Shown here: piece by piece, positions 1 to 53,926 of the stretch
How positions within the stretch are numbered: position 1 is the first letter of the stretch
Layout: each line of letters opens with the position of its first letter
IMG/VR virus record: IMGVR_UViG_3300044946_000035
Coordinates: 1-53,926 of that record
Reading direction: 5' to 3' (one strand)
Length of the DNA: 53,926 nt
Origin: a virus
Lineage: Duplodnaviria > Caudoviricetes
Notes under the pieces: model-generated
What the model saw: only the letters and a program-made list of their open reading frames with translations
Told to the model about the DNA's origin: nothing
The model's database searches: none
Translations under genes and position numbers: made by a program

Positions 1-127
1 AAAAGCGACTCATGGAAACTCGCCGTTTGTCCCAATGAGATGACTCCATCTTTTGATGCTGGGTGCTTGTACGAGATAGCTTACCAACTGACCAGCACTG
101 AGTTGGGAATATGCGAATCATTTACAG
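1..127. repeat. Terminal overlap identical to 53800-53926 (circular assembly overlap)
   Basis: 127-nt exact match at both ends; 127 is a common assembler k-mer; an ORF continues in frame across the junction. Confidence 0.95.
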
Positions 128-165
128 GTAAGAATGCTAAAGCAAAGGAGATCAGTTGCCAATGA
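1..165 (+). CDS. 3' part of a 116-aa junction-spanning protein (starts at 53614)
   Basis: Frame 1 reads KSDSWKLAVCP...EISCQ-TGA(163-165) with an ATGA overlap into the next gene. Confidence 0.8.
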   Translation, partial: KSDSWKLAVCPNEMTPSFDAGCLYEIAYQLTSTELGICESFTGKNAKAKEISCQ

Positions 166-380
166 ATCTCGATTACACGCAAATCACAGCGGTGCTCAAG
201 ACGGAAGTTCCCAAGCAGTATGGCTTCCGCACGATCTGGCCGTTTTCTGACTACATCTACGATCAGGATGGAACGATTGTCAAGGTTACCTCCGGTGGTC
301 CTCCGGCAACTTGGGAACCGACGGAGGAAGACAAAGAAGCTGAGGATTACAGTTACGACGGGGATCTGCCGCCCCGATAG
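162..380 (+). CDS. Divergent DUF2829/Tad2-like small protein
   Basis: AAGGAG SD and ATGA coupling; motifs R-x-x-W...YIY and WEPTEEDKEAEDY resemble the DUF2829 C-terminal W-x-P-x3-D-x2-A-E-D-W. Confidence 0.5.
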   Translation: MNLDYTQITAVLKTEVPKQYGFRTIWPFSDYIYDQDGTIVKVTSGGPPATWEPTEEDKEAEDYSYDGDLPPR

Positions 381-389
381 GAGTCTCGC

Positions 390-584
390 ATGATAAGCCT
401 GCTAATTACGCTGGTCGTATTTGCCCTCGTCTGCTACTTGATCATCTGGGCAATGGGTTATCTCAACGTTCCAGAGCCGATCCGTAAGGTGGTGACGGTC
501 ATCATCGTGCTCGTAGCCGTGATCTGGCTGCTGGCGAACTTCCTGCCGGGAACGGCGGGATGGCATATGGCTTGGCCTCGATAA
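390..584 (+). CDS. Small two-TM membrane protein (holin candidate)
   Basis: Two hydrophobic helices separated by NVPEPIRK; AGGAG SD. Confidence 0.65.
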   Translation: MISLLITLVVFALVCYLIIWAMGYLNVPEPIRKVVTVIIVLVAVIWLLANFLPGTAGWHMAWPR

Positions 585-587
585 TGT

Positions 588-911
588 ATGGCTGGGGAGA
601 TTCAACAAGAGCGGGAGCTACGTGAGCAGTGGCAAGAGGCTCACGAGCATGTTCACGAATTGGAGCGCACCGCTCTCAATCACGCAGCTACGGATATGGA
701 CCGTCGGCTGGCAGACCATAATGGCCTGCTGGCTCAGATGGCAAAGGACCGAAGCGATTTCGTTGACAGGAAAGAGCACGACTTGCTGGCGGATCGTATC
801 AAGGACTTGGAAATTGCGCGTGGGGAGCAGACGGGTAAATCTGCCGCCTACGCGTCCATCGCTGGGTTTATCGGAGTGGTCGCCGCGATCATCGGACACT
901 ACTGGAAATGA
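588..911 (+). CDS. Coiled-coil protein with C-terminal TM anchor (lysis-region protein)
   Basis: Charged heptad-like N-terminal region and hydrophobic C-terminus AYASIAGFIGVVAAIIG. Confidence 0.7.
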   Translation: MAGEIQQERELREQWQEAHEHVHELERTALNHAATDMDRRLADHNGLLAQMAKDRSDFVDRKEHDLLADRIKDLEIARGEQTGKSAAYASIAGFIGVVAAIIGHYWK

Positions 912-917
912 CTGGCC

Positions 918-1136
918 GTGAGAGAGCTTGTTCCTATTCGTAAGACTGTAACCGCCCGTGGCATCGGCGGGAGCTATATCGTCGGCCATGGGTGCTCGGA
1001 GTGCGCCTGGGTTTTCAGTGCGGATCATCCACGCAGGGGAAGCACGCTCTGGGACATTGTGCAGAACTTTGAGCAGGATGAGGCGGAAGCGTTTAGGAAG
1101 CATGATTGCAGTAAGTATCCGAAGGTGAAACCATGA
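918..1136 (+). CDS. Small putative Zn-binding protein (CxxC...HxC)
   Basis: GCSECAWVF...FRKHDC motif; recalls small hypothetical proteins of Terriglobales (unverified). Confidence 0.65.
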   Translation: MRELVPIRKTVTARGIGGSYIVGHGCSECAWVFSADHPRRGSTLWDIVQNFEQDEAEAFRKHDCSKYPKVKP

Positions 1137-1282
1137 AGGGCCGGATTGGGGCAGGCGTCACATTTCCTGCCCCGCCTCGGATTAGGCTGCCGTTGCGTAA
1201 TCAGCAGTTGATTGTTTTGCTCACTTCTAATCGTGTGCTGACAACTGCCAGTGGCCAACAAATGACGAGTGGAGTATAACAC

Positions 1283-2014
1283 ATGAACACGAACGATTTG
1301 ATGACGGCGATAGTGGCGGTAAACTCGGGCAAGCAGGTGACGTTGACGGCCTCGCCCGTGAGCTTCGATATCAACGAAGGCCAGCAACTCCAGCAAGGCG
1401 TGTGGAATTACCACGATGGTGGGACTTTCGGAATCGGTGGACTCCCTACTCGCACTCACGCCACAAGTCGGCAGGCTGATGGTTCGCAGCTATTCTCGAT
1501 CACTGGACCAGCCAAGGCCACGGGCCTGTGGTACATCGCGGTTCCAACGGTTGGATGGAAGAGCGGACAGCACACGCTATCCTGCGACTATATGTACATC
1601 TCCGGACCAGACGGGATGGACGAGTTGGATGGCCGCCTGACGGACGCTGCCGGGAACGGGGAAAACTGTAGCACCGCCTGCGTGTGGAACTACCCGGACG
1701 TGGCCCCGAACAACGCCCTCGTGGTGTCCGGTCCGCAAGGTCAATGGGAAGATACGAAAACGCGCCTAACGCCGTTTCAGCCTGGAGTCTGGTATCCACG
1801 GTCAACCGTTATGGAGTTCGACTTCGAGGCTGCAACCTTCGGCATCGTGGGCGTGGGAGTGGGCGAGAACAACTATCCAATCGAGCAGAACTTCAAGGCC
1901 ATCCCGACCAACTGGACCAAGAATCAGATGATCATCCAAGTGCAAATTTACTGCTCTGGGGATACTGGGAACACACCGCTCTCGGTGGCGGTCAACAACC
2001 TGAGTCTCCTATGA
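1283..2014 (+). CDS. Hypothetical beta-rich protein, possibly lectin/ConA-like
   Basis: 243-aa ORF with GGAG SD; Trp/Gly/Thr-rich beta-strand pattern. Confidence 0.6.
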   Translation: MNTNDLMTAIVAVNSGKQVTLTASPVSFDINEGQQLQQGVWNYHDGGTFGIGGLPTRTHATSRQADGSQLFSITGPAKATGLWYIAVPTVGWKSGQHTLSCDYMYISGPDGMDELDGRLTDAAGNGENCSTACVWNYPDVAPNNALVVSGPQGQWEDTKTRLTPFQPGVWYPRSTVMEFDFEAATFGIVGVGVGENNYPIEQNFKAIPTNWTKNQMIIQVQIYCSGDTGNTPLSVAVNNLSLL

Positions 2015-2409
2015 TTACAAACGACCTATCCACTTGGCCGACGGGCGACCGCATCTGGCAGATCGCTCAAGCTATCGCCATCGCGGAAGGCTATAACCTT
2101 CCCACGTCGAATCCATTTCGGCTCAACAATCCCGGCGACCTCTCGGACGGCTTCGACGAATTCGGCGGCGAGCCCCATTCTGGGTCGAACGTCACCCGCT
2201 TCCCCGACGCTCAGACCGGCTGGCAATGGCTATACAACAAACTTTCCCGTATCGCTCAGGGGAAATCGGCGGTATACTCTCCCCAAATGACGTGGACTCA
2301 GTTGGCGCAAAAGTGGGCCGGGAACTGGCAGAACTGGGTGGGGAATGTGACCACGGAACTCGGGGTAGAGCCAAACTCCACGATCGTTCAATTTCTTCAG
2401 GCGGAGTGA
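2011..2409 (+). CDS. Lysozyme-fold muralytic enzyme (endolysin candidate)
   Basis: ATGA-coupled start; AIAIAEG...RLNNPGDL...F.DAQTGW...KWA motif typical of phage NNPG(N/D)L lysozyme-like proteins. Confidence 0.7.
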   Translation: MITNDLSTWPTGDRIWQIAQAIAIAEGYNLPTSNPFRLNNPGDLSDGFDEFGGEPHSGSNVTRFPDAQTGWQWLYNKLSRIAQGKSAVYSPQMTWTQLAQKWAGNWQNWVGNVTTELGVEPNSTIVQFLQAE

Positions 2410-2412
2410 CAG

Positions 2413-2622
2413 ATGAAGATGAACTGGGAAGGCTACGCATGGATCGCATGGCTCGCGGCTTTCTTCATTCTGGAGGCTATTGGGCTCTGGAAACGGCCTA
2501 CCGGGGGCATGACCCTGACCTTCTTCATTGAGAACCACTTTCCGCGAGGGCTGCTGGCGGCGGTGATCGGATTTCTGGCTTTACACTTTCTGGATCCATC
2601 TGAAAGGGATACGAAGGGATGA
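2413..2622 (+). CDS. Small membrane protein (holin candidate)
   Basis: Two hydrophobic segments; immediately follows the lysin candidate. Confidence 0.6.
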   Translation: MKMNWEGYAWIAWLAAFFILEAIGLWKRPTGGMTLTFFIENHFPRGLLAAVIGFLALHFLDPSERDTKG

Positions 2623-2638
2623 AGGGATAACGATAACT

Positions 2639-3010
2639 ATGAAACAGGTGCATGTTCTATTACTCACCCTGACACTGGCAGCGGGCCTCGGATGCGCGGC
2701 CAAGACTACCGTCACCGCGCCTATTCCCGGCGCGATCAACTCCTTTGACTCCGTAAGCTACCAGACGCTCATGGACGCGCAGGCGGCGATTAACGCGGTC
2801 AAGGCGGATGTAGCGGCAGGGAAGGTTACGCTCACCGCTACCCAGAAGACCGTACTCAACCAGGCGATTCAGGACTATGACCTTGCTCAAGCCGCATGGC
2901 AGGCTTACCACGCCGGATCCACCTCTAACACCGTGGCTCTTACTAGCGCTATTAACCAGATCGTCGCGGATATTGCCGCACTGGCAACGCAGATTCAAGG
3001 AGGAAAGTAA
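2639..3010 (+). CDS. Predicted lipoprotein, helical (o-spanin-like candidate)
   Basis: Signal sequence ending AGLG-C19, then Ala/Gln-rich amphipathic helices. Confidence 0.6.
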   Translation: MKQVHVLLLTLTLAAGLGCAAKTTVTAPIPGAINSFDSVSYQTLMDAQAAINAVKADVAAGKVTLTATQKTVLNQAIQDYDLAQAAWQAYHAGSTSNTVALTSAINQIVADIAALATQIQGGK

Positions 3011-3011
3011 T

Positions 3012-3356
3012 ATGAGCCTGGCCTTGCTTATTGCATCGCTGGTCGCTACCGCCATCGGGACCATTCCCGGCATTCCTTCGGCAATTTCCGCCGCTGTTGG
3101 CTCGATTTCTTCCGTCCTCGGAGTGCTGATCAGGAATGGCGTGGGGACCTCCAGCGTCACCTCTTCGACGACATCTCTCGTACTCGCGTCCTTGAGCGCC
3201 CTGATTACCCAACTGAAGGCTACGAGCGGCCTCAGCGCTTCGGCATTGGCCGATGTACAGTTGCTTGAAGACGCGCTGAATGCCGCCCTCACGCAGCAGG
3301 GGACGATTATGTCGGTTGATCCGACAAAGCTCCTGCCCATTACCCCGGTGGCATAA
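3012..3356 (+). CDS. Hydrophobic helical membrane-associated protein
   Basis: GGAGG SD; MSLALLIASLV...; Ala/Leu/Ser-rich. Confidence 0.65.
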   Translation: MSLALLIASLVATAIGTIPGIPSAISAAVGSISSVLGVLIRNGVGTSSVTSSTTSLVLASLSALITQLKATSGLSASALADVQLLEDALNAALTQQGTIMSVDPTKLLPITPVA

Positions 3357-3817
3357 TGAATGAAGAACGCGTATTCAGGGTCCTATGTGAGATCGGGGAA
3401 AAAATTTGCCTTGAACTCAGGGCTATCTACCAGGCGCTACGACCGCGCTTATCCGCAACTCTAACTATCACCACCAAGGAGACAAGTATGCCAGCAACAA
3501 TTCAAGTCACAGGAACAGCACAAGCCAATTGGCAGGAGTGGTCCGGACCGAATGGAACCGGCACCGAACTCCCGCCGGCGGGACCCGTAGCGTATGCTTC
3601 ATCGAACCCGGCGGTGGCTACGGTCGATCCCAATCTCGGAGTGGTTACCGGAGTGGCTCCGGGAACGGCTTCGATCAGCGGGACAGACTCGACGAACTCT
3701 CTGACCGCAAGCGATACGGTTACGGTCACGGCTGAGGAGGCGCAGTCGGCTACCTTGACCCTGACAGCGAATGCCGGCGCTGTAGCGCAGGCGAAAGCGG
3801 CCATCAAGAAGGTGTAA
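3356..3817 (+). CDS. Ig-like (Big_2) domain protein; strong internal in-frame start at 3488
   Basis: YASSNPAVATVDPNLGVVTGVAPGTASI motif; AAGGAG SD before ATG 3488. Confidence 0.8.
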   Translation: MNEERVFRVLCEIGEKICLELRAIYQALRPRLSATLTITTKETSMPATIQVTGTAQANWQEWSGPNGTGTELPPAGPVAYASSNPAVATVDPNLGVVTGVAPGTASISGTDSTNSLTASDTVTVTAEEAQSATLTLTANAGAVAQAKAAIKKV

Positions 3818-3821
3818 AATT

Positions 3822-3858
3822 ACCGAGGGGGTGGCTCAGGCCATTCCCTCCGGTTCTT
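3822..3858. terminator. Hairpin at the convergence of the late and early arms (probable terminator)
   Basis: ACCGAGGGGGTGGC-TCAG-GCCATTCCCTCCGGT then TCTT, between convergent genes. Confidence 0.6.
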
Positions 3859-4054
3859 CGACCGACCACGTTTCCACCCGTCGTGGGATCTTCATTCCTA
3901 TTCCAGGAACGAATATATTCGGCTTCACTCCGGAGGAATAAACCAGGGATGCTCTCGGATGGCCCTCCCTGGCGTGGGGGAGAAAGGCTTGCTTGAAGGT
4001 TGCTCCCAGCAACTTTCTCATCCTCTGGTTGATCCCGTCCGTTTCCTTGAACAT
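3836..4054 (-). CDS. Hypothetical protein
   Basis: 72-aa ORF continuing the leftward operon. Confidence 0.5.
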   Translation of the reverse strand: MFKETDGINQRMRKLLGATFKQAFLPHAREGHPRASLVYSSGVKPNIFVPGIGMKIPRRVETWSVEEPEGMA

Positions 4055-4063
4055 GACGCTTCC

Positions 4064-4771
4064 CTACTTCTTCGACTTGGAATAGACCGCCACAACTTCG
4101 CTGCCGCTCTTTCCCTGGTATTCGTGGGTCTCAACCTTCCCCGAGAACTCCGTCCCAACCAGCTTGACCGGATCGAAGTGTAAATCCCTTGGCTGGCCCA
4201 GCCAGTCCTGAAGGGTAACGAATTGGCCCACCTTGATCGAGATCTGGGTCAACTCCTTTCCGTACTGAGCCTCCATCGCCTCCTGGAGCTTGTCCTCGGG
4301 AGTGTTGGCCGCGATCACCTTGTCAGTGGCTACCTTCTGGAAGTAAGCCCTGGCCTTGTCGATCGACTCCTGCGTGGCTTCCCCTTCCTGGATGGCGGCA
4401 GCCACATAATCCGCCTGGATCACTCCTTCCTTGTTCCGGCTGGCTTCAGTGAAGGCCAGGGCGCAGGCTTCCGGGTTGAGCCACATCTCGTTCAGAGTGA
4501 GCGAGAGGAAGGCGGTGCCCTCGAAGTCGGGCTCGTTCGAAAAGTTGCCCACGTTGCCATTAGGGGGTGGGGCCGAGGCCCTGGCCTCCCTGGATGGCTG
4601 AGTAGCAGCCACCAGAAAGGAGTGGCGCATGGACCCAGATTTGTCCAGCTTCGACCCCTTCTCGCTGTAAGCCACGATCTTGAGGCCGGCCTGTTTCCCG
4701 GTTCCGTAAGAGCCGGGAGAGAGCGAAACTTTTGCTCTCGTGTTGGTTTCAACCTGCTGCAAGAAGCTCAT
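4064..4771 (-). CDS. Hypothetical protein, possibly ssDNA-binding
   Basis: AGGAAGG SD; directly downstream of the annealase; C-terminal LVGTEFSGKVETHEYQGK resembles OB-fold phage SSBs (weak). Confidence 0.6.
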   Translation of the reverse strand: MSFLQQVETNTRAKVSLSPGSYGTGKQAGLKIVAYSEKGSKLDKSGSMRHSFLVAATQPSREARASAPPPNGNVGNFSNEPDFEGTAFLSLTLNEMWLNPEACALAFTEASRNKEGVIQADYVAAAIQEGEATQESIDKARAYFQKVATDKVIAANTPEDKLQEAMEAQYGKELTQISIKVGQFVTLQDWLGQPRDLHFDPVKLVGTEFSGKVETHEYQGKSGSEVVAVYSKSKK

Positions 4772-4773
4772 AT

Positions 4774-5670
4774 CTATTTACCTTCCTTTTCGTTTGTGAT
4801 TGGCACTGCCTTAAAATCGGTTGCTGTCACCTGCGGAGGCTGGTAGGGAGCCACGTCAAGAATTTCCTTATCCTGATGGGGCTGAGAGATTCCGACTCCG
4901 GTAATGGCCTCGTAGCATAGTCCCTCGGAGCGTACTCTCAGCATGTGTTCCCAGTTCTCTCGCCAGATGGGAGTGTTCTTAAACCACATTGAGATCCATG
5001 CCGTACAGGTCACTGGCTGACCCGCGACCGGAATAGTGCATTCCGCTCCGATATCGGACTTTTGCCAAGGCAGCTTTCTCTCGGCTCCGTTTCCGAGTGG
5101 CCGCTCGACTACCTTCCAGATGGGAATCCCCAAGTCTCCCCGGCGGCTGGCGAGCTTGCGCTGTCCTTCCACGGTGACGTTTACTTTCATGGTCGATAGA
5201 TCCGGCCACACGTCGTTCAGGAAAGGGTTCAGTTTCTTCTGGGGGTCCACGCACCCAGCATTGAGAAACTTGATACTGGATGCGTAGATAAGGGCTTGTT
5301 TGGGGGACATATACTGGTCGGGCTCGTCCTTCTTTCCCTTGAAAGGTTTGGACATGAGAAGGGTAGCCAGAACCGGAACCGGCATATCTTCCCAGTCCAA
5401 GGTAGTGAGAGCGTCAAGTTGTTCAAGAAACTTCTGCTCCGCCTGCTCCTTTCGGGCCAGAGCTTCAGCCATACGATCCGACCGGATCATCGCAGCCTTA
5501 TCACTGGCCCGAAGTGGAGGTTCGATATTTACCTGTGTCTCTCGCGCAACGCTCGTTGTTGCCTGTTCCGTCTGTGTCGTCGCCACTGGCCCCCCAGTCT
5601 GGCCGCTGGATTGCTGCCTTTCCAGAGGAGAGGAGCCACCGCTTATTTTGTCTTTGAATGGGCTCGTCAT
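4774..5670 (-). CDS. Redbeta/RecT-family single-strand annealing protein
   Basis: LNPFLNDVW, VTVEGQRKLA and W...HMLRVRSE motifs; start placed at MTSPFKDK. Confidence 0.7.
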   Translation of the reverse strand: MTSPFKDKISGGSSPLERQQSSGQTGGPVATTQTEQATTSVARETQVNIEPPLRASDKAAMIRSDRMAEALARKEQAEQKFLEQLDALTTLDWEDMPVPVLATLLMSKPFKGKKDEPDQYMSPKQALIYASSIKFLNAGCVDPQKKLNPFLNDVWPDLSTMKVNVTVEGQRKLASRRGDLGIPIWKVVERPLGNGAERKLPWQKSDIGAECTIPVAGQPVTCTAWISMWFKNTPIWRENWEHMLRVRSEGLCYEAITGVGISQPHQDKEILDVAPYQPPQVTATDFKAVPITNEKEGK

Positions 5671-5695
5671 TATATTCTTCACACTTTCTTTATTT

Positions 5696-5802
5696 AAGTT
5701 GGAGCTATCCAGTAGCGGCAGGCTGAAGATGAGAGGCGGACAAGAAGACGCCCCCAACCCGATCAGGCTGAAACTTCCTGCCGCTACTGCACAACTCAAC
5801 TT
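5696..5802 (-). other. Long intergenic stem-loop upstream of the annealase gene
   Basis: Perfect 13-bp inverted repeat 5710-5722/5777-5789, extended by G-U pairs on the minus strand. Confidence 0.7.
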
Positions 5803-6086
5803 CTGTCCTCGTCCCCAAACTGAAATACATCAATCGTTGTCTGCCGAGGATCGGCCTCCCTGGCCTTCTTTCCGTTTCTACTCTTGGCAATTTCTGCTTC
5901 TGCTTCCATCCTGTGCTTGTAGCAGAGGATGGCCTCTGCCTGCGTGGTATGACCGGAAAAGGTAACTCTTTCCGCTGGAGCTTTGCAGGTCTCGTGCCAG
6001 CGTATGACCGAACCATCCAGACGCTTCTCACCGTTCGACTTTACGACTACCCGCGTGCATTTCAGCGGTTCATTGGCATCAGCCAT
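5796..6086 (-). CDS. Hypothetical protein with Cys/His motif
   Basis: MADANEPLKC...ETC...LCYKH. Confidence 0.6.
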   Translation of the reverse strand: MADANEPLKCTRVVVKSNGEKRLDGSVIRWHETCKAPAERVTFSGHTTQAEAILCYKHRMEAEAEIAKSRNGKKAREADPRQTTIDVFQFGDEDRS

Positions 6087-6217
6087 AGTTTTAATCCATG
6101 CTCTGACTGTCTCAAGTGAACCACGACCACATGCTCCATCAGGTCGTAGAACCCCTGGAACTTCCACTTGGCTCCCCGCAGCGGGTGCCGCTCGCAGTAA
6201 CCGCAGTGGAAGGTCAC
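6062..6217 (-). CDS. 51-aa C2H2 zinc-finger-like protein (not in the ORF track)
   Basis: GTGA-coupled to the exonuclease stop; MTFHCGYC...F...LMEHVVVVH. Confidence 0.65.
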   Translation of the reverse strand: MTFHCGYCERHPLRGAKWKFQGFYDLMEHVVVVHLRQSEHGLKLWLMPMNR

Positions 6218-7107
6218 TTAGCACCGCGTACAAGGAGGTGTTCTTCCCTCGCCTTATATCCCTCCAGCACCTTCGGGATCGGACCCGATAAGCACAGGTC
6301 CATGAACGGACACTCTCCGTAAACCGTCCTACAGGCGCTCCCTCCGCTCATCGGCCATGGCTTCTGCTCGCGGTAGTTCCGGAAGTAGTGAACGATCTCC
6401 GAGAGCTTGAAAGCCAACTGCTGCCTGAACCTCTGCCGGTAAGCCTCCGTGGTCACATGGGGCAGCTCTATAATCTCCATGCGACACGGCTTACTCTTGT
6501 ATCCCTTGAGGAGGACCTCAAGATAACATCGTCGCGGAGAGAGCCCAATCTGACCCAGATACCAATCGTATAGGCCAAATTGCACAGCAAGCATACTAGA
6601 ACGAGTATAAGAATCTTTCCAGGACTGTCCATAGGAAGCGATCTCCGATGCAGTTTTGACATCCGTTAGTTCCGGTCCGGCCATCACGCGATCAATACGA
6701 CCGCACAGGATCACGTTTTGCGAGTACGGAAAGGACCACTCGATCTCGACCATGGGACCGCCAGTTTCAAACTGCTGTAGCTTGGCTGGATCGTACTCGA
6801 TCAGGTCAAAATATACTGCCAAAAGATCCGGTATCTGATCGACCATCTCTTTCCACTTATTCGTGAAGTAGGGATTCAGCAGCTTGGTGGGGTACCCAGC
6901 GCAGATCTTGTGGGCCTCAGCTATCGCGTACTCGAAAGGGTTCCCTTTCCAGAACTCTTCCACTCCCCTGTGGATGGCCGTCCCAAACACCCAATATACG
7001 CTGGGGGCGACCGGGGCCCGCTCTTCGACAAAGGACTGGCGGGACTGCTCACGGCAGTTCGACCAGGATTGTAAAAAACTACTGTCAATCTTAAGTGGAA
7101 AATTCAT
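6214..7107 (-). CDS. PD-(D/E)XK (RecB/Cas4-like) exonuclease
   Basis: GTAIH, E...GRIDRV...DVKT, Q.GLY motifs; one N-terminal Cys plus C-terminal C..C..C cluster. Confidence 0.85.
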   Translation of the reverse strand: MNFPLKIDSSFLQSWSNCREQSRQSFVEERAPVAPSVYWVFGTAIHRGVEEFWKGNPFEYAIAEAHKICAGYPTKLLNPYFTNKWKEMVDQIPDLLAVYFDLIEYDPAKLQQFETGGPMVEIEWSFPYSQNVILCGRIDRVMAGPELTDVKTASEIASYGQSWKDSYTRSSMLAVQFGLYDWYLGQIGLSPRRCYLEVLLKGYKSKPCRMEIIELPHVTTEAYRQRFRQQLAFKLSEIVHYFRNYREQKPWPMSGGSACRTVYGECPFMDLCLSGPIPKVLEGYKAREEHLLVRGAK

Positions 7108-7583
7108 AAGCTCTCGATCCTCACTTCGGTTCTGGGTATCCCGGTCGTCCAATGCTTCTCCCCGCTCACCTTAGCCACGATGGCATCATCCGCGAAGCAC
7201 AGGCCCATGAAAGCGTCTGTACTCTTGAGGCAGTTATCCGTATCCGGCCTCTGGGTGTGCCAGTCGCCCTCCTTCAGCTTTTTGGCGCGGGACTTCGGAA
7301 TCTCGAAGTAAAAGTCGCAGTGCATCCAGACCGGGCCCACGAACTTCTCCTGCCCCTGCATCCCCTGCTGGGCGCACATGGCAGCAAAGCGTTCGTACTC
7401 CCGCTGGTCCTTATCGGTGTACTCATGCGAGTACGCGAAGTATAGATCCCTGTTCCCGCAGTGGGGGCATTCCGAGCGCTGGCCCACGGTCTGCCGCTGA
7501 CACTTCCCACACCTGAGGGTAACCACGGTAGCGTGACGCGACTTCCCCCGTGGAGCCTGCGGGATTGTGAAAGTAACGGTCAT
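7104..7583 (-). CDS. rusA: RusA-family Holliday junction resolvase with Zn-ribbon insert
   Basis: RPDTDNCLKS.DA...ADDAIV...KHW...PRTEVRI motif. Confidence 0.85.
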   Translation of the reverse strand: MTVTFTIPQAPRGKSRHATVVTLRCGKCQRQTVGQRSECPHCGNRDLYFAYSHEYTDKDQREYERFAAMCAQQGMQGQEKFVGPVWMHCDFYFEIPKSRAKKLKEGDWHTQRPDTDNCLKSTDAFMGLCFADDAIVAKVSGEKHWTTGIPRTEVRIESL

Positions 7584-7771
7584 TTGGCTAATGATCTTTC
7601 TTCGCAGGCGTGGTCCGTACTTAGAAACTCGCCACAATTGGAGCACCTGTTCATGTCGGCGTGCCTCGGGCAATACCCTCCTCCAGTCTTCCACAAGCAC
7701 TTCCTGAATGGGCAATACAGCTCCGGATGGGCTTCCTTGTGCTTGGCGACTTTGGCAGCGACGGAGGTCAC
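7580..7771 (-). CDS. Small Cys-rich hypothetical protein
   Basis: GGAGG SD, GTGA coupling, several Cys/His. Confidence 0.6.
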   Translation of the reverse strand: MTSVAAKVAKHKEAHPELYCPFRKCLWKTGGGYCPRHADMNRCSNCGEFLSTDHACEERSLAK

Positions 7772-8079
7772 GCAACAGCCTCCCACTTGGCCAGCCAGTC
7801 CTGATGCTGGTAGTAGAGATCTACGGGATTGGTGGTGGGAGAGGTGGCCATCTCCCCTCCCACCTTTTCCGCCAACTCCGGGCGAACCGGTGTCAACTGG
7901 GCTGATCCGGCGGAAACTTGGTTACCAATCGTCCTGAGTCCCAGGCGTACCTTGGTGATGGCTCCCTTGATGATGGTTGCAGTTACGGCATCGGAGATGT
8001 CCTCGGAGGCCTCGTGGCCGATCTCCCGGAGGGAGTCGTCCAGTTGTTGCATGAAGGTCTGGAATTGAGTTGGGGTCAT
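7768..8079 (-). CDS. Hypothetical protein
   Basis: GGAGGT SD; TAATG coupling. Confidence 0.65.
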   Translation of the reverse strand: MTPTQFQTFMQQLDDSLREIGHEASEDISDAVTATIIKGAITKVRLGLRTIGNQVSAGSAQLTPVRPELAEKVGGEMATSPTTNPVDLYYQHQDWLAKWEAVA

Positions 8080-8240
8080 TACCGGATACCTCCGTCGCTG
8101 TAAATAATTCCACGCGCAATCAGGCATTGCAGCATGTTATGAATGGTACGGCTCTCGCGCTTAGCAAGATCCGCAACCTGCTTGCTCGCCCCCGCCTGAA
8201 GTTTAACGTGGTATGTGATTAGTGATGGTTTCTTCTGCAT
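8079..8240 (-). CDS. Arc/ribbon-helix-helix DNA-binding protein
   Basis: ITYHVKL...VADLAKRESRTIHNMLQCLI pattern; first gene after a promoter. Confidence 0.65.
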   Translation of the reverse strand: MQKKPSLITYHVKLQAGASKQVADLAKRESRTIHNMLQCLIARGIIYSDGGIR

Positions 8241-8250
8241 GACGATTGTG

Positions 8251-8279
8251 TTTTTACTCCAGTGGTAAAAAGTTGTCAA
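8251..8279 (-). promoter_or_regulatory. Leftward sigma70-like promoter with overlapping operator-like palindrome
   Basis: TTGACA-17-TAAAAA; TTTTAC-N7-GTAAAA inverted repeat at 8252-8270. Confidence 0.55.
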
Positions 8280-8293
8280 GACTTATTTCGAGC

Positions 8294-8322
8294 TTGCCTG
8301 TGGAAATCTTTTCTGCTACAGT
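8294..8322 (+). promoter_or_regulatory. Rightward promoter for the helicase gene
   Basis: TTGCCT-17-TACAGT with extended -10 TG. Confidence 0.55.
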
Positions 8323-8375
8323 CGGGCGGTCGTTTGAACGGCCAGATCTGCTTCCTAGACCGGAGGAGCCCCAGC

Positions 8376-9059
8376 TTGCCTTACGCATACCTGATTGAGG
8401 ATTTACTACCCACCCATGAAGTTCATCTTTTAGCCGGCCCGAGCGGAGCCGGAAAGACCCGATGGCTGTTTCAGATGCTGCTCGAATGGCAACAAGGCCT
8501 CCCTGTACTTGGAAAGAAGTCCTATCCCTGCGAATGGGTCTACGTCTCGGGAGATCGCAGCAGGGACTCCGTAACGCGCACCCTAGGCGGTATGGGAATC
8601 GATCCGGATAAGGTTCCCTTGGTTCCGGCCTGGGACGACCACATGGGAATCAACGAGATATTCGACGAAATCCAGAAGTCGGGTGCCTCGTTCGCCATCA
8701 TCGAGGCCTTCGGCAGCTTCGTCGAGCCGCCGGGCAACGGAAAATGCGTCAAGCAGTTCCTGCAACGCTGCGACAGGTTTATGAAACTGGCCGAATGCAC
8801 CATCCTAGGTATCGTGGAATCCCCCAAATTGAAGCCTTACGAACGGTACGAGAATCCCCGGCAGCGGGTGTCGGGAGCTGCGGCCTGGGCCCACTTCTCG
8901 GAAACAATCTTCCTGGTCGAGCCGGATGATTTGAGCGTGCCCGACAACCCCCATCGCACCCTCACCGTTTGTCCCCGAAACGGCCCCGGAATGACCTTCA
9001 ATATGGTATTCGATAGCTCCGGCAGGCTCCAGCCAGTGCGGACTTTGGACCGACTGTAA
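8376..9059 (+). CDS. RecA-fold AAA_25 (RepA-like) helicase/ATPase
   Basis: GGAGG SD then TTG; Walker A GPSGAGKT, Walker B IIEA, RVSGAAAW and R-finger PRN motifs. Confidence 0.8.
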   Translation: MPYAYLIEDLLPTHEVHLLAGPSGAGKTRWLFQMLLEWQQGLPVLGKKSYPCEWVYVSGDRSRDSVTRTLGGMGIDPDKVPLVPAWDDHMGINEIFDEIQKSGASFAIIEAFGSFVEPPGNGKCVKQFLQRCDRFMKLAECTILGIVESPKLKPYERYENPRQRVSGAAAWAHFSETIFLVEPDDLSVPDNPHRTLTVCPRNGPGMTFNMVFDSSGRLQPVRTLDRL

Positions 9060-9177
9060 CTTGTTGATAATCCGTATAGGGGGTCTGGGAGGGGAGGCCG
9101 GGACCGGCCTTTAAGGCTAAGGCGCTCTCTTATTACGAGAAATCAACAACTTACGATGAATCTGTAAGTTGTTGATT
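9056..9177. repeat. Origin-like region: perfect 14-bp inverted repeat plus a third degenerate copy
   Basis: AATCAACAACTTAC 9141-9154 / GTAAGTTGTTGATT 9164-9177; 12/14 match at 9056-9069. Confidence 0.7.
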
Positions 9178-9258
9178 CTCTGTAATGTGGTTTCAGGCTC
9201 CCGCCGTACGTACTCCGGGAAAATTGGTTCATGTTCCCATCCCCGAGCAGAGAAGTTC

Positions 9259-9612
9259 TCATTGCCCAACCTTAGATTGAACTTTGCGGCACCAGTGCTT
9301 GCCGTCTTCGGCCTCTTCCAAAATACGATGTTTATCTTTACAGGTCCATTCCGGGATCGGCGGTGGAACTGGGCATGACCCATGATGATCCACTGGATGC
9401 TTTGGAAACCTACCGATCTTCGGTACGCCATTATTTAAATCATTAGGACTTGGGCCACCACACCAATACTGCTGTCCGTGAATCGCTGGAACATCCAACG
9501 GTTGCCATGTGATAGAAGCAATCGCGTCTTGGTTGGGCACTGGCCCTTCTGGTTGCTTGGTCGTTTGCGCCCATCCCATCGTTGCGAGCAGACACACGAG
9601 TGCGATTCTCAT
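9259..9612 (-). CDS. Small secreted Cys-containing protein
   Basis: Signal peptide MRIALVCLLATMGWA|Q; four Cys in the mature part. Confidence 0.65.
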   Translation of the reverse strand: MRIALVCLLATMGWAQTTKQPEGPVPNQDAIASITWQPLDVPAIHGQQYWCGGPSPNDLNNGVPKIGRFPKHPVDHHGSCPVPPPIPEWTCKDKHRILEEAEDGKHWCRKVQSKVGQ

Positions 9613-9734
9613 TGGTTTGGCGGCTCCAATTTCTTGATGCGGCGCTTAAGTTCGATGACCTCTGTCAACGCTACGATGCAGGCCAATGCCAAAAAGATTG
9701 CGAAAAGTGCGATCTCTTTGCAACACTCCATCAT
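9609..9734 (-). CDS. 41-aa single-TM peptide (not in the ORF track)
   Basis: AAGGAG SD; MMECCKEIALFAIFLALACIVALTEVIELKRRIKK; ATGA coupling. Confidence 0.6.
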   Translation of the reverse strand: MMECCKEIALFAIFLALACIVALTEVIELKRRIKKLEPPNQ

Positions 9735-9772
9735 CTCTGTTTTCTCCTTTTCCCCGAGCAGCCCAAAAGTTG

Positions 9773-10111
9773 TCAGTCAGCGATTTCCCAGTCCTCCGCC
9801 AGCATGTCGATGTTGTTCGGATTCCACGGGACTAACTTGCCGTCAACGGTACTTAGGTAGATGTACGGCATTCCCATTTTGCTGTGCGCGTCGGGCACTT
9901 GCAGTCCAAGCCACATACCTTTGCCGTTCCAGCCTGAACGCCGTATCTTCTGCGAGTTGTCATCTTTCAGCGCCTGAATTGCCTGTCCAAAGTCCATAGC
10001 TTCTCCGCATCTGCAACACGGCTTCCCGTCGTACCAGCAATCACAGTGTTGCTTGTCATCGCTGTTCGGGCAACTGGTCTCCCAGTCCTCGTTGATGGTT
10101 GTGTCGTTCAT
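9773..10111 (-). CDS. tad2: DUF2829/Tad2-family anti-defence sponge; internal start at 9997
   Basis: MDFGQAIQALK...RRSGWNGKGMWL...PYIYL...VPWNP...DMLAEDWEI matches the DUF2829 consensus. Confidence 0.8.
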   Translation of the reverse strand: MNDTTINEDWETSCPNSDDKQHCDCWYDGKPCCRCGEAMDFGQAIQALKDDNSQKIRRSGWNGKGMWLGLQVPDAHSKMGMPYIYLSTVDGKLVPWNPNNIDMLAEDWEIAD

Positions 10112-10133
10112 TCTCTTCTCCCTCCCAGACCGC

Positions 10134-10337
10134 TCACCCCAATGTTGCCCGCATGGAATCTCGCATCGCCATCATCGCTTCCCCAACTTTCCGCCCGCAG
10201 TCCTCGCACAAATCCCAATGAAAATTACCGTCAGGCCACATATTGGCACGCGGGGCGGCATAGGAAACCGACCTTCCCCAGCAGCCTCCAGCATCTTTCC
10301 CGCAAAAATCACACGTTATTGTCGTAGTCTGGCTCAT
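10134..10337 (-). CDS. Small Zn-finger protein (CDFCG...LCEDC)
   Basis: Two CxxC pairs; GGAGGGAG SD. Confidence 0.7.
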   Translation of the reverse strand: MSQTTTITCDFCGKDAGGCWGRSVSYAAPRANMWPDGNFHWDLCEDCGRKVGEAMMAMRDSMRATLG

Positions 10338-10507
10338 TGTCTCCCTCCCCGACCTGCGCAGCCCCAAGCTTGAATTGTGCGGCCTATTCCACGCTCTTAT
10401 AGGCGGTCCACGTGCCCGGCAATTCCCTCATACTCTCCGGTTGTTGGTGAAACCCGCCGCACAAACTTTATCCAATGCGTTCTCTTTCGTGCTTCCCCTC
10501 TACAGAG

Positions 10508-10825
10508 TCAAGGTTGTGGCTTCAGAATCTGCATCTGCGCCGCAACGTTAGCCGCGTCCTGCGCTCCCTGGAGATAACACGATTGAGCCAGTCGCTCCAA
10601 AAAGTCCCACTCTTGCCGCCAGTCCGCATGGCGCACGGCTTCCCTGTAATAGGAAACCATTGACTGAGTGCGTTCATGGGCGGCTTCGACCAGTCCTGGA
10701 GTTGGAACATAGCCAGTAAGTTGCTCCTCTTTGCTGATCTTCAACATACGCTTCTTGCACCAATGGTTCGCGCTGCTCACGATTTTTGTTCCTCCGTCCT
10801 GACCTACTCTGGGAATGCCTGCCAC
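10508..10825 (-). CDS. Hypothetical protein
   Basis: ORF in the leftward operon; start uncertain. Confidence 0.55.
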   Translation of the reverse strand: MAGIPRVGQDGGTKIVSSANHWCKKRMLKISKEEQLTGYVPTPGLVEAAHERTQSMVSYYREAVRHADWRQEWDFLERLAQSCYLQGAQDAANVAAQMQILKPQP

Positions 10826-11037
10826 TTTTTTAAGAGTTCTCGCGTCCGTTCTCTAAGCTCTGGCGGCAGACTAGAGATCGTGTAGTCGTACATCTCTTTG
10901 ATGTGCGTGAGAAGTTCTTGTCGAACTTTCTGCTCGCCCTCGGCGCGATACTCAGATATCAACTTATATTTATTGAAGGCAGTGATCGGCCTCTCGCTTA
11001 ACCACTCCCGCGCTCGCTCTAGATCCTCATTGGTCAT
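10804..11037 (-). CDS. Hypothetical protein
   Basis: 77-aa helical ORF following the phosphatase. Confidence 0.6.
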   Translation of the reverse strand: MTNEDLERAREWLSERPITAFNKYKLISEYRAEGEQKVRQELLTHIKEMYDYTISSLPPELRERTRELLKKWQAFPE

Positions 11038-11039
11038 CG

Positions 11040-11480
11040 CTAAAAGTTCCCTTCTGCCACTTGAAAGACTCGCAGACCTTTGGCGCGGTACATGTCTACT
11101 ACTTGCTTACGGTCCTCGAAGATGCCCATAATTTTTTCGTTCGGCCACTGATGGATTAGGTCATCCAGCATTTCGGACTTCACAACGGAATCCTCTCGGT
11201 GGTCGCCTACCTCACGCATAAAGAGAGCCGTGCAGGGTATCTCCAATTCATTGAGCCAGTCCAGTGTCTTCTCGCGGATTTCCTCGCTGCGGCCCGTTAG
11301 AAGCATAATATGTGCCACTCCGCCAAGAGACTTAGCTACCTGTATGACCTCGGGAATCGGCTCATCGTCCGGGCAAGCCGCAAAGAACTTACGCCAATCA
11401 GCAGGCTTGGACTGGATGAAGTGCAGCCGGTGAGAAATGTCGGCCAAAGTTCCGTCGATGTCAAAGATGTAGAGCATCAC
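11040..11480 (-). CDS. HAD-family phosphatase (T4 PseT/PNKP 3'-phosphatase-like)
   Basis: FDIDGTLA, LTGR, FMR...D.R.D..VK, IFEDR...V, FQVA motifs. Confidence 0.9.
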   Translation of the reverse strand: MMLYIFDIDGTLADISHRLHFIQSKPADWRKFFAACPDDEPIPEVIQVAKSLGGVAHIMLLTGRSEEIREKTLDWLNELEIPCTALFMREVGDHREDSVVKSEMLDDLIHQWPNEKIMGIFEDRKQVVDMYRAKGLRVFQVAEGNF

Positions 11481-12958
11481 TTCTTTCCTTTCTGCTCCAG
11501 CAGAGCGGCCACGTCCTCAAATTTCACCCACTTGCCGTCTGGTCGGGGCGACATTCCCGCTGGTCGATATTCATCCGCGACGAAAAACTCCCATCGTTCT
11601 AGCGGCGATTCCTCGCGCCCTCCGACTGCTCCCGACTCCCATCCTCCAGCGAATGATTGCTTGTGCTGCGGCCGTCCGGCTTCCTCCTGCACGCCCGGAA
11701 TGCACTTAGGCCATTGCGGGCATTGATCCCCGGTGTACTCGCCGTGTTTAAAGCACCTGCCGCCGCGAAGATGACCGTTTACCGCTGCGGGATGCGTGCT
11801 TGGATCATGACCTTTCGGTAGGGCGCACGCGAACGAAGAATGCCCAGCAAGTAGAATCCCCGCAAATTCGCTACATTTCTCCTGCACGCCTTGGCTGGGG
11901 CGGGCTGCGTTGGCCAATTCATTTATCACTGCTTTCTGTTCGTTGGTAAGCGGCTCCGTGAGGTCACGCAAATGTTCAGCCACGTCTTGATGGCCGTGAA
12001 GTTGAGCGCGAAGTCTAGCTTTCTCGCTGCGTTGATAATCCCGGTCCTTTTGCAGGTCGGAGATAATCCCTACAAGTGGCTGGTCTAATTTAATATCGTC
12101 AACGCAAAGCAATTCGTGACGAACTTCTTCTAACTCTTTCTCGGCTTGTTCCGCACGTTTTCTCCAAGCCGCGTGCATTGTGCGCTCAGTTCCGAGTGCC
12201 GCGTCCTCGCTTGGCAGGGCTGTCGCAGGGACGGACGCGGCGTGCCACTCATGGTCGCAATATACGGTCGTCGTGCCTCCAAGAACGTATTTCGGAATGG
12301 GATTGCGAACTGAACGCTTATAACTCCTGCATTTGGGATTCGGGCACCGTTCTCCCTGCGCTTCCATCGCCGCCCTAATCTCAAACCTTTCGCCGTCTTC
12401 GAGCGGATAGAACAACCTGCGCGCCTTATCAAGAGCCTCATCCTCACAACTGGCTGTAACTCGTGCGCCTTCTGCCATACGCTTACCGTGGCGAAATCGT
12501 AAAACGCTATATTCTTTGGGCACTGCGGGTGCGGCCACGGGGACAGCAGGGTGCGCCCAATCTTCGATGCAGCTAGTCATAAGCACCACGCCGGGGTGTT
12601 TGATCCATGAGCCGAGTGGCCTATAGGTGACTTGGTCAATTTCTACTCCGGGATGAAACACGAGCACTGGCTTACCCATCGCAATAGCCATCCCGACTTC
12701 GACTAACGCTCCCTTGAGCGGGAAATCGTCTGGCTCTACATAGAGAAGCAGCGCAGTCGATGATTTGATTTCTTCCTCTAATCGCTGCCATAGCTCTCCA
12801 AAATCAGCGGTCTCTCCCCTTCCATCCTCATCGATCCATGTGGCGGAAATCCTCATTCCCTGAGAGCGAAACCGCCGCCACATTTGGCCGCGCTCCGGGA
12901 CGCTCGCCCTGCTTGCGACGTAATATATCGGCACGGACTGCTCTCGTTTCTCACTCAC
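11477..12958 (-). CDS. Mosaic protein with an N-terminal nucleoside 2-deoxyribosyltransferase-like domain
   Basis: YVAS...WID...GALVEVGMAIAMGKPV motif, followed by Cys-rich and coiled-coil modules. Confidence 0.7.
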   Translation of the reverse strand: MSEKREQSVPIYYVASRASVPERGQMWRRFRSQGMRISATWIDEDGRGETADFGELWQRLEEEIKSSTALLLYVEPDDFPLKGALVEVGMAIAMGKPVLVFHPGVEIDQVTYRPLGSWIKHPGVVLMTSCIEDWAHPAVPVAAPAVPKEYSVLRFRHGKRMAEGARVTASCEDEALDKARRLFYPLEDGERFEIRAAMEAQGERCPNPKCRSYKRSVRNPIPKYVLGGTTTVYCDHEWHAASVPATALPSEDAALGTERTMHAAWRKRAEQAEKELEEVRHELLCVDDIKLDQPLVGIISDLQKDRDYQRSEKARLRAQLHGHQDVAEHLRDLTEPLTNEQKAVINELANAARPSQGVQEKCSEFAGILLAGHSSFACALPKGHDPSTHPAAVNGHLRGGRCFKHGEYTGDQCPQWPKCIPGVQEEAGRPQHKQSFAGGWESGAVGGREESPLERWEFFVADEYRPAGMSPRPDGKWVKFEDVAALLEQKGKK

Positions 12959-12960
12959 AA

Positions 12961-13198
12961 ATTTGCCTCCTGTTTCCTCTAGGGTGTCACCGCATCATCT
13001 AGCTCATTCAACGCCTCGATTACGCTGGCATCTTTCGCGGCCTGAAGCTCTTGCCCGCCTTCAAACGCCTGCTGCATCAAACGCTTCACGCCATCAGGAA
13101 TCGGCACGTCGTGTGCGCTGAAAGTTTGTTTGCCTACCCAACGCTCAAACTCAGGATTCATATTTGGCCTCCTGTTCATATCTAGGGTGTCACCCGCA
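12961..13198. repeat. Imperfect direct repeat (about 35 bp) at 12961-12994 and 13162-13198 flanking one small gene
   Basis: Shared GCCTCCTGTT and TCTAGGGTGTCACC blocks. Confidence 0.8.
12979..13161 (-). CDS. Hypothetical protein (MNPEFERWVGK...)
   Basis: AGGAGG SD; 60 aa. Confidence 0.65.
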   Translation of the reverse strand: MNPEFERWVGKQTFSAHDVPIPDGVKRLMQQAFEGGQELQAAKDASVIEALNELDDAVTP

Positions 13199-13265
13199 AA
13201 CCCGTTTCCAAATCTTTTACTCTCCGCTATTCCGACTTTTGCGAGTGCTAGACGGGTCCCGGCCC

Positions 13266-13757
13266 TCAGCCTTTGTTGCCTTCTGTCAGAGTGAGAATCT
13301 TCCCAGAGGCCCGGTACTTCATTTGCAGCTCGACCATATGAAGAATCTTGCCTCCGGCTGTGCAAGCTGCGGTTGCTACCTCCGGTTTGATAGTTCCATC
13401 GACGAGGTCCTCCATCAGCGCGGCCATGAACTGCGAGAAATCAGCGCCAGTCTTGATGCCCCTTTGAGCTACTAGCGACGATTTCGACTGCCCGACTTCT
13501 GGAGTTGGCATTTTGTCTCCGGTTGGCATTTTGCCATTGGGAAGCGCAACCTTAGGTACCTTAGGTGTATCCGCTTTCCGATCTAACACTTTATAACCAG
13601 GGGTTTCCCGGTCTTCTGGGAATCGACCCTGTGCAGTTACCGTTGAATGACGCGCACAGAGTGGAGTGCCCGAGGTGATAGTGACAGCGGGAACTTCCGT
13701 CTTGGAGTCATCCCAACAAATATCGCAAATCTCATCAGTGACGCTATCTTTCGCCAT
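13266..13757 (-). CDS. Hypothetical protein with N-terminal Zn-binding motif
   Basis: CDIC...LCARH, followed by a helical C-terminal domain. Confidence 0.7.
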   Translation of the reverse strand: MAKDSVTDEICDICWDDSKTEVPAVTITSGTPLCARHSTVTAQGRFPEDRETPGYKVLDRKADTPKVPKVALPNGKMPTGDKMPTPEVGQSKSSLVAQRGIKTGADFSQFMAALMEDLVDGTIKPEVATAACTAGGKILHMVELQMKYRASGKILTLTEGNKG

Positions 13758-14151
13758 TCTTCAAGCTCCGCAGATACGCCTTCATCGCCTTAAGATCACG
13801 ACGCGCCTTGACCAGTTCCTTGCGCTCTTTCCATTCGAGTCGATTCGCTTCTATTTCGGCAGACCGCATCACGTGCCTTCTCGCCGTGGAAGGAACGAAT
13901 CGCGTCTCCCCCTCCGTGATGCGATGGTCCAACATTCCGAACCCGATAGAGCAAACGACGGCAGACGTGACTCCTATGACCCTAGCAATGACCGCTTGAG
14001 GCACTTTCCTTTCGAGTGCGGCCTTGGCGACGATGATCGCCTCACGCGACAGCTTGCGCGGAGAGGCATGCCCCTGAATCCACTTATGCCAAGGCCGCGA
14101 GACTTCAAGCCCACAGCCACACGCGCACAACGGGTTCGGTTTGTCACTCAT
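13744..14151 (-). CDS. Putative DNA-binding protein (CxCGCG motif plus HTH-like segment)
   Basis: LCACGCG...WIQGH; PQAVIARVIGVTSAVVCSI. Confidence 0.65.
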   Translation of the reverse strand: MSDKPNPLCACGCGLEVSRPWHKWIQGHASPRKLSREAIIVAKAALERKVPQAVIARVIGVTSAVVCSIGFGMLDHRITEGETRFVPSTARRHVMRSAEIEANRLEWKERKELVKARRDLKAMKAYLRSLKNGER

Positions 14152-14179
14152 TGTTCCTTCCACCCGTCCGTATAGGCCC

Positions 14180-14422
14180 TCATTTCGCATCGACCGAGCA
14201 CTGGGCATGAATGGGGGCTGGCACGTAAATGCCAGACGATTGCCACTGCTTAAACTCGTCCGGCCAGAGATTAAACTGGCAATGCTGGGTAATGTATTCG
14301 TTGATAGCTTTCTGGGCTTCTGGCCGCTTGAGTTCATCTTCCAAAGAAAATCCGCCGCCGCTTGCTGCCGCCAGACCACAAACAAATACTGCCAATACCG
14401 CCAGGCTTAAAATACTTTTCAT
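14180..14422 (-). CDS. Small secreted protein
   Basis: Signal peptide MKSILSLAVLAVFVCGLAAA; two Cys in the mature part. Confidence 0.6.
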   Translation of the reverse strand: MKSILSLAVLAVFVCGLAAASGGGFSLEDELKRPEAQKAINEYITQHCQFNLWPDEFKQWQSSGIYVPAPIHAQCSVDAK

Positions 14423-14623
14423 AATCTAACCACCGCTTTCTCCCAGGTTTCAGGGCTGGGACCCGTCTTGTACTCTTTCGTGCTCAACCTTCACAGACAA
14501 AAAGGTTTCACAAACCGTTTTACGCTTCTATGATCCGCCGACCATATGCCGTTTTTGCCCTGCGGAAACGACTTGAACACCGCTCGCCTGTCACGCGCCT
14601 TGCTTAGGCATGATTTCTACATG

Positions 14624-14860
14624 TCAACTCAGCCTCCCTTGCCTGATAAACTCTTGGCCTTCCCGGGTCAGGTACCATTCAGAGCAATGCGAGTGCTCGA
14701 TCAGGCCCTTCTTGCGGAGTGCCAACAATGTCCTCAGCCTATAGTCGGAAGAATGCATCAATCGTGTCTTCATTAGCGCATCCTTGCCGACATACAAGCC
14801 TGTACCTTTTAAACCGTAAAGCGCCAATAGTTGCGGGCCTGTGACTTTTCCGTGGGTCAT
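14624..14860 (-). CDS. Winged-helix-like small protein
   Basis: TLLALRKKGLIE...WYLTREG motif. Confidence 0.6.
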   Translation of the reverse strand: MTHGKVTGPQLLALYGLKGTGLYVGKDALMKTRLMHSSDYRLRTLLALRKKGLIEHSHCSEWYLTREGQEFIRQGRLS

Positions 14861-14879
14861 CCGGGTGTCACCTAATCCT

Positions 14880-15044
14880 TTACTCCGCCAACCATGTCCC
14901 AAAACGAATCAGCCCCCACCAGGCCAGCAGGCAGGCTCCAATCGCCGGCAACAGCCACCACTGAAAGCTGGCCGCCGGCTGCTGGTTGCTAAGTCTTCTG
15001 CGCCGGTCCGTGGTCGCGTAATCCGTCTCTTGGCTCGTATTCAT
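14880..15044 (-). CDS. Small single-TM protein
   Basis: MNTSQETDY...WWLLPAIGACLLAWWGLI; ATGA coupling. Confidence 0.6.
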   Translation of the reverse strand: MNTSQETDYATTDRRRRLSNQQPAASFQWWLLPAIGACLLAWWGLIRFGTWLAE

Positions 15045-15235
15045 ATTTTCCTTTCGTCCGCAGTTATTTCTGGATGCTCGGCCCGATACTTCCAAGCCTG
15101 CCATGCCCAATGCACATCAGCTTGGTAGTACTCCTCGGGAAATCTAGGATCGCGCTGTAGTTTTCCCATTGCCCCGCCATAGACCGCTTCGGCCCACCCT
15201 TCAAAACGCTCGCGCTCAACCGTCTCGTCGCTCAT
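15041..15235 (-). CDS. Hypothetical phage protein
   Basis: RERFEGWA...Y....V..AWQAW..RA motif common in phage early regions. Confidence 0.7.
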   Translation of the reverse strand: MSDETVERERFEGWAEAVYGGAMGKLQRDPRFPEEYYQADVHWAWQAWKYRAEHPEITADERKI

Positions 15236-15286
15236 TGTGTTACTCTCCGTAATCCATCAAGGCCAGCACCGCATCGACCTTAAAGT

Positions 15287-15529
15287 TCATAAGATTGTCC
15301 AAGTGTGACCAGCAGGACAGGTCGCTTTCTTCGTATGCGGCGATACGACAACATGTACGTCTTGCTCGGGATCGGCTGCATGTTTTGGCGGACATTCCGG
15401 GCAGTAGGAGACCAACTTGGGCGGTCTCCCTTGGTTGCCGCCTTTCGTGGAACTCATGGGCGGAATCAAACGCTTGCGTTTTTCCGCCGTCATTCCGACA
15501 AGATGCGAAGTTGGTGTCCATCTACTCAC
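15287..15529 (-). CDS. Zn-ribbon-like protein
   Basis: CPEC...CPAGHTW. Confidence 0.6.
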   Translation of the reverse strand: MSRWTPTSHLVGMTAEKRKRLIPPMSSTKGGNQGRPPKLVSYCPECPPKHAADPEQDVHVVVSPHTKKATCPAGHTWTIL

Positions 15530-15562
15530 GGTTCATCCCCTCCAATTTTAGAAACTCTCTCA

Positions 15563-16690
15563 TCATGGCTGCACCTCCCATACCATCCCGGACCCGCCTC
15601 CGGCCACGCCATAGACATTCCCCTTGGCATCCACGATCACATTGCCGTAAGCCGCCGTTACGGGATAGACCACGGAGAAGCTCCACTGGTCCCCGCCGGG
15701 AGTCAACTCGAACAGTTCACCGGAGGTAACCCCATAAATATTTCCGGCGGGGCCGACCGTAATCCCGGATTCGGGAATATCTTCTTTCGGCGCGAACTTC
15801 TCAAGATAGGCGCACTGCCATGATTTTCCTGCGGGGAATATCTGGTACACGGAAGATCCGACAGCGCCCACTCCCTTGAGGGTAACGCCGTAGAGATTCC
15901 CCTGCTGGTCGAAGGAAACTCCCCCGTAGGGCTCCTGGTACCAGCGATTGAAGGTATGCAGAAACTGGTGATACCACTTCCCATTCAGCAGGTAGAGCTT
16001 GAAGGCCACTCCCACGCCATACCCCGGCATCTTCCCGATACCGTACATGGTGGTGCCATAGAGATTCCCCTGGGCGTCGACCGTCAAGGGGCCGTCCGGC
16101 TGGTACCAGAGGTTGCTCAGTTCGGTCAGAACTTCGAACTGTCCGGCAGCGGTTACTTCGAATATGGTTCCGCAGCCCCCATCGCACTTGCTAACCCCGC
16201 CATGCGATGCCGAGCCATAGAAATTCCCCTGGGAGTCCACAGCCAATCCAGCGGTTGGTCCGCAGCCATCCTTCCCCTCAAAGACGTGCAGCAGCGCCAG
16301 CGTGCCCTGAGAGAGCTTAAATACGGTTCCACAATCATCGGCATTGCCCCCCAACTGAGTGGTGCCATAGAGGTTCCCTTGAGTATCCAGTACCAGTCCC
16401 CCGTTCGGGTACATGCCACCAGAACCGCCGGGGAACTGGTACTGGGTAGTTTTCTGCCAGCTGCCCGCCGACAGCTCAAAGATGGTGCCACAGCCAAAGC
16501 TCCCGCAGCCTGGCCCGACAATTCCTCCCTGGAGCGTGGCTCCGTAGAGATTGCCCTGGGCGTCCATGGTGAGCTGTCCGGAGGGAATATACCCATCCGA
16601 TCCTCCCTGAAACTGGTGCAGGATGGTAAAGGTTTGCGCTGGCACGATGGTTGCCAGCAGTAGAAACATCGAGAGCAGTTTTATCCGCAT
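15563..16690 (-). CDS. Secreted TIGR03803/GloVer tandem-repeat (beta-propeller-like) protein
   Basis: Signal peptide ...VPA|Q; repeated L..D.QGNLYGTT..GG...CGT(I/V)F(E/K)L units; AAGGAG SD. Confidence 0.85.
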   Translation of the reverse strand: MRIKLLSMFLLLATIVPAQTFTILHQFQGGSDGYIPSGQLTMDAQGNLYGATLQGGIVGPGCGSFGCGTIFELSAGSWQKTTQYQFPGGSGGMYPNGGLVLDTQGNLYGTTQLGGNADDCGTVFKLSQGTLALLHVFEGKDGCGPTAGLAVDSQGNFYGSASHGGVSKCDGGCGTIFEVTAAGQFEVLTELSNLWYQPDGPLTVDAQGNLYGTTMYGIGKMPGYGVGVAFKLYLLNGKWYHQFLHTFNRWYQEPYGGVSFDQQGNLYGVTLKGVGAVGSSVYQIFPAGKSWQCAYLEKFAPKEDIPESGITVGPAGNIYGVTSGELFELTPGGDQWSFSVVYPVTAAYGNVIVDAKGNVYGVAGGGSGMVWEVQP

Positions 16691-16702
16691 ATTATTCTCC
16701 TT

Positions 16703-16936
16703 TTAGCGCCGGTCTCTTTCCATGTCAGATTCCGCTTCTAGTGTTTCGTGCGCTCCGTGTTCGTCGCCAGGTTCGGCAGTTGTTCCGCCACCAATCCAAT
16801 CGGAAATCATTTTATGCCAATCGGAGCGTGGCTCTAATTGCGGATTGTCCCTGATCTGCTCGGGAGTCGGTTTGCTTTGCACCGTTTCTACCGCTTTAAA
16901 GCAATCCTCCAGCGGGAATCGGTTGTCAGCGTTCAT
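16703..16936 (-). CDS. Hypothetical acidic protein
   Basis: GAGGA SD; ATGA coupling. Confidence 0.6.
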   Translation of the reverse strand: MNADNRFPLEDCFKAVETVQSKPTPEQIRDNPQLEPRSDWHKMISDWIGGGTTAEPGDEHGAHETLEAESDMERDRR

Positions 16937-17112
16937 GGTTTGTCCTCGTCTTCTTCGGGCAGGTTAGCGATCTTTTCTTGGACTCCGCGTAGATAAGCGC
17001 GAATGATTGACAATGACGATTCCAGACCGTCTTCGGCTTCTTCCAGTTCCTCTCGCGTGTTGTGTTCCGCCAAGGACCAGTGGATCACTCCGACTTCATC
17101 GTTAAAATACAT
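16933..17112 (-). CDS. 59-aa acidic protein (not in the ORF track)
   Basis: MYFNDEVGVIHW...EEDEDKP; AAGGGA SD. Confidence 0.6.
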   Translation of the reverse strand: MYFNDEVGVIHWSLAEHNTREELEEAEDGLESSLSIIRAYLRGVQEKIANLPEEDEDKP

Positions 17113-17183
17113 TGTGTCCCTTTCTACGCTTCCGCGACTTCTCCCGCTCCCCAGGTCCGCTTGGGGATGCAGGGTCTAGCTCA

Positions 17184-17765
17184 CTACAGCCAACGATGCT
17201 GCAACGCATACCCGCCGTCGCCAGTGTGCATCTCTCCCTTGAACGTGCTGCGCTTGCATTCAGGATCGTTAGAGTGATCGTTCGATGGGCAGGAATCGCC
17301 AGAGCACTCGAAGCCATCTGGATAGAGATAGCGGCCAAGGTTGTAAACCAGCTCGAATCCCATGTCCATGCCGCAACCGCCTACCTCAATTCCAACATCC
17401 TGCACATATCCGGCGCGGTTCTTTACTGGATCGCCCATTGCTTGCGCTGCGGCCCATGAAATATCGCTAACGGCCTTACCATCGCTGATGAGTAAAGAGA
17501 TGCGCCTGCACATACCCGAGCGCGATACATGGCGCAGGATCGTATAAACGGTATCTCCGGGCTTGAGCAATTCGCGCAGGTTGAGTAGGGCTGCCGCTTC
17601 TTGCTCTAACTTAGAATCATGCTTGGGACGTGAACCGCACACGGAACACTCGTAATGTGCGTAGGGCGTGGGATGCTCCCCGAATATCTTTACCCATGCG
17701 TGCCGATATTTACAGCGTTTCGGCTTAACGGACTGCGTAGCGATTACCGCGTCACTCGTTGCCAT
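17184..17765 (-). CDS. Conserved phage early protein of unknown function
   Basis: LKPGDTVYTILRHVSRSGM.R.I...GCGMDMGF.LVYNL motif; AAGGAG SD. Confidence 0.75.
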   Translation of the reverse strand: MATSDAVIATQSVKPKRCKYRHAWVKIFGEHPTPYAHYECSVCGSRPKHDSKLEQEAAALLNLRELLKPGDTVYTILRHVSRSGMCRRISLLISDGKAVSDISWAAAQAMGDPVKNRAGYVQDVGIEVGGCGMDMGFELVYNLGRYLYPDGFECSGDSCPSNDHSNDPECKRSTFKGEMHTGDGGYALQHRWL

Positions 17766-17850
17766 TGTCGTATTCTCCTTGTCTGATTTGTACCCTGCAA
17801 AGCTACCGTCTGGCTTCGCCAAAGGCGCTGCGAACGGCAGCCTTCCGGGG

Positions 17851-18180
17851 TTAGGCTTCCACTCGTGCCATTGTGGTGTCGTCCAATCGTCCATAGTTAA
17901 CGTAGTAAGCGCAATCTTCGCAGATGGTGAACTGTTGGACTTCATTGTTCACATCGCGGCCAAACAGATATTCTCGATTTCCGCCCAGATGACAGCCGCA
18001 CATCTCGCAGGGATGCCACGAGAACCACGGTTCTCCGTCCTGATTGTCCTCTTGCTCTCCTTCCGGCTCACCATATGGCGTGCAGCCCGTAGAGAGAAAC
18101 GATAACCCTTCATTGACAATGAACTTGTTAATGGTCTGCGTGTATCGCGCGTACTCTTCTTTGGTCATAATATCTGGCAT
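17851..18180 (-). CDS. Conserved phage early protein (FSWxxCxxCG..LGGxR)
   Basis: Motif recognition; acidic; purine-rich SD. Confidence 0.7.
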   Translation of the reverse strand: MPDIMTKEEYARYTQTINKFIVNEGLSFLSTGCTPYGEPEGEQEDNQDGEPWFSWHPCEMCGCHLGGNREYLFGRDVNNEVQQFTICEDCAYYVNYGRLDDTTMARVEA

Positions 18181-18235
18181 TGTGAATCCCCTTTCCCTCT
18201 CGAAATGAACTGCTTTCGTCCAAAGTTTAGACGGG

Positions 18236-18505
18236 CTACTTCAATATCGAGCCTTGTAACTGCCTGCGTTTTAGCCAATCCAGCGTCTTGAGGCCCAGAT
18301 CTGTATCTGGATGCTTGTGTACCCAGCGTTTCAGCAATTGCACAGCATCCAACAGGTCGGCGTGATCGTTGTACGGATCGCTCGAACGCTCTAGGGGCGG
18401 CATCTCTTCGCGGCAACGTCCGCAGACGGTAATCTCTTGGCCGCCAATGACTTCTTTCTTGCGTCCCCATTTCAATTCGTCGTGAGTGCAGGGAATGTGA
18501 GTCAC
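18236..18505 (-). CDS. Hypothetical protein
   Basis: GTGA coupling; C/H motif. Confidence 0.6.
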   Translation of the reverse strand: MTHIPCTHDELKWGRKKEVIGGQEITVCGRCREEMPPLERSSDPYNDHADLLDAVQLLKRWVHKHPDTDLGLKTLDWLKRRQLQGSILK

Positions 18506-18759
18506 AGCGTCACCCGCTCGAAATTAGCAATCTTGTTTCGCGCTTCCGTGGTCCACTTAGGCAGAACGTATCGCGCCTTCATCCAGTCTGGCTTCGTGTT
18601 GCGTCTGACATGTCTGTCATGGCAAGAAGCGATACAGCCGCGTGTCTCACCGGACGGAGTGCGATAGCGATAGGGCGTCTCGACTGGTCGGATGCAGGTA
18701 TTGCAAATCTCCCGTCCATCTTCGATCCGACTGCTTGCAACTTTGACTGTGTGCGTCAT
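18502..18759 (-). CDS. Hypothetical Cys/His protein
   Basis: CNTC...GCIASCH; ATGA coupling. Confidence 0.6.
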   Translation of the reverse strand: MTHTVKVASSRIEDGREICNTCIRPVETPYRYRTPSGETRGCIASCHDRHVRRNTKPDWMKARYVLPKWTTEARNKIANFERVTL

Positions 18760-18938
18760 ATAGATTCCCTTCTTCCTTTCATCTGAGCTGATTGAACCGC
18801 ATCCCGCTGAATAGTCTGAATCCCGATCCTCAAAACTTCGCGGGCAGCTTGACTAAAGGACCACTTCTGCCGTTCCGCCACAGCTTGCACCGCGTCACGC
18901 TCACTCTCTTCTATTCTTGCCTGTACATGAACTAGCAT
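18756..18938 (-). CDS. Ribbon-helix-helix regulator; first early gene, probably leaderless
   Basis: MLVHVQARIEESERDAVQAVAERQKWSFSQAAREVLRIG. Confidence 0.7.
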   Translation of the reverse strand: MLVHVQARIEESERDAVQAVAERQKWSFSQAAREVLRIGIQTIQRDAVQSAQMKGRRESI

Positions 18939-18944
18939 GGATAC

Positions 18945-18973
18945 ACAGTATACGATAGATACAAACCTGTCAA
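18945..18973 (-). promoter_or_regulatory. Major leftward (early) promoter
   Basis: TTGACA-17-TACTGT; ATG begins 6 nt after the -10. Confidence 0.65.
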
Positions 18974-19111
18974 TACTTTTCTTCATCCTTGCTGTCAATC
19001 ACTTGCAGAGATTTCCACAGGACTTGACACGGTATGCTAGACTAGACAACGATGTCCGACCGACAGAGCCTTTGACCGAACTTTACTCCGATTCGCAGCA
19101 AAGCAAGACGG

Positions 19112-19390
19112 ATGACCAAACTTACTTACCGTGTCAACCCTGACACGATGGAAAGGACCTTAGCTGGTCCTCCTCCACGCTGGCGTAACCTATCACTTGC
19201 AAGACGAGCAGCGTACTGGTCAGCTAAGGTTCGGTACCAACACATACTCTCAGAGGTAAACGCCGGCCGGGCCTTCCTGGTCCCGCGTATCCGGCCATGC
19301 CGGCAGAAGCCGCCAGCGCCTGGCGAACCATCCCGAGCAGCCGTGCTCCTGGACAACTCGCCGGACCTCTGGCCATGGGACCCGCGCTGA
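19112..19390 (+). CDS. Hypothetical basic protein
   Basis: 92-aa ORF; no clear SD. Confidence 0.4.
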   Translation: MTKLTYRVNPDTMERTLAGPPPRWRNLSLARRAAYWSAKVRYQHILSEVNAGRAFLVPRIRPCRQKPPAPGEPSRAAVLLDNSPDLWPWDPR

Positions 19391-19460
19391 ATGTCCGAGC
19401 CCCCTGGCTCACCAGACGGGTACGGGCCATGCGGGGGCGTACACCCCCACTTATAATAAA

Positions 19461-19489
19461 TTGACATTTTATACAAAGCATGTTTTAAT
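19461..19489 (+). promoter_or_regulatory. Rightward promoter in an AT-rich patch
   Basis: TTGACA-17-TTTAAT with extended TG. Confidence 0.5.
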
Positions 19490-19497
19490 TAGCGATT

Positions 19498-19584
19498 ATG
19501 TACGGTCACGTCTCTAGATACGAGTACGTTCCCGAGGGAGTGGAGTTTATTTATTGTCTTTACGATCCAAACTTTATTGGATAA
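19498..19584 (+). pseudogene. 28-aa ORF, possible GIY-YIG endonuclease remnant
   Basis: ...EFIYCLYDPNFIG-stop resembles the IYxLxDP...(Y/F)IG start of GIY-YIG nucleases. Confidence 0.3.
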
Positions 19585-19590
19585 ACCGAA

Positions 19591-19800
19591 TCAGGTCTGA
19601 GGGCCATCCGTTAACAAACGTGCATGGATTCGGAATTTCGGCACTTTTCTGCCCGGAAAGCGCGCCCGGTACGCCGCCTCCAGATTACGAGAGAGTGCAG
19701 CCAGTTTTCTGGGGGACGTAGACTTTCCCCCAATTGATCCGGCGCGGCTCAGATGCACGCGGAGAGTATCTTCTGGATCAATGGGCTTGCGCTTCTTCAC
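19591..19800 (-). CDS. Small basic putative DNA-binding protein
   Basis: GSIGGKSTSPRKLAALSRN motif common in phage proteins. Confidence 0.6.
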   Translation of the reverse strand: MKKRKPIDPEDTLRVHLSRAGSIGGKSTSPRKLAALSRNLEAAYRARFPGRKVPKFRIHARLLTDGPQT

Positions 19801-19835
19801 GGATGGGATTATAACATGCTTTGGATGGAGGTCAA

Positions 19836-20012
19836 ATGATTGAGCTAACGGGTAAGAACGGTCGAAAGGTGCTAGTCAATCCCGCGATGGTTGCCTGCGT
19901 GGATAGCGATCCGCAGGGGCAATGCTCGATCTTCTTCGTCGGCTACAATATCCAAGTGAAAGAAAGTTACGTGGAGATAAAGGGCGCGATTGCTGCGAGA
20001 ATGCTGAAATGA
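19836..20012 (+). CDS. FlbD-like small protein
   Basis: GGAGGT SD; MIELT...VLVNP..V..V...I.VKES..EI. Confidence 0.65.
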   Translation: MIELTGKNGRKVLVNPAMVACVDSDPQGQCSIFFVGYNIQVKESYVEIKGAIAARMLK

Positions 20013-20518
20013 AATCCATCGCCGAGCGCCCGCCGATCCTGACCGTCCACGAGGACTCGGGCGACTACATCCTCCGCGTCGGGGACACCCGCTACCGCTC
20101 GCTGGTGGTCGGCGTGTCCAAGCTGCTGACAGATGCCCGCCGGCTGATTGTGGTGACGCCAGGGGATGTGAAATTCTTTGTGATGGGGGATGGCGATGGA
20201 TCCAGCGCTGACGATAGCACCGTGGCTACTGATAGTGATTCTGGTGGTAGCACTGTCTCTGAGGAAGTGATCGCCGAGCAGGAGTCGCACGCCCTACCCA
20301 ATGCCGAACCGGAAGATGCTGAACCAATACTGAAGACCGTCCGCAAGCGTAAGCCTCTCAATCCAGACGTTAGGGTCGGCCATACGGAGAACTGCCAGCG
20401 CTGCGCGGGCTCGGGAAAGACCAGCGTGCTGATGCCGGACAACTCGGCGGCGGAGACGGCCTGCCCGATCTGCCGGGGCGAGGGACAGATCAAGCGTTAC
20501 GGCAGTCGCCGTAGTTAG
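20009..20518 (+). CDS. Protein with a C-terminal DnaJ-type CxxCxGxG Zn finger
   Basis: CQRCAGSG...CPICRGEG. Confidence 0.75.
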   Translation: MKSIAERPPILTVHEDSGDYILRVGDTRYRSLVVGVSKLLTDARRLIVVTPGDVKFFVMGDGDGSSADDSTVATDSDSGGSTVSEEVIAEQESHALPNAEPEDAEPILKTVRKRKPLNPDVRVGHTENCQRCAGSGKTSVLMPDNSAAETACPICRGEGQIKRYGSRRS

Positions 20519-20538
20519 ACGAACGGAACGAGGCAAAG

Positions 20539-20712
20539 ATGAAGGACGATGATGACATCACGAAATACTACCCCTTGCCTGATTACCATCAGGTAGACGG
20601 AACCATCCTGAACCTGACGAATATACAGGTGCCGGACAATCCCTGCGACCGTGGCCCGTCCTGCACCTGCCACTACCAGAAGGCGGCGAGGAAGAAACGG
20701 AAGTCCAAATGA
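20539..20712 (+). CDS. 57-aa hypothetical protein (not in the ORF track)
   Basis: GAGG SD; MKDDDDITKYYP...; ATGA coupling. Confidence 0.55.
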   Translation: MKDDDDITKYYPLPDYHQVDGTILNLTNIQVPDNPCDRGPSCTCHYQKAARKKRKSK

Positions 20713-21008
20713 CTCCCGACGAGATGCCCGCTTGTCGATGCACCGCGCACCCAGCGGGAGACGACCGCAAGAAGTACATGGTCATCGCGGAGTGTACCTC
20801 GGACTTCGTGGTCTTCTGCTGCAAGCGCTGCTCAGAGATTACCAAGGTCGCGGTCATCCAGGTGCAGACCTTCGGCAACCTGAAGAAGAAGGCCCAGTAC
20901 GAGGCCATGCAGAAACGGCAGCGCATGGACCCGGAGCTGCTGAGGATGATTATGGCGCGGCGGCGGGGAAGAGTCAGATACCGGAGGGAAGATGACGCAG
21001 ACAAATAA
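20709..21008 (+). CDS. Cys-rich hypothetical protein
   Basis: CRC..H...CCKRC; basic C-terminus. Confidence 0.65.
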   Translation: MTPDEMPACRCTAHPAGDDRKKYMVIAECTSDFVVFCCKRCSEITKVAVIQVQTFGNLKKKAQYEAMQKRQRMDPELLRMIMARRRGRVRYRREDDADK

Positions 21009-21159
21009 CCAAGGCTGTATGGATCTACCAAGTTCTCCACATCACTATGAGATCGTGTGGTCCGACAATAAATCTGGTAGAGCCCTACTGGTTTGTACTC
21101 AATGTGCCAATCCTAAAAAGATTGATATACGCGAGTTCTGGAAGGACGAAGATGCCTGA
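20992..21159 (+). CDS. 55-aa hypothetical protein (not in the ORF track)
   Basis: GGAGG SD; C...H...CTQC. Confidence 0.5.
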   Translation: MTQTNNQGCMDLPSSPHHYEIVWSDNKSGRALLVCTQCANPKKIDIREFWKDEDA

Positions 21160-21364
21160 TCCCAAGTTAGAGCCCACCATCCCCCTGAAGCCGGGGGATA
21201 TCGTTCGGCTCAAAAGCTCCACCCGCTGCATGGTCATCGAGCAACTGGTGCAGCAGGGCTCGATGGTCAACGTGGTGTTAATCAACCCGGTGGACGGCTG
21301 CCTCTACCATGAGACGGTGTGCATCGAGGCGGTGGAGAAAGCGGAGGATGACGACGATGACTAA
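21152..21364 (+). CDS. DUF2158/YodC-like small protein
   Basis: LKPGDIVRLKS...MVI motif. Confidence 0.65.
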   Translation: MPDPKLEPTIPLKPGDIVRLKSSTRCMVIEQLVQQGSMVNVVLINPVDGCLYHETVCIEAVEKAEDDDDD

Positions 21365-21806
21365 CCCTCTCCATCTCGAACCGCACCCCGAGTCCGAACG
21401 CTCCTACGCCGAACTACGATCCGAGTTCCGCGCCGAGAACCTTCAGCGAATCCGGTCGCTGCTGAAGGACTACCGCGTCAACGGAGTGAATATGAAACTC
21501 CTCGGCGAGCCCCTAGCCGCGCTCGGAGGCACCACTCCCGAGAAACGCGCCAAGCTACTCCTAGAAGCCCTCGACTCCCCAGTGGAGCAGGACTTCAACC
21601 TGGGCTCGGTCCCGGTCGAGTTCATCCAGCGCCTCGGCGACCTCGTGGCGGAATGCGATGAGTTCGAGCAGGTGACATGGCCCGATGGCATGGGCGCGGT
21701 GGATCACGACGCACCTCCCGCGCCGATCCCGGTTGAGATGATGACAGACGCGGAACAGTGTGAGTACGTGGATCGAGCGATCAAGAGTTCAGAGGATAAG
21801 TCCTGA
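21357..21806 (+). CDS. Hypothetical protein
   Basis: GGAGG SD; coupled to neighbouring genes. Confidence 0.65.
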   Translation: MTNPLHLEPHPESERSYAELRSEFRAENLQRIRSLLKDYRVNGVNMKLLGEPLAALGGTTPEKRAKLLLEALDSPVEQDFNLGSVPVEFIQRLGDLVAECDEFEQVTWPDGMGAVDHDAPPAPIPVEMMTDAEQCEYVDRAIKSSEDKS

Positions 21807-22015
21807 TGGATCGCCTCAAATGCAGCACGGTTACTGACACGCTCATGCAGGCAATGGAACGCGCTGAGGACATGGAAGATGTGGTTATTATTTACTACGC
21901 TAAGGATGGCTGCAAAGGTTCCATGTTTTGCAGTGAGGGGATGAAATCGAGCGATACCTTATGGCTTCTCGAACAATTCAAGGCGTGGCTCCTTGGCCTC
22001 GCCCGGAGAGATTGA
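21806..22015 (+). CDS. Hypothetical protein
   Basis: TGATG coupling; VVIIYY...LWLLEQFK. Confidence 0.65.
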   Translation: MDRLKCSTVTDTLMQAMERAEDMEDVVIIYYAKDGCKGSMFCSEGMKSSDTLWLLEQFKAWLLGLARRD

Positions 22016-23488
22016 ATGGCTAAGTACAACATCACCCGCATAGTCCCTGAAGGCTTCCTCCACACCTCCGCCTTCCTCGAAGTCATCGACTCGCTAGCGT
22101 GGGCGCTCTCCTCCCTTGGCCATGACGTGAACGTGACCCAGAACTGGCTCTCCGAGCACGGCGAGACCAACATCGTCTTCGGCGCGGAAGTGATGGCTCC
22201 CTTCCAGCGCCTCCCGCACAATTCCATAATCTACAATCTTGAACAACCATCACATCCCAACATGGATAAGGTGAGGGCGTTTGCTCGCGGAGTTAAAGTA
22301 TGGGACTTCTCTGCCAGCAACGTGAAGGATTGGCAGGACCGGGCGGTCGAGGCGTACCACGTCCCAGTTGGCTACACCCCGAACCTCACTCGTATCCCCA
22401 AGTCCTCGGAGCAGGACATCGACGTATGCTTCTGGGGCTGGCTCACTCCCCGCCGCGTGGCCCTTCTCGACTCCCTTCAGAAAGCAGGCCTCAAGGTCTA
22501 TTCCGGCGCAGCCTGCTACGGCGGCGGCAGAGACAACATCATCAGCCGCTCTAAAGTCTGCCTCAACGTTCACCACGATGGCCGCGACATGTTCGAGATC
22601 GTCCGCTGCTCCTACCTTTTCGCTAACTCCAAGTGCGTCATCTCTGAGCAATCCGTGGACGACTCTGACTACCCCATCTCTCGAATCTCCGTGGACTACC
22701 GCGCCCTGCTCGACCATTGCGTGACCTATGCACGGGACCACGGCGCGGTCCGCCGGTCGATGGAACACCTGGCGCTGGAGGATTTCAGGAAGCTGGATTT
22801 CAGGATTCCAGTCAGGAAGGCGCTTGAAGGTGTGAAGGAGGTGATGCCCGCTGCAACCACAACAACCACCACTGACCTAACCGGGGGCCAGCCGAGCGTC
22901 AAACGAGCTGGTGATGTACTGACTAGAGCGCAGGAACGATACGAGCGTGGTTGTGCCGAAGGCGACATGCGCGACTTCCTCCCCTGGCTCCGCGCCCACG
23001 CCAAGGGCAACGTCATGGAGATCGGCGTCCGCGACGGCGCATCCACTTCCGCCTTTCTCCTCGGCCTCGAAGAACACGGGGGCCATCTCTACTCCGTGGA
23101 CGTGATGGACTGCTCCGCCCTATTCGCCGGCCATCCCCAGTGGACCTTCATCCACGCCAACTCCACCGACCTCAAGGCCGTCGGCAGGCACATGCCCTAC
23201 GAACTCGACCTCCTCCTGATCGACGGCGACCACTCCCGCGCCGGAGTCCTCGCCGACTTCCAGTACGCTCGCCAGCTTCGTCCCGGCGGCTGCGTTCTCT
23301 TCCACGACATCGACCCGGCCTGCAAGCCTCCGGGATGTTCCGCTGTGGACTGGCCGGGGGACGCGGTGCGGGACGTGTTCGAGGAACTTTCCGCCGCACT
23401 CGCTCCGCAGGGATGGAAGTCGGAGAGGCTGGAGGGCAAATATGGAATGGGGATCTTGTGGAAACCAGAAAGGGTGGCCCACCCCTGA
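22016..23488 (+). CDS. Fusion of a GT-B-like glycosyltransferase and a class I SAM methyltransferase (Methyltransf_24-like)
   Basis: YNLEQ, SKVCLNVH...FEIVR...VISE (GT); MEIGVRDGAST, YSVD, IDGDHS, GG...FHD (MTase). Confidence 0.85.
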   Translation: MAKYNITRIVPEGFLHTSAFLEVIDSLAWALSSLGHDVNVTQNWLSEHGETNIVFGAEVMAPFQRLPHNSIIYNLEQPSHPNMDKVRAFARGVKVWDFSASNVKDWQDRAVEAYHVPVGYTPNLTRIPKSSEQDIDVCFWGWLTPRRVALLDSLQKAGLKVYSGAACYGGGRDNIISRSKVCLNVHHDGRDMFEIVRCSYLFANSKCVISEQSVDDSDYPISRISVDYRALLDHCVTYARDHGAVRRSMEHLALEDFRKLDFRIPVRKALEGVKEVMPAATTTTTTDLTGGQPSVKRAGDVLTRAQERYERGCAEGDMRDFLPWLRAHAKGNVMEIGVRDGASTSAFLLGLEEHGGHLYSVDVMDCSALFAGHPQWTFIHANSTDLKAVGRHMPYELDLLLIDGDHSRAGVLADFQYARQLRPGGCVLFHDIDPACKPPGCSAVDWPGDAVRDVFEELSAALAPQGWKSERLEGKYGMGILWKPERVAHP

Positions 23489-24354
23489 AGATCCTGTTCA
23501 TCTCGGCTGGCGGCAACACGCAGGACTACCTCCGCGATTGCGTATTCCACGGCCTCCGCTCTATCCTCGGCCCCGATGTGGTAGACGTTGGCAAGCTGAA
23601 CTCCATGTACGTCGGCGCGGACCGCTCACAAATGTACGGGAAGGGAATGACCCTCTATGGAGAACTGCCGGACATCCCCGTGGACCGCACCGATATTCTG
23701 AAAAAGGTGGCCCACTCTTTCTTCGACCTCGTGATCTATGGCTCCATTCATCGCTGTCAGGACCTCCTGCACGAAGTCGTCTCCAAGTATCCCCCATCCC
23801 GCGTCGTCTACATCGACGGAGAAGATCACCCTGGCTACCTTAAAGGGCTTCCGGGGATCTACTTCAAACGTGAGCTTCACAACCCTCAGCCCGGAGTTCG
23901 CCCCATCCAGTTCGCCATCCCCAAGGAAAAGATCCTAAAGGATGGCCCACCCAAATCCCGGCTGATGGCCCCCATGGACCCGCTGGATTCCTCGACCTAC
24001 ATTTACAAGGACGAAGCTTCCTACTACGCCCAGTACGCCTCCTCCTACTACGCCGCCACCATGAAAAAGGCCGGATGGGACTGCCTGCGCCACTACGAGA
24101 TCCTGTCGCAGTGGGCGATCCCTTACTTTCGCTGTCTTGAAGCGTGCCCCACGTCGATTATGGCCAGACTGCCGAAGCGAGAGCTGATGGTCATCAAAGA
24201 TTTCCTCGAACTTCCTCTGGATAACAATCGGGAATCCCTTATGAAAAGTCTGTACGACTACCTGATCGAGCCTATCATGGAGACGATGAGGTCCTGCCTA
24301 ACCACCGAAGCCCTCGCCCGCTCGATCCTCGACACCGCAAAGGCAGCCCAATGA
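23485..24354 (+). CDS. GT-B-like glycosyltransferase; apparent CTG start
   Basis: LKILFIS...DYLRD...HGLR, YIDGED, YFKREL, KKAGWDCLRHYEI; no in-frame ATG near the domain start. Confidence 0.75.
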   Translation: MKILFISAGGNTQDYLRDCVFHGLRSILGPDVVDVGKLNSMYVGADRSQMYGKGMTLYGELPDIPVDRTDILKKVAHSFFDLVIYGSIHRCQDLLHEVVSKYPPSRVVYIDGEDHPGYLKGLPGIYFKRELHNPQPGVRPIQFAIPKEKILKDGPPKSRLMAPMDPLDSSTYIYKDEASYYAQYASSYYAATMKKAGWDCLRHYEILSQWAIPYFRCLEACPTSIMARLPKRELMVIKDFLELPLDNNRESLMKSLYDYLIEPIMETMRSCLTTEALARSILDTAKAAQ

Positions 24355-25400
24355 CCTCCCAGCGCTCCGTCCCCCTCGACCTCGACTACCTCCGCACCTG
24401 CCGCCTGTGGATCGCCACCCCCGCTTACGGAGGCCAGTCCTACGTCGCCTTCTCGACCGCCGTCCTCAAACTCCTTCTGCGCTGCCGCGAACTCGGCATC
24501 GTCTGTACCCACCATTACCTCCCGAACGATTCCCTCATCACCCGCGCCCGCAACAACCTGACCGACCTCTTCCTCTATTGCGGCTGGGACAACCTCGACC
24601 GCGACCTCATGCTGTGGCTGGACGGCGACGTGATCTTCGAGCCGGAAGACATCATCTACATGATCCAGCTTACTAAATCCCCGCAGTACGACATCCTCGC
24701 CGCTCCCTACACCCGCAAGGGCCTCCACTGGGACCGAATCGCCGAAGCCGCACGTCTCGGCTGGCCTTCTTCCCGCCTGCAATCCGTCGCGGGCTCTCCG
24801 AACGTCAACCACATCGTCCAGCCTCTCGTGCTGACCGAGCCGCATCCCCTGCTCGAATCCGGCACTGGCTTCCTGCTCATCCGCCGCAAGGTCTACCTCC
24901 AGATCTCCGCCGCGCACCCCGAACTTACCTACAACCGCACCAACGACGAGAAAAATACCTATGGCCGTGACACCTGCGTGGCCTACTTCCTCGACGGCAT
25001 CGACCCCGAATCCCACCAGTTCCTCTCCGAAGACTGGTGGTTCTGCCGCCAGTGGATTAGACTCGGGGGAACGATCCACGGCTGTATGTGGATCTGTACC
25101 GGGCACATCGGCACTTATGTCTACCTTATGAACATGCCCGCCATCGCGGAATTGCTGAACGCGACCGACGGTTACCTTGACGGACCCACGAAAGGAAACT
25201 CGAATGCCATCGCACCTGCCACCGCCGCCGTCGAAACTGAGGTCAGTGGAAACGGAACTAAGCCTGACATCTCCCGAGTCCTCTCCCTTATCGGAGCGCC
25301 CCGTGAAGCAGCAGTCGAAGGCGATCCAGGCACGCTGGGCGGGGGAGCGGGAAGCGGAATCGGAGTTGACGGAATACTTCCGCTCGATCCCGGTCGATAA
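24351..25400 (+). CDS. GT-A fold glycosyltransferase
   Basis: IATPAYGG, DSLITRARN, DxD (LDGD), GTGFLLIRR, LSEDWWFC. Confidence 0.85.
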   Translation: MTSQRSVPLDLDYLRTCRLWIATPAYGGQSYVAFSTAVLKLLLRCRELGIVCTHHYLPNDSLITRARNNLTDLFLYCGWDNLDRDLMLWLDGDVIFEPEDIIYMIQLTKSPQYDILAAPYTRKGLHWDRIAEAARLGWPSSRLQSVAGSPNVNHIVQPLVLTEPHPLLESGTGFLLIRRKVYLQISAAHPELTYNRTNDEKNTYGRDTCVAYFLDGIDPESHQFLSEDWWFCRQWIRLGGTIHGCMWICTGHIGTYVYLMNMPAIAELLNATDGYLDGPTKGNSNAIAPATAAVETEVSGNGTKPDISRVLSLIGAPREAAVEGDPGTLGGGAGSGIGVDGILPLDPGR

Positions 25401-25758
25401 AGGCCTCGAAGTGTTGGCCCGGATGCGGAAGAACTGCACCCTTGGCGGGACCATCCTCAACGAGCGCATCAACGATCAGTCCATCCAGCGCTGCTTCACC
25501 TGCAAGAAATCCATCGAGGAATTGAACAAGCGCCCCGGCGGCTTCCGTGGCTGGCGCATGAGCCGCCCACGCTACCACCCCGAGGACCGGAACATCAAGA
25601 TTGTCGATAACTTCTGCTCCGACATCTGCATCGCCATGGCGCACCAGAAGGAGCAAGGCGTGCGCGGCGTGCCCGACCGTGGGATGCTCCCTTCTGATAA
25701 TCCCGAGAATCACCCTCGGCAGGTTGATGTCAAGAACCTGCATGAGAAGGCGATCTGA
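25204..25758 (+). CDS. Protein with a treble-clef/TRASH-like Zn motif
   Basis: AAGGA SD; CFTC...FCSDIC; TGATG coupling. Confidence 0.7.
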   Translation: MPSHLPPPPSKLRSVETELSLTSPESSPLSERPVKQQSKAIQARWAGEREAESELTEYFRSIPVDKGLEVLARMRKNCTLGGTILNERINDQSIQRCFTCKKSIEELNKRPGGFRGWRMSRPRYHPEDRNIKIVDNFCSDICIAMAHQKEQGVRGVPDRGMLPSDNPENHPRQVDVKNLHEKAI

Positions 25759-26003
25759 TGTTCTGGGACCAGGTAGAATATTCCCGAGTCTCTTCTTCCC
25801 TTGTGCAAGCCTATGGAAGAAGCGGGGATGTTTTCTACTACGGCAACGGAGACTCGGAGCCGTCTGCGTTTAAAAACATGGAAAGGGTGCGGATGCTCAT
25901 CGAGTTACAGCGGCGGGTAAGCCGACTCCGATCCTCATCCGAAGAGATGCAAGCGGGAGATGTGCTCGATATCGTTGAGGAGTTGCTGCGATGCTTGATC
26001 TGA
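25758..26003 (+). CDS. Hypothetical protein
   Basis: Coupled between neighbouring genes. Confidence 0.5.
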   Translation: MFWDQVEYSRVSSSLVQAYGRSGDVFYYGNGDSEPSAFKNMERVRMLIELQRRVSRLRSSSEEMQAGDVLDIVEELLRCLI

Positions 26004-27751
26004 GCCGCTTCGAGACCTTCTGCTCGCGCCTTCCTATCAAGGACCGCGATTCCGGTCGCATGGTCCCTTTCATCTTCAACCCATCCCAGCGTAAGATCAT
26101 GGAGAAACTGAAGGCGCATCAGGCGAAGAAACGTCACCTGTGGCTGATCTTCCTCAAGGCTCGCCGTCTCGGCATCTCCCGTCTCATGCTCGCGCTCGGC
26201 ATCGCGCATATGCTTCAGAAGCAGAACGCGAACGGCCAAGTCGTAGCCCAGCTCACCGCTACCGCGAAGGAATTATTCTCGCAGGCAAAGGAGTTTGCAA
26301 GCGCTCTGCCCTTCAGGCTTCCCGAGCCCACGCAGAGCGAACTGTTCTTCCCCCATTCCGATGGCGTATCCTCCTTCAAGCGTTCGACAGCAAAGACTGT
26401 GATCGGCGGTCGCGGCCTGACCCACTCCTTCCTCCACCTGACCGAAGCCGCATTCTATCCTGGCGAGGATTCTTTCATCGCTCTCCTCTCGACCGTCTCC
26501 GGCGCGGACCCGGATAACGTTGTCGGCATCGAAACCACCGCCAACGGCATCGAGGGCCCCGGCGAATCCTACTACAAATACTGGCAAGCTGCTGAAACCG
26601 GAGACAACGAGTTCCTTTCCATCTTCCTTCCCGTGTGGGACGACCCCGGCACCCGTTGGCCGGATAAGATGGCTCCCGACGCTCCCCGCGACGACTACGA
26701 GAAATGGCTGATGAGAGAGTTCAAATGTACCAAGGGCCAGATCGCGTGGTTCCGCTCGACGCTCGAAACCAAATGCGGTGGCTCGATCTACAAATGGCGG
26801 CAGGAATACCCTTCGACGCCCGACGAGGCGTTTGTGTCGAGCGGTGATCCCATCTTCGAGTTCCAAGAGTTAGAGTACATGCGCCGTTCCTGTTGCGCCC
26901 CAATCTCCCAAGGCCACATCCTCGGCTCTCGCAACTCTCCCCGCTTTGAGGAAATGCGTGGCGGCCCCCTCCGCATCTGGGAGACTCCCCAGCCTCTGTG
27001 CCATTACTTCATCGGCGTGGACGCGGCCAAGGGCGTCGAGGACGGCGACTTCGCGGTCGCAGTCGGATGGAACGCGGAAACCGGAGAGCAGGCGTTTACC
27101 TACGCAGACAAGATTGGCCCGGAAGCGCTTTCAGAGAAGGTCAACTTTCTGGGCAAGTGGTACAACAAGGCGATGGTGAACGTTGAGCTGACGGGCGGCT
27201 GGGGCTACCAGGTGATGAAGGATCTCCGCGACCGCTTTCACTACCCGAATCAATATCTATGGAGGTCAAGGGATGACAAACCAGACACCAAAGGGAGGCA
27301 GGCGTATGGTTGGGAAACAACGGATCGCTCTCGTCAAATGTTATTCACTGTCTTTAGAAAGTCTGTTAGGGCTTCGCTTCCGCGTGATTACGGTGACGGA
27401 GAGCTGGTCACTACGCCCGAGGTGGTGGTCAAGGATATCCAACTATATTCTCAGGCGTCCAAGGCTCAGAGCGACATCGGCTGGCGCTGGCGTGTACTCA
27501 AAGGCCACGACGATATCCTGATGGCGGGCTGGCTCGGATGGATCGCCAATATCCAGTATCACATCCCCCATCCCGACCTGCGAAAGATTGGCTCTACCAT
27601 GTCTGAGGAACCCCGGCTCGGGCTTTCTTATGATGATTCTCCAGAGACGACGGCTGCGGGGGTGATCGGCTACTCCTCCACCCAGCACTACAATAAAATT
27701 ATGAACTGGTCGCACACGCAGAGAGAGCGCGACCGATTGCGAGGGATCTGA
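25991..27751 (+). CDS. terL: Terminase large subunit
   Basis: FNPSQ, LKARRLGIS, LHLTEAAF, ETTANG, QEYP, IGVDAA, HDDILMA. Confidence 0.95.
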   Translation: MLDLSRFETFCSRLPIKDRDSGRMVPFIFNPSQRKIMEKLKAHQAKKRHLWLIFLKARRLGISRLMLALGIAHMLQKQNANGQVVAQLTATAKELFSQAKEFASALPFRLPEPTQSELFFPHSDGVSSFKRSTAKTVIGGRGLTHSFLHLTEAAFYPGEDSFIALLSTVSGADPDNVVGIETTANGIEGPGESYYKYWQAAETGDNEFLSIFLPVWDDPGTRWPDKMAPDAPRDDYEKWLMREFKCTKGQIAWFRSTLETKCGGSIYKWRQEYPSTPDEAFVSSGDPIFEFQELEYMRRSCCAPISQGHILGSRNSPRFEEMRGGPLRIWETPQPLCHYFIGVDAAKGVEDGDFAVAVGWNAETGEQAFTYADKIGPEALSEKVNFLGKWYNKAMVNVELTGGWGYQVMKDLRDRFHYPNQYLWRSRDDKPDTKGRQAYGWETTDRSRQMLFTVFRKSVRASLPRDYGDGELVTTPEVVVKDIQLYSQASKAQSDIGWRWRVLKGHDDILMAGWLGWIANIQYHIPHPDLRKIGSTMSEEPRLGLSYDDSPETTAAGVIGYSSTQHYNKIMNWSHTQRERDRLRGI

Positions 27752-28191
27752 TGCGTGACCCATTCGCGTTCTTACAATCCGAGTCACCGGAGCGGGTGCG
27801 ATTACTACTCCTATTGGCGCTGGTCAAACAACAAGGCGGCGAGGTCAAACTGTCCCTCACCGACCTGACCTCGATCGACGACGGCGCAGGCCTGTTCCGC
27901 CGCACCAGTGACAAAGGCGATGAACTCGTGCTATGCTTCGCTCGAAAGGGAGCGGAAGCCTACTTCCTCTCGGAGCCGCAGCCATCGTCACCCGCACCCA
28001 ACCCGCGCACGCGAGTGGTCCAGCCGCAACCGTCGCAACCCTCCCCACCTCGCACGACAGTCCACAGCGATCTCGACTTGGCCCTGCTGGAGGAGCAGCA
28101 AGCGGAGCGGATGCAGGATCTCCAGGACCGCCAGACCCGTCAGGCGCGACGGGAAGCTGGAGCCCCTCCGTGGACAACTCGCCCCTCCTGA
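27751..28191 (+). CDS. Hypothetical protein
   Basis: TGATG-coupled to terL. Confidence 0.7.
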   Translation: MRDPFAFLQSESPERVRLLLLLALVKQQGGEVKLSLTDLTSIDDGAGLFRRTSDKGDELVLCFARKGAEAYFLSEPQPSSPAPNPRTRVVQPQPSQPSPPRTTVHSDLDLALLEEQQAERMQDLQDRQTRQARREAGAPPWTTRPS

Positions 28192-28493
28192 CCGGCGACG
28201 AGCGCAAGGACCGTGAATCCGCATTGACCAAGTACAACGAGGTCATGCGCCGGTTCACTGCGACCTTTAAATCCTCCGAATCCGAAGCCTACGGCACTCT
28301 CCTGCGCGACCTCATGGACAACTCCTCCCTGTTCATCGCGGGCCAGATCATGTCGGCCAAGGAGATCCTCGACAAGACGGAGGACTTGCAACTTCACCTG
28401 AAGAAGGCTGGTGGCGCTGGCGGCAAGACTATGGGCGATATGTTCAACGAGTGGATAAACGGAGGCTACGATGCAGCTTCTAGTCTGCGGTGA
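28170..28493 (+). CDS. Hypothetical helical protein
   Basis: GGAG SD then GTG (MDNSPLLTGDERK...). Confidence 0.65.
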   Translation: MDNSPLLTGDERKDRESALTKYNEVMRRFTATFKSSESEAYGTLLRDLMDNSSLFIAGQIMSAKEILDKTEDLQLHLKKAGGAGGKTMGDMFNEWINGGYDAASSLR

Positions 28494-28665
28494 CGGCGCA
28501 ATCGAATGCCCCATCTGCTCTCTCGTTCTCACCCTCATCAAGCATCGCTATCAGGTCGCGGTCGAAGCCGTCCACAAGCCCTACCAATGTCCATGGTCAG
28601 AGTGGAAGTTCCGCGTCAACCTGCTTACCGGGCAGGCCGAACGCATCAAGGAAAAAGCGGCATGA
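28471..28665 (+). CDS. Small Zn-binding protein
   Basis: GGAGG SD; CPIC...H....C. Confidence 0.6.
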   Translation: MQLLVCGDGAIECPICSLVLTLIKHRYQVAVEAVHKPYQCPWSEWKFRVNLLTGQAERIKEKAA

Positions 28666-28692
28666 TATAGTCATCCACGAGGGACCGATCCG

Positions 28693-28809
28693 ATGAACAA
28701 ACCCAATCATGCCCGTAACCGACTCAACCGCACCCGCCCCATGCCCGCCCCCGGTCGATCCGGCAAGGGTAAGGTGACGGCGCGTGCCCGACACAGGAAG
28801 AGGTACTGA
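28693..28809 (+). CDS. 38-aa highly basic peptide (not in the ORF track)
   Basis: MNKPNHARNRLNRTRPMPAPGRSGKGKVTARARHRKRY. Confidence 0.6.
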   Translation: MNKPNHARNRLNRTRPMPAPGRSGKGKVTARARHRKRY

Positions 28810-28810
28810 G

Positions 28811-28972
28811 ATGACAATGTTTCCAATGATTGATGAACAGATACGAGATCGTGAAATAATCGCGGATGCTGTAGGTCCTCATGGAGAGCAGGATGTTGAT
28901 CGTTGCTGGTGTGATGAGTGTACGAAGAATCGTCAACTGGGCGATACTCTCGGATTAGGATTAGGATTCTGA
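28811..28972 (+). CDS. Small hypothetical protein
   Basis: GAGGT SD; CWCDEC. Confidence 0.55.
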   Translation: MTMFPMIDEQIRDREIIADAVGPHGEQDVDRCWCDECTKNRQLGDTLGLGLGF

Positions 28973-29151
28973 TGCCCACCCCCATCCCCTCCCACGACTA
29001 CGGCTCCCCGGATGAAGAAACCAACCGCGCCTTCCGCCAGCGCCAAGGTACTCTGCGCGGCACTCGTGTAGGCCTCCCCGGACGCGACGACTCATCGCAG
29101 GACCGTAACGGGCGCTGGTATCCGGGGCCAGAGCGCAAACGTAATGACTAA
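28972..29151 (+). CDS. Small hypothetical protein preceding the portal
   Basis: TGATG and TAATG coupling on both sides. Confidence 0.6.
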   Translation: MPTPIPSHDYGSPDEETNRAFRQRQGTLRGTRVGLPGRDDSSQDRNGRWYPGPERKRND

Positions 29152-30833
29152 TGGCTAACCTTGCCCTCATCACGTCGCGCAAAACGGCGGACTACAGGTC
29201 GCCAATATCGAAGCATCTCGACGAATGGGAACGCATCTCCATCGACCACCGCGACCGCTCCCTTGGCCGCGACTGGTACAACGATGTCGAAGCCTTCTAC
29301 CGCCTGACCTCTGAAACCGACCCTCTCCCGTCCTTCCGTCCGGCGATGCGTATCCCGCAGCTCCAAGTCCTGATGATGCACGAGGCCAACGATCTCTCCG
29401 AGACCTCCCCCCGCCCGTACATCACCGACAACTCCGAGGGCAAGCGCGACGAGTCCCGCGAGAAGGCTCTCCAGTGCCAGTGGCGTCAGTCCCAGATCAA
29501 CTACCACGCCATGTACACCACGCTCATGTCCCTGTTCACCGGGATGTGCCCGATGCAGATCGGATTCTCTCCCGATGCACGTCAGGGCCGAGGCGCTCTC
29601 TGGGCCAAGATGCGCGACCCGCGCACCTTCAACTGCGACCCGTGGACCGACTACACGCTCAACTGGTCCTACCTGATCCTCGAAGACCGGATGCACCTCG
29701 AAGAAGTGAAATCCATCTGGGGCGCGGCGGCTTCCCAGGTGAGGCCCCGAGTGCAGGGACGATCCGTTACTCCATTCATCGGAGACTCGGGATATGGCGT
29801 ACAGATGCCGGCGGGCCCAATGTCGATGGTCCCCGGACTTCCGTCAAACAAAGCGATCCCCGACGACAATCGCGTCCGCGTTCGCCGCTGCTTCTGCCTC
29901 GACTACACGCGCCAGAAGATCGAATCCGATGAACTCCCCGAGGGCGCGATCATCCCGGCGGACTTCGAGTGGAAGTACCCGAACGGTCGCATGATCGTCG
30001 AGTGCGAAGGCTACGTCCTGCAAGACGGCGATAATCCGTTCCCGCTGAAAATGTTTCCCATTGTCCCGTTCTGGTCCACGCTTCCCCTGTTCGGAATCTG
30101 GACCGTCCCGGCGATCCGCTACTCCATGCAGCTCCAGGGGAACGCCGAGCGTCTCTACACGCAACTGTTCGAGAATGCCGTCCGCGTCAACAACGGCGTG
30201 TGGTTCATCGACGAGCGCACGGGCATCGACACGGAAGCGTTCGGCGGCATCCCCGGCGAAGTGCAGGTCATCAATGCTAATTCTCCCGTTCCCCAATGTG
30301 TCGCGCCGCAGGGACTCTCTCAACAGGCGTACCAGTTCCCCCAGATCCTGCTCGACAAGCAGAAGGAACTCCAAGGATTCACCGACGCCCGCGCTGGTAA
30401 ACCCGGAGCCGGGAACATTTCCCCGGAGTTATTCGACGAATCCGTCGTCCGCTCGCAAGGCGTCACCCAGCTCCGAGGCCGACTGAACGCGCTCTCCTTC
30501 CAGCGCATCACCGATCTCATGTTCTATACCATGGCCCGCTACATGAAGCCGCAGACCATGTTCGATAAGTCCGAGAAAGGTTACGATCCCATCAAGTGGG
30601 AGCCGGTCACGCGCCCCGACCAGTACGACGTGGAACTTGATCCGGCATCGCTGCGTCCATTTAGTCAGACGATGCTACGGAAGCTCGCGGGTGAATTGCG
30701 GAAGGCCGGTCTCCTCGGAGTCCGCCGCACCTTGCAGGCAATCGACTGGCCGGATGCGGAAAGCGCGGCGGAGGAAGTGGAGCAGGAGCAAGCGCTGGCT
30801 GCCTTGGCTAAGACTAGGGGCGCTAAAAAGTGA
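29151..30833 (+). CDS. Portal protein (podovirus type)
   Basis: 560 aa; position after terL; DPRTFNCDP, FPIVPF, PGEVQV motifs. Confidence 0.85.
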   Translation: MANLALITSRKTADYRSPISKHLDEWERISIDHRDRSLGRDWYNDVEAFYRLTSETDPLPSFRPAMRIPQLQVLMMHEANDLSETSPRPYITDNSEGKRDESREKALQCQWRQSQINYHAMYTTLMSLFTGMCPMQIGFSPDARQGRGALWAKMRDPRTFNCDPWTDYTLNWSYLILEDRMHLEEVKSIWGAAASQVRPRVQGRSVTPFIGDSGYGVQMPAGPMSMVPGLPSNKAIPDDNRVRVRRCFCLDYTRQKIESDELPEGAIIPADFEWKYPNGRMIVECEGYVLQDGDNPFPLKMFPIVPFWSTLPLFGIWTVPAIRYSMQLQGNAERLYTQLFENAVRVNNGVWFIDERTGIDTEAFGGIPGEVQVINANSPVPQCVAPQGLSQQAYQFPQILLDKQKELQGFTDARAGKPGAGNISPELFDESVVRSQGVTQLRGRLNALSFQRITDLMFYTMARYMKPQTMFDKSEKGYDPIKWEPVTRPDQYDVELDPASLRPFSQTMLRKLAGELRKAGLLGVRRTLQAIDWPDAESAAEEVEQEQALAALAKTRGAKK

Positions 30834-31033
30834 GCGCATCTTCCGATTGGCGCGGCCAGTGGCTCTCTCTCCACGACCTTGCTGTCCTTATGAATAAATC
30901 CTATCCAATGATCTGTAAAATGTGGCGTGAGGGCACTCTTTCGATGCCAGGAATAGTGATCTTCAACGAAGGCCGTCGCGTCTGGGTACGCTTGAACGAC
31001 CAGGTTTACGATTCCCTCACCCGTACCAGTTAA
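30830..31033 (+). CDS. Excisionase/MerR-like HTH protein
   Basis: WLSLHDLAVLMNKSYPMICKMWREGTL...GRRVWV. Confidence 0.65.
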   Translation: MSASSDWRGQWLSLHDLAVLMNKSYPMICKMWREGTLSMPGIVIFNEGRRVWVRLNDQVYDSLTRTS

Positions 31034-31078
31034 CCGATCATATTGACCTTATCTTGCCGTTAACCGCATCCTGCGGTT
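31029..31078 (+). promoter_or_regulatory. Candidate late promoter/operator
   Basis: TTGACC at 31043; GTTAACCG repeated at 31029 and 31059; palindrome AACCGCA-TCC-TGCGGTT 31062-31078. Confidence 0.45.
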
Positions 31079-31300
31079 GTGCAGCGTCTGGAAATCCTCG
31101 AACTCACGCTTGACCGCCCCGGCGATTACGACTTCATTCGTGTCGCCGTGGATGGTCATCCGGTAATCCCGTTCGAGATCCCAAAGTCGATTCGCCGGGA
31201 GCAATTCACCCGAGACGAAGATTTCCTGGCCTATTTGCAGCGGCAAGCGATCACTCTGCTTGAGTCCTATGGGGACGCGAGGGAACAGAGGGCGAATTAG
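31079..31300 (+). CDS. Hypothetical protein
   Basis: 73-aa ORF with GTG start and no SD. Confidence 0.55.
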   Translation: MQRLEILELTLDRPGDYDFIRVAVDGHPVIPFEIPKSIRREQFTRDEDFLAYLQRQAITLLESYGDAREQRAN

Positions 31301-31364
31301 AACTACCGTCAACGGTTGATGCTTCTCTCTCCCGCTGGCGGATCTTACGAGAGGAGGTGCTTTC

Positions 31365-31403
31365 ATGGCTCGACGCAAGCATCGTGGCAAGAAACGGAAG
31401 TAG
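31365..31403 (+). CDS. 12-aa basic micro-peptide MARRKHRGKKRK
   Basis: Strong AGGAGGT SD at suitable spacing; followed by a hairpin. Confidence 0.6.
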   Translation: MARRKHRGKKRK

Positions 31404-31416
31404 TTAGAGACATCAC

Positions 31417-31446
31417 GGGGCGGTGAGATTCCGCCCCCACTTTATT
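31417..31446 (+). terminator. Intrinsic terminator/attenuator
   Basis: GGGGCGG-N7-CCGCCCC followed by a T-rich tract. Confidence 0.55.
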
Positions 31447-31461
31447 CGAGGAGACAAGCAC

Positions 31462-31629
31462 ATGCCAGGATCCATGGGTGAAAAGACATTCGATGAGGAG
31501 ATCCTCAAATCGCCACTTTACGTTGGCCGTCCGAAAAACGAGCCCGGTCCGCAGGTGAACAACAACCCCGTGGCCAAGCCGGAAGATCCCCTGAAGCTGA
31601 TCCCCGGCAACTCCAAGAAAGCGCGGTAG
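31462..31629 (+). CDS. 55-aa head-region protein
   Basis: GAGGAG SD; MPGSMGEKTFDEE... Confidence 0.7.
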   Translation: MPGSMGEKTFDEEILKSPLYVGRPKNEPGPQVNNNPVAKPEDPLKLIPGNSKKAR

Positions 31630-31633
31630 CTCC

Positions 31634-31744
31634 ATGAAGGCTACACACAATCGCGGCAAGTCTCTCAAGGGGCACAAGGCCAGCGGCGGTCGCGTTCGCA
31701 TGAAGATGCCCAAACGCGCAAAGAAATGGACGGGTCGCTCCTGA
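31634..31744 (+). CDS. 36-aa highly basic peptide (not in the ORF track)
   Basis: MKATHNRGKSLKGHKASGGRVRMKMPKRAKKWTGRS; TGATG coupling. Confidence 0.65.
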   Translation: MKATHNRGKSLKGHKASGGRVRMKMPKRAKKWTGRS

Positions 31745-32157
31745 TGGCATCCCCCGCATCCTCTCCGGTGGACATGAAGTCGATGATGGCGCAGCAGATG
31801 GTCAAGCGCCTCGCCGCTCATGGTCCCCAAGGCTCCGACCCGAACCAGTCCGGTCGGCAGCTGTCCGAGCAGATGTCACAACTTTCCGGCGCGGACCCGC
31901 AGATGTTATCGAAAGCCGCCGAGCAGGTGAAGTCGATGCTGGTGGCGATCTACACCAAGACCGCGTTTCAGGTTCCCGAAGCCGCACGGCACGCGGCCAC
32001 CGCCCAGAAAGCCGTGGATCAGATGTTGAAGGCTCTGGAGCAGGGCGCGGCCACGGCTCAGACGGTTCAGCCCATCGTGAACCAGGCAGGCATGAGCGGG
32101 GCGGATCCGAACGCAGGCGGAACGCAGGGAGCGATTCCCCAATCAGGAGGCATGTAA
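31744..32157 (+). CDS. Gln/Ala/Met-rich head-region protein
   Basis: Lies between portal and scaffold, as in many podoviruses. Confidence 0.7.
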   Translation: MASPASSPVDMKSMMAQQMVKRLAAHGPQGSDPNQSGRQLSEQMSQLSGADPQMLSKAAEQVKSMLVAIYTKTAFQVPEAARHAATAQKAVDQMLKALEQGAATAQTVQPIVNQAGMSGADPNAGGTQGAIPQSGGM

Positions 32158-32988
32158 ATGGCGAAGAAATGGGCCGAAATTCTCAAAGATGGCACCGCGT
32201 ACCCGGATGATTTCACCGTCACCCTGAAGAATGGTGAAGTGATGTCTTTGGGCGATATGCGCTCCTACGACAAGGAACACGAAGGCGAACTCACCCGCAA
32301 CCTGACCGCCAAGGAGCAGGAACTTTCCGCCCGCGAGCGTAATGTCTCCGGCGCATCCACGGCCCTCGCGCAGCGCATCAAGCAGGCTGCTGATGCCGCT
32401 GGCATCTCCGTTGACGATTTCATTGAAGGCAAGATTCCATCGAGGAAACAAGTCGCCAAAGAGCAAGACCTCGATGAAGACGACCCCCTGGTCGGCAAAC
32501 TGGTGAAGGAACTTAGGGCCGTCCGGCAGGAACTCTCGACCACCCAAGCCTCGATCAAGGACATCCGCGAGAAGGCCATCGGCCCGGTCATCAACACTTA
32601 TCTCGAAGACTACTACGAAGGCCGCTGGGAAAAATTGTCCACCAAGCTCCCCAAGGGCGCGAAGCTTGAACTGAAAGACGTTCTCTCCTACGCCGAGAAG
32701 GAAGGCCTCAAGGACGGCAAAGGCCGATTCAACCTGGAGAAGGCCGTCCGCGATCTCACCTACGAGCAGCGCGTGGCCGAGGACGCCGAGAAGCGCGTAG
32801 CCGATCTCCGTAAGAAGGACGATGACCAACGCGTGCTTGACTCGATCCCTCAACCGGGAAACACCCGCGCTCACCTGAAGACCCAGCCCCAGTTTAAGAA
32901 TGCCAAGGGCGGCACGAAATCCTTTGACGAAGTTATGAACGACGCTTTGACCGACACGGATCTGTGGCGGCAAGTCGGCACCGCATAA
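32158..32988 (+). CDS. Capsid scaffolding protein (putative)
   Basis: AGGAGG SD; charged coiled coil immediately upstream of the capsid gene. Confidence 0.75.
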   Translation: MAKKWAEILKDGTAYPDDFTVTLKNGEVMSLGDMRSYDKEHEGELTRNLTAKEQELSARERNVSGASTALAQRIKQAADAAGISVDDFIEGKIPSRKQVAKEQDLDEDDPLVGKLVKELRAVRQELSTTQASIKDIREKAIGPVINTYLEDYYEGRWEKLSTKLPKGAKLELKDVLSYAEKEGLKDGKGRFNLEKAVRDLTYEQRVAEDAEKRVADLRKKDDDQRVLDSIPQPGNTRAHLKTQPQFKNAKGGTKSFDEVMNDALTDTDLWRQVGTA

Positions 32989-33009
32989 ACGTAGCGAAAG
33001 GGAATCATC

Positions 33010-33999
33010 ATGGCGAACAGCGTAATCGGACTCGGACTCGCAACTCCCCCGGTCCTGTTATCGAACACCGTCAACGCAATCAGTCAGAAATACATTGTCC
33101 CGGTCCTCGGTGACAACGTATTCAAGCCCTCTCCCGTGTTCTGGGCGCTGACCCGTGACGGCAAGAAATTCGGCGCGGGCGAACTGGTCTTCCCCGAAAT
33201 CAACCAGGAAGAACTCCCTGGCGGCGCGTACTACGGCGACCAGCTCCTCGACACCTCCGTGGTCGATTCCGTCCAACCCGCCGACCAGGTGTGGCGTCCC
33301 TACCGCCAGCCGATCGTCATCCCGATTACCGACGTAATCCTCAATCGCGGTGGCGCGGGCAACCTCGACATCATCAAGCTCAAGTACCAAACGGCGTCCG
33401 GCTCCTTCCTCCAGAAGCTGTCCCGCGCCCTATGGCACACCGCCCCGCAGAACACCTCCCTCGACATCGACGACATCAATTCGTGGGCGGGACAGACCAC
33501 CAACACCATCGCGGGCATCAACCGGAACCTCGCTGCGAACACCTTCTGGCAGCCGGCGGGCAACCAGACGAATACCTCCGGCTCCCTGACCCCGACCAAC
33601 GCGGAGATCGCTTACCAAGCTGTTACGTTAGGCTACGACGAGCCCGACCTGATGCCGATCGTGCAGAACCGCTACGCCGGCTTCAAGGGGAACTTCACTA
33701 CCCTCGTGCGCTTTGGCCAAGGGATGCAGGACGAGGAGGCGTTACAGGTCGGATTCCGCAACCACTTCCTGTTCAACAACGCCATCGTGGTGCCGGATGT
33801 GTTCGCCACGGCGAACTCGGCGTATTTCCTTAACAGTAAATACTTCTTCCCGGTCTTTCACGAGGCGGATTACTTCAATGTAGACCCATTCGTAAAGCCT
33901 AGCAACCAAAGGGTGTTAGTATCCACGATGTACCTGACTTGGCAGCTCTCGTGCATCTCTCCGAGAATGCTGATCCAGATTACTAACATCACGAGCTAA
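33010..33999 (+). CDS. Major capsid protein (HK97 fold)
   Basis: 329 aa; DNVF..SP, GG.Y.G...L, IAGINR....FW, YFLNSKY; strongly biased codons. Confidence 0.9.
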   Translation: MANSVIGLGLATPPVLLSNTVNAISQKYIVPVLGDNVFKPSPVFWALTRDGKKFGAGELVFPEINQEELPGGAYYGDQLLDTSVVDSVQPADQVWRPYRQPIVIPITDVILNRGGAGNLDIIKLKYQTASGSFLQKLSRALWHTAPQNTSLDIDDINSWAGQTTNTIAGINRNLAANTFWQPAGNQTNTSGSLTPTNAEIAYQAVTLGYDEPDLMPIVQNRYAGFKGNFTTLVRFGQGMQDEEALQVGFRNHFLFNNAIVVPDVFATANSAYFLNSKYFFPVFHEADYFNVDPFVKPSNQRVLVSTMYLTWQLSCISPRMLIQITNITS

Positions 34000-34027
34000 A
34001 GTTACTACTTAGTAACGGAGACAGAAC

Positions 34028-34492
34028 ATGGCAGTCATCAACACGGTAAAACGGATCTATCCGGGACTCGGTTCCCCGACCGTCTACTTCTCGAACATCA
34101 ACGCCGCCATCATCAACGGCAACACTACCATCTCCTGCCCGGTTGGCTCGAACGTCCAGACCAACCAGTCGGGTACCGGTCCTGTTACCTGCGGCATGGT
34201 GCGCGTCAAATCAGAATGGATGGGCACGTTTATCAACACCGGCAACGTCTTCCCCAACAACACACAATGCCGCGTGCTCAACATCTGGGGCGATGACAGC
34301 TCCTCGAACGTGGTGCAGCTCTACGACGGCGATGCCTTCATCGGCGCGGCCAACCTAAACATCGACCGCATCTATTTCTTCAACTCGGATCTCCCGCTGG
34401 CGAACATCAACGTGTCGCTGAACGTGCAGGGGATCAACTCCACCTCGGCGACGAACGCGCTGTTCTCGGTGGAAGTGGCGGCTGGGCCGTAG
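34028..34492 (+). CDS. Putative capsid decoration/minor head protein
   Basis: Beta-rich; follows the capsid gene and precedes a terminator. Confidence 0.65.
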   Translation: MAVINTVKRIYPGLGSPTVYFSNINAAIINGNTTISCPVGSNVQTNQSGTGPVTCGMVRVKSEWMGTFINTGNVFPNNTQCRVLNIWGDDSSSNVVQLYDGDAFIGAANLNIDRIYFFNSDLPLANINVSLNVQGINSTSATNALFSVEVAAGP

Positions 34493-34519
34493 GAATCGGA
34501 AGTTGAGGGGGCGTGCCTG

Positions 34520-34553
34520 ACGGGCTGGGCTTCGGCCCGGCCCGTTAATTTTT
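34520..34553 (+). terminator. Intrinsic terminator after the capsid genes
   Basis: ACGGGCTGGGC-TTCG-GCCCGGCCCGT then TAATTTTT. Confidence 0.8.
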
Positions 34554-34568
34554 ATAAGGAGGACTACG

Positions 34569-34673
34569 ATGGCTGAATACCGACACAAAGGCTCCGGCAA
34601 GGACAAGAAATATCTCTCGAAGCTCTACGGCTTTCGTGACAAGATCAAACGCGGCTCGAAGAAACGGAGCTAA
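34569..34673 (+). CDS. 34-aa basic peptide (not in the ORF track)
   Basis: TAAGGAGG SD; MAEYRHKGSGKDKKYLSKLYGFRDKIKRGSKKRS. Confidence 0.7.
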   Translation: MAEYRHKGSGKDKKYLSKLYGFRDKIKRGSKKRS

Positions 34674-34675
34674 GA

Positions 34676-36859
34676 GTGCGCTGGTGGCTGCTCACATTCG
34701 TTCTGCTAACAGGATCGGCGTTCGCCCAGCTGACCACGGCGGTCACGGCCCAGGTGGCCGACGTGAATGGCTCCCCCTACGTCAACTGCCAGTGGTCGGT
34801 GACCTTTGTCGGTCAGTCCACTGCCCCCGGTGTTGGTCCTTACGCGCCCGCCGCCTTGCTCAACGGGCAGCAGGGGAAATGCGACTCAACCGGTCTCCTG
34901 ACTCTTAGCCTCGCGGATAACGTCAACACAGTCACTCCCACTCCGTCCCAGTGGCAGTTCAACATCTGCTCCGCCTCCGGCTACCCGGCTGGCCCGTACT
35001 GCTTTCAGAAACTTCTGACCATCACCGGGACCTCCCAGAACATCAGCGCGGCTCTGACTGCCGTTGCCCCAGTTCTCCCCGCGTTCAACGGGACCAATCT
35101 CCTGCCGGGGACTCCCACTGGATCAATCCAAGTGGCAACCGGGTCCTCCGTGTTCGCCGGAGCGCCGTCTCCGATATACGCATCGCAGCGTCCCGGAGCG
35201 GACTGCGGGGCCAAGATCAACTCTGCTGACGCGGCACTTGGCTCCAATGCCGGAGAAATCTGGCTGGACAAAAATTGCGGTTCGACCCTGACGACCCCTG
35301 TTACCTTGAGCGCCAACCACCACCTGAAGGTCGTCCAAGGCGGGCTCTATACCTACTGCGGAGAGTGGAAGCTCAACACTTCTTCCTCGCTCGAAGGCAC
35401 CATCTCCGGCTTTGTCGAGAACATCTCCGTCCAACCCCTGCCGCCGGTCCTCTTCCAGCAGGCTCCGGGATGCAATCTCGCGGTCAACTTCGATATCGTC
35501 GGGGCGAACGTAGCCATCTCGAACATCGGCCTCAGCTTCAACAATTCCTCAAACGCCGCCGGGGTCGGCATCCAGACTGATACCACCACCTGCTCGACCA
35601 ACGGGTGCCTCGGCCATCTTCTGCTCGACGGCGTGACCATCGCCCAAGGTTACAGCAACAACATCGTCATCCAGTCCACGGGGACGATTGACCAAGCGGT
35701 CGGCGCTCAAATCTGGCGTACCGTTTCCGAGAACTCCCTGAACGGTGACGGTCTCACCGTCCTCAAGACCACCGATGTCAAGCTCCACAACTACTTCGGC
35801 GAGACCAACGGGAACTGCGGCATCACCATCACGGGATCTACCGTCTGGACCGATACCTCTCCTGATATCTCGACCAATAACAACTGCGGCGTCTACATCT
35901 CCGGCACCCCGTCGAATCCCGCCGGCCTCGTTATCGAAATCCCTTCCATCACCTCTCCGTCCCTGACCTCGGGCGTCAACGCATCTCTCGACGGCGGGAT
36001 CGTGGTCCAAGGCTGGGACTCGACATCCTCGACCTGCAACAACGCCTCGCTCATTATCATCGGCGGAGCCTTCAGTGTTACTGGCGGCACTCAAACGAAC
36101 GCCTGGGACATGATTCACATCGAGAACACGGGCGGGGACCGGATTGCGTTCTCGAACTTCCTCGGCCCCGCTTCTGGTTCCGTCGCACGCTATGGCTATT
36201 ACCATGGCAACACCCATGCCTGCACCCTGCAACCGGATGTAATCATCGGCAACGAGTTCGTTGGGACCTTCGGCACGGGTAGCAGCTCCCTCTTCTCCTA
36301 CCTCTCCGGCGATGTCCTTCTGGCCAACAACGAAAGCGGCAACGCAGGCAGTTCGCTCGCCGAGTTCACCAATCACTACCTCCCGAATACCTATCCGCTC
36401 TACGCCGCGAACGCCGCTGGCGCTCCGCAGAAGGCATTGTTTACCGACGCCTCCAATAATCTATGGATCACGGGGGACCCGACCGCAGGCGTGATCGCGT
36501 TTCAGCCGCACGGCACGGGAGCGACGATTGCTTCCCTGACCAACTCGGGGATGCAGCTTGGGGCCTTGGCCGTCACCAATTCCGAAGTCACGCATAACAT
36601 CCTGACCGGCTCCGGCACCCTGACCTACACCGCCATCTCGACCCAGACTTGCCAAGAGCAGGCGATCACCGTCACCGGAGCTTCAGCCACAGCGGGCGCA
36701 GCAACCGCTTCCCCGAACGCCACCCTCGGCTCGACCAATCTCTCCTGGTCCGCCTGGGTGAGCGCAACCAACACGGTCTCGGTGCGTGTGTGCAACGTGG
36801 CCACGACCTCAACCATTACCCCGTCCGCAGTCACCTGGACGGCATTTGTGATGCAATGA
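34676..36859 (+). CDS. Spike-like beta-helix protein with an N-terminal signal peptide
   Basis: MRWWLLTFVLLTGSAFA|Q; DCGAKINSADAAL entry helix followed by parallel beta-helix-like repeats. Confidence 0.75.
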   Translation: MRWWLLTFVLLTGSAFAQLTTAVTAQVADVNGSPYVNCQWSVTFVGQSTAPGVGPYAPAALLNGQQGKCDSTGLLTLSLADNVNTVTPTPSQWQFNICSASGYPAGPYCFQKLLTITGTSQNISAALTAVAPVLPAFNGTNLLPGTPTGSIQVATGSSVFAGAPSPIYASQRPGADCGAKINSADAALGSNAGEIWLDKNCGSTLTTPVTLSANHHLKVVQGGLYTYCGEWKLNTSSSLEGTISGFVENISVQPLPPVLFQQAPGCNLAVNFDIVGANVAISNIGLSFNNSSNAAGVGIQTDTTTCSTNGCLGHLLLDGVTIAQGYSNNIVIQSTGTIDQAVGAQIWRTVSENSLNGDGLTVLKTTDVKLHNYFGETNGNCGITITGSTVWTDTSPDISTNNNCGVYISGTPSNPAGLVIEIPSITSPSLTSGVNASLDGGIVVQGWDSTSSTCNNASLIIIGGAFSVTGGTQTNAWDMIHIENTGGDRIAFSNFLGPASGSVARYGYYHGNTHACTLQPDVIIGNEFVGTFGTGSSSLFSYLSGDVLLANNESGNAGSSLAEFTNHYLPNTYPLYAANAAGAPQKALFTDASNNLWITGDPTAGVIAFQPHGTGATIASLTNSGMQLGALAVTNSEVTHNILTGSGTLTYTAISTQTCQEQAITVTGASATAGAATASPNATLGSTNLSWSAWVSATNTVSVRVCNVATTSTITPSAVTWTAFVMQ

Positions 36860-38109
36860 GCCTAGTCGGCGAACTGATCCTCAGCTTCCGCGAACTGGCG
36901 ACGGACCTACCGCAGGTCATGCCGCCGCCGACGCTCGTCTCACTCGCAGGCCAGACGGTTGCTGGGGGGATCTTCCAAGCAGGAACCTATTTCGTAGTCG
37001 CCACTCTCCTGTCCAGCTTCGGAGAGACGGCGCAGTCGCTCGAACAAACCGTCACCCTGAGCGGAGGCCAGAACTCGATCCTTGGCGTTATCACCTACCC
37101 GACCACGGGCGTCACCGGAGCGCGTTTCTACGTCACCCCAGTCGGCGGGCTCGCGGGCACGGAACTCAACTTCCAGGAGTTCGATTTCTCGAACAGCATT
37201 ACCAATTTCAACATCACCAATCCCGCGACCACCGCGACTCCGCCTTCGCGCTCGACCGCCTACCTCCCGGACACCGACGGTCCGGCGCTCGGAGCCTACG
37301 CTGCGTACCGCTGGCTGAATCAAGCCCTCGCGTGGGCGGCGGGAAAGAATCGTGGCGGGCTGCCTGACTTCGGCGCGGTGGGCACGACCAATGGCATAGG
37401 CAACTATGTCATGCCGGGATACTGGAAGAAAATCGACACCGCATGGTTCGACGGCTACCCTCTCGGCCTCCTGAACAAGAACAATGTATTTCGTCGTCAG
37501 CCTGTCCCCGGTTACTCCGGCGCACTGACCATCTTCCAAGCCACCGACCGCCTGATGGTTGAGTGCTGGCCGCAACCCAATCGAACTTCCAATCAGACCA
37601 CCCTAGCCTCACCTATGGCAGCGACGGACACGGTAGCCAATCTGACCTCAACCGCCAACTTCGTGCTGGGATTTGGGATGGCCTCGATCGGCACGGAACT
37701 CGTATATTATTCGGCCATCAATAACAATCAGCTAACCGGACTCCTGCGTGGGATGTGCGGCACGACTCCGGCGGCATGGCCCACGGGAGCATCCTCGGTC
37801 GAGCTGAACCTGATGATCAGCGGCTACCGCGTACCCTCGACCTATGCCCCTGGTTCAGCCCTCTCGACCCTGTATCTCCCTCCCGGCTGGGACGAAGCCT
37901 TAACCTCGTATATGCTCCATCGCTTCCGCAAGGCCGAGCAGGACGAAAACGGGGCCAAGACCTGCTTGCAGGAGGCCACGCAAAAACTCTCGGATCTATC
38001 CGCCAACCGGATTATCGCGGGGCCACGGCAGATCCAGCCATTTGGGACGCAGGGGCCGGAGATCGCGGTCGGTCTTGGATCGCCGTTCGGGGGAGTTATC
38101 ATCCGATGA
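36856..38109 (+). CDS. Head-tail adaptor/tail tubular-like protein with inserted beta domains
   Basis: ATGA coupling; YRWLNQAL and LPPGWDEALTSY...KAEQD adaptor-like motifs. Confidence 0.6.
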   Translation: MSLVGELILSFRELATDLPQVMPPPTLVSLAGQTVAGGIFQAGTYFVVATLLSSFGETAQSLEQTVTLSGGQNSILGVITYPTTGVTGARFYVTPVGGLAGTELNFQEFDFSNSITNFNITNPATTATPPSRSTAYLPDTDGPALGAYAAYRWLNQALAWAAGKNRGGLPDFGAVGTTNGIGNYVMPGYWKKIDTAWFDGYPLGLLNKNNVFRRQPVPGYSGALTIFQATDRLMVECWPQPNRTSNQTTLASPMAATDTVANLTSTANFVLGFGMASIGTELVYYSAINNNQLTGLLRGMCGTTPAAWPTGASSVELNLMISGYRVPSTYAPGSALSTLYLPPGWDEALTSYMLHRFRKAEQDENGAKTCLQEATQKLSDLSANRIIAGPRQIQPFGTQGPEIAVGLGSPFGGVIIR

Positions 38110-40664
38110 GCCAGATGCTCGTCCACTCCCGCTTCCTCAAGGGCCTTCAGGCAGGCTTCGACAAATTCTCGCAGCCCAAGGACTCCATCGCCCGGGTCTC
38201 GAACTTCCTGTTCACCAAGCGGGGAGCTTTAAAAGTCTGCGACGGAAGCTTGCTGCTGTCCGCGTTCAACGGAGCCTTGGAGACCCTCCCGTCCAACTTC
38301 GGAGCGTGGCTTGAACTCTTCCTCTACCAGCCCATCGGAACCGCGCCGGGGTACTTCGGGATTTACAAGGACTACGGCGCTCACCTTTTCAATCCCGGCT
38401 CTCTGGCAGCCTCAGCAGGGTCCTCGGGGGTCCTCTCTGGGACCTATTTCTATATCGTAACCGCCTCCGACGGAGCCGGAGGAGAAACCGCAGGGTCGAA
38501 CGAAGCCACGGTGACGCTTTCTTCGCAGAAAGGTTCCCTAAGCTGGACCGCAGTCCCGAACGCCGCTTCCTACAACATCTATCGAACCGCGAGCGGCGGA
38601 GCGTCCGGCACCGAAGTTCTCGCGGCGACTGGCGTCCTGACCAACTCCTACACGGATAACATCCCCGACAGTTCCCTTGGCACCAAGACTCCGCCTGCGG
38701 CCAACAACACGCAGCAGACGCAGTTTGTCGCCATCCCTTCCGGGAGCTACGGAGCGGGGAACATCGTGCGAGCGTTCCCGGCGGACGCCTTCCCGATTCT
38801 TGGCGGGATTCCCGGCGGCATCGGAGGAGGCGCTTACGGCAAAGGCGGAAACGTCTCCCCGACATTCCAAGGCGGAGTGACCGGAGCCATCTCTCCTATG
38901 CCCATGATCGTCGGATTCGTCAACAAGATGATTCTCGCGCTGGGGAACGGGATCACGCCCTTTCAATCCGACGCGACGAACCTTGGCACTATCCAGCTGA
39001 CCAACACCTTCACCGCCAGCTATCCCGCGTGGGCTACATCCGTCGCCACCAATGTCGGTGATCAGATCCAAGCGACGGTCGCCGGAACCGCGTATGTATT
39101 CACCGCCACGCAGGGAGGGATCACCAACTCCTCCGGCGCTCCAACTTTCCCCGCTACTCTCAATGCCACGGTCGTCGATGGCTCCGGTTCGACGGTGATC
39201 TGGAAAAACTCCGGCCAAGTCTCCGGTTCTCCCGTGCCTCGCGGCGCGGCGCACGAAGAAATCTACGCTGGCTCCCTTTGGGTGGCAAATACCTCTCCAA
39301 CCGAAACCTCCGACCAGCTCGACGGTCCCTCTGCCCTGCGTATGTCCGACCTCAACTCCCCGAACTCGTGGAACCCGCTGAATGCCGCCCAGATCGAGCC
39401 CGACGATGGCGATCAATGCACCGGCATCAAGGCGTTCACCATCGCTGAGGCCGGGATCGCTCCGCAGAACTTCCTGACCTATTTCAAGAACTTCTCGACC
39501 TTCATTATCCAAGGAGTATTCGGCTCGACCGACTTCTCCATCGTTCGCCTTCAGACGGACATGGGCAATATCGCTCCCCGCTCGCTTCAATTCGTCCCCG
39601 GCTTCGGCATCCTGCGGCTGTCTCACCTCGGATTCGCCAAGACCGACGGCATCACGGATCGACTGGAGAATCCCGAAGGGCTGCGTCCCTATCTGTTCGG
39701 CGGCGAGACCGATATCAACCCGGTGGACTGGAATTATCTCTACTTCTCGAAAGCCGCCCAGACCGCCAATCCTCCCATGTACGTCTGCGCCTGCCCGGTG
39801 CTGCCCATGATCGCGGGGAACATTGCATTCGTGTTCGCGGCGATGGGTTCGGGCGGATCGCTCCAGTCGGGGACTTACTGCATCAAGGCTTACCTGGTTA
39901 AGTTCAATGGCACGCTCCTATATTCGACGGAGGTCACTGCCAGCGGCGGGCCGGGGACCAAGATCACCGTCACCCTGCCCGTAGCCGCCCAGCAGGGCAA
40001 CTACTGGATCATCTACTTCGGCATCGGCTCGGGCAACGAGAACCAGTTCGTCCAGGTTCTCTCGTCGCAGACGACCGTGACCATCAGCGCTCCAGGCATC
40101 GCGGGCACCCCCGGCTCCTCAAATGGCTGGCTGACGCGCCTGTTCTGCTACGACCTCGTTCTCAAGGCATGGTCCGTCGTCGATCTCCCGTTCCCTATCT
40201 CGGTCCTGCGGCAGTTCCGTGCGCCGGGGACGATCCCCCTGACCATCATGGGAGGATTCTGGGACGGCGGGGTTCGTCGCTGGCAAGCAGGGGATGCCAC
40301 TTGGGACGCGGGCGCTACCAACAACTTCGCCCCCTCAACGGCGGTCCAGTGGAAAGTCCGAGATTCTGAGGTTTACGACGACGGCGCAACTTCAAAGCTG
40401 TTCAGCGATCAGGTTATAGTTCGCGGCGGAGACGGGATTCCCCCGACGATCACCTTGGAGGTCGTTACTGGAGGGAAGTCCCAAGGAATCCTCCCCGCAC
40501 AGATCACCAGCCTGACCGCGAACCAGTACGAGGCTCGCACGCGGGTATTGCAGACGATCGAGAATCTCCATCTGAATCTGGCTGGGTCGGGGCCGACTAC
40601 GATCGAGTCGATTGGGTATGAATTGACCAAGAAGCCGGTGGGATCGGCGCTGGTGTTCTCGTGA
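38106..40664 (+). CDS. Tail nozzle/stabilisation protein (P22 gp10 / T7 gp12-like) with FN3-like inserts
   Basis: NFLFTKRGAL at the N-terminus; LRMSD...P.SW, D.CTGI, G.IAPRSL, YDLVLKAWS motifs. Confidence 0.7.
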   Translation: MSQMLVHSRFLKGLQAGFDKFSQPKDSIARVSNFLFTKRGALKVCDGSLLLSAFNGALETLPSNFGAWLELFLYQPIGTAPGYFGIYKDYGAHLFNPGSLAASAGSSGVLSGTYFYIVTASDGAGGETAGSNEATVTLSSQKGSLSWTAVPNAASYNIYRTASGGASGTEVLAATGVLTNSYTDNIPDSSLGTKTPPAANNTQQTQFVAIPSGSYGAGNIVRAFPADAFPILGGIPGGIGGGAYGKGGNVSPTFQGGVTGAISPMPMIVGFVNKMILALGNGITPFQSDATNLGTIQLTNTFTASYPAWATSVATNVGDQIQATVAGTAYVFTATQGGITNSSGAPTFPATLNATVVDGSGSTVIWKNSGQVSGSPVPRGAAHEEIYAGSLWVANTSPTETSDQLDGPSALRMSDLNSPNSWNPLNAAQIEPDDGDQCTGIKAFTIAEAGIAPQNFLTYFKNFSTFIIQGVFGSTDFSIVRLQTDMGNIAPRSLQFVPGFGILRLSHLGFAKTDGITDRLENPEGLRPYLFGGETDINPVDWNYLYFSKAAQTANPPMYVCACPVLPMIAGNIAFVFAAMGSGGSLQSGTYCIKAYLVKFNGTLLYSTEVTASGGPGTKITVTLPVAAQQGNYWIIYFGIGSGNENQFVQVLSSQTTVTISAPGIAGTPGSSNGWLTRLFCYDLVLKAWSVVDLPFPISVLRQFRAPGTIPLTIMGGFWDGGVRRWQAGDATWDAGATNNFAPSTAVQWKVRDSEVYDDGATSKLFSDQVIVRGGDGIPPTITLEVVTGGKSQGILPAQITSLTANQYEARTRVLQTIENLHLNLAGSGPTTIESIGYELTKKPVGSALVFS

Positions 40665-41056
40665 TTAGTCAACTCGAAATCCGCCACCCCCACGTCAACG
40701 AGGTCCCTGATGACCTGATGGTCGGCTTCGAGTGCTTCAAGATGGACCCGGAGTTCCAGTGGGTGCTGATCGTGGACGGGAAAGTAAAAGCCCAGATGAT
40801 GTGCGCGAACATGGCCGGGATACTGTTCATCATCCGTCTGGTGTCCCACGCCGACGCCCCGCACGGATGGGCGGTACAATTCTTCCGCCACGTCATGCGC
40901 GAGGCCAAGGCTAACGGGATGATCGGCTATGCTACATTTCTCTCGGATAAGACCGAGGGAGAGCGTAAGCTGATGAAAATCGTTCAGCGGGTAGGTGGCT
41001 TGCTTTGTCCTGTGAGCGGCGTGTGGGCTTTCGGAAGTACCGAGGTGAACTACTGA
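40661..41056 (+). CDS. GNAT-like protein (position of P22 gp14 / T7 gp13)
   Basis: 131 aa; lies between the nozzle and ejection genes. Confidence 0.5.
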   Translation: MISQLEIRHPHVNEVPDDLMVGFECFKMDPEFQWVLIVDGKVKAQMMCANMAGILFIIRLVSHADAPHGWAVQFFRHVMREAKANGMIGYATFLSDKTEGERKLMKIVQRVGGLLCPVSGVWAFGSTEVNY

Positions 41057-41415
41057 TGCCTCCGATTTTAGGAATTGCGGGATTGTTGCCAGCCTTAATC
41101 GGTGCTGGGGTGACCGGGGTGACCACGGGACTTGAAGCCTCGGGTGCAATCGGTGGTGGGGGTGGTCCATCGCAAGCCACCCAGCAACAGGAACAGTTGA
41201 CGCAGCAGGAAGCGGCCCAGAAGCAGCAACAGCAACAGTTGCAGCAGACGTTCAAGTCGTTCGCTCCTGACGCGCAGGCGCAAACCGGAGGCTCGCTGTC
41301 AGACTCCTCCTTTGCTTCCCTAGTAGCGGAGTTAGCGGGCCAGCCGGGGAACATCGGGACAGCGCAGCAGACGATCTTCGGCAGCACGCCGGAATCGGGA
41401 TTGGGGGCATCGTAA
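41056..41415 (+). CDS. Internal virion/ejection protein (putative)
   Basis: Gly/Ala hydrophobic N-terminus, then a Gln-rich coil. Confidence 0.65.
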   Translation: MPPILGIAGLLPALIGAGVTGVTTGLEASGAIGGGGGPSQATQQQEQLTQQEAAQKQQQQQLQQTFKSFAPDAQAQTGGSLSDSSFASLVAELAGQPGNIGTAQQTIFGSTPESGLGAS

Positions 41416-42029
41416 TGTCGGAAGTTCTCTCACAAATCGGCACCTTCCTCGGCTCGACCACGGGCAAGGGACTGCTCACCGCCGGAACCGCTGGCGGCGG
41501 ACTGATCCAGAACATCCTCGCCAACCGTGAGGCCCAGCAGAAGCAGAACTTCGTCGAACAGCTGGTTACTAACCCGGCGAAATGGAATGCCTTCGTGGCC
41601 TCGAAGGAGCAACCTTTGCAGGCTGGACTGACCGCTGACATCGCCCGTTCAACCGACGCTTACGGAGCCGAACGCGGGCTCGGGTCGTCCCCGGCGGTGA
41701 TGAAGGATGTCTACGCGCAGGCATTGGCCCCGTACATCCAGAACGAGCAACAAATGGCGCAGAATGCCGCATTGCAATCCCTCGGTATCTACGAAGGCTC
41801 CCCGACCACCAAGCCAATCGACGTATCCTCTATTCTGAAAGCGTTCATGTCGATGCCAGGAAACCGTCCGGGGCCGTTCAACAGCATCCCGCCAGCGGTC
41901 CAGGGCGGAGCCCCTGGAGGAGTCCCGGTGCAATCCTCGCCGATACCGGATCAGATTCCCGGCAATGACCCATTCAGCTTGGATTCGCTCATCAGCGGCG
42001 GGGGGTACAGCGGAGGGGAGTTGGGATAA
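41415..42029 (+). CDS. Internal virion/ejection protein (putative)
   Basis: Gly-rich N-terminus; A.RGLGSS motif; TAATG coupling. Confidence 0.65.
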   Translation: MSEVLSQIGTFLGSTTGKGLLTAGTAGGGLIQNILANREAQQKQNFVEQLVTNPAKWNAFVASKEQPLQAGLTADIARSTDAYGAERGLGSSPAVMKDVYAQALAPYIQNEQQMAQNAALQSLGIYEGSPTTKPIDVSSILKAFMSMPGNRPGPFNSIPPAVQGGAPGGVPVQSSPIPDQIPGNDPFSLDSLISGGGYSGGELG

Positions 42030-42193
42030 TGGAAAAAAGAACAAGATTGTTATGCCTAGCTATATTGAGAATCCGTTGTGTGTGCGGGCATTCTGGTTGG
42101 CAGCATCATGGACGTGTGGTAAATCGGCAGCGATTTTGGTGTGCCAGCACAACAAATTGCAAATCGTGCAAGTGTAAGAATTGGAGCGCATAG
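42029..42193 (+). CDS. 54-aa Cys/His-rich protein in a lower-GC insert (not in the ORF track)
   Basis: TAATG coupling; CVCGHSGWQH...CKSCKC. Confidence 0.55.
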   Translation: MEKRTRLLCLAILRIRCVCGHSGWQHHGRVVNRQRFWCASTTNCKSCKCKNWSA

Positions 42194-42196
42194 AGA

Positions 42197-42304
42197 ATGG
42201 CTATAGCCCTCTGGTTGACTCGACGGCGTGGTTGGGCAGCTGGGTGGCTATACTTGGGAATATTGTTATGGAGAAAGTTTCGACACGGTGATGTTTGCAA
42301 TTAA
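42197..42304 (+). CDS. 35-aa hydrophobic/basic peptide (not in the ORF track)
   Basis: MAIALWLTRRRGWAAGWLYLGILLWRKFRHGDVCN. Confidence 0.35.
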   Translation: MAIALWLTRRRGWAAGWLYLGILLWRKFRHGDVCN

Positions 42305-42315
42305 CCGGAGGATCA

Positions 42316-43401
42316 ATGGGCGGAGCACTTAGTATTCTGACATCTCTCGGCTCGGTCGCCAACCAGTACGGCGAGGCGAAGAATGAGAAATCGGCGGAGG
42401 ACTTTGCCCGTTCCGAGAAGCTGAAGCAGATGAGCACGCAGGACGCTTATCTTCAGTTAGCCAAGCAGCAGGAGGAGCGGCAGCAACAGGAGTTTGAGTT
42501 CAAGAAGAAATCCGGTGAGATCATCCCGATGGGGGATGGCCGATTCTGGTCGGTCTCGCAGCAGAAGTTCCTCGAACAACCGAAAGTTGATGAAGCAGAA
42601 GTATTCAAGCAGTTCTTTGATCAGAATCTCGATCCACGAGAGAAGAAACTGCTTGCTCCGCGCTTGCATCTCGCAGCGCAGCGATATCCTTACGATAAGG
42701 AAAAGATGCTCGGGGAGGCACAGTCCGAGGCGGACAAAGTTCATCAGGAAATAGCGCGACAGGACGCAGCAACGCTGGCTGAGACCAATCGTCAGCAGGA
42801 CAAGAAGGACTTGCAGGAGTTTCAATCGAAGCAGGACGAACAGCGACGACGGGAACGTCTTGAAGATCGCAAGAATCTGATGGATTACTCGAAGAATCTG
42901 ATGGGTCTAAAGCCGACTGCCGACGAGGTCCGTCGCGCTGACCTCGCGGAAAACGTGAACGAGAACCTCGATGCGCTGGAAGAGATCGTGAAGCGCCGTC
43001 CTGAACTATTCGGCCCCCTCCACGGAACCTTTACCACCCTTCGCGGGAAGGTTGGAACCAGCGATCAGGATATCGCTGCCTTAGAGCAAATTCGGGACAA
43101 CCTGGGCCGCGCCTTGCAGGGAGCGCACGGAATGCGATCCGCGACCGGAGTCATCAGCGCGGGGAACTCAGTCCTCAATGGATTCCGCAACAGCGACAAG
43201 GCAATCCTGTCCGCGATTGACCGGGCGAGGTCGAGCGTGGGGACATTTATCGGGGATGTGCAGCGGAAGGCGGGAGCGGGGGCCGCTGGACCGCCTCAGC
43301 CGAGCGGAGCGACACAGAGATTCACCTCTGGAGGGAAGACTTACAATATCCCCGCTGATAAGGTAGCGGAGTTCAAGAAGGATCACCCGGATGCCCGATA
43401 A
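42316..43401 (+). CDS. Internal virion/ejection protein (putative)
   Basis: GGAGG SD; long charged helices; C-terminal YNIPADKVAEFKKDHP. Confidence 0.7.
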   Translation: MGGALSILTSLGSVANQYGEAKNEKSAEDFARSEKLKQMSTQDAYLQLAKQQEERQQQEFEFKKKSGEIIPMGDGRFWSVSQQKFLEQPKVDEAEVFKQFFDQNLDPREKKLLAPRLHLAAQRYPYDKEKMLGEAQSEADKVHQEIARQDAATLAETNRQQDKKDLQEFQSKQDEQRRRERLEDRKNLMDYSKNLMGLKPTADEVRRADLAENVNENLDALEEIVKRRPELFGPLHGTFTTLRGKVGTSDQDIAALEQIRDNLGRALQGAHGMRSATGVISAGNSVLNGFRNSDKAILSAIDRARSSVGTFIGDVQRKAGAGAAGPPQPSGATQRFTSGGKTYNIPADKVAEFKKDHPDAR

Positions 43402-44539
43402 GTGGGACCAGTACGCGGAGAAGCCTGACAAGTGGGCGCAGTATGCCGCTCCTGTTAGGCCGAGCGCTGCCGCGCAGGAGCAGAGCAAGAAATCCCCGCT
43501 CGCGCTCACCTCCGGCATCGAGCCGACTCCGGGCGGAGTAGCGTCATGGGAACTGGGTGAGTTGGGTGGCGGCGCAGTAGACGCACTCAAGAGTATCTAC
43601 TCCATGGCCAAGCCCGCGGAATCGACCACGGAGAAGGTTATCAGCGGCGTCGGAGGTCCGGGCGGGCTGGCGCTCAAACGCCTGTTCGAATCGACCGGGC
43701 AATCTCTATCCCGCGTCGGAGAAGTCCCCGGCGCGATCAAGGATCTGTACCAGAGCGGCGTTGGCATCCCGGCACTGGCCATGCAGGTTCCGCGCACGAT
43801 GAGCAACCTTGCGACTCAGGCCGCGCTTGGGAAAGCGGTTGGAGCGGATGCTCCCATGCAACAGAAAGCTCAACTCCGCAGCATTATGACCGACCCCCAA
43901 GCGGGAGGTCTTATAGGCTCTCGTACTCGTGGCGTCGAAGCGTTGGATCGCGTGGACAAGGCCGCGCAGGGGATTCCGATTGACTGGCAACCTGCCTACA
44001 AGATAGCGCAGAAGGCGATTGAGCTAGGAAAACGGGGGTTCAATCCGCCCAAACCCATAGTGGACTTCGTGAACTGGATCGACTCCAGAATGAAGCCGGG
44101 GCTGGCTCCGGTTAGGGGGGAGCCCGGAGCGATGATGGATCGTGCTGGCTCGATGAATCCGCTCGAATACCAGCACGCCCGAGACTTCGAGACTGCCCTC
44201 GGTGATGCGATCCCATGGGAGCAATTCGGCGGCAAGGGTGGCAAGATGTTCCGGCTGGCGAAGCAAATGCGGGCGGAGCTAGGCAAGTCCACCGCTGAGG
44301 GACTGAAGCCATATAACCTCGATACTCCTTACCTCCGAGGCAAGGCGGAGTTTGAGAAAGCCTATGGAGCCAAGGATAAATTTGGCCCGCTTGGATATGT
44401 CGGCGGCAAGATGGCGGGATATGGCGTCGGCACTTTTACTGGACATCCCCTGCTGACTGGATATGCCGGAGGCAAAGCCGGAGAGAGCCTAGCGGGATCT
44501 CTTGTTCGCTCGGTTACGAATGCAGGAGGCAAGGAATGA
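43391..44539 (+). CDS. Internal virion/ejection protein (putative)
   Basis: PDKWDQYA/PDKWAQYA N-terminal repeat; Gly/Ala-rich segments. Confidence 0.7.
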   Translation: MPDKWDQYAEKPDKWAQYAAPVRPSAAAQEQSKKSPLALTSGIEPTPGGVASWELGELGGGAVDALKSIYSMAKPAESTTEKVISGVGGPGGLALKRLFESTGQSLSRVGEVPGAIKDLYQSGVGIPALAMQVPRTMSNLATQAALGKAVGADAPMQQKAQLRSIMTDPQAGGLIGSRTRGVEALDRVDKAAQGIPIDWQPAYKIAQKAIELGKRGFNPPKPIVDFVNWIDSRMKPGLAPVRGEPGAMMDRAGSMNPLEYQHARDFETALGDAIPWEQFGGKGGKMFRLAKQMRAELGKSTAEGLKPYNLDTPYLRGKAEFEKAYGAKDKFGPLGYVGGKMAGYGVGTFTGHPLLTGYAGGKAGESLAGSLVRSVTNAGGKE

Positions 44540-44697
44540 GCCCAGTCAGTAAATACTTCAAAGGCCACGGCGAGGAAGTCATGTCCAACATGGAGAAAGA
44601 ATACGGCAAGGACGAAGGCAAGCGCGTGTTCTACGCTACGGCCAACAAACGCGACAAGAAGAAACGCAAGAACAAAAGAAGGAGCAAACGAGCATGA
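44536..44697 (+). CDS. 53-aa protein with a basic tail (not in the ORF track)
   Basis: ATGA coupling on both sides; M...YG...GKRVFYATANK motif seen in podovirus structural regions. Confidence 0.75.
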   Translation: MSPVSKYFKGHGEEVMSNMEKEYGKDEGKRVFYATANKRDKKKRKNKRRSKRA

Positions 44698-47600
44698 ACC
44701 GACTACGCGCATTACTCATTACTCTCGCCCTGGCCTGCGCCCTCAGCCCCCCGGCGCTCGCCCAGACCTCGATCAATCAAGCCGGAGGCATCGGCAATGG
44801 CGGCACCGACTGTTCGACCGCCATCAACTGCGTGATCCTCCAGATATCTCCGGGGAGTCTCGGTTCCGCTTCCATCTGGGTCACGGGCACATGGAGCGCT
44901 ACGCTTCAGTTCGAGGTCACCTCCGATATCATCGCCAGCGGCTCGACCAACACCCAACTGAATGCGCTCACCTGGGTCTCGGTCAACGCGTTTCCCTCGA
45001 CTTCCACCACGGGCGCGAGCAACACGACCACAAATGGCCTCTGGGTACTGAACGCAGCCAATATCACCGGCCTGCGGGTCCGGGCATCGACTTACGCCTC
45101 CGGTCTCGTCAACGTAACCCTCCGGGCATCCACTGCTTCTGCCCGTAACAATGGCGGCGGCTCCGGCAGCGGGGTAGGCATCTATACGGTGGCTACCCTG
45201 CCTTCGGGCCTGGGCGCGGGTGGCACGGGAACTCTCGATACGGTCAAGGACGGTTCGACGGCAAGCGACTGCACTGTCGGCGGTGGAAGCAATGCCGTGG
45301 CTTGCATTTGGACCGGCGCGGCGTGGGCCTTCGCGGGATCGTCCGCAGCGGCTCCGGCGTTCTCGGCGATTACGAGCGCGACTAACACCTCGGCGACTAT
45401 GACTTGCGGCGCGGGTTGCACCATGACCACGACCAGCACTGGGGTCAACAATGCGAACGAGGTTAACGGGGGAACGGTCCCGGCCAGCGCTCCCTTAGTC
45501 GGTACCAACTCCAGCAAGCAGCCGATATCGGTAACCACGATTCCGACCTCAACCGTCCCGGCATTCACCGGGGACATGACCAACACTGCCGGTTCGCTCG
45601 CCACCACGGTTGGCCAGGTCAACGGTGCCGCGCTGCCCGCATCGGCCACATTTGCCGGGACCAATGGCAGCAACCAGGTGATCGCTACGGCCTGCACCTC
45701 GGCGGATCTGGTCGTCGGTAACGCTTCCAATAAGCCGGCTTGTGTGGCCCTCACGGGAGACTCTACCCTTACGAATGCCGGTCTTATGACCAATACCGCC
45801 CTGAATGGAGGATCGGTTCCAGCATCGGCTAAAGTGCTTGGCACCAACGGCTCCTCGCAGCCGATCGCGGCAGCTTTGACCTCAGCTCACCTCTATGTCG
45901 GCAACGCAAGCAACCTTCCGGCGGACGTGGCTTTGACCGGAGACTCGACGCTTACCAACGCTGGACTGATGACCAACACGGCCATCAATGGAGGCGCATT
46001 CCCCACCTCCGCCTCGGTCATCGGATCGAATGGCAGCGCCCAGCCGGTTACTGCCACCGCCCACGGCATCCAGGCCCCGCAGGATTGCAACGACGCTTCC
46101 GGCTCGGGAACGGCGCAAACATGCAGCACCACGGTTACCTTCACGCTGGGCCAGAAGGATTGCGTCAACTACACGCCGGGGACCACCAACACGGGAGATG
46201 TGACGCTCGCGGTGAACAGCGGCACGGCTTACCATTTTTACAAGTGGGGAGGGTCTTCCACGCTGGCGTCGGGAGATCTGGTGGCGGGCGTGACGCAGGT
46301 GGTATGTCTCGATTCCAGCAACCGATTTGAGCTGCCTACGGTCGGCAACCCTCCAGCGTCCGGCGCGACGATTAACAACCAGAATCAGTACGGAGCGCCT
46401 TACTATTCCACCTCGGGGTCGAATAACACCCTCAGCGGAATCGCCCCTCCAACCACGCAGGGATACTTTAATCAGGACTGGGTGAATACGACCAACGCGG
46501 CATCCGCTCCCCAAGTTGTCCAAGTCGGCCTCACCGGGCGGTCGCTTACCGGATCGGCTACTACCTGTGGAGGCTCCGGCGTTCTCTACAGCGATGTCGC
46601 CAGCTGGATTGATCACGACCAGGCCGCGACAGGAACGGTGAATTGCTCCCTGCCGACGCCAGCCACGTTGAACAACACCAGTTTCGCCTTCCGCTATACC
46701 AACCACTCGGCACAGACGGATACGATCACGCCAGCGGGGGGCTATACGATCCAGCTCGGCTCAGGAGCGGCGGCGTCAACTCTCAGCGTGGCGTCGGGAG
46801 TAGGCTGCGGGATCATCGTTGATCCGAACTCGGCGTCAAACTGGCTGGCAGACTGCTCAAACATCAACGGGACTACGGGCACAGGCACGGTCACGCACAG
46901 CGTCGGCGCGCTGACACCGCTCTACGCCCCAGTGATCGCCAATGGAGGAGCGGATGTTCAGAGTACGGGCGGGGGCTATATCATGCTGCCTCCCTTGACC
47001 TCCGGGTCCGATGTATGCGGCCCGCTGAACACCGCCCTCCTTGCAGCCCAGACTGCTGGCGTGGTGACCCCAAAGATCGACCTTTCGGGAATCGGCCCGA
47101 ATGTCATCTGTACCAGCGATCCCTTCGTTGGATTCACGAGCGTTAACGGCGCGGAAATCGACATCGGCGGCGGCACCATCTCCACCAACGTACCGATTGG
47201 GCTTCCCTACCGCGTGAGCCTGCACGGAACGTTTGGTTCGGGTAGCAGCATTAACGCCAGCACCACCTTTCACACCAACTACCCGACGATTGTCGGGACG
47301 ACGGCCTCGAACGACACCATCTGTTTCTCCAACGGAAACACGACGGTCATCTCGGGAACGAATGTGTCTGGCACTTGCACCGCAGGGGGCATAGCGTCTT
47401 TTGCCGGAGTGTTACCCCACTATGTTTTGCTGATGTGTCCGGGCACGACGCCCGCTTGCAATCCCGGTAATACTTTAGCAGTTGGAATCGTCCAAAGCGT
47501 GTCGAGTACAACGGCAGGCAATTCGTCGCTAACCCTTCAGCTTGGCCCATCGGGCAGCCTGACCATCCCGACCAGCGGGACCGGGTACCACTATGCGTTC

Positions 47601-49868
47601 GTGGCCCCACTGTTCTTTACCAGCTACCAGAACCAGTCGGGAGGCCTGATCACCACTAATTATCAGGAGTTGGAGCATGTCAGTCTGGGGGTAAACGATT
47701 CGACCTCTGGCGTCACCGACTGTCACTTTGGCTATTTCAATATGACAGGGCAAGAAGGCGTCTGGATGAACGATGTCAAGATCACCGACTCCTGCTGGGC
47801 TTATGTCGGGCAGTTCGAGCCGGGAGAGAACTCTGGCCCGCATCGCAATCTATACCTGTTATCGACCAAGGGATACTCATCGTCTATCGGAGGAGTCGGA
47901 ATCGTCGCCCGTGTGGCTACCTGGCACGGAGTACAAGACTCGACTATCAACATTCGCAATAGCACTTCTGAAACTGCGGTGACGGGCATTCTGGCCGCGA
48001 ACGGCTACAACGCACATGCGGGGACCTTGCCCAACTACGGCCCGGCCCAGTACATCCGTAACCACATCGAAATCGCAGGCGCGGGAGACGCGATCCAGAT
48101 CGGAGATGCTCTGGTATGGCCATGGGCCGCGAATGGCGAAGGTTTATCCGCTGTCAGCTTTGCCAACAACAGCGGCGGGCCGTCGAACGCGGGGAATCTC
48201 TATCACGTGATGAACGCGACCGGAGCCAGTGGAAGTTACAACGTCATTATCGACAACAGCGCCACGGAAGATGTCAACGCGCAATCGAACTGCATCAAGG
48301 ACGACGTAAATACGCTGAATTATGCGAACTGCCCTGTCCACTGGGCGGGCCCGGCGCAAGTCGCATCCGCCCCGGATATCATCGACGGAGGAGTGACCGC
48401 CTTCGGTCCGCTGGATATCGGAACGGTGGGCACGGCTGGCGTGCTTGGACTAGTCGGCTCGACCTCCGGCATAGCTACCTGCACTGCGCCAGCGGTCGCC
48501 GGGACGAGCACCAACGCGGTTGTCTGTACGAATAATCTCCAGGCTCCTGCGCTGGTCTCAACTGTAGCGATCGGCACCGCGCCACTCACTGTGACCTCGA
48601 CCACAGTTGTGCCGAACCTGAATGTCTCACAGCTCCTCGGGAAGACCTGGGCGGTTCCGTCCACCATCGGCAGCACCACGCCGAACACAGGTGCGTTCAC
48701 TACTCTGAGCGCATCGGGACAGGCCTCGGCTACCGCTGCCGGAGCGGCGTCCACCCCCGGCCTTCTCGTGTCCGGCGCTCCCTACACTGGTGGCTCCTCT
48801 TCAACCACCCAGCCGCAGGTGTATGTAAGCTCTGGCGGGTCAGTCACGGGATTCTCGACCGCAGGCACCGTATTCGGCATGAACGCGCCCTCGGGATTCA
48901 CCGGCAACCTGATTGATAGTTTCGTGAACGGCGGCGCGTCTCACTTATTCACGGTCAATTATCAGGGGAATATCACTGCCGGGTCATTGGCTGAAAATCT
49001 TTTGGCCGGAGCATCAGCGGCGGCTACCATTACTGAAGGTGGATCAACCTTCAGTGTGACGAGGGCAGGAGTATCTACCGCAAACCTAACCTATCCTTGG
49101 GTGTTCACGAACGCCAACTCGACGAACAACAATACTTCCGGGGTTGTGGGATTTAGCGCCAGCGGATCATCGACGGGCCAAACGGTAATGAATCTGAATC
49201 AGGCCACGACGGGCGGAGACATCCTCGACTGGGGCACGGGCGGATCATACTCGGCAGGAGTGCTCTCGGGGCAGACAATCTCTGGAAGCATCCTTGAGAA
49301 CGGTTCGATTCAGACCAAGGGAACAACTGCTGGATTCGTCGCCATGTCTCAGGGTTCGACCAGTTCAGGGGTCGCGCCTTGCAATGCAGCAACTACAATC
49401 TGTTTCCAGGCTCCAACTTCAGTTACATCGCAACTCCGTGTTCTGGCAGGCGCTCCGGCGACTGGATTCCCTTTGTACACCAACTCATCTGGCACGATGA
49501 CGGAGACAATCAGTGCGACCAGTGGGACGCTTAGCTCAGGAGTTGGAGTTCTGGGCACGCTAGCGGTGAACGCCGTTCTTGCTTCAACGGTAGCCAATGC
49601 CGCAGGCCATTTCACCAATCTCCAAGTCGTGACTTCGCTAGGCGGCACATGTTCAACGGTTCCAATCTTCAACGTGTTCGACGGAACAACGAACACTGGC
49701 TCGACGGTCACTGCGACATCGAGCACACAGACCAAGGGAACGGGCACCAGCACGGCACAGACCCTCACCTTTGCGGCGGGAGATGTGATTGGTATCTACA
49801 TTTCAACGGCAGGGGCGACATGCACCCTAGATCAATTCGTCGTCTCGGCGCAATACTCGATCCCATGA
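44694..49868 (+). CDS. 1724-aa fibre-like protein with an N-terminal signal peptide
   Basis: MNRLRALLITLALACALSPPALA|Q; T/S/G/A-rich repeats; central beta-helix-like region; C-terminal FAAGDVIGIYI module. Confidence 0.8.
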   Translation: MNRLRALLITLALACALSPPALAQTSINQAGGIGNGGTDCSTAINCVILQISPGSLGSASIWVTGTWSATLQFEVTSDIIASGSTNTQLNALTWVSVNAFPSTSTTGASNTTTNGLWVLNAANITGLRVRASTYASGLVNVTLRASTASARNNGGGSGSGVGIYTVATLPSGLGAGGTGTLDTVKDGSTASDCTVGGGSNAVACIWTGAAWAFAGSSAAAPAFSAITSATNTSATMTCGAGCTMTTTSTGVNNANEVNGGTVPASAPLVGTNSSKQPISVTTIPTSTVPAFTGDMTNTAGSLATTVGQVNGAALPASATFAGTNGSNQVIATACTSADLVVGNASNKPACVALTGDSTLTNAGLMTNTALNGGSVPASAKVLGTNGSSQPIAAALTSAHLYVGNASNLPADVALTGDSTLTNAGLMTNTAINGGAFPTSASVIGSNGSAQPVTATAHGIQAPQDCNDASGSGTAQTCSTTVTFTLGQKDCVNYTPGTTNTGDVTLAVNSGTAYHFYKWGGSSTLASGDLVAGVTQVVCLDSSNRFELPTVGNPPASGATINNQNQYGAPYYSTSGSNNTLSGIAPPTTQGYFNQDWVNTTNAASAPQVVQVGLTGRSLTGSATTCGGSGVLYSDVASWIDHDQAATGTVNCSLPTPATLNNTSFAFRYTNHSAQTDTITPAGGYTIQLGSGAAASTLSVASGVGCGIIVDPNSASNWLADCSNINGTTGTGTVTHSVGALTPLYAPVIANGGADVQSTGGGYIMLPPLTSGSDVCGPLNTALLAAQTAGVVTPKIDLSGIGPNVICTSDPFVGFTSVNGAEIDIGGGTISTNVPIGLPYRVSLHGTFGSGSSINASTTFHTNYPTIVGTTASNDTICFSNGNTTVISGTNVSGTCTAGGIASFAGVLPHYVLLMCPGTTPACNPGNTLAVGIVQSVSSTTAGNSSLTLQLGPSGSLTIPTSGTGYHYAFVAPLFFTSYQNQSGGLITTNYQELEHVSLGVNDSTSGVTDCHFGYFNMTGQEGVWMNDVKITDSCWAYVGQFEPGENSGPHRNLYLLSTKGYSSSIGGVGIVARVATWHGVQDSTINIRNSTSETAVTGILAANGYNAHAGTLPNYGPAQYIRNHIEIAGAGDAIQIGDALVWPWAANGEGLSAVSFANNSGGPSNAGNLYHVMNATGASGSYNVIIDNSATEDVNAQSNCIKDDVNTLNYANCPVHWAGPAQVASAPDIIDGGVTAFGPLDIGTVGTAGVLGLVGSTSGIATCTAPAVAGTSTNAVVCTNNLQAPALVSTVAIGTAPLTVTSTTVVPNLNVSQLLGKTWAVPSTIGSTTPNTGAFTTLSASGQASATAAGAASTPGLLVSGAPYTGGSSSTTQPQVYVSSGGSVTGFSTAGTVFGMNAPSGFTGNLIDSFVNGGASHLFTVNYQGNITAGSLAENLLAGASAAATITEGGSTFSVTRAGVSTANLTYPWVFTNANSTNNNTSGVVGFSASGSSTGQTVMNLNQATTGGDILDWGTGGSYSAGVLSGQTISGSILENGSIQTKGTTAGFVAMSQGSTSSGVAPCNAATTICFQAPTSVTSQLRVLAGAPATGFPLYTNSSGTMTETISATSGTLSSGVGVLGTLAVNAVLASTVANAAGHFTNLQVVTSLGGTCSTVPIFNVFDGTTNTGSTVTATSSTQTKGTGTSTAQTLTFAAGDVIGIYISTAGATCTLDQFVVSAQYSIP

Positions 49869-50668
49869 GAAAACTACTCATCTTCGTTGTACTCATCGCG
49901 GCTTCGTTTCTCCATGCTCAAGGCGGGATCGGGGGTAAGGGTGGTATTGGCGGGAAGGGTGGGATTGGGGGAGGGGTAACGAGTGGCGGCGGCAGTGTCA
50001 CAATCGCAAACCACTCTGCACCAAATAGTGCGTGCAGCGGTTCTACGACCTGTACGATTTCCATCACTGTAGGAACAACCGGAGACACGGTAGTCGGGGA
50101 GCTTCAGGGTTGCGTAGGAGCGAGTTGTGTCGCAGATACGGGTTGTACGTTCGCTGTCACTGATGGGACAAACACTTATTCGGCCATCTCTGGAGCCACC
50201 CTCCACGCGGTTACCGGAATACTTGGTTTCTACCCATTTGTTGCCGTTAACGCTACAGCAGGTACGTACACTCTGACCTTTACGATCAGCGGAGCCAGTT
50301 GCAACAGCGGTTCGCCAGCATTCGACTATGCTTATGTTTCTTACGCAGATTTTGCTGGGGCAAGCACGTCGTCCTCGGTTGATTCTGCCGTATCGAACAC
50401 CCACGTAGGTTCTACGTTCGTCACATCAGACAGCATCACTACCGCAGGCAATGTAGCTTTCTCTGGAGAGGTAATTTATACCGACATAGACAGCTCTGGG
50501 GCAGTCGCAATGACTGCCTGCTCCACTCTGGATGCCGCATTCAACGGTGGCGTATCCATTACTGCCGATTCAGTTCATCCAGCATCCGGTGGTACCGTCA
50601 CATGTTCGTGGTCACAAAATTCCGCTTCGGGTGCCGCACGAGCGACCATAATCGGTATCCACCCATGA
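49865..50668 (+). CDS. Secreted-type beta-sandwich protein in the fibre module
   Basis: ATGA coupling; MRKLLIFVVLIAASFLHA|Q then a GGIGGK repeat; Cys pairs. Confidence 0.75.
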   Translation: MRKLLIFVVLIAASFLHAQGGIGGKGGIGGKGGIGGGVTSGGGSVTIANHSAPNSACSGSTTCTISITVGTTGDTVVGELQGCVGASCVADTGCTFAVTDGTNTYSAISGATLHAVTGILGFYPFVAVNATAGTYTLTFTISGASCNSGSPAFDYAYVSYADFAGASTSSSVDSAVSNTHVGSTFVTSDSITTAGNVAFSGEVIYTDIDSSGAVAMTACSTLDAAFNGGVSITADSVHPASGGTVTCSWSQNSASGAARATIIGIHP

Positions 50669-53058
50669 AGCGGCTGCTGCTTACAATCTGCTTGATACTC
50701 TGCTCCATTTATAGTTCTGCCCAAGCATGGTCAGGAATCCTTGCTACGTCTAGAGCTATCGACTGGTCGAGTGTTGGTGCTGCAAATATCGGCACCCCCC
50801 GGACCCAATGCGGTGCGACGATTGCCGCTTACGGGTCGAGTGGTACTCCGCAATCCGCCGCAGCAATCAACACAGCACTCGCCGCCTGTCCTTACAACGG
50901 CTTCGTTCTGCTCGGCCCGGGCACGTTCTACCTGAATACCGGAATCTACTTTCCGTTTGGCGGGAGTAATAGCTCAGGATGCTCGACCAACTGCTCAAAT
51001 GTGACTCTGCGTGGGTCCGGGCCAAGCTCGACATTCATCATTTTCAGCGGTGGCACATCGTCAAGCTATTGCAACCCCCACTCAATCTGCGCCTCTGGTT
51101 CGTCGAACAACTATGCTGGAGGGCCGTCAAATTCCGCGAGTTGGGCGGCAGGGTATTCTCAGGGAACGATCTTGATCACGCTGAATAGTTTGGTCAATTC
51201 GGCTCCCGTCGTGGGCCAGCCCATCATTCTTGATCAGATCGACAACCAATCAGACAATGGCGCGCTGTATATCGGCTGCGAATATCCTGATGGTTCGACT
51301 TCCTGCCCAAACATCAGCCAAGTCGCGAGTGGCTACCAGCGCGGCGAAGGTTCTTATACCACCGTCCGAGGGCAGCAACAATTTGTCACCGTGACAAGCA
51401 TCTCAGGCTCGGGCACTGGACCGTACACAGTCGGCATTACGCCCGGACTCTACGCTTCTAACTGGAATGCGGTTCCGGGCACAAGTCTCCCCGGCGCATG
51501 GTGGGCTTCTGGCCCGGTTTACAATGATGGCGTCGAGAGTCTGTCTGAAGACCTGACAGCGTGGACGAATGCGGGCGGAAGTGGGATCACGTTTTACAAC
51601 TGTCAAGGCTGTTGGGTGAAGGCCGTTCGCAGCATTACATCATCAGCGGGGGGGACCGGATGGTATCACGTCGGCTTCGCCAACTCCAACCACGGCACGG
51701 TTCGCGACTCGTATTTCTACGGCTATCAAGGTGATGATTATGGCGTCTCGACCTATGGCGCGGGCGACATTCTCACCGAGAACAACATCCACCAGTACCC
51801 AGCGGAAAACGGCTTCTATAACTCTGACTGTGAAGGCTGCGTCTCGACTTATGAGTTTACGGTAAATCCCTACTTCGGACAATCGGCAAACTGGCTGGCC
51901 CAGCCTTCCGATTTTCACAGCATCGCATTGTTCACGCTCTTTGAAGGCAATATCGGGGCGGGAATCTATGAAGATGACTTCCACGGCAGCCATGGGCTGA
52001 ACACGCAATTTAGAAACCGCTGGGATGGAAGAGAGCAGAACAACGGCGGGGCAACGAGTAGTCAGACTCTGGCAATGGTTCTCTACCCAAACGCCCGGTA
52101 TAACAACACGGTCGGAAACGTCCTTGGCACTCCCGGCTATCACACGACCTACAAAACGACGCCAACGCAGTGCCCAACTCCCGGCACCTGTGCGGCGTGG
52201 GACACGACCGTCATCGGGGCCGGGGTGGGGAATACAGTCAGCGCCAATGATGCCTTGGTCAATACCACTTCGATGTTCTGGGGCAATTGGGACAATGTGG
52301 ACAACACAACGCGCTGGTGTGGAAACTCCTCGAATACAGGCTGGTCCACCACCTGTGGAAGCGTCTCGGAAGTTCCAACGGGGCTGAGTTCCTACGCGAA
52401 TACCGTCCCCGCAACCCAGACTCTTCCGTCATCGTTCATTTACACGACGAAACCTTCCTGGTGGACTTCGGGAAAAGCGTGGCCCAACATCGGGCCGGAC
52501 GTGACGGGCGGAAATGTCGGCCAGTGCTCAGGGGGAACCTATGACAGCTCAGAGGTTCTGAGTCCCGGCTCGAACTGCACCGGAGGGACGTTTACGGCGG
52601 TCGGGGGTGGCCTTGTGGTGAGCAATCCGGCAATGGACTGCTACTTCGCCATGGGCGGAAATCCGAATGGAACGGGTAGTGCGCTGACGGGCTTCAATTC
52701 GAGTAATTGTCCATACCTGGCCCCAGCAACGCAAGCCTCGGCTCCGTCCTGCACTCCAACCTCCGGCACCGTCCCCCAGACCGTAACCTGCACCAATCCG
52801 AACTCCGGTACGACGGTCATGTGCTACAACTTCACGGGTGGCCCCACAACAGATGGCACGGGAGCAGGCTGCGGGGCTGGCAGCACAAAATACACGACGG
52901 CGCTGACGATCTCCGTGCCGGAAACGCTTTACATCGTCGCCGGAACAAGCACACTGACGGACAGTGCGGTATCGTCGTACAGATACCTTGGCACATCGGC
53001 TCGCCCTGTGAATCTCATCATCGCCCGGCAACTACAGAATGCGGAGGCCTCTCAATGA
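50665..53058 (+). CDS. Pectin-lyase-fold/GH55-like beta-helix protein with a C-terminal CHB_HEX_C/FN3-associated domain and a signal peptide
   Basis: MKRLLLTICLILCSIYSSA|Q; AAINTALAACP...LLGPGTFYL, VTLRGSGP; APSCTPTSGT...YTTALTIS..ETL. Confidence 0.8.
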   Translation: MKRLLLTICLILCSIYSSAQAWSGILATSRAIDWSSVGAANIGTPRTQCGATIAAYGSSGTPQSAAAINTALAACPYNGFVLLGPGTFYLNTGIYFPFGGSNSSGCSTNCSNVTLRGSGPSSTFIIFSGGTSSSYCNPHSICASGSSNNYAGGPSNSASWAAGYSQGTILITLNSLVNSAPVVGQPIILDQIDNQSDNGALYIGCEYPDGSTSCPNISQVASGYQRGEGSYTTVRGQQQFVTVTSISGSGTGPYTVGITPGLYASNWNAVPGTSLPGAWWASGPVYNDGVESLSEDLTAWTNAGGSGITFYNCQGCWVKAVRSITSSAGGTGWYHVGFANSNHGTVRDSYFYGYQGDDYGVSTYGAGDILTENNIHQYPAENGFYNSDCEGCVSTYEFTVNPYFGQSANWLAQPSDFHSIALFTLFEGNIGAGIYEDDFHGSHGLNTQFRNRWDGREQNNGGATSSQTLAMVLYPNARYNNTVGNVLGTPGYHTTYKTTPTQCPTPGTCAAWDTTVIGAGVGNTVSANDALVNTTSMFWGNWDNVDNTTRWCGNSSNTGWSTTCGSVSEVPTGLSSYANTVPATQTLPSSFIYTTKPSWWTSGKAWPNIGPDVTGGNVGQCSGGTYDSSEVLSPGSNCTGGTFTAVGGGLVVSNPAMDCYFAMGGNPNGTGSALTGFNSSNCPYLAPATQASAPSCTPTSGTVPQTVTCTNPNSGTTVMCYNFTGGPTTDGTGAGCGAGSTKYTTALTISVPETLYIVAGTSTLTDSAVSSYRYLGTSARPVNLIIARQLQNAEASQ

Positions 53059-53324
53059 CCAACTTAGCGAATATAAACTGGATATCACTCGGCACGGAAA
53101 TCGTAGCTGGAGCCTCGGTTCTGCATACCGTCCTCCCCCCGTGGGACTTTCTCGATGAATTTCCCACGGCCCAGAAACTCTATAAAGTCTTCGTCTATCT
53201 CGTGGGCTATGTGGCCCTGAACGCCCGTAGTACGGTTTACCAGAAGATCTCGGTGAACAATCCTAACGGGCCGAACGCGAACTGTACCCCTACGACTCCC
53301 GCGCCTGCCGCGCCCAAGCCGTAG
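53055..53324 (+). CDS. Small membrane protein (holin candidate)
   Basis: GGAGG SD, ATGA coupling, two hydrophobic segments. Confidence 0.6.
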   Translation: MTNLANINWISLGTEIVAGASVLHTVLPPWDFLDEFPTAQKLYKVFVYLVGYVALNARSTVYQKISVNNPNGPNANCTPTTPAPAAPKP

Positions 53325-53342
53325 ACTCTGGCCTTAGGAGGG

Positions 53343-53621
53343 TTGAATGTGGCCGCCTTTGTTGCGCTTGCTGAGTTGTCCGATCGAGAGCAGGTCCGTC
53401 TCTTGTTCGCTGTCATGGGGACTCTTGGTACTGTCCTGTTTACTGCTTTTTGTTGGCTGGTTAAACTTGCAATCCGCCGTGAAGTGGCTCGTAGCGATGA
53501 TCGAGCGGAGAGACGTGAGCAGTGGGAACGAGATCAAGACGAGTTTAGAAACTGGGTCCGTGTCATTTTCGCGCTTCATGGAATGCTCCCAACACCCAAG
53601 GACCCAGGCGGTGATGAATAG
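53343..53621 (+). CDS. Single-TM protein with a charged tail
   Basis: AGGAGG SD; LLFAVMGTLGTVLFTAFCWLV. Confidence 0.65.
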   Translation: MNVAAFVALAELSDREQVRLLFAVMGTLGTVLFTAFCWLVKLAIRREVARSDDRAERREQWERDQDEFRNWVRVIFALHGMLPTPKDPGGDE

Positions 53622-53926
53622 CATTACGTTTGGTTTTTTTGTGCTCTCGCTTTCTCTGTCTGTCGTAGGAACGTCGCGTTTTCAAACCGAGATGCAAGAA
53701 CGGCAGCACACGGACGAAGGTCCGTACACGATAGCTGTGGAAGAAAAGATCGACAGCCGACACGCGAGAGTTCACACGATAGACACTAATGGGATTCCGA
53801 AAAGCGACTCATGGAAACTCGCCGTTTGTCCCAATGAGATGACTCCATCTTTTGATGCTGGGTGCTTGTACGAGATAGCTTACCAACTGACCAGCACTGA
53901 GTTGGGAATATGCGAATCATTTACAG
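53614..53926 (+). CDS. 5' part of a 116-aa exported/membrane-anchored protein that ends at position 165
   Basis: MNSITFGFFVLSLSLSVVG...; open across the circular junction; four Cys. Confidence 0.75.
   Translation, partial: MNSITFGFFVLSLSLSVVGTSRFQTEMQERQHTDEGPYTIAVEEKIDSRHARVHTIDTNGIPKSDSWKLAVCPNEMTPSFDAGCLYEIAYQLTSTELGICESFT
53800..53926. repeat. Terminal overlap identical to 1-127
   Basis: Exact sequence match. Confidence 0.95.

What the first reader, a model, noticed from the sequence alone, without database searches (positions are those of the whole stretch)
34676..53058. All four fibre/spike-like late genes carry Sec signal peptides: possible periplasm-matured virion appendages
Seen: 34676, 44694, 49865 and 50665 each begin with a basic-hydrophobic-small-residue leader cleaving before Gln (SAFA|Q, PALA|Q, FLHA|Q, YSSA|Q). 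They contain many closely spaced Cys pairs (e.g. CSTAINC, CGAGC, CPGTTPAC) and are very Ser/Thr-rich. They are embedded in the structural operon with ATGA overlaps, whereas capsid, portal, adaptor and nozzle have no such leader, and I see no leaderless fibre gene elsewhere. Established: tailed phages normally assemble fibres in the cytoplasm, and disulfides form in the periplasm. Inference: these proteins are exported, oxidatively folded (perhaps pyroglutamylated or glycosylated) and joined to particles only at or after inner-membrane lysis, a split-compartment assembly pathway. Alternatively they act on the host surface or matrix.
Basis: partly seen in the sequence, partly recalled or inferred. 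Interest (0 to 1): 0.88.

Follow-up and report, generated by a model that had tools for sequence, protein, structure and literature searches.

The report
Phage fibre genes carrying secretion leaders
In a soil-bacterium phage and its relatives, every fibre- or spike-like late protein is made with an export leader and paired cysteines, so these proteins fold outside the cytoplasm where the rest of the virus particle is built.

Summary
The window is a complete 53.9-kb short-tailed phage genome. ORFs 34676, 44694, 49865 and 50665 each start with a basic-hydrophobic-AxA leader followed by Gln. Homologues of all four keep a leader at the same place with a different sequence.

In the window, five near-complete relatives and three further contigs I listed 26 variable, Ser/Thr- and Cys-rich late proteins. 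All have a leader. 24 of 26 have Gln at +1, and 24 of 26 have an even Cys count once the leader is removed (p=5e-6). Core virion proteins have no leader and 0-7 Cys.

In the N-terminal module of 34676, four conserved Cys are lost in pairs. The three leaderless homologues lack both pairs. The 50665 protein belongs to a secreted beta-helix family encoded in Wzx/Wzy polysaccharide loci of Terriglobia, and its fold resembles phage capsule depolymerases.

Export and oxidative folding are therefore well supported. Membership of the virion is only inferred. The grounds are gene position, conserved phage-only N-terminal modules with swapped distal parts, and the absence of any leaderless fibre gene. 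I put joining of the particle after export at about 0.45. The main rival is free secreted enzymes or adhesins (0.35).

The parts
34676..36859 (+). SP1, 727 aa. Leader is residues 1-17 (34676-34726). N-terminal module A is residues 18-135 (34727-35080). Beta-helix-like middle is about residues 165-540 (35168-36295). C-terminal beta-sandwich module is about residues 600-727 (36473-36856).
   Evidence: Module A has pLDDT above 90 and a transthyretin-like beta-sandwich fold. It has four conserved Cys: C38, C69, C98 and C109.
44694..49868 (+). SP2, 1724 aa, fibre-like with repeated shaft units. Leader is residues 1-23 (44694-44762). The mature part has 32 Cys.
   Evidence: All 8 homologues carry leaders. 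The last 182 aa are 90% identical to those of a 1792-aa protein on a 62-kb contig.
49865..50668 (+). SP3, 267 aa. Leader is residues 1-18 (49865-49918), followed by a Gly-rich GGIGGK linker and a small Cys-rich beta domain.
50665..53058 (+). SP4, 797 aa. Leader is residues 1-19 (50665-50721). Right-handed beta-helix, depolymerase-like, spans about residues 20-686. The C-terminal extension (residues 687-797) is modelled with low confidence.
36856..38109 (+). Tail adaptor (weak SU10_adaptor match). Its start overlaps the SP1 stop (ATGA).
38106..40664 (+). Nozzle-type tail protein, 852 aa, no leader.
   Evidence: It is 57-60% identical in relatives.
33010..33999 (+). Major capsid protein, no leader, 1 Cys.
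34028..34492 (+). Conserved 154-aa late protein between the capsid gene and slot 1. Function unknown.
   Evidence: It is 59-64% identical in four relatives.
34518..34547 (+). The only strong terminator-like hairpin in the late region. It lies upstream of SP1.
40661..44539 (+). Conserved leaderless small and ejection-type proteins between the nozzle gene and slot 2. The three largest (41415-42029, 42295-43401, 43391-44539) have 0 Cys.

Best explanation
The four ORFs are the variable host-surface-recognition and depolymerase set of a clade of short-tailed phages that probably infect Terriglobia (Acidobacteriota).

Proposed pathway. Each protein is made late as a Sec precursor and translocated unfolded across the inner membrane. 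Signal peptidase I cuts it before Gln, which can then cyclise. The protein folds in the periplasm with all of its Cys in disulfides.

SP1 and SP2 carry phage-specific N-terminal modules. These two at least then dock on the tail of DNA-filled particles that were assembled in the cytoplasm. By analogy with SU10, the docks would be the adaptor and nozzle. Docking would happen when holin lesions merge the two compartments, or in the lysate.

SP4 is a captured host polysaccharide-locus glycanase. It, and perhaps SP3, either rides on the fibres or works as a free enzyme.

What is shown: the leaders, their conservation, the Cys statistics, the modular architecture and the origin of SP4. What is inferred: export itself, cleavage, disulfides, and above all attachment to the virion.
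For: Leaders in all homologue families.
- SP4 family: 93 of 119 listed homologues pass my crude rule. Most of the rest are truncated or over-extended gene calls that show a leader by eye. Eight that I read in full all have a variable leader followed by a conserved Q-x-W-S/T-G motif.
- SP2: 8 of 8 homologues have a leader.
- SP1 module A: 67 of 70 homologues have a leader.
- SP3: of the 6 homologues read (of 8 found), 4 show a clear leader; P0288 has the same leader and Gly-rich linker but a different globular domain.

The trait holds across the clade. Five near-complete relatives of 52-58 kb share TerL, portal, capsid (90% identical in the two closest relatives, 53% in a more distant one), adaptor and nozzle. 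Their variable Cys-rich proteins sit in two slots: between the capsid genes and the adaptor gene, and after the ejection-type proteins. All 26 that I listed start with a leader.

Cys statistics. 24 of 26 have Gln at +1. 24 of 26 have an even Cys count in the mature part (binomial p=5e-6). From the leaders printed, only 20 of 26 are even if leader Cys are included.

Module A Cys pairs. 55 of 70 homologues keep all four Cys. 11 lack exactly one pair, either C38+C69 or C98+C109. The 3 leaderless homologues have no intact pair. One leaderless gene has an in-frame stop 9 nt upstream of its ATG, so the lack of a leader is real.

Architecture typical of receptor-binding proteins. N-terminal modules are conserved at 50-63% (module A) and 60-74% (module B), while the distal parts are unrelated. 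The SP2 tip is 90% identical to that of an otherwise different fibre. Module A was found in 8 viral contigs and in none of the species genomes scanned.

Operon position. The genes are embedded in the late operon with ATGA coupling and have no terminator or promoter of their own.

Precedent for two docks. In SU10 the adaptor and the nozzle each provide a fibre dock that binds fibre N-termini (PMC9509320, passages read).
Against: - No virion proteome, micrograph or isolate exists for this clade. SP1 and SP2 have no match in 50,697 GenBank phage records.
- There is no Pfam or PHROG tail-fibre signal in the four window proteins or in 10 related ones.
- The module A fold is a generic transthyretin-like sandwich with only weak structural matches (best E=0.067). 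It does not identify a known particle-binding domain.
- The mature N-terminus of SP4 is the same as that of its cellular homologues, so it has no added docking domain.
- Export before lysis separates these proteins from the particles. Joining would have to happen in a short interval or after dilution, and no tailed phage is known to do this.
- The leaderless module-A protein P0257 still has 14 Cys outside the module, so richness in Cys alone does not prove export.
- All leader calls rest on my own rule and on alignment, not on SignalP.
Confidence: 0.45

Rival explanations
1. All four proteins are exported, but none is part of the virion. They would be free periplasmic, surface or extracellular enzymes and adhesins. 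Possible roles are cutting or masking the host's exopolysaccharide or O-antigen, freeing progeny from the matrix, stripping neighbouring cells, or blocking superinfection. Receptor binding would reside in the conserved tail core.
For: - SP4 is a member of a cellular secreted family. In Terracidiphilus gabretensis its homologue lies between a Wzy_C gene and a Polysacc_synt_3 gene.
- That family was found in 29 of 401 sampled genomes of the class, while the phage capsid gene was found in 0 of 401.
- SP4 keeps the native leader and the native mature N-terminus.
- The phage encodes a further leader-bearing repeat protein in its early region (15563-16690, minus strand). It therefore exports non-structural proteins too.
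- Porphyromonas phages encode Gln+1 SPI proteins that were read as host-surface modifiers (PMC10367356, passages read).
- Export is the simplest reading of a Sec leader.
Against: - It leaves a six-genome clade with no variable receptor-binding gene at all.
- It does not explain phage-only N-terminal modules kept on unrelated cargo.
- It does not explain fibre-like proteins of 1,400-2,100 aa with shaft repeats and swapped tips.
- It does not explain translational coupling to the adaptor gene.
Confidence: 0.35
2. Dual fate. Each gene would yield an exported pool and a cytoplasmic pool, through inefficient export late in infection or through internal starts. The cytoplasmic pool would be built into particles in the ordinary way, and the exported pool would act as free enzyme.
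For: Free and virion-bound forms of depolymerases are known in other phages (recalled, no call). A leaderless, Cys-pair-free variant of module A exists, so the module can work in a protein that is not exported.
Against: Even Cys counts and pairwise Cys conservation argue that the functional fold needs disulfides. The reducing cytoplasm would not supply them. I saw no conserved internal start just after the leader.
Confidence: 0.1
3. The hydrophobic N-termini are not cleaved export signals. They would be retained anchors or docking helices, and assembly would be entirely cytoplasmic.
For: In SU10 the extreme N-termini of the fibres make the docking contacts. No experimental cleavage data exist for this clade.
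Against: - The leader sequences are not conserved while the residues after the cut are, which is the reverse of what a docking element would show.
- The n-h-c layout with small residues at -1 and -3 is canonical.
- Cellular SP4 homologues, which have no virion to dock to, have the same layout.
- Cys parity becomes more even only when the leader is removed.
Confidence: 0.07

Closest known systems
Podovirus receptor-binding cassettes: SU10 long and short fibres docking on adaptor and nozzle; P22, HK620 and LKA1 tailspikes; Klebsiella capsule depolymerases
   Same: - Position in the late operon next to the adaptor and nozzle genes.
- Conserved N-terminal module joined to swapped distal parts.
- The SP4 model is a right-handed beta-helix. 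Its best structural matches are the K1 capsule lyase 7w1c (E=1e-9), LKA1 gp49 and HK620 TSP.
- SU10 has two docks for two fibre types.
   Different: - None of those proteins is known to carry a Sec leader (recalled). Literature searches found no such report.
- The proteins here have 1.4-3.7% Cys in even numbers.
- There is no sequence similarity to any solved or GenBank phage protein.
Phage-encoded Sec or lipoprotein-exported proteins: Sec and SAR endolysins, the Rz1 spanin, lambda Bor and Lom, T5 Llp (all recalled), and Porphyromonas phage Q-rule proteins (PMC10367356)
   Same: Phage genes that use the host's general secretion pathway. The Porphyromonas case also shows Gln at +1.
   Different: Those are small lysis, exclusion or moron proteins. 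They are not the large mosaic fibre- or spike-like genes of the structural module, and they do not account for every such gene across a clade.
Secreted beta-helix family of Terriglobia polysaccharide (Wzx/Wzy) loci (unnamed; a few members carry PF12708)
   Same: SP4 is 51-59% identical over about 680 residues, with a leader and a conserved mature N-terminus.
   Different: The phage copy lies in a late operon and has an extra C-terminal stretch of about 110 residues. No cellular copy examined lies beside phage genes.
Filamentous phage coat proteins (pIII, pVIII; recalled)
   Same: Virion proteins made with leaders and matured outside the cytoplasm.
   Different: Those virions are extruded through the envelope and have no cytoplasmic capsid. 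The particle here is a DNA-packaged tailed head.

Membership tests
Sec/SPase I signal peptide | Positively charged n-region, uncharged hydrophobic h-region of 8-17 residues, and small residues at -1 and -3 | tested here: met
   Tested with my own rule, not SignalP.
Sec/SPase I signal peptide | The leader is positionally conserved but variable in sequence in homologues, and conservation starts at the mature N-terminus | tested here: met
Sec/SPase I signal peptide | Export and cleavage demonstrated | not testable with these tools
   Needs PhoA fusions or N-terminal mass spectrometry.
Disulfide-bonded extracytoplasmic protein | Cys occur in pairs: even counts, and pairwise conservation or loss | tested here: met
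   24 of 26 mature proteins have an even count, p=5e-6. In module A, 11 of 12 partial losses remove exactly one pair, and the 3 leaderless homologues have no intact pair.
Phage tailspike or tail-fibre receptor-binding protein | Beta-helix or fibrous fold related to known spikes | tested here: met
   SP4 model has pTM 0.84 and its top matches are phage depolymerases. The SP1 middle region is only partly modelled.
Phage tailspike or tail-fibre receptor-binding protein | N-terminal particle-binding domain conserved among related phages, with variable distal parts | tested here: inconclusive
   The conserved-N, variable-C pattern is present. The module's fold is generic, and binding to the particle is not shown.
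Phage tailspike or tail-fibre receptor-binding protein | Trimeric assembly | not tested
   No multimer model was run.
Phage tailspike or tail-fibre receptor-binding protein | Presence in purified virions | not testable with these tools
   No isolate or proteome exists. There are no matches in GenBank phages.
Q-rule type SPI substrates (Gln at +1, pyroglutamate) | Gln immediately after the cleavage site | tested here: met
   24 of 26, with cleavage sites assigned by me.
Q-rule type SPI substrates (Gln at +1, pyroglutamate) | The host has a glutaminyl cyclase | tested here: inconclusive
   Glu_cyclase_2 scored 328 bits in 2 of 4 genomes that hold SP4 homologues. The true host is unknown. The Q-rule paper does not mention Acidobacteria.
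Moron (independently expressed accessory gene) | Own promoter and terminator, separable from the operon | tested here: not met
   ATGA coupling, and no flanking promoter- or terminator-like sites above the shuffled background.

The most novel reading that the evidence does not exclude
A whole clade of tailed phages builds its particles in two compartments. Heads and tail cores would be assembled in the cytoplasm. All receptor-binding fibres and spikes would be Sec-exported, disulfide-bonded and pyroGlu-capped in the periplasm. They would snap onto the tail only when the inner membrane is breached. This would be a virion assembly step outside the cytoplasm for a Caudoviricetes phage, perhaps an adaptation that gives appendages extracellular-grade stability in acidic soils.
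Probability: 0.45. Interest if true: 0.92.

Novelty: new variant of a known kind. Interest (0 to 1): 0.8.

Why it matters
Textbook assembly of tailed phages takes place entirely in the cytoplasm. Annotation pipelines even treat absence of a signal peptide as a mark of phage receptor-binding proteins (PMC6199706, passage read).

Here a six-genome clade has no fibre or spike candidate without a leader. Either virion completion happens outside the cytoplasm, or these phages infect without variable receptor-binding proteins and instead invest up to 20% of their genome in secreted proteins. Both outcomes would be new.

The finding also shows a direct route from a host polysaccharide-locus glycanase to a phage depolymerase. 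It supplies disulfide-stabilised polysaccharide-acting proteins from a phylum that has almost no phage biology. Public gene calls can miss such leaders: the database entry for SP4 starts 169 residues too late.

Tried and rejected
- Complex prediction of the adaptor (alignment A3) with SP1 residues 18-160 (alignment A1) returned no verdict. It counts neither for nor against binding.
- Pfam and PHROGs on the four proteins and on 10 related leader proteins gave nothing useful. The only hit was one weak head-decoration match in a single relative.
- tblastn of SP1 and SP2 against GenBank phages found no match.
- PDB sequence searches with SP1, SP2 and the SP4 profile found no match.
- Foldseek on the SP1 model gave only generic transthyretin-like sandwiches with E of 0.07 or worse.
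- The ESM Atlas search on module A returned viral clusters at 0.81-0.86, including one Head_binding cluster at 0.81. All are below the tool's noise mark, so this is a lead only.
- A scan of species genomes for module A found none, but it used only two peptide patterns.
- The capsid gene was found in 0 of 401 sampled genomes of the class, so there is no prophage context and no direct host proof.
- I looked for the loci of the leaderless homologues in viral contigs. P0257 was not found and P0261 returned only other proteins. The single metagenome scan then found the P0257 locus.
- Tat export was considered and rejected. The leaders are short (17-30 aa) and Leu-rich, only a few have RR, and disulfide folding argues for Sec.
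- A PEP-CTERM or other C-terminal sorting signal was not seen by eye.
- A recognisable endolysin or integrase was not found among the ORFs tested.
- The search of earlier findings returned nothing for this genome.
- Supplementary files of PMC10367356, which list its Q-rule phage genes, were not seen.

Full report
**What the window is.** The 53,926-base window is the whole record. Its first and last 127 bases are identical, so it is a complete, circularly closed or terminally redundant phage genome.

The plus strand from about 20 kb to the end is a late operon. It contains:
- a large terminase (25991-27751);
- a portal (29151-30833, phrog_156);
- a scaffold-like gene (32158-32988);
- a major capsid protein (33010-33999, phrog_9953, about 25% identical to the capsid proteins of Myxococcus phages Mx8 and Mx9);
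- a conserved 154-aa protein (34028-34492);
- an adaptor with a weak SU10_adaptor match (36856-38109);
- an 852-aa nozzle-type protein (38106-40664);
- small and ejection-type proteins (40661-44539).

No tRNA gene was found. No integrase was seen among the ORFs tested.

**The observation.** Each starts with one to three basic residues, then an uncharged Leu/Ile/Val-rich stretch, then a small-x-small motif followed by Gln.

The start codons are credible. 34676 is a GTG six bases after GGAG, and 44694 follows AAGGAG. 49865 and 50665 are ATGs overlapping the preceding stop as ATGA. The SP1 stop overlaps the adaptor ATG in the same way.

SignalP is not among the tools, so I used a simple n-h-c rule. 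On 83 greedily chosen ORFs of the genome it marks 7 first starts. Three score 4.5 or more, and two of those three are 34676 and 44694. 50665 scores highest of all at its internal start. 49865 was not in that ORF set, because an antisense ORF displaced it.

The four proteins have 23-26% Ser+Thr, only 6-8% charged residues and 1.9-3.3% Cys. Terminase, portal, scaffold, capsid, adaptor, nozzle and the ejection-type proteins have 0-7 Cys each and no leader.

SP4 has more than 900 homologues. Among the 119 listed besides the window's own entry, 93 pass my rule. Most of the others are 5'-truncated or over-extended gene calls in which a leader is visible by eye. One (P0022) begins directly at the mature motif. 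Eight that I read in full all have a different leader followed by the same Q-x-W-S/T-G...SRA.DWS start.

SP2 has only eight homologues. All are giant fibre-like proteins, and all eight begin with a leader ending before Gln.

SP1 is modular. Residues 18-135 (module A) recur at the N-terminus of 70 of the 150 best hits, in proteins of 122 to 1,864 residues. 67 of the 70 have a leader in front.

SP3 homologues also have leaders: of the 6 read (of 8 found), 4 show a clear one. P0288 shares the leader and the Gly-rich linker but carries a different globular domain.

**Related phages.** Module A was found in eight IMG/VR contigs and in none of the species-representative bacterial genomes. The latter scan used only two peptide patterns.

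Five of the eight contigs are near-complete genomes of 52-58 kb. I fetched them completely. They share the core: terminase up to 75% identical, portal up to 73%, capsid 90% in the two closest relatives and 53% in a more distant one, adaptor 35-63%, and nozzle 45-58%.

Between the conserved genes are two variable slots. Slot 1 lies between the 154-aa protein and the adaptor. Slot 2 lies after the ejection-type proteins.

Every large protein in these slots that is rich in Ser/Thr/Gly/Ala/Asn and in Cys starts with a leader. Counting the window, these five genomes and three further contigs, I listed 26 such proteins. No core protein has a leader, and no genome has a leaderless fibre-like gene.

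A second N-terminal module (module B, about 115 residues, 60-74% identical) heads other slot proteins in three relatives. The N-terminal domain of SP2 resembles it only loosely.

**Evidence that the proteins are really exported.**

First, 24 of the 26 have Gln right after the cut I assigned.

Second, 24 of the 26 have an even number of Cys in the mature part (binomial p=5e-6). From the leaders printed in that call, six contain a single Cys. With leaders included, only 20 of 26 would be even. The parity is therefore sharpest for the processed form.

Third, module A has four conserved Cys. Among its 70 homologues, 55 keep all four. Eleven lack exactly C38+C69 or exactly C98+C109, and one is irregular. 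The three leaderless homologues have no intact pair. Pairwise loss is what disulfide partners show.

The absence of a leader is real for at least one of these genes. The gene for P0257 has an in-frame stop nine bases before its ATG, and a good GAGGA lies upstream.

One caveat applies. P0257 still has 14 Cys elsewhere in the protein, so Cys content alone is not proof of export.

**What SP4 is.** Four chromosomal loci of Terracidiphilus, Terriglobales and Acidobacteriaceae hold 51-56% identical genes.

In Terracidiphilus gabretensis S55 the gene sits between a Wzy_C polymerase/ligase gene and a Polysacc_synt_3 flippase gene. A DegT aminotransferase, an acyltransferase, glycosyltransferases and an asparagine-synthase-like gene lie nearby. 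This is a Wzx/Wzy polysaccharide locus, not a prophage.

In a sample of 401 genomes of that class, the family was found in 29 and the phage capsid gene in none. Three of the 29 genomes are flagged unpublished.

A model built on 90 sequences (pLDDT 82.8, pTM 0.84) is a right-handed beta-helix. Its best structural matches are phage capsule and O-antigen depolymerases: the Klebsiella K1 lyase, LKA1 gp49, phi297 gp61, KP34p57, AP22 gp54 and HK620 TSP. Bacterial GH110 enzymes and alginate epimerases follow.

SP4 is thus a host-type secreted polysaccharide-acting enzyme carried by the phage with its native leader. A 35%-identical copy occupies the same last position of slot 2 in relative G003.

This also points to Terriglobia as the host group. 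That is the only host evidence.

**What SP1 and SP2 are.** The SP1 model is confident only in three regions: module A (a transthyretin-like sandwich), the first turns of a beta-helix, and the C-terminal sandwich. Structural matches are generic.

SP2 has repeated shaft units shared with other giant leader-bearing proteins. Its last 182 residues are 90% identical to those of a 1,792-aa protein whose remainder differs.

A conserved head module, unrelated middles and exchanged tips form the classical pattern of receptor-binding proteins. SU10 has the nearest solved adaptor family. There, six long fibres dock by their N-termini on the adaptor and six short fibres dock on a loop of the nozzle (PMC9509320, passages read). 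Two docks and two N-terminal module families would fit together.

**Mechanism and its rivals.** I regard export, cleavage and disulfide formation as well supported, although none has been observed directly. Whether the exported proteins end up on the particle is open.

In favour of attachment:
- their position in the operon and their translational coupling to it;
- the absence of a promoter or terminator of their own;
- N-terminal modules found only in phages;
- the fibre-like size and mosaic structure;
- the lack of any other variable late gene in six genomes.

P22 heads accept tailspikes in vitro (recalled, no call), so late attachment is physically possible.

Against attachment:
- there is no proteomic or structural evidence for it;
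- SP4 has no added docking domain;
- the phage also exports a non-structural repeat protein;
- the time available for joining after the membrane is breached is short.

A free-enzyme or adhesin role therefore remains a strong rival. A mixed outcome is quite possible, with SP1 and SP2 on the particle and SP3 and SP4 free.

**Comparison with what is in print.** Full-text searches found no report of Sec leaders on fibres or spikes of tailed phages.

The closest report concerns Porphyromonas gingivalis phages. They encode five proteins of unknown function that obey the Bacteroidetes Gln+1 rule and were read as surface modifiers (PMC10367356, passages read). The Q-rule paper does not mention Acidobacteria (PMC5837995, passages read).

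Two of the four genomes that hold SP4 homologues encode a Glu_cyclase_2 enzyme. The Gln+1 habit may therefore extend to this phylum.

**Verdict.** It is far beyond chance and conserved across a clade. The virion part is plausible but unproven.

Noticed in passing
window 1-127 and 53800-53926: The first and last 127 bases are identical. The record is a complete genome, and the ORF at 53347 runs across the junction.
   Followed up: partly
window 15563-16690 (-): A 375-aa early-region protein with its own leader (cut before Gln) and tandem Gly-rich repeats of the form GNLYG...GG...CGT.F.L. From memory these resemble the Gloeo_Verruco repeat family. This would be a fifth exported protein, outside the late operon. 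Pfam and PHROGs gave no significant match.
   Followed up: partly
window 2639-3010 (+), 390-584 (+), 2413-2622 (+): A 123-aa protein with a lipoprotein-type leader (Cys after LG) and a weak Rz match. It is conserved in two relatives. Two small proteins with two hydrophobic helices each look holin-like. No endolysin was recognised among the ORFs tested.
   Followed up: partly
window 34569-34673 (+) and 44536-44697 (+): Two very basic small ORFs (34 and 53 aa) lie directly upstream of SP1 and SP2. The first is conserved in four relatives, where it precedes either the slot-1 genes or the adaptor gene.
   Followed up: partly
window 50665-53058: The public protein entry for this gene (P0005, 628 aa) starts 169 residues inside the ORF. 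Automated annotation therefore misses the leader. GC also falls to 0.54 here, against 0.59-0.61 upstream.
   Followed up: partly
L028 and L029 (genomes G006, G008): Terracidiphilus-type genomes encode a Glu_cyclase_2 glutaminyl cyclase (328 bits). Together with Gln at +1 in 24 of 26 phage leaders and in the cellular SP4 homologues, this hints that a Q-rule like that of Bacteroidetes operates in Terriglobia.
   Followed up: partly
L030 1268-3562; L031 about 777: A separate phage lineage carries module A without a leader and without its four Cys. It shares no other detectable protein with the window phage.
   Followed up: partly
window 3356-3817 (+) and 1283-2014 (+): Two leaderless beta-rich proteins lie after the lysis-like genes. 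One has a Big_2 Ig-like domain (phrog_215, structural protein with Ig domain). Neither is conserved in the relatives.
   Followed up: partly
SP2, SP3 and their homologues (C-termini): SP2, its relative P0125, SP3 and five of the six SP3 homologues read end in a hydrophobic-x-Pro tail (for example SIP or HP). I know of no sorting signal of this form.
   Followed up: no
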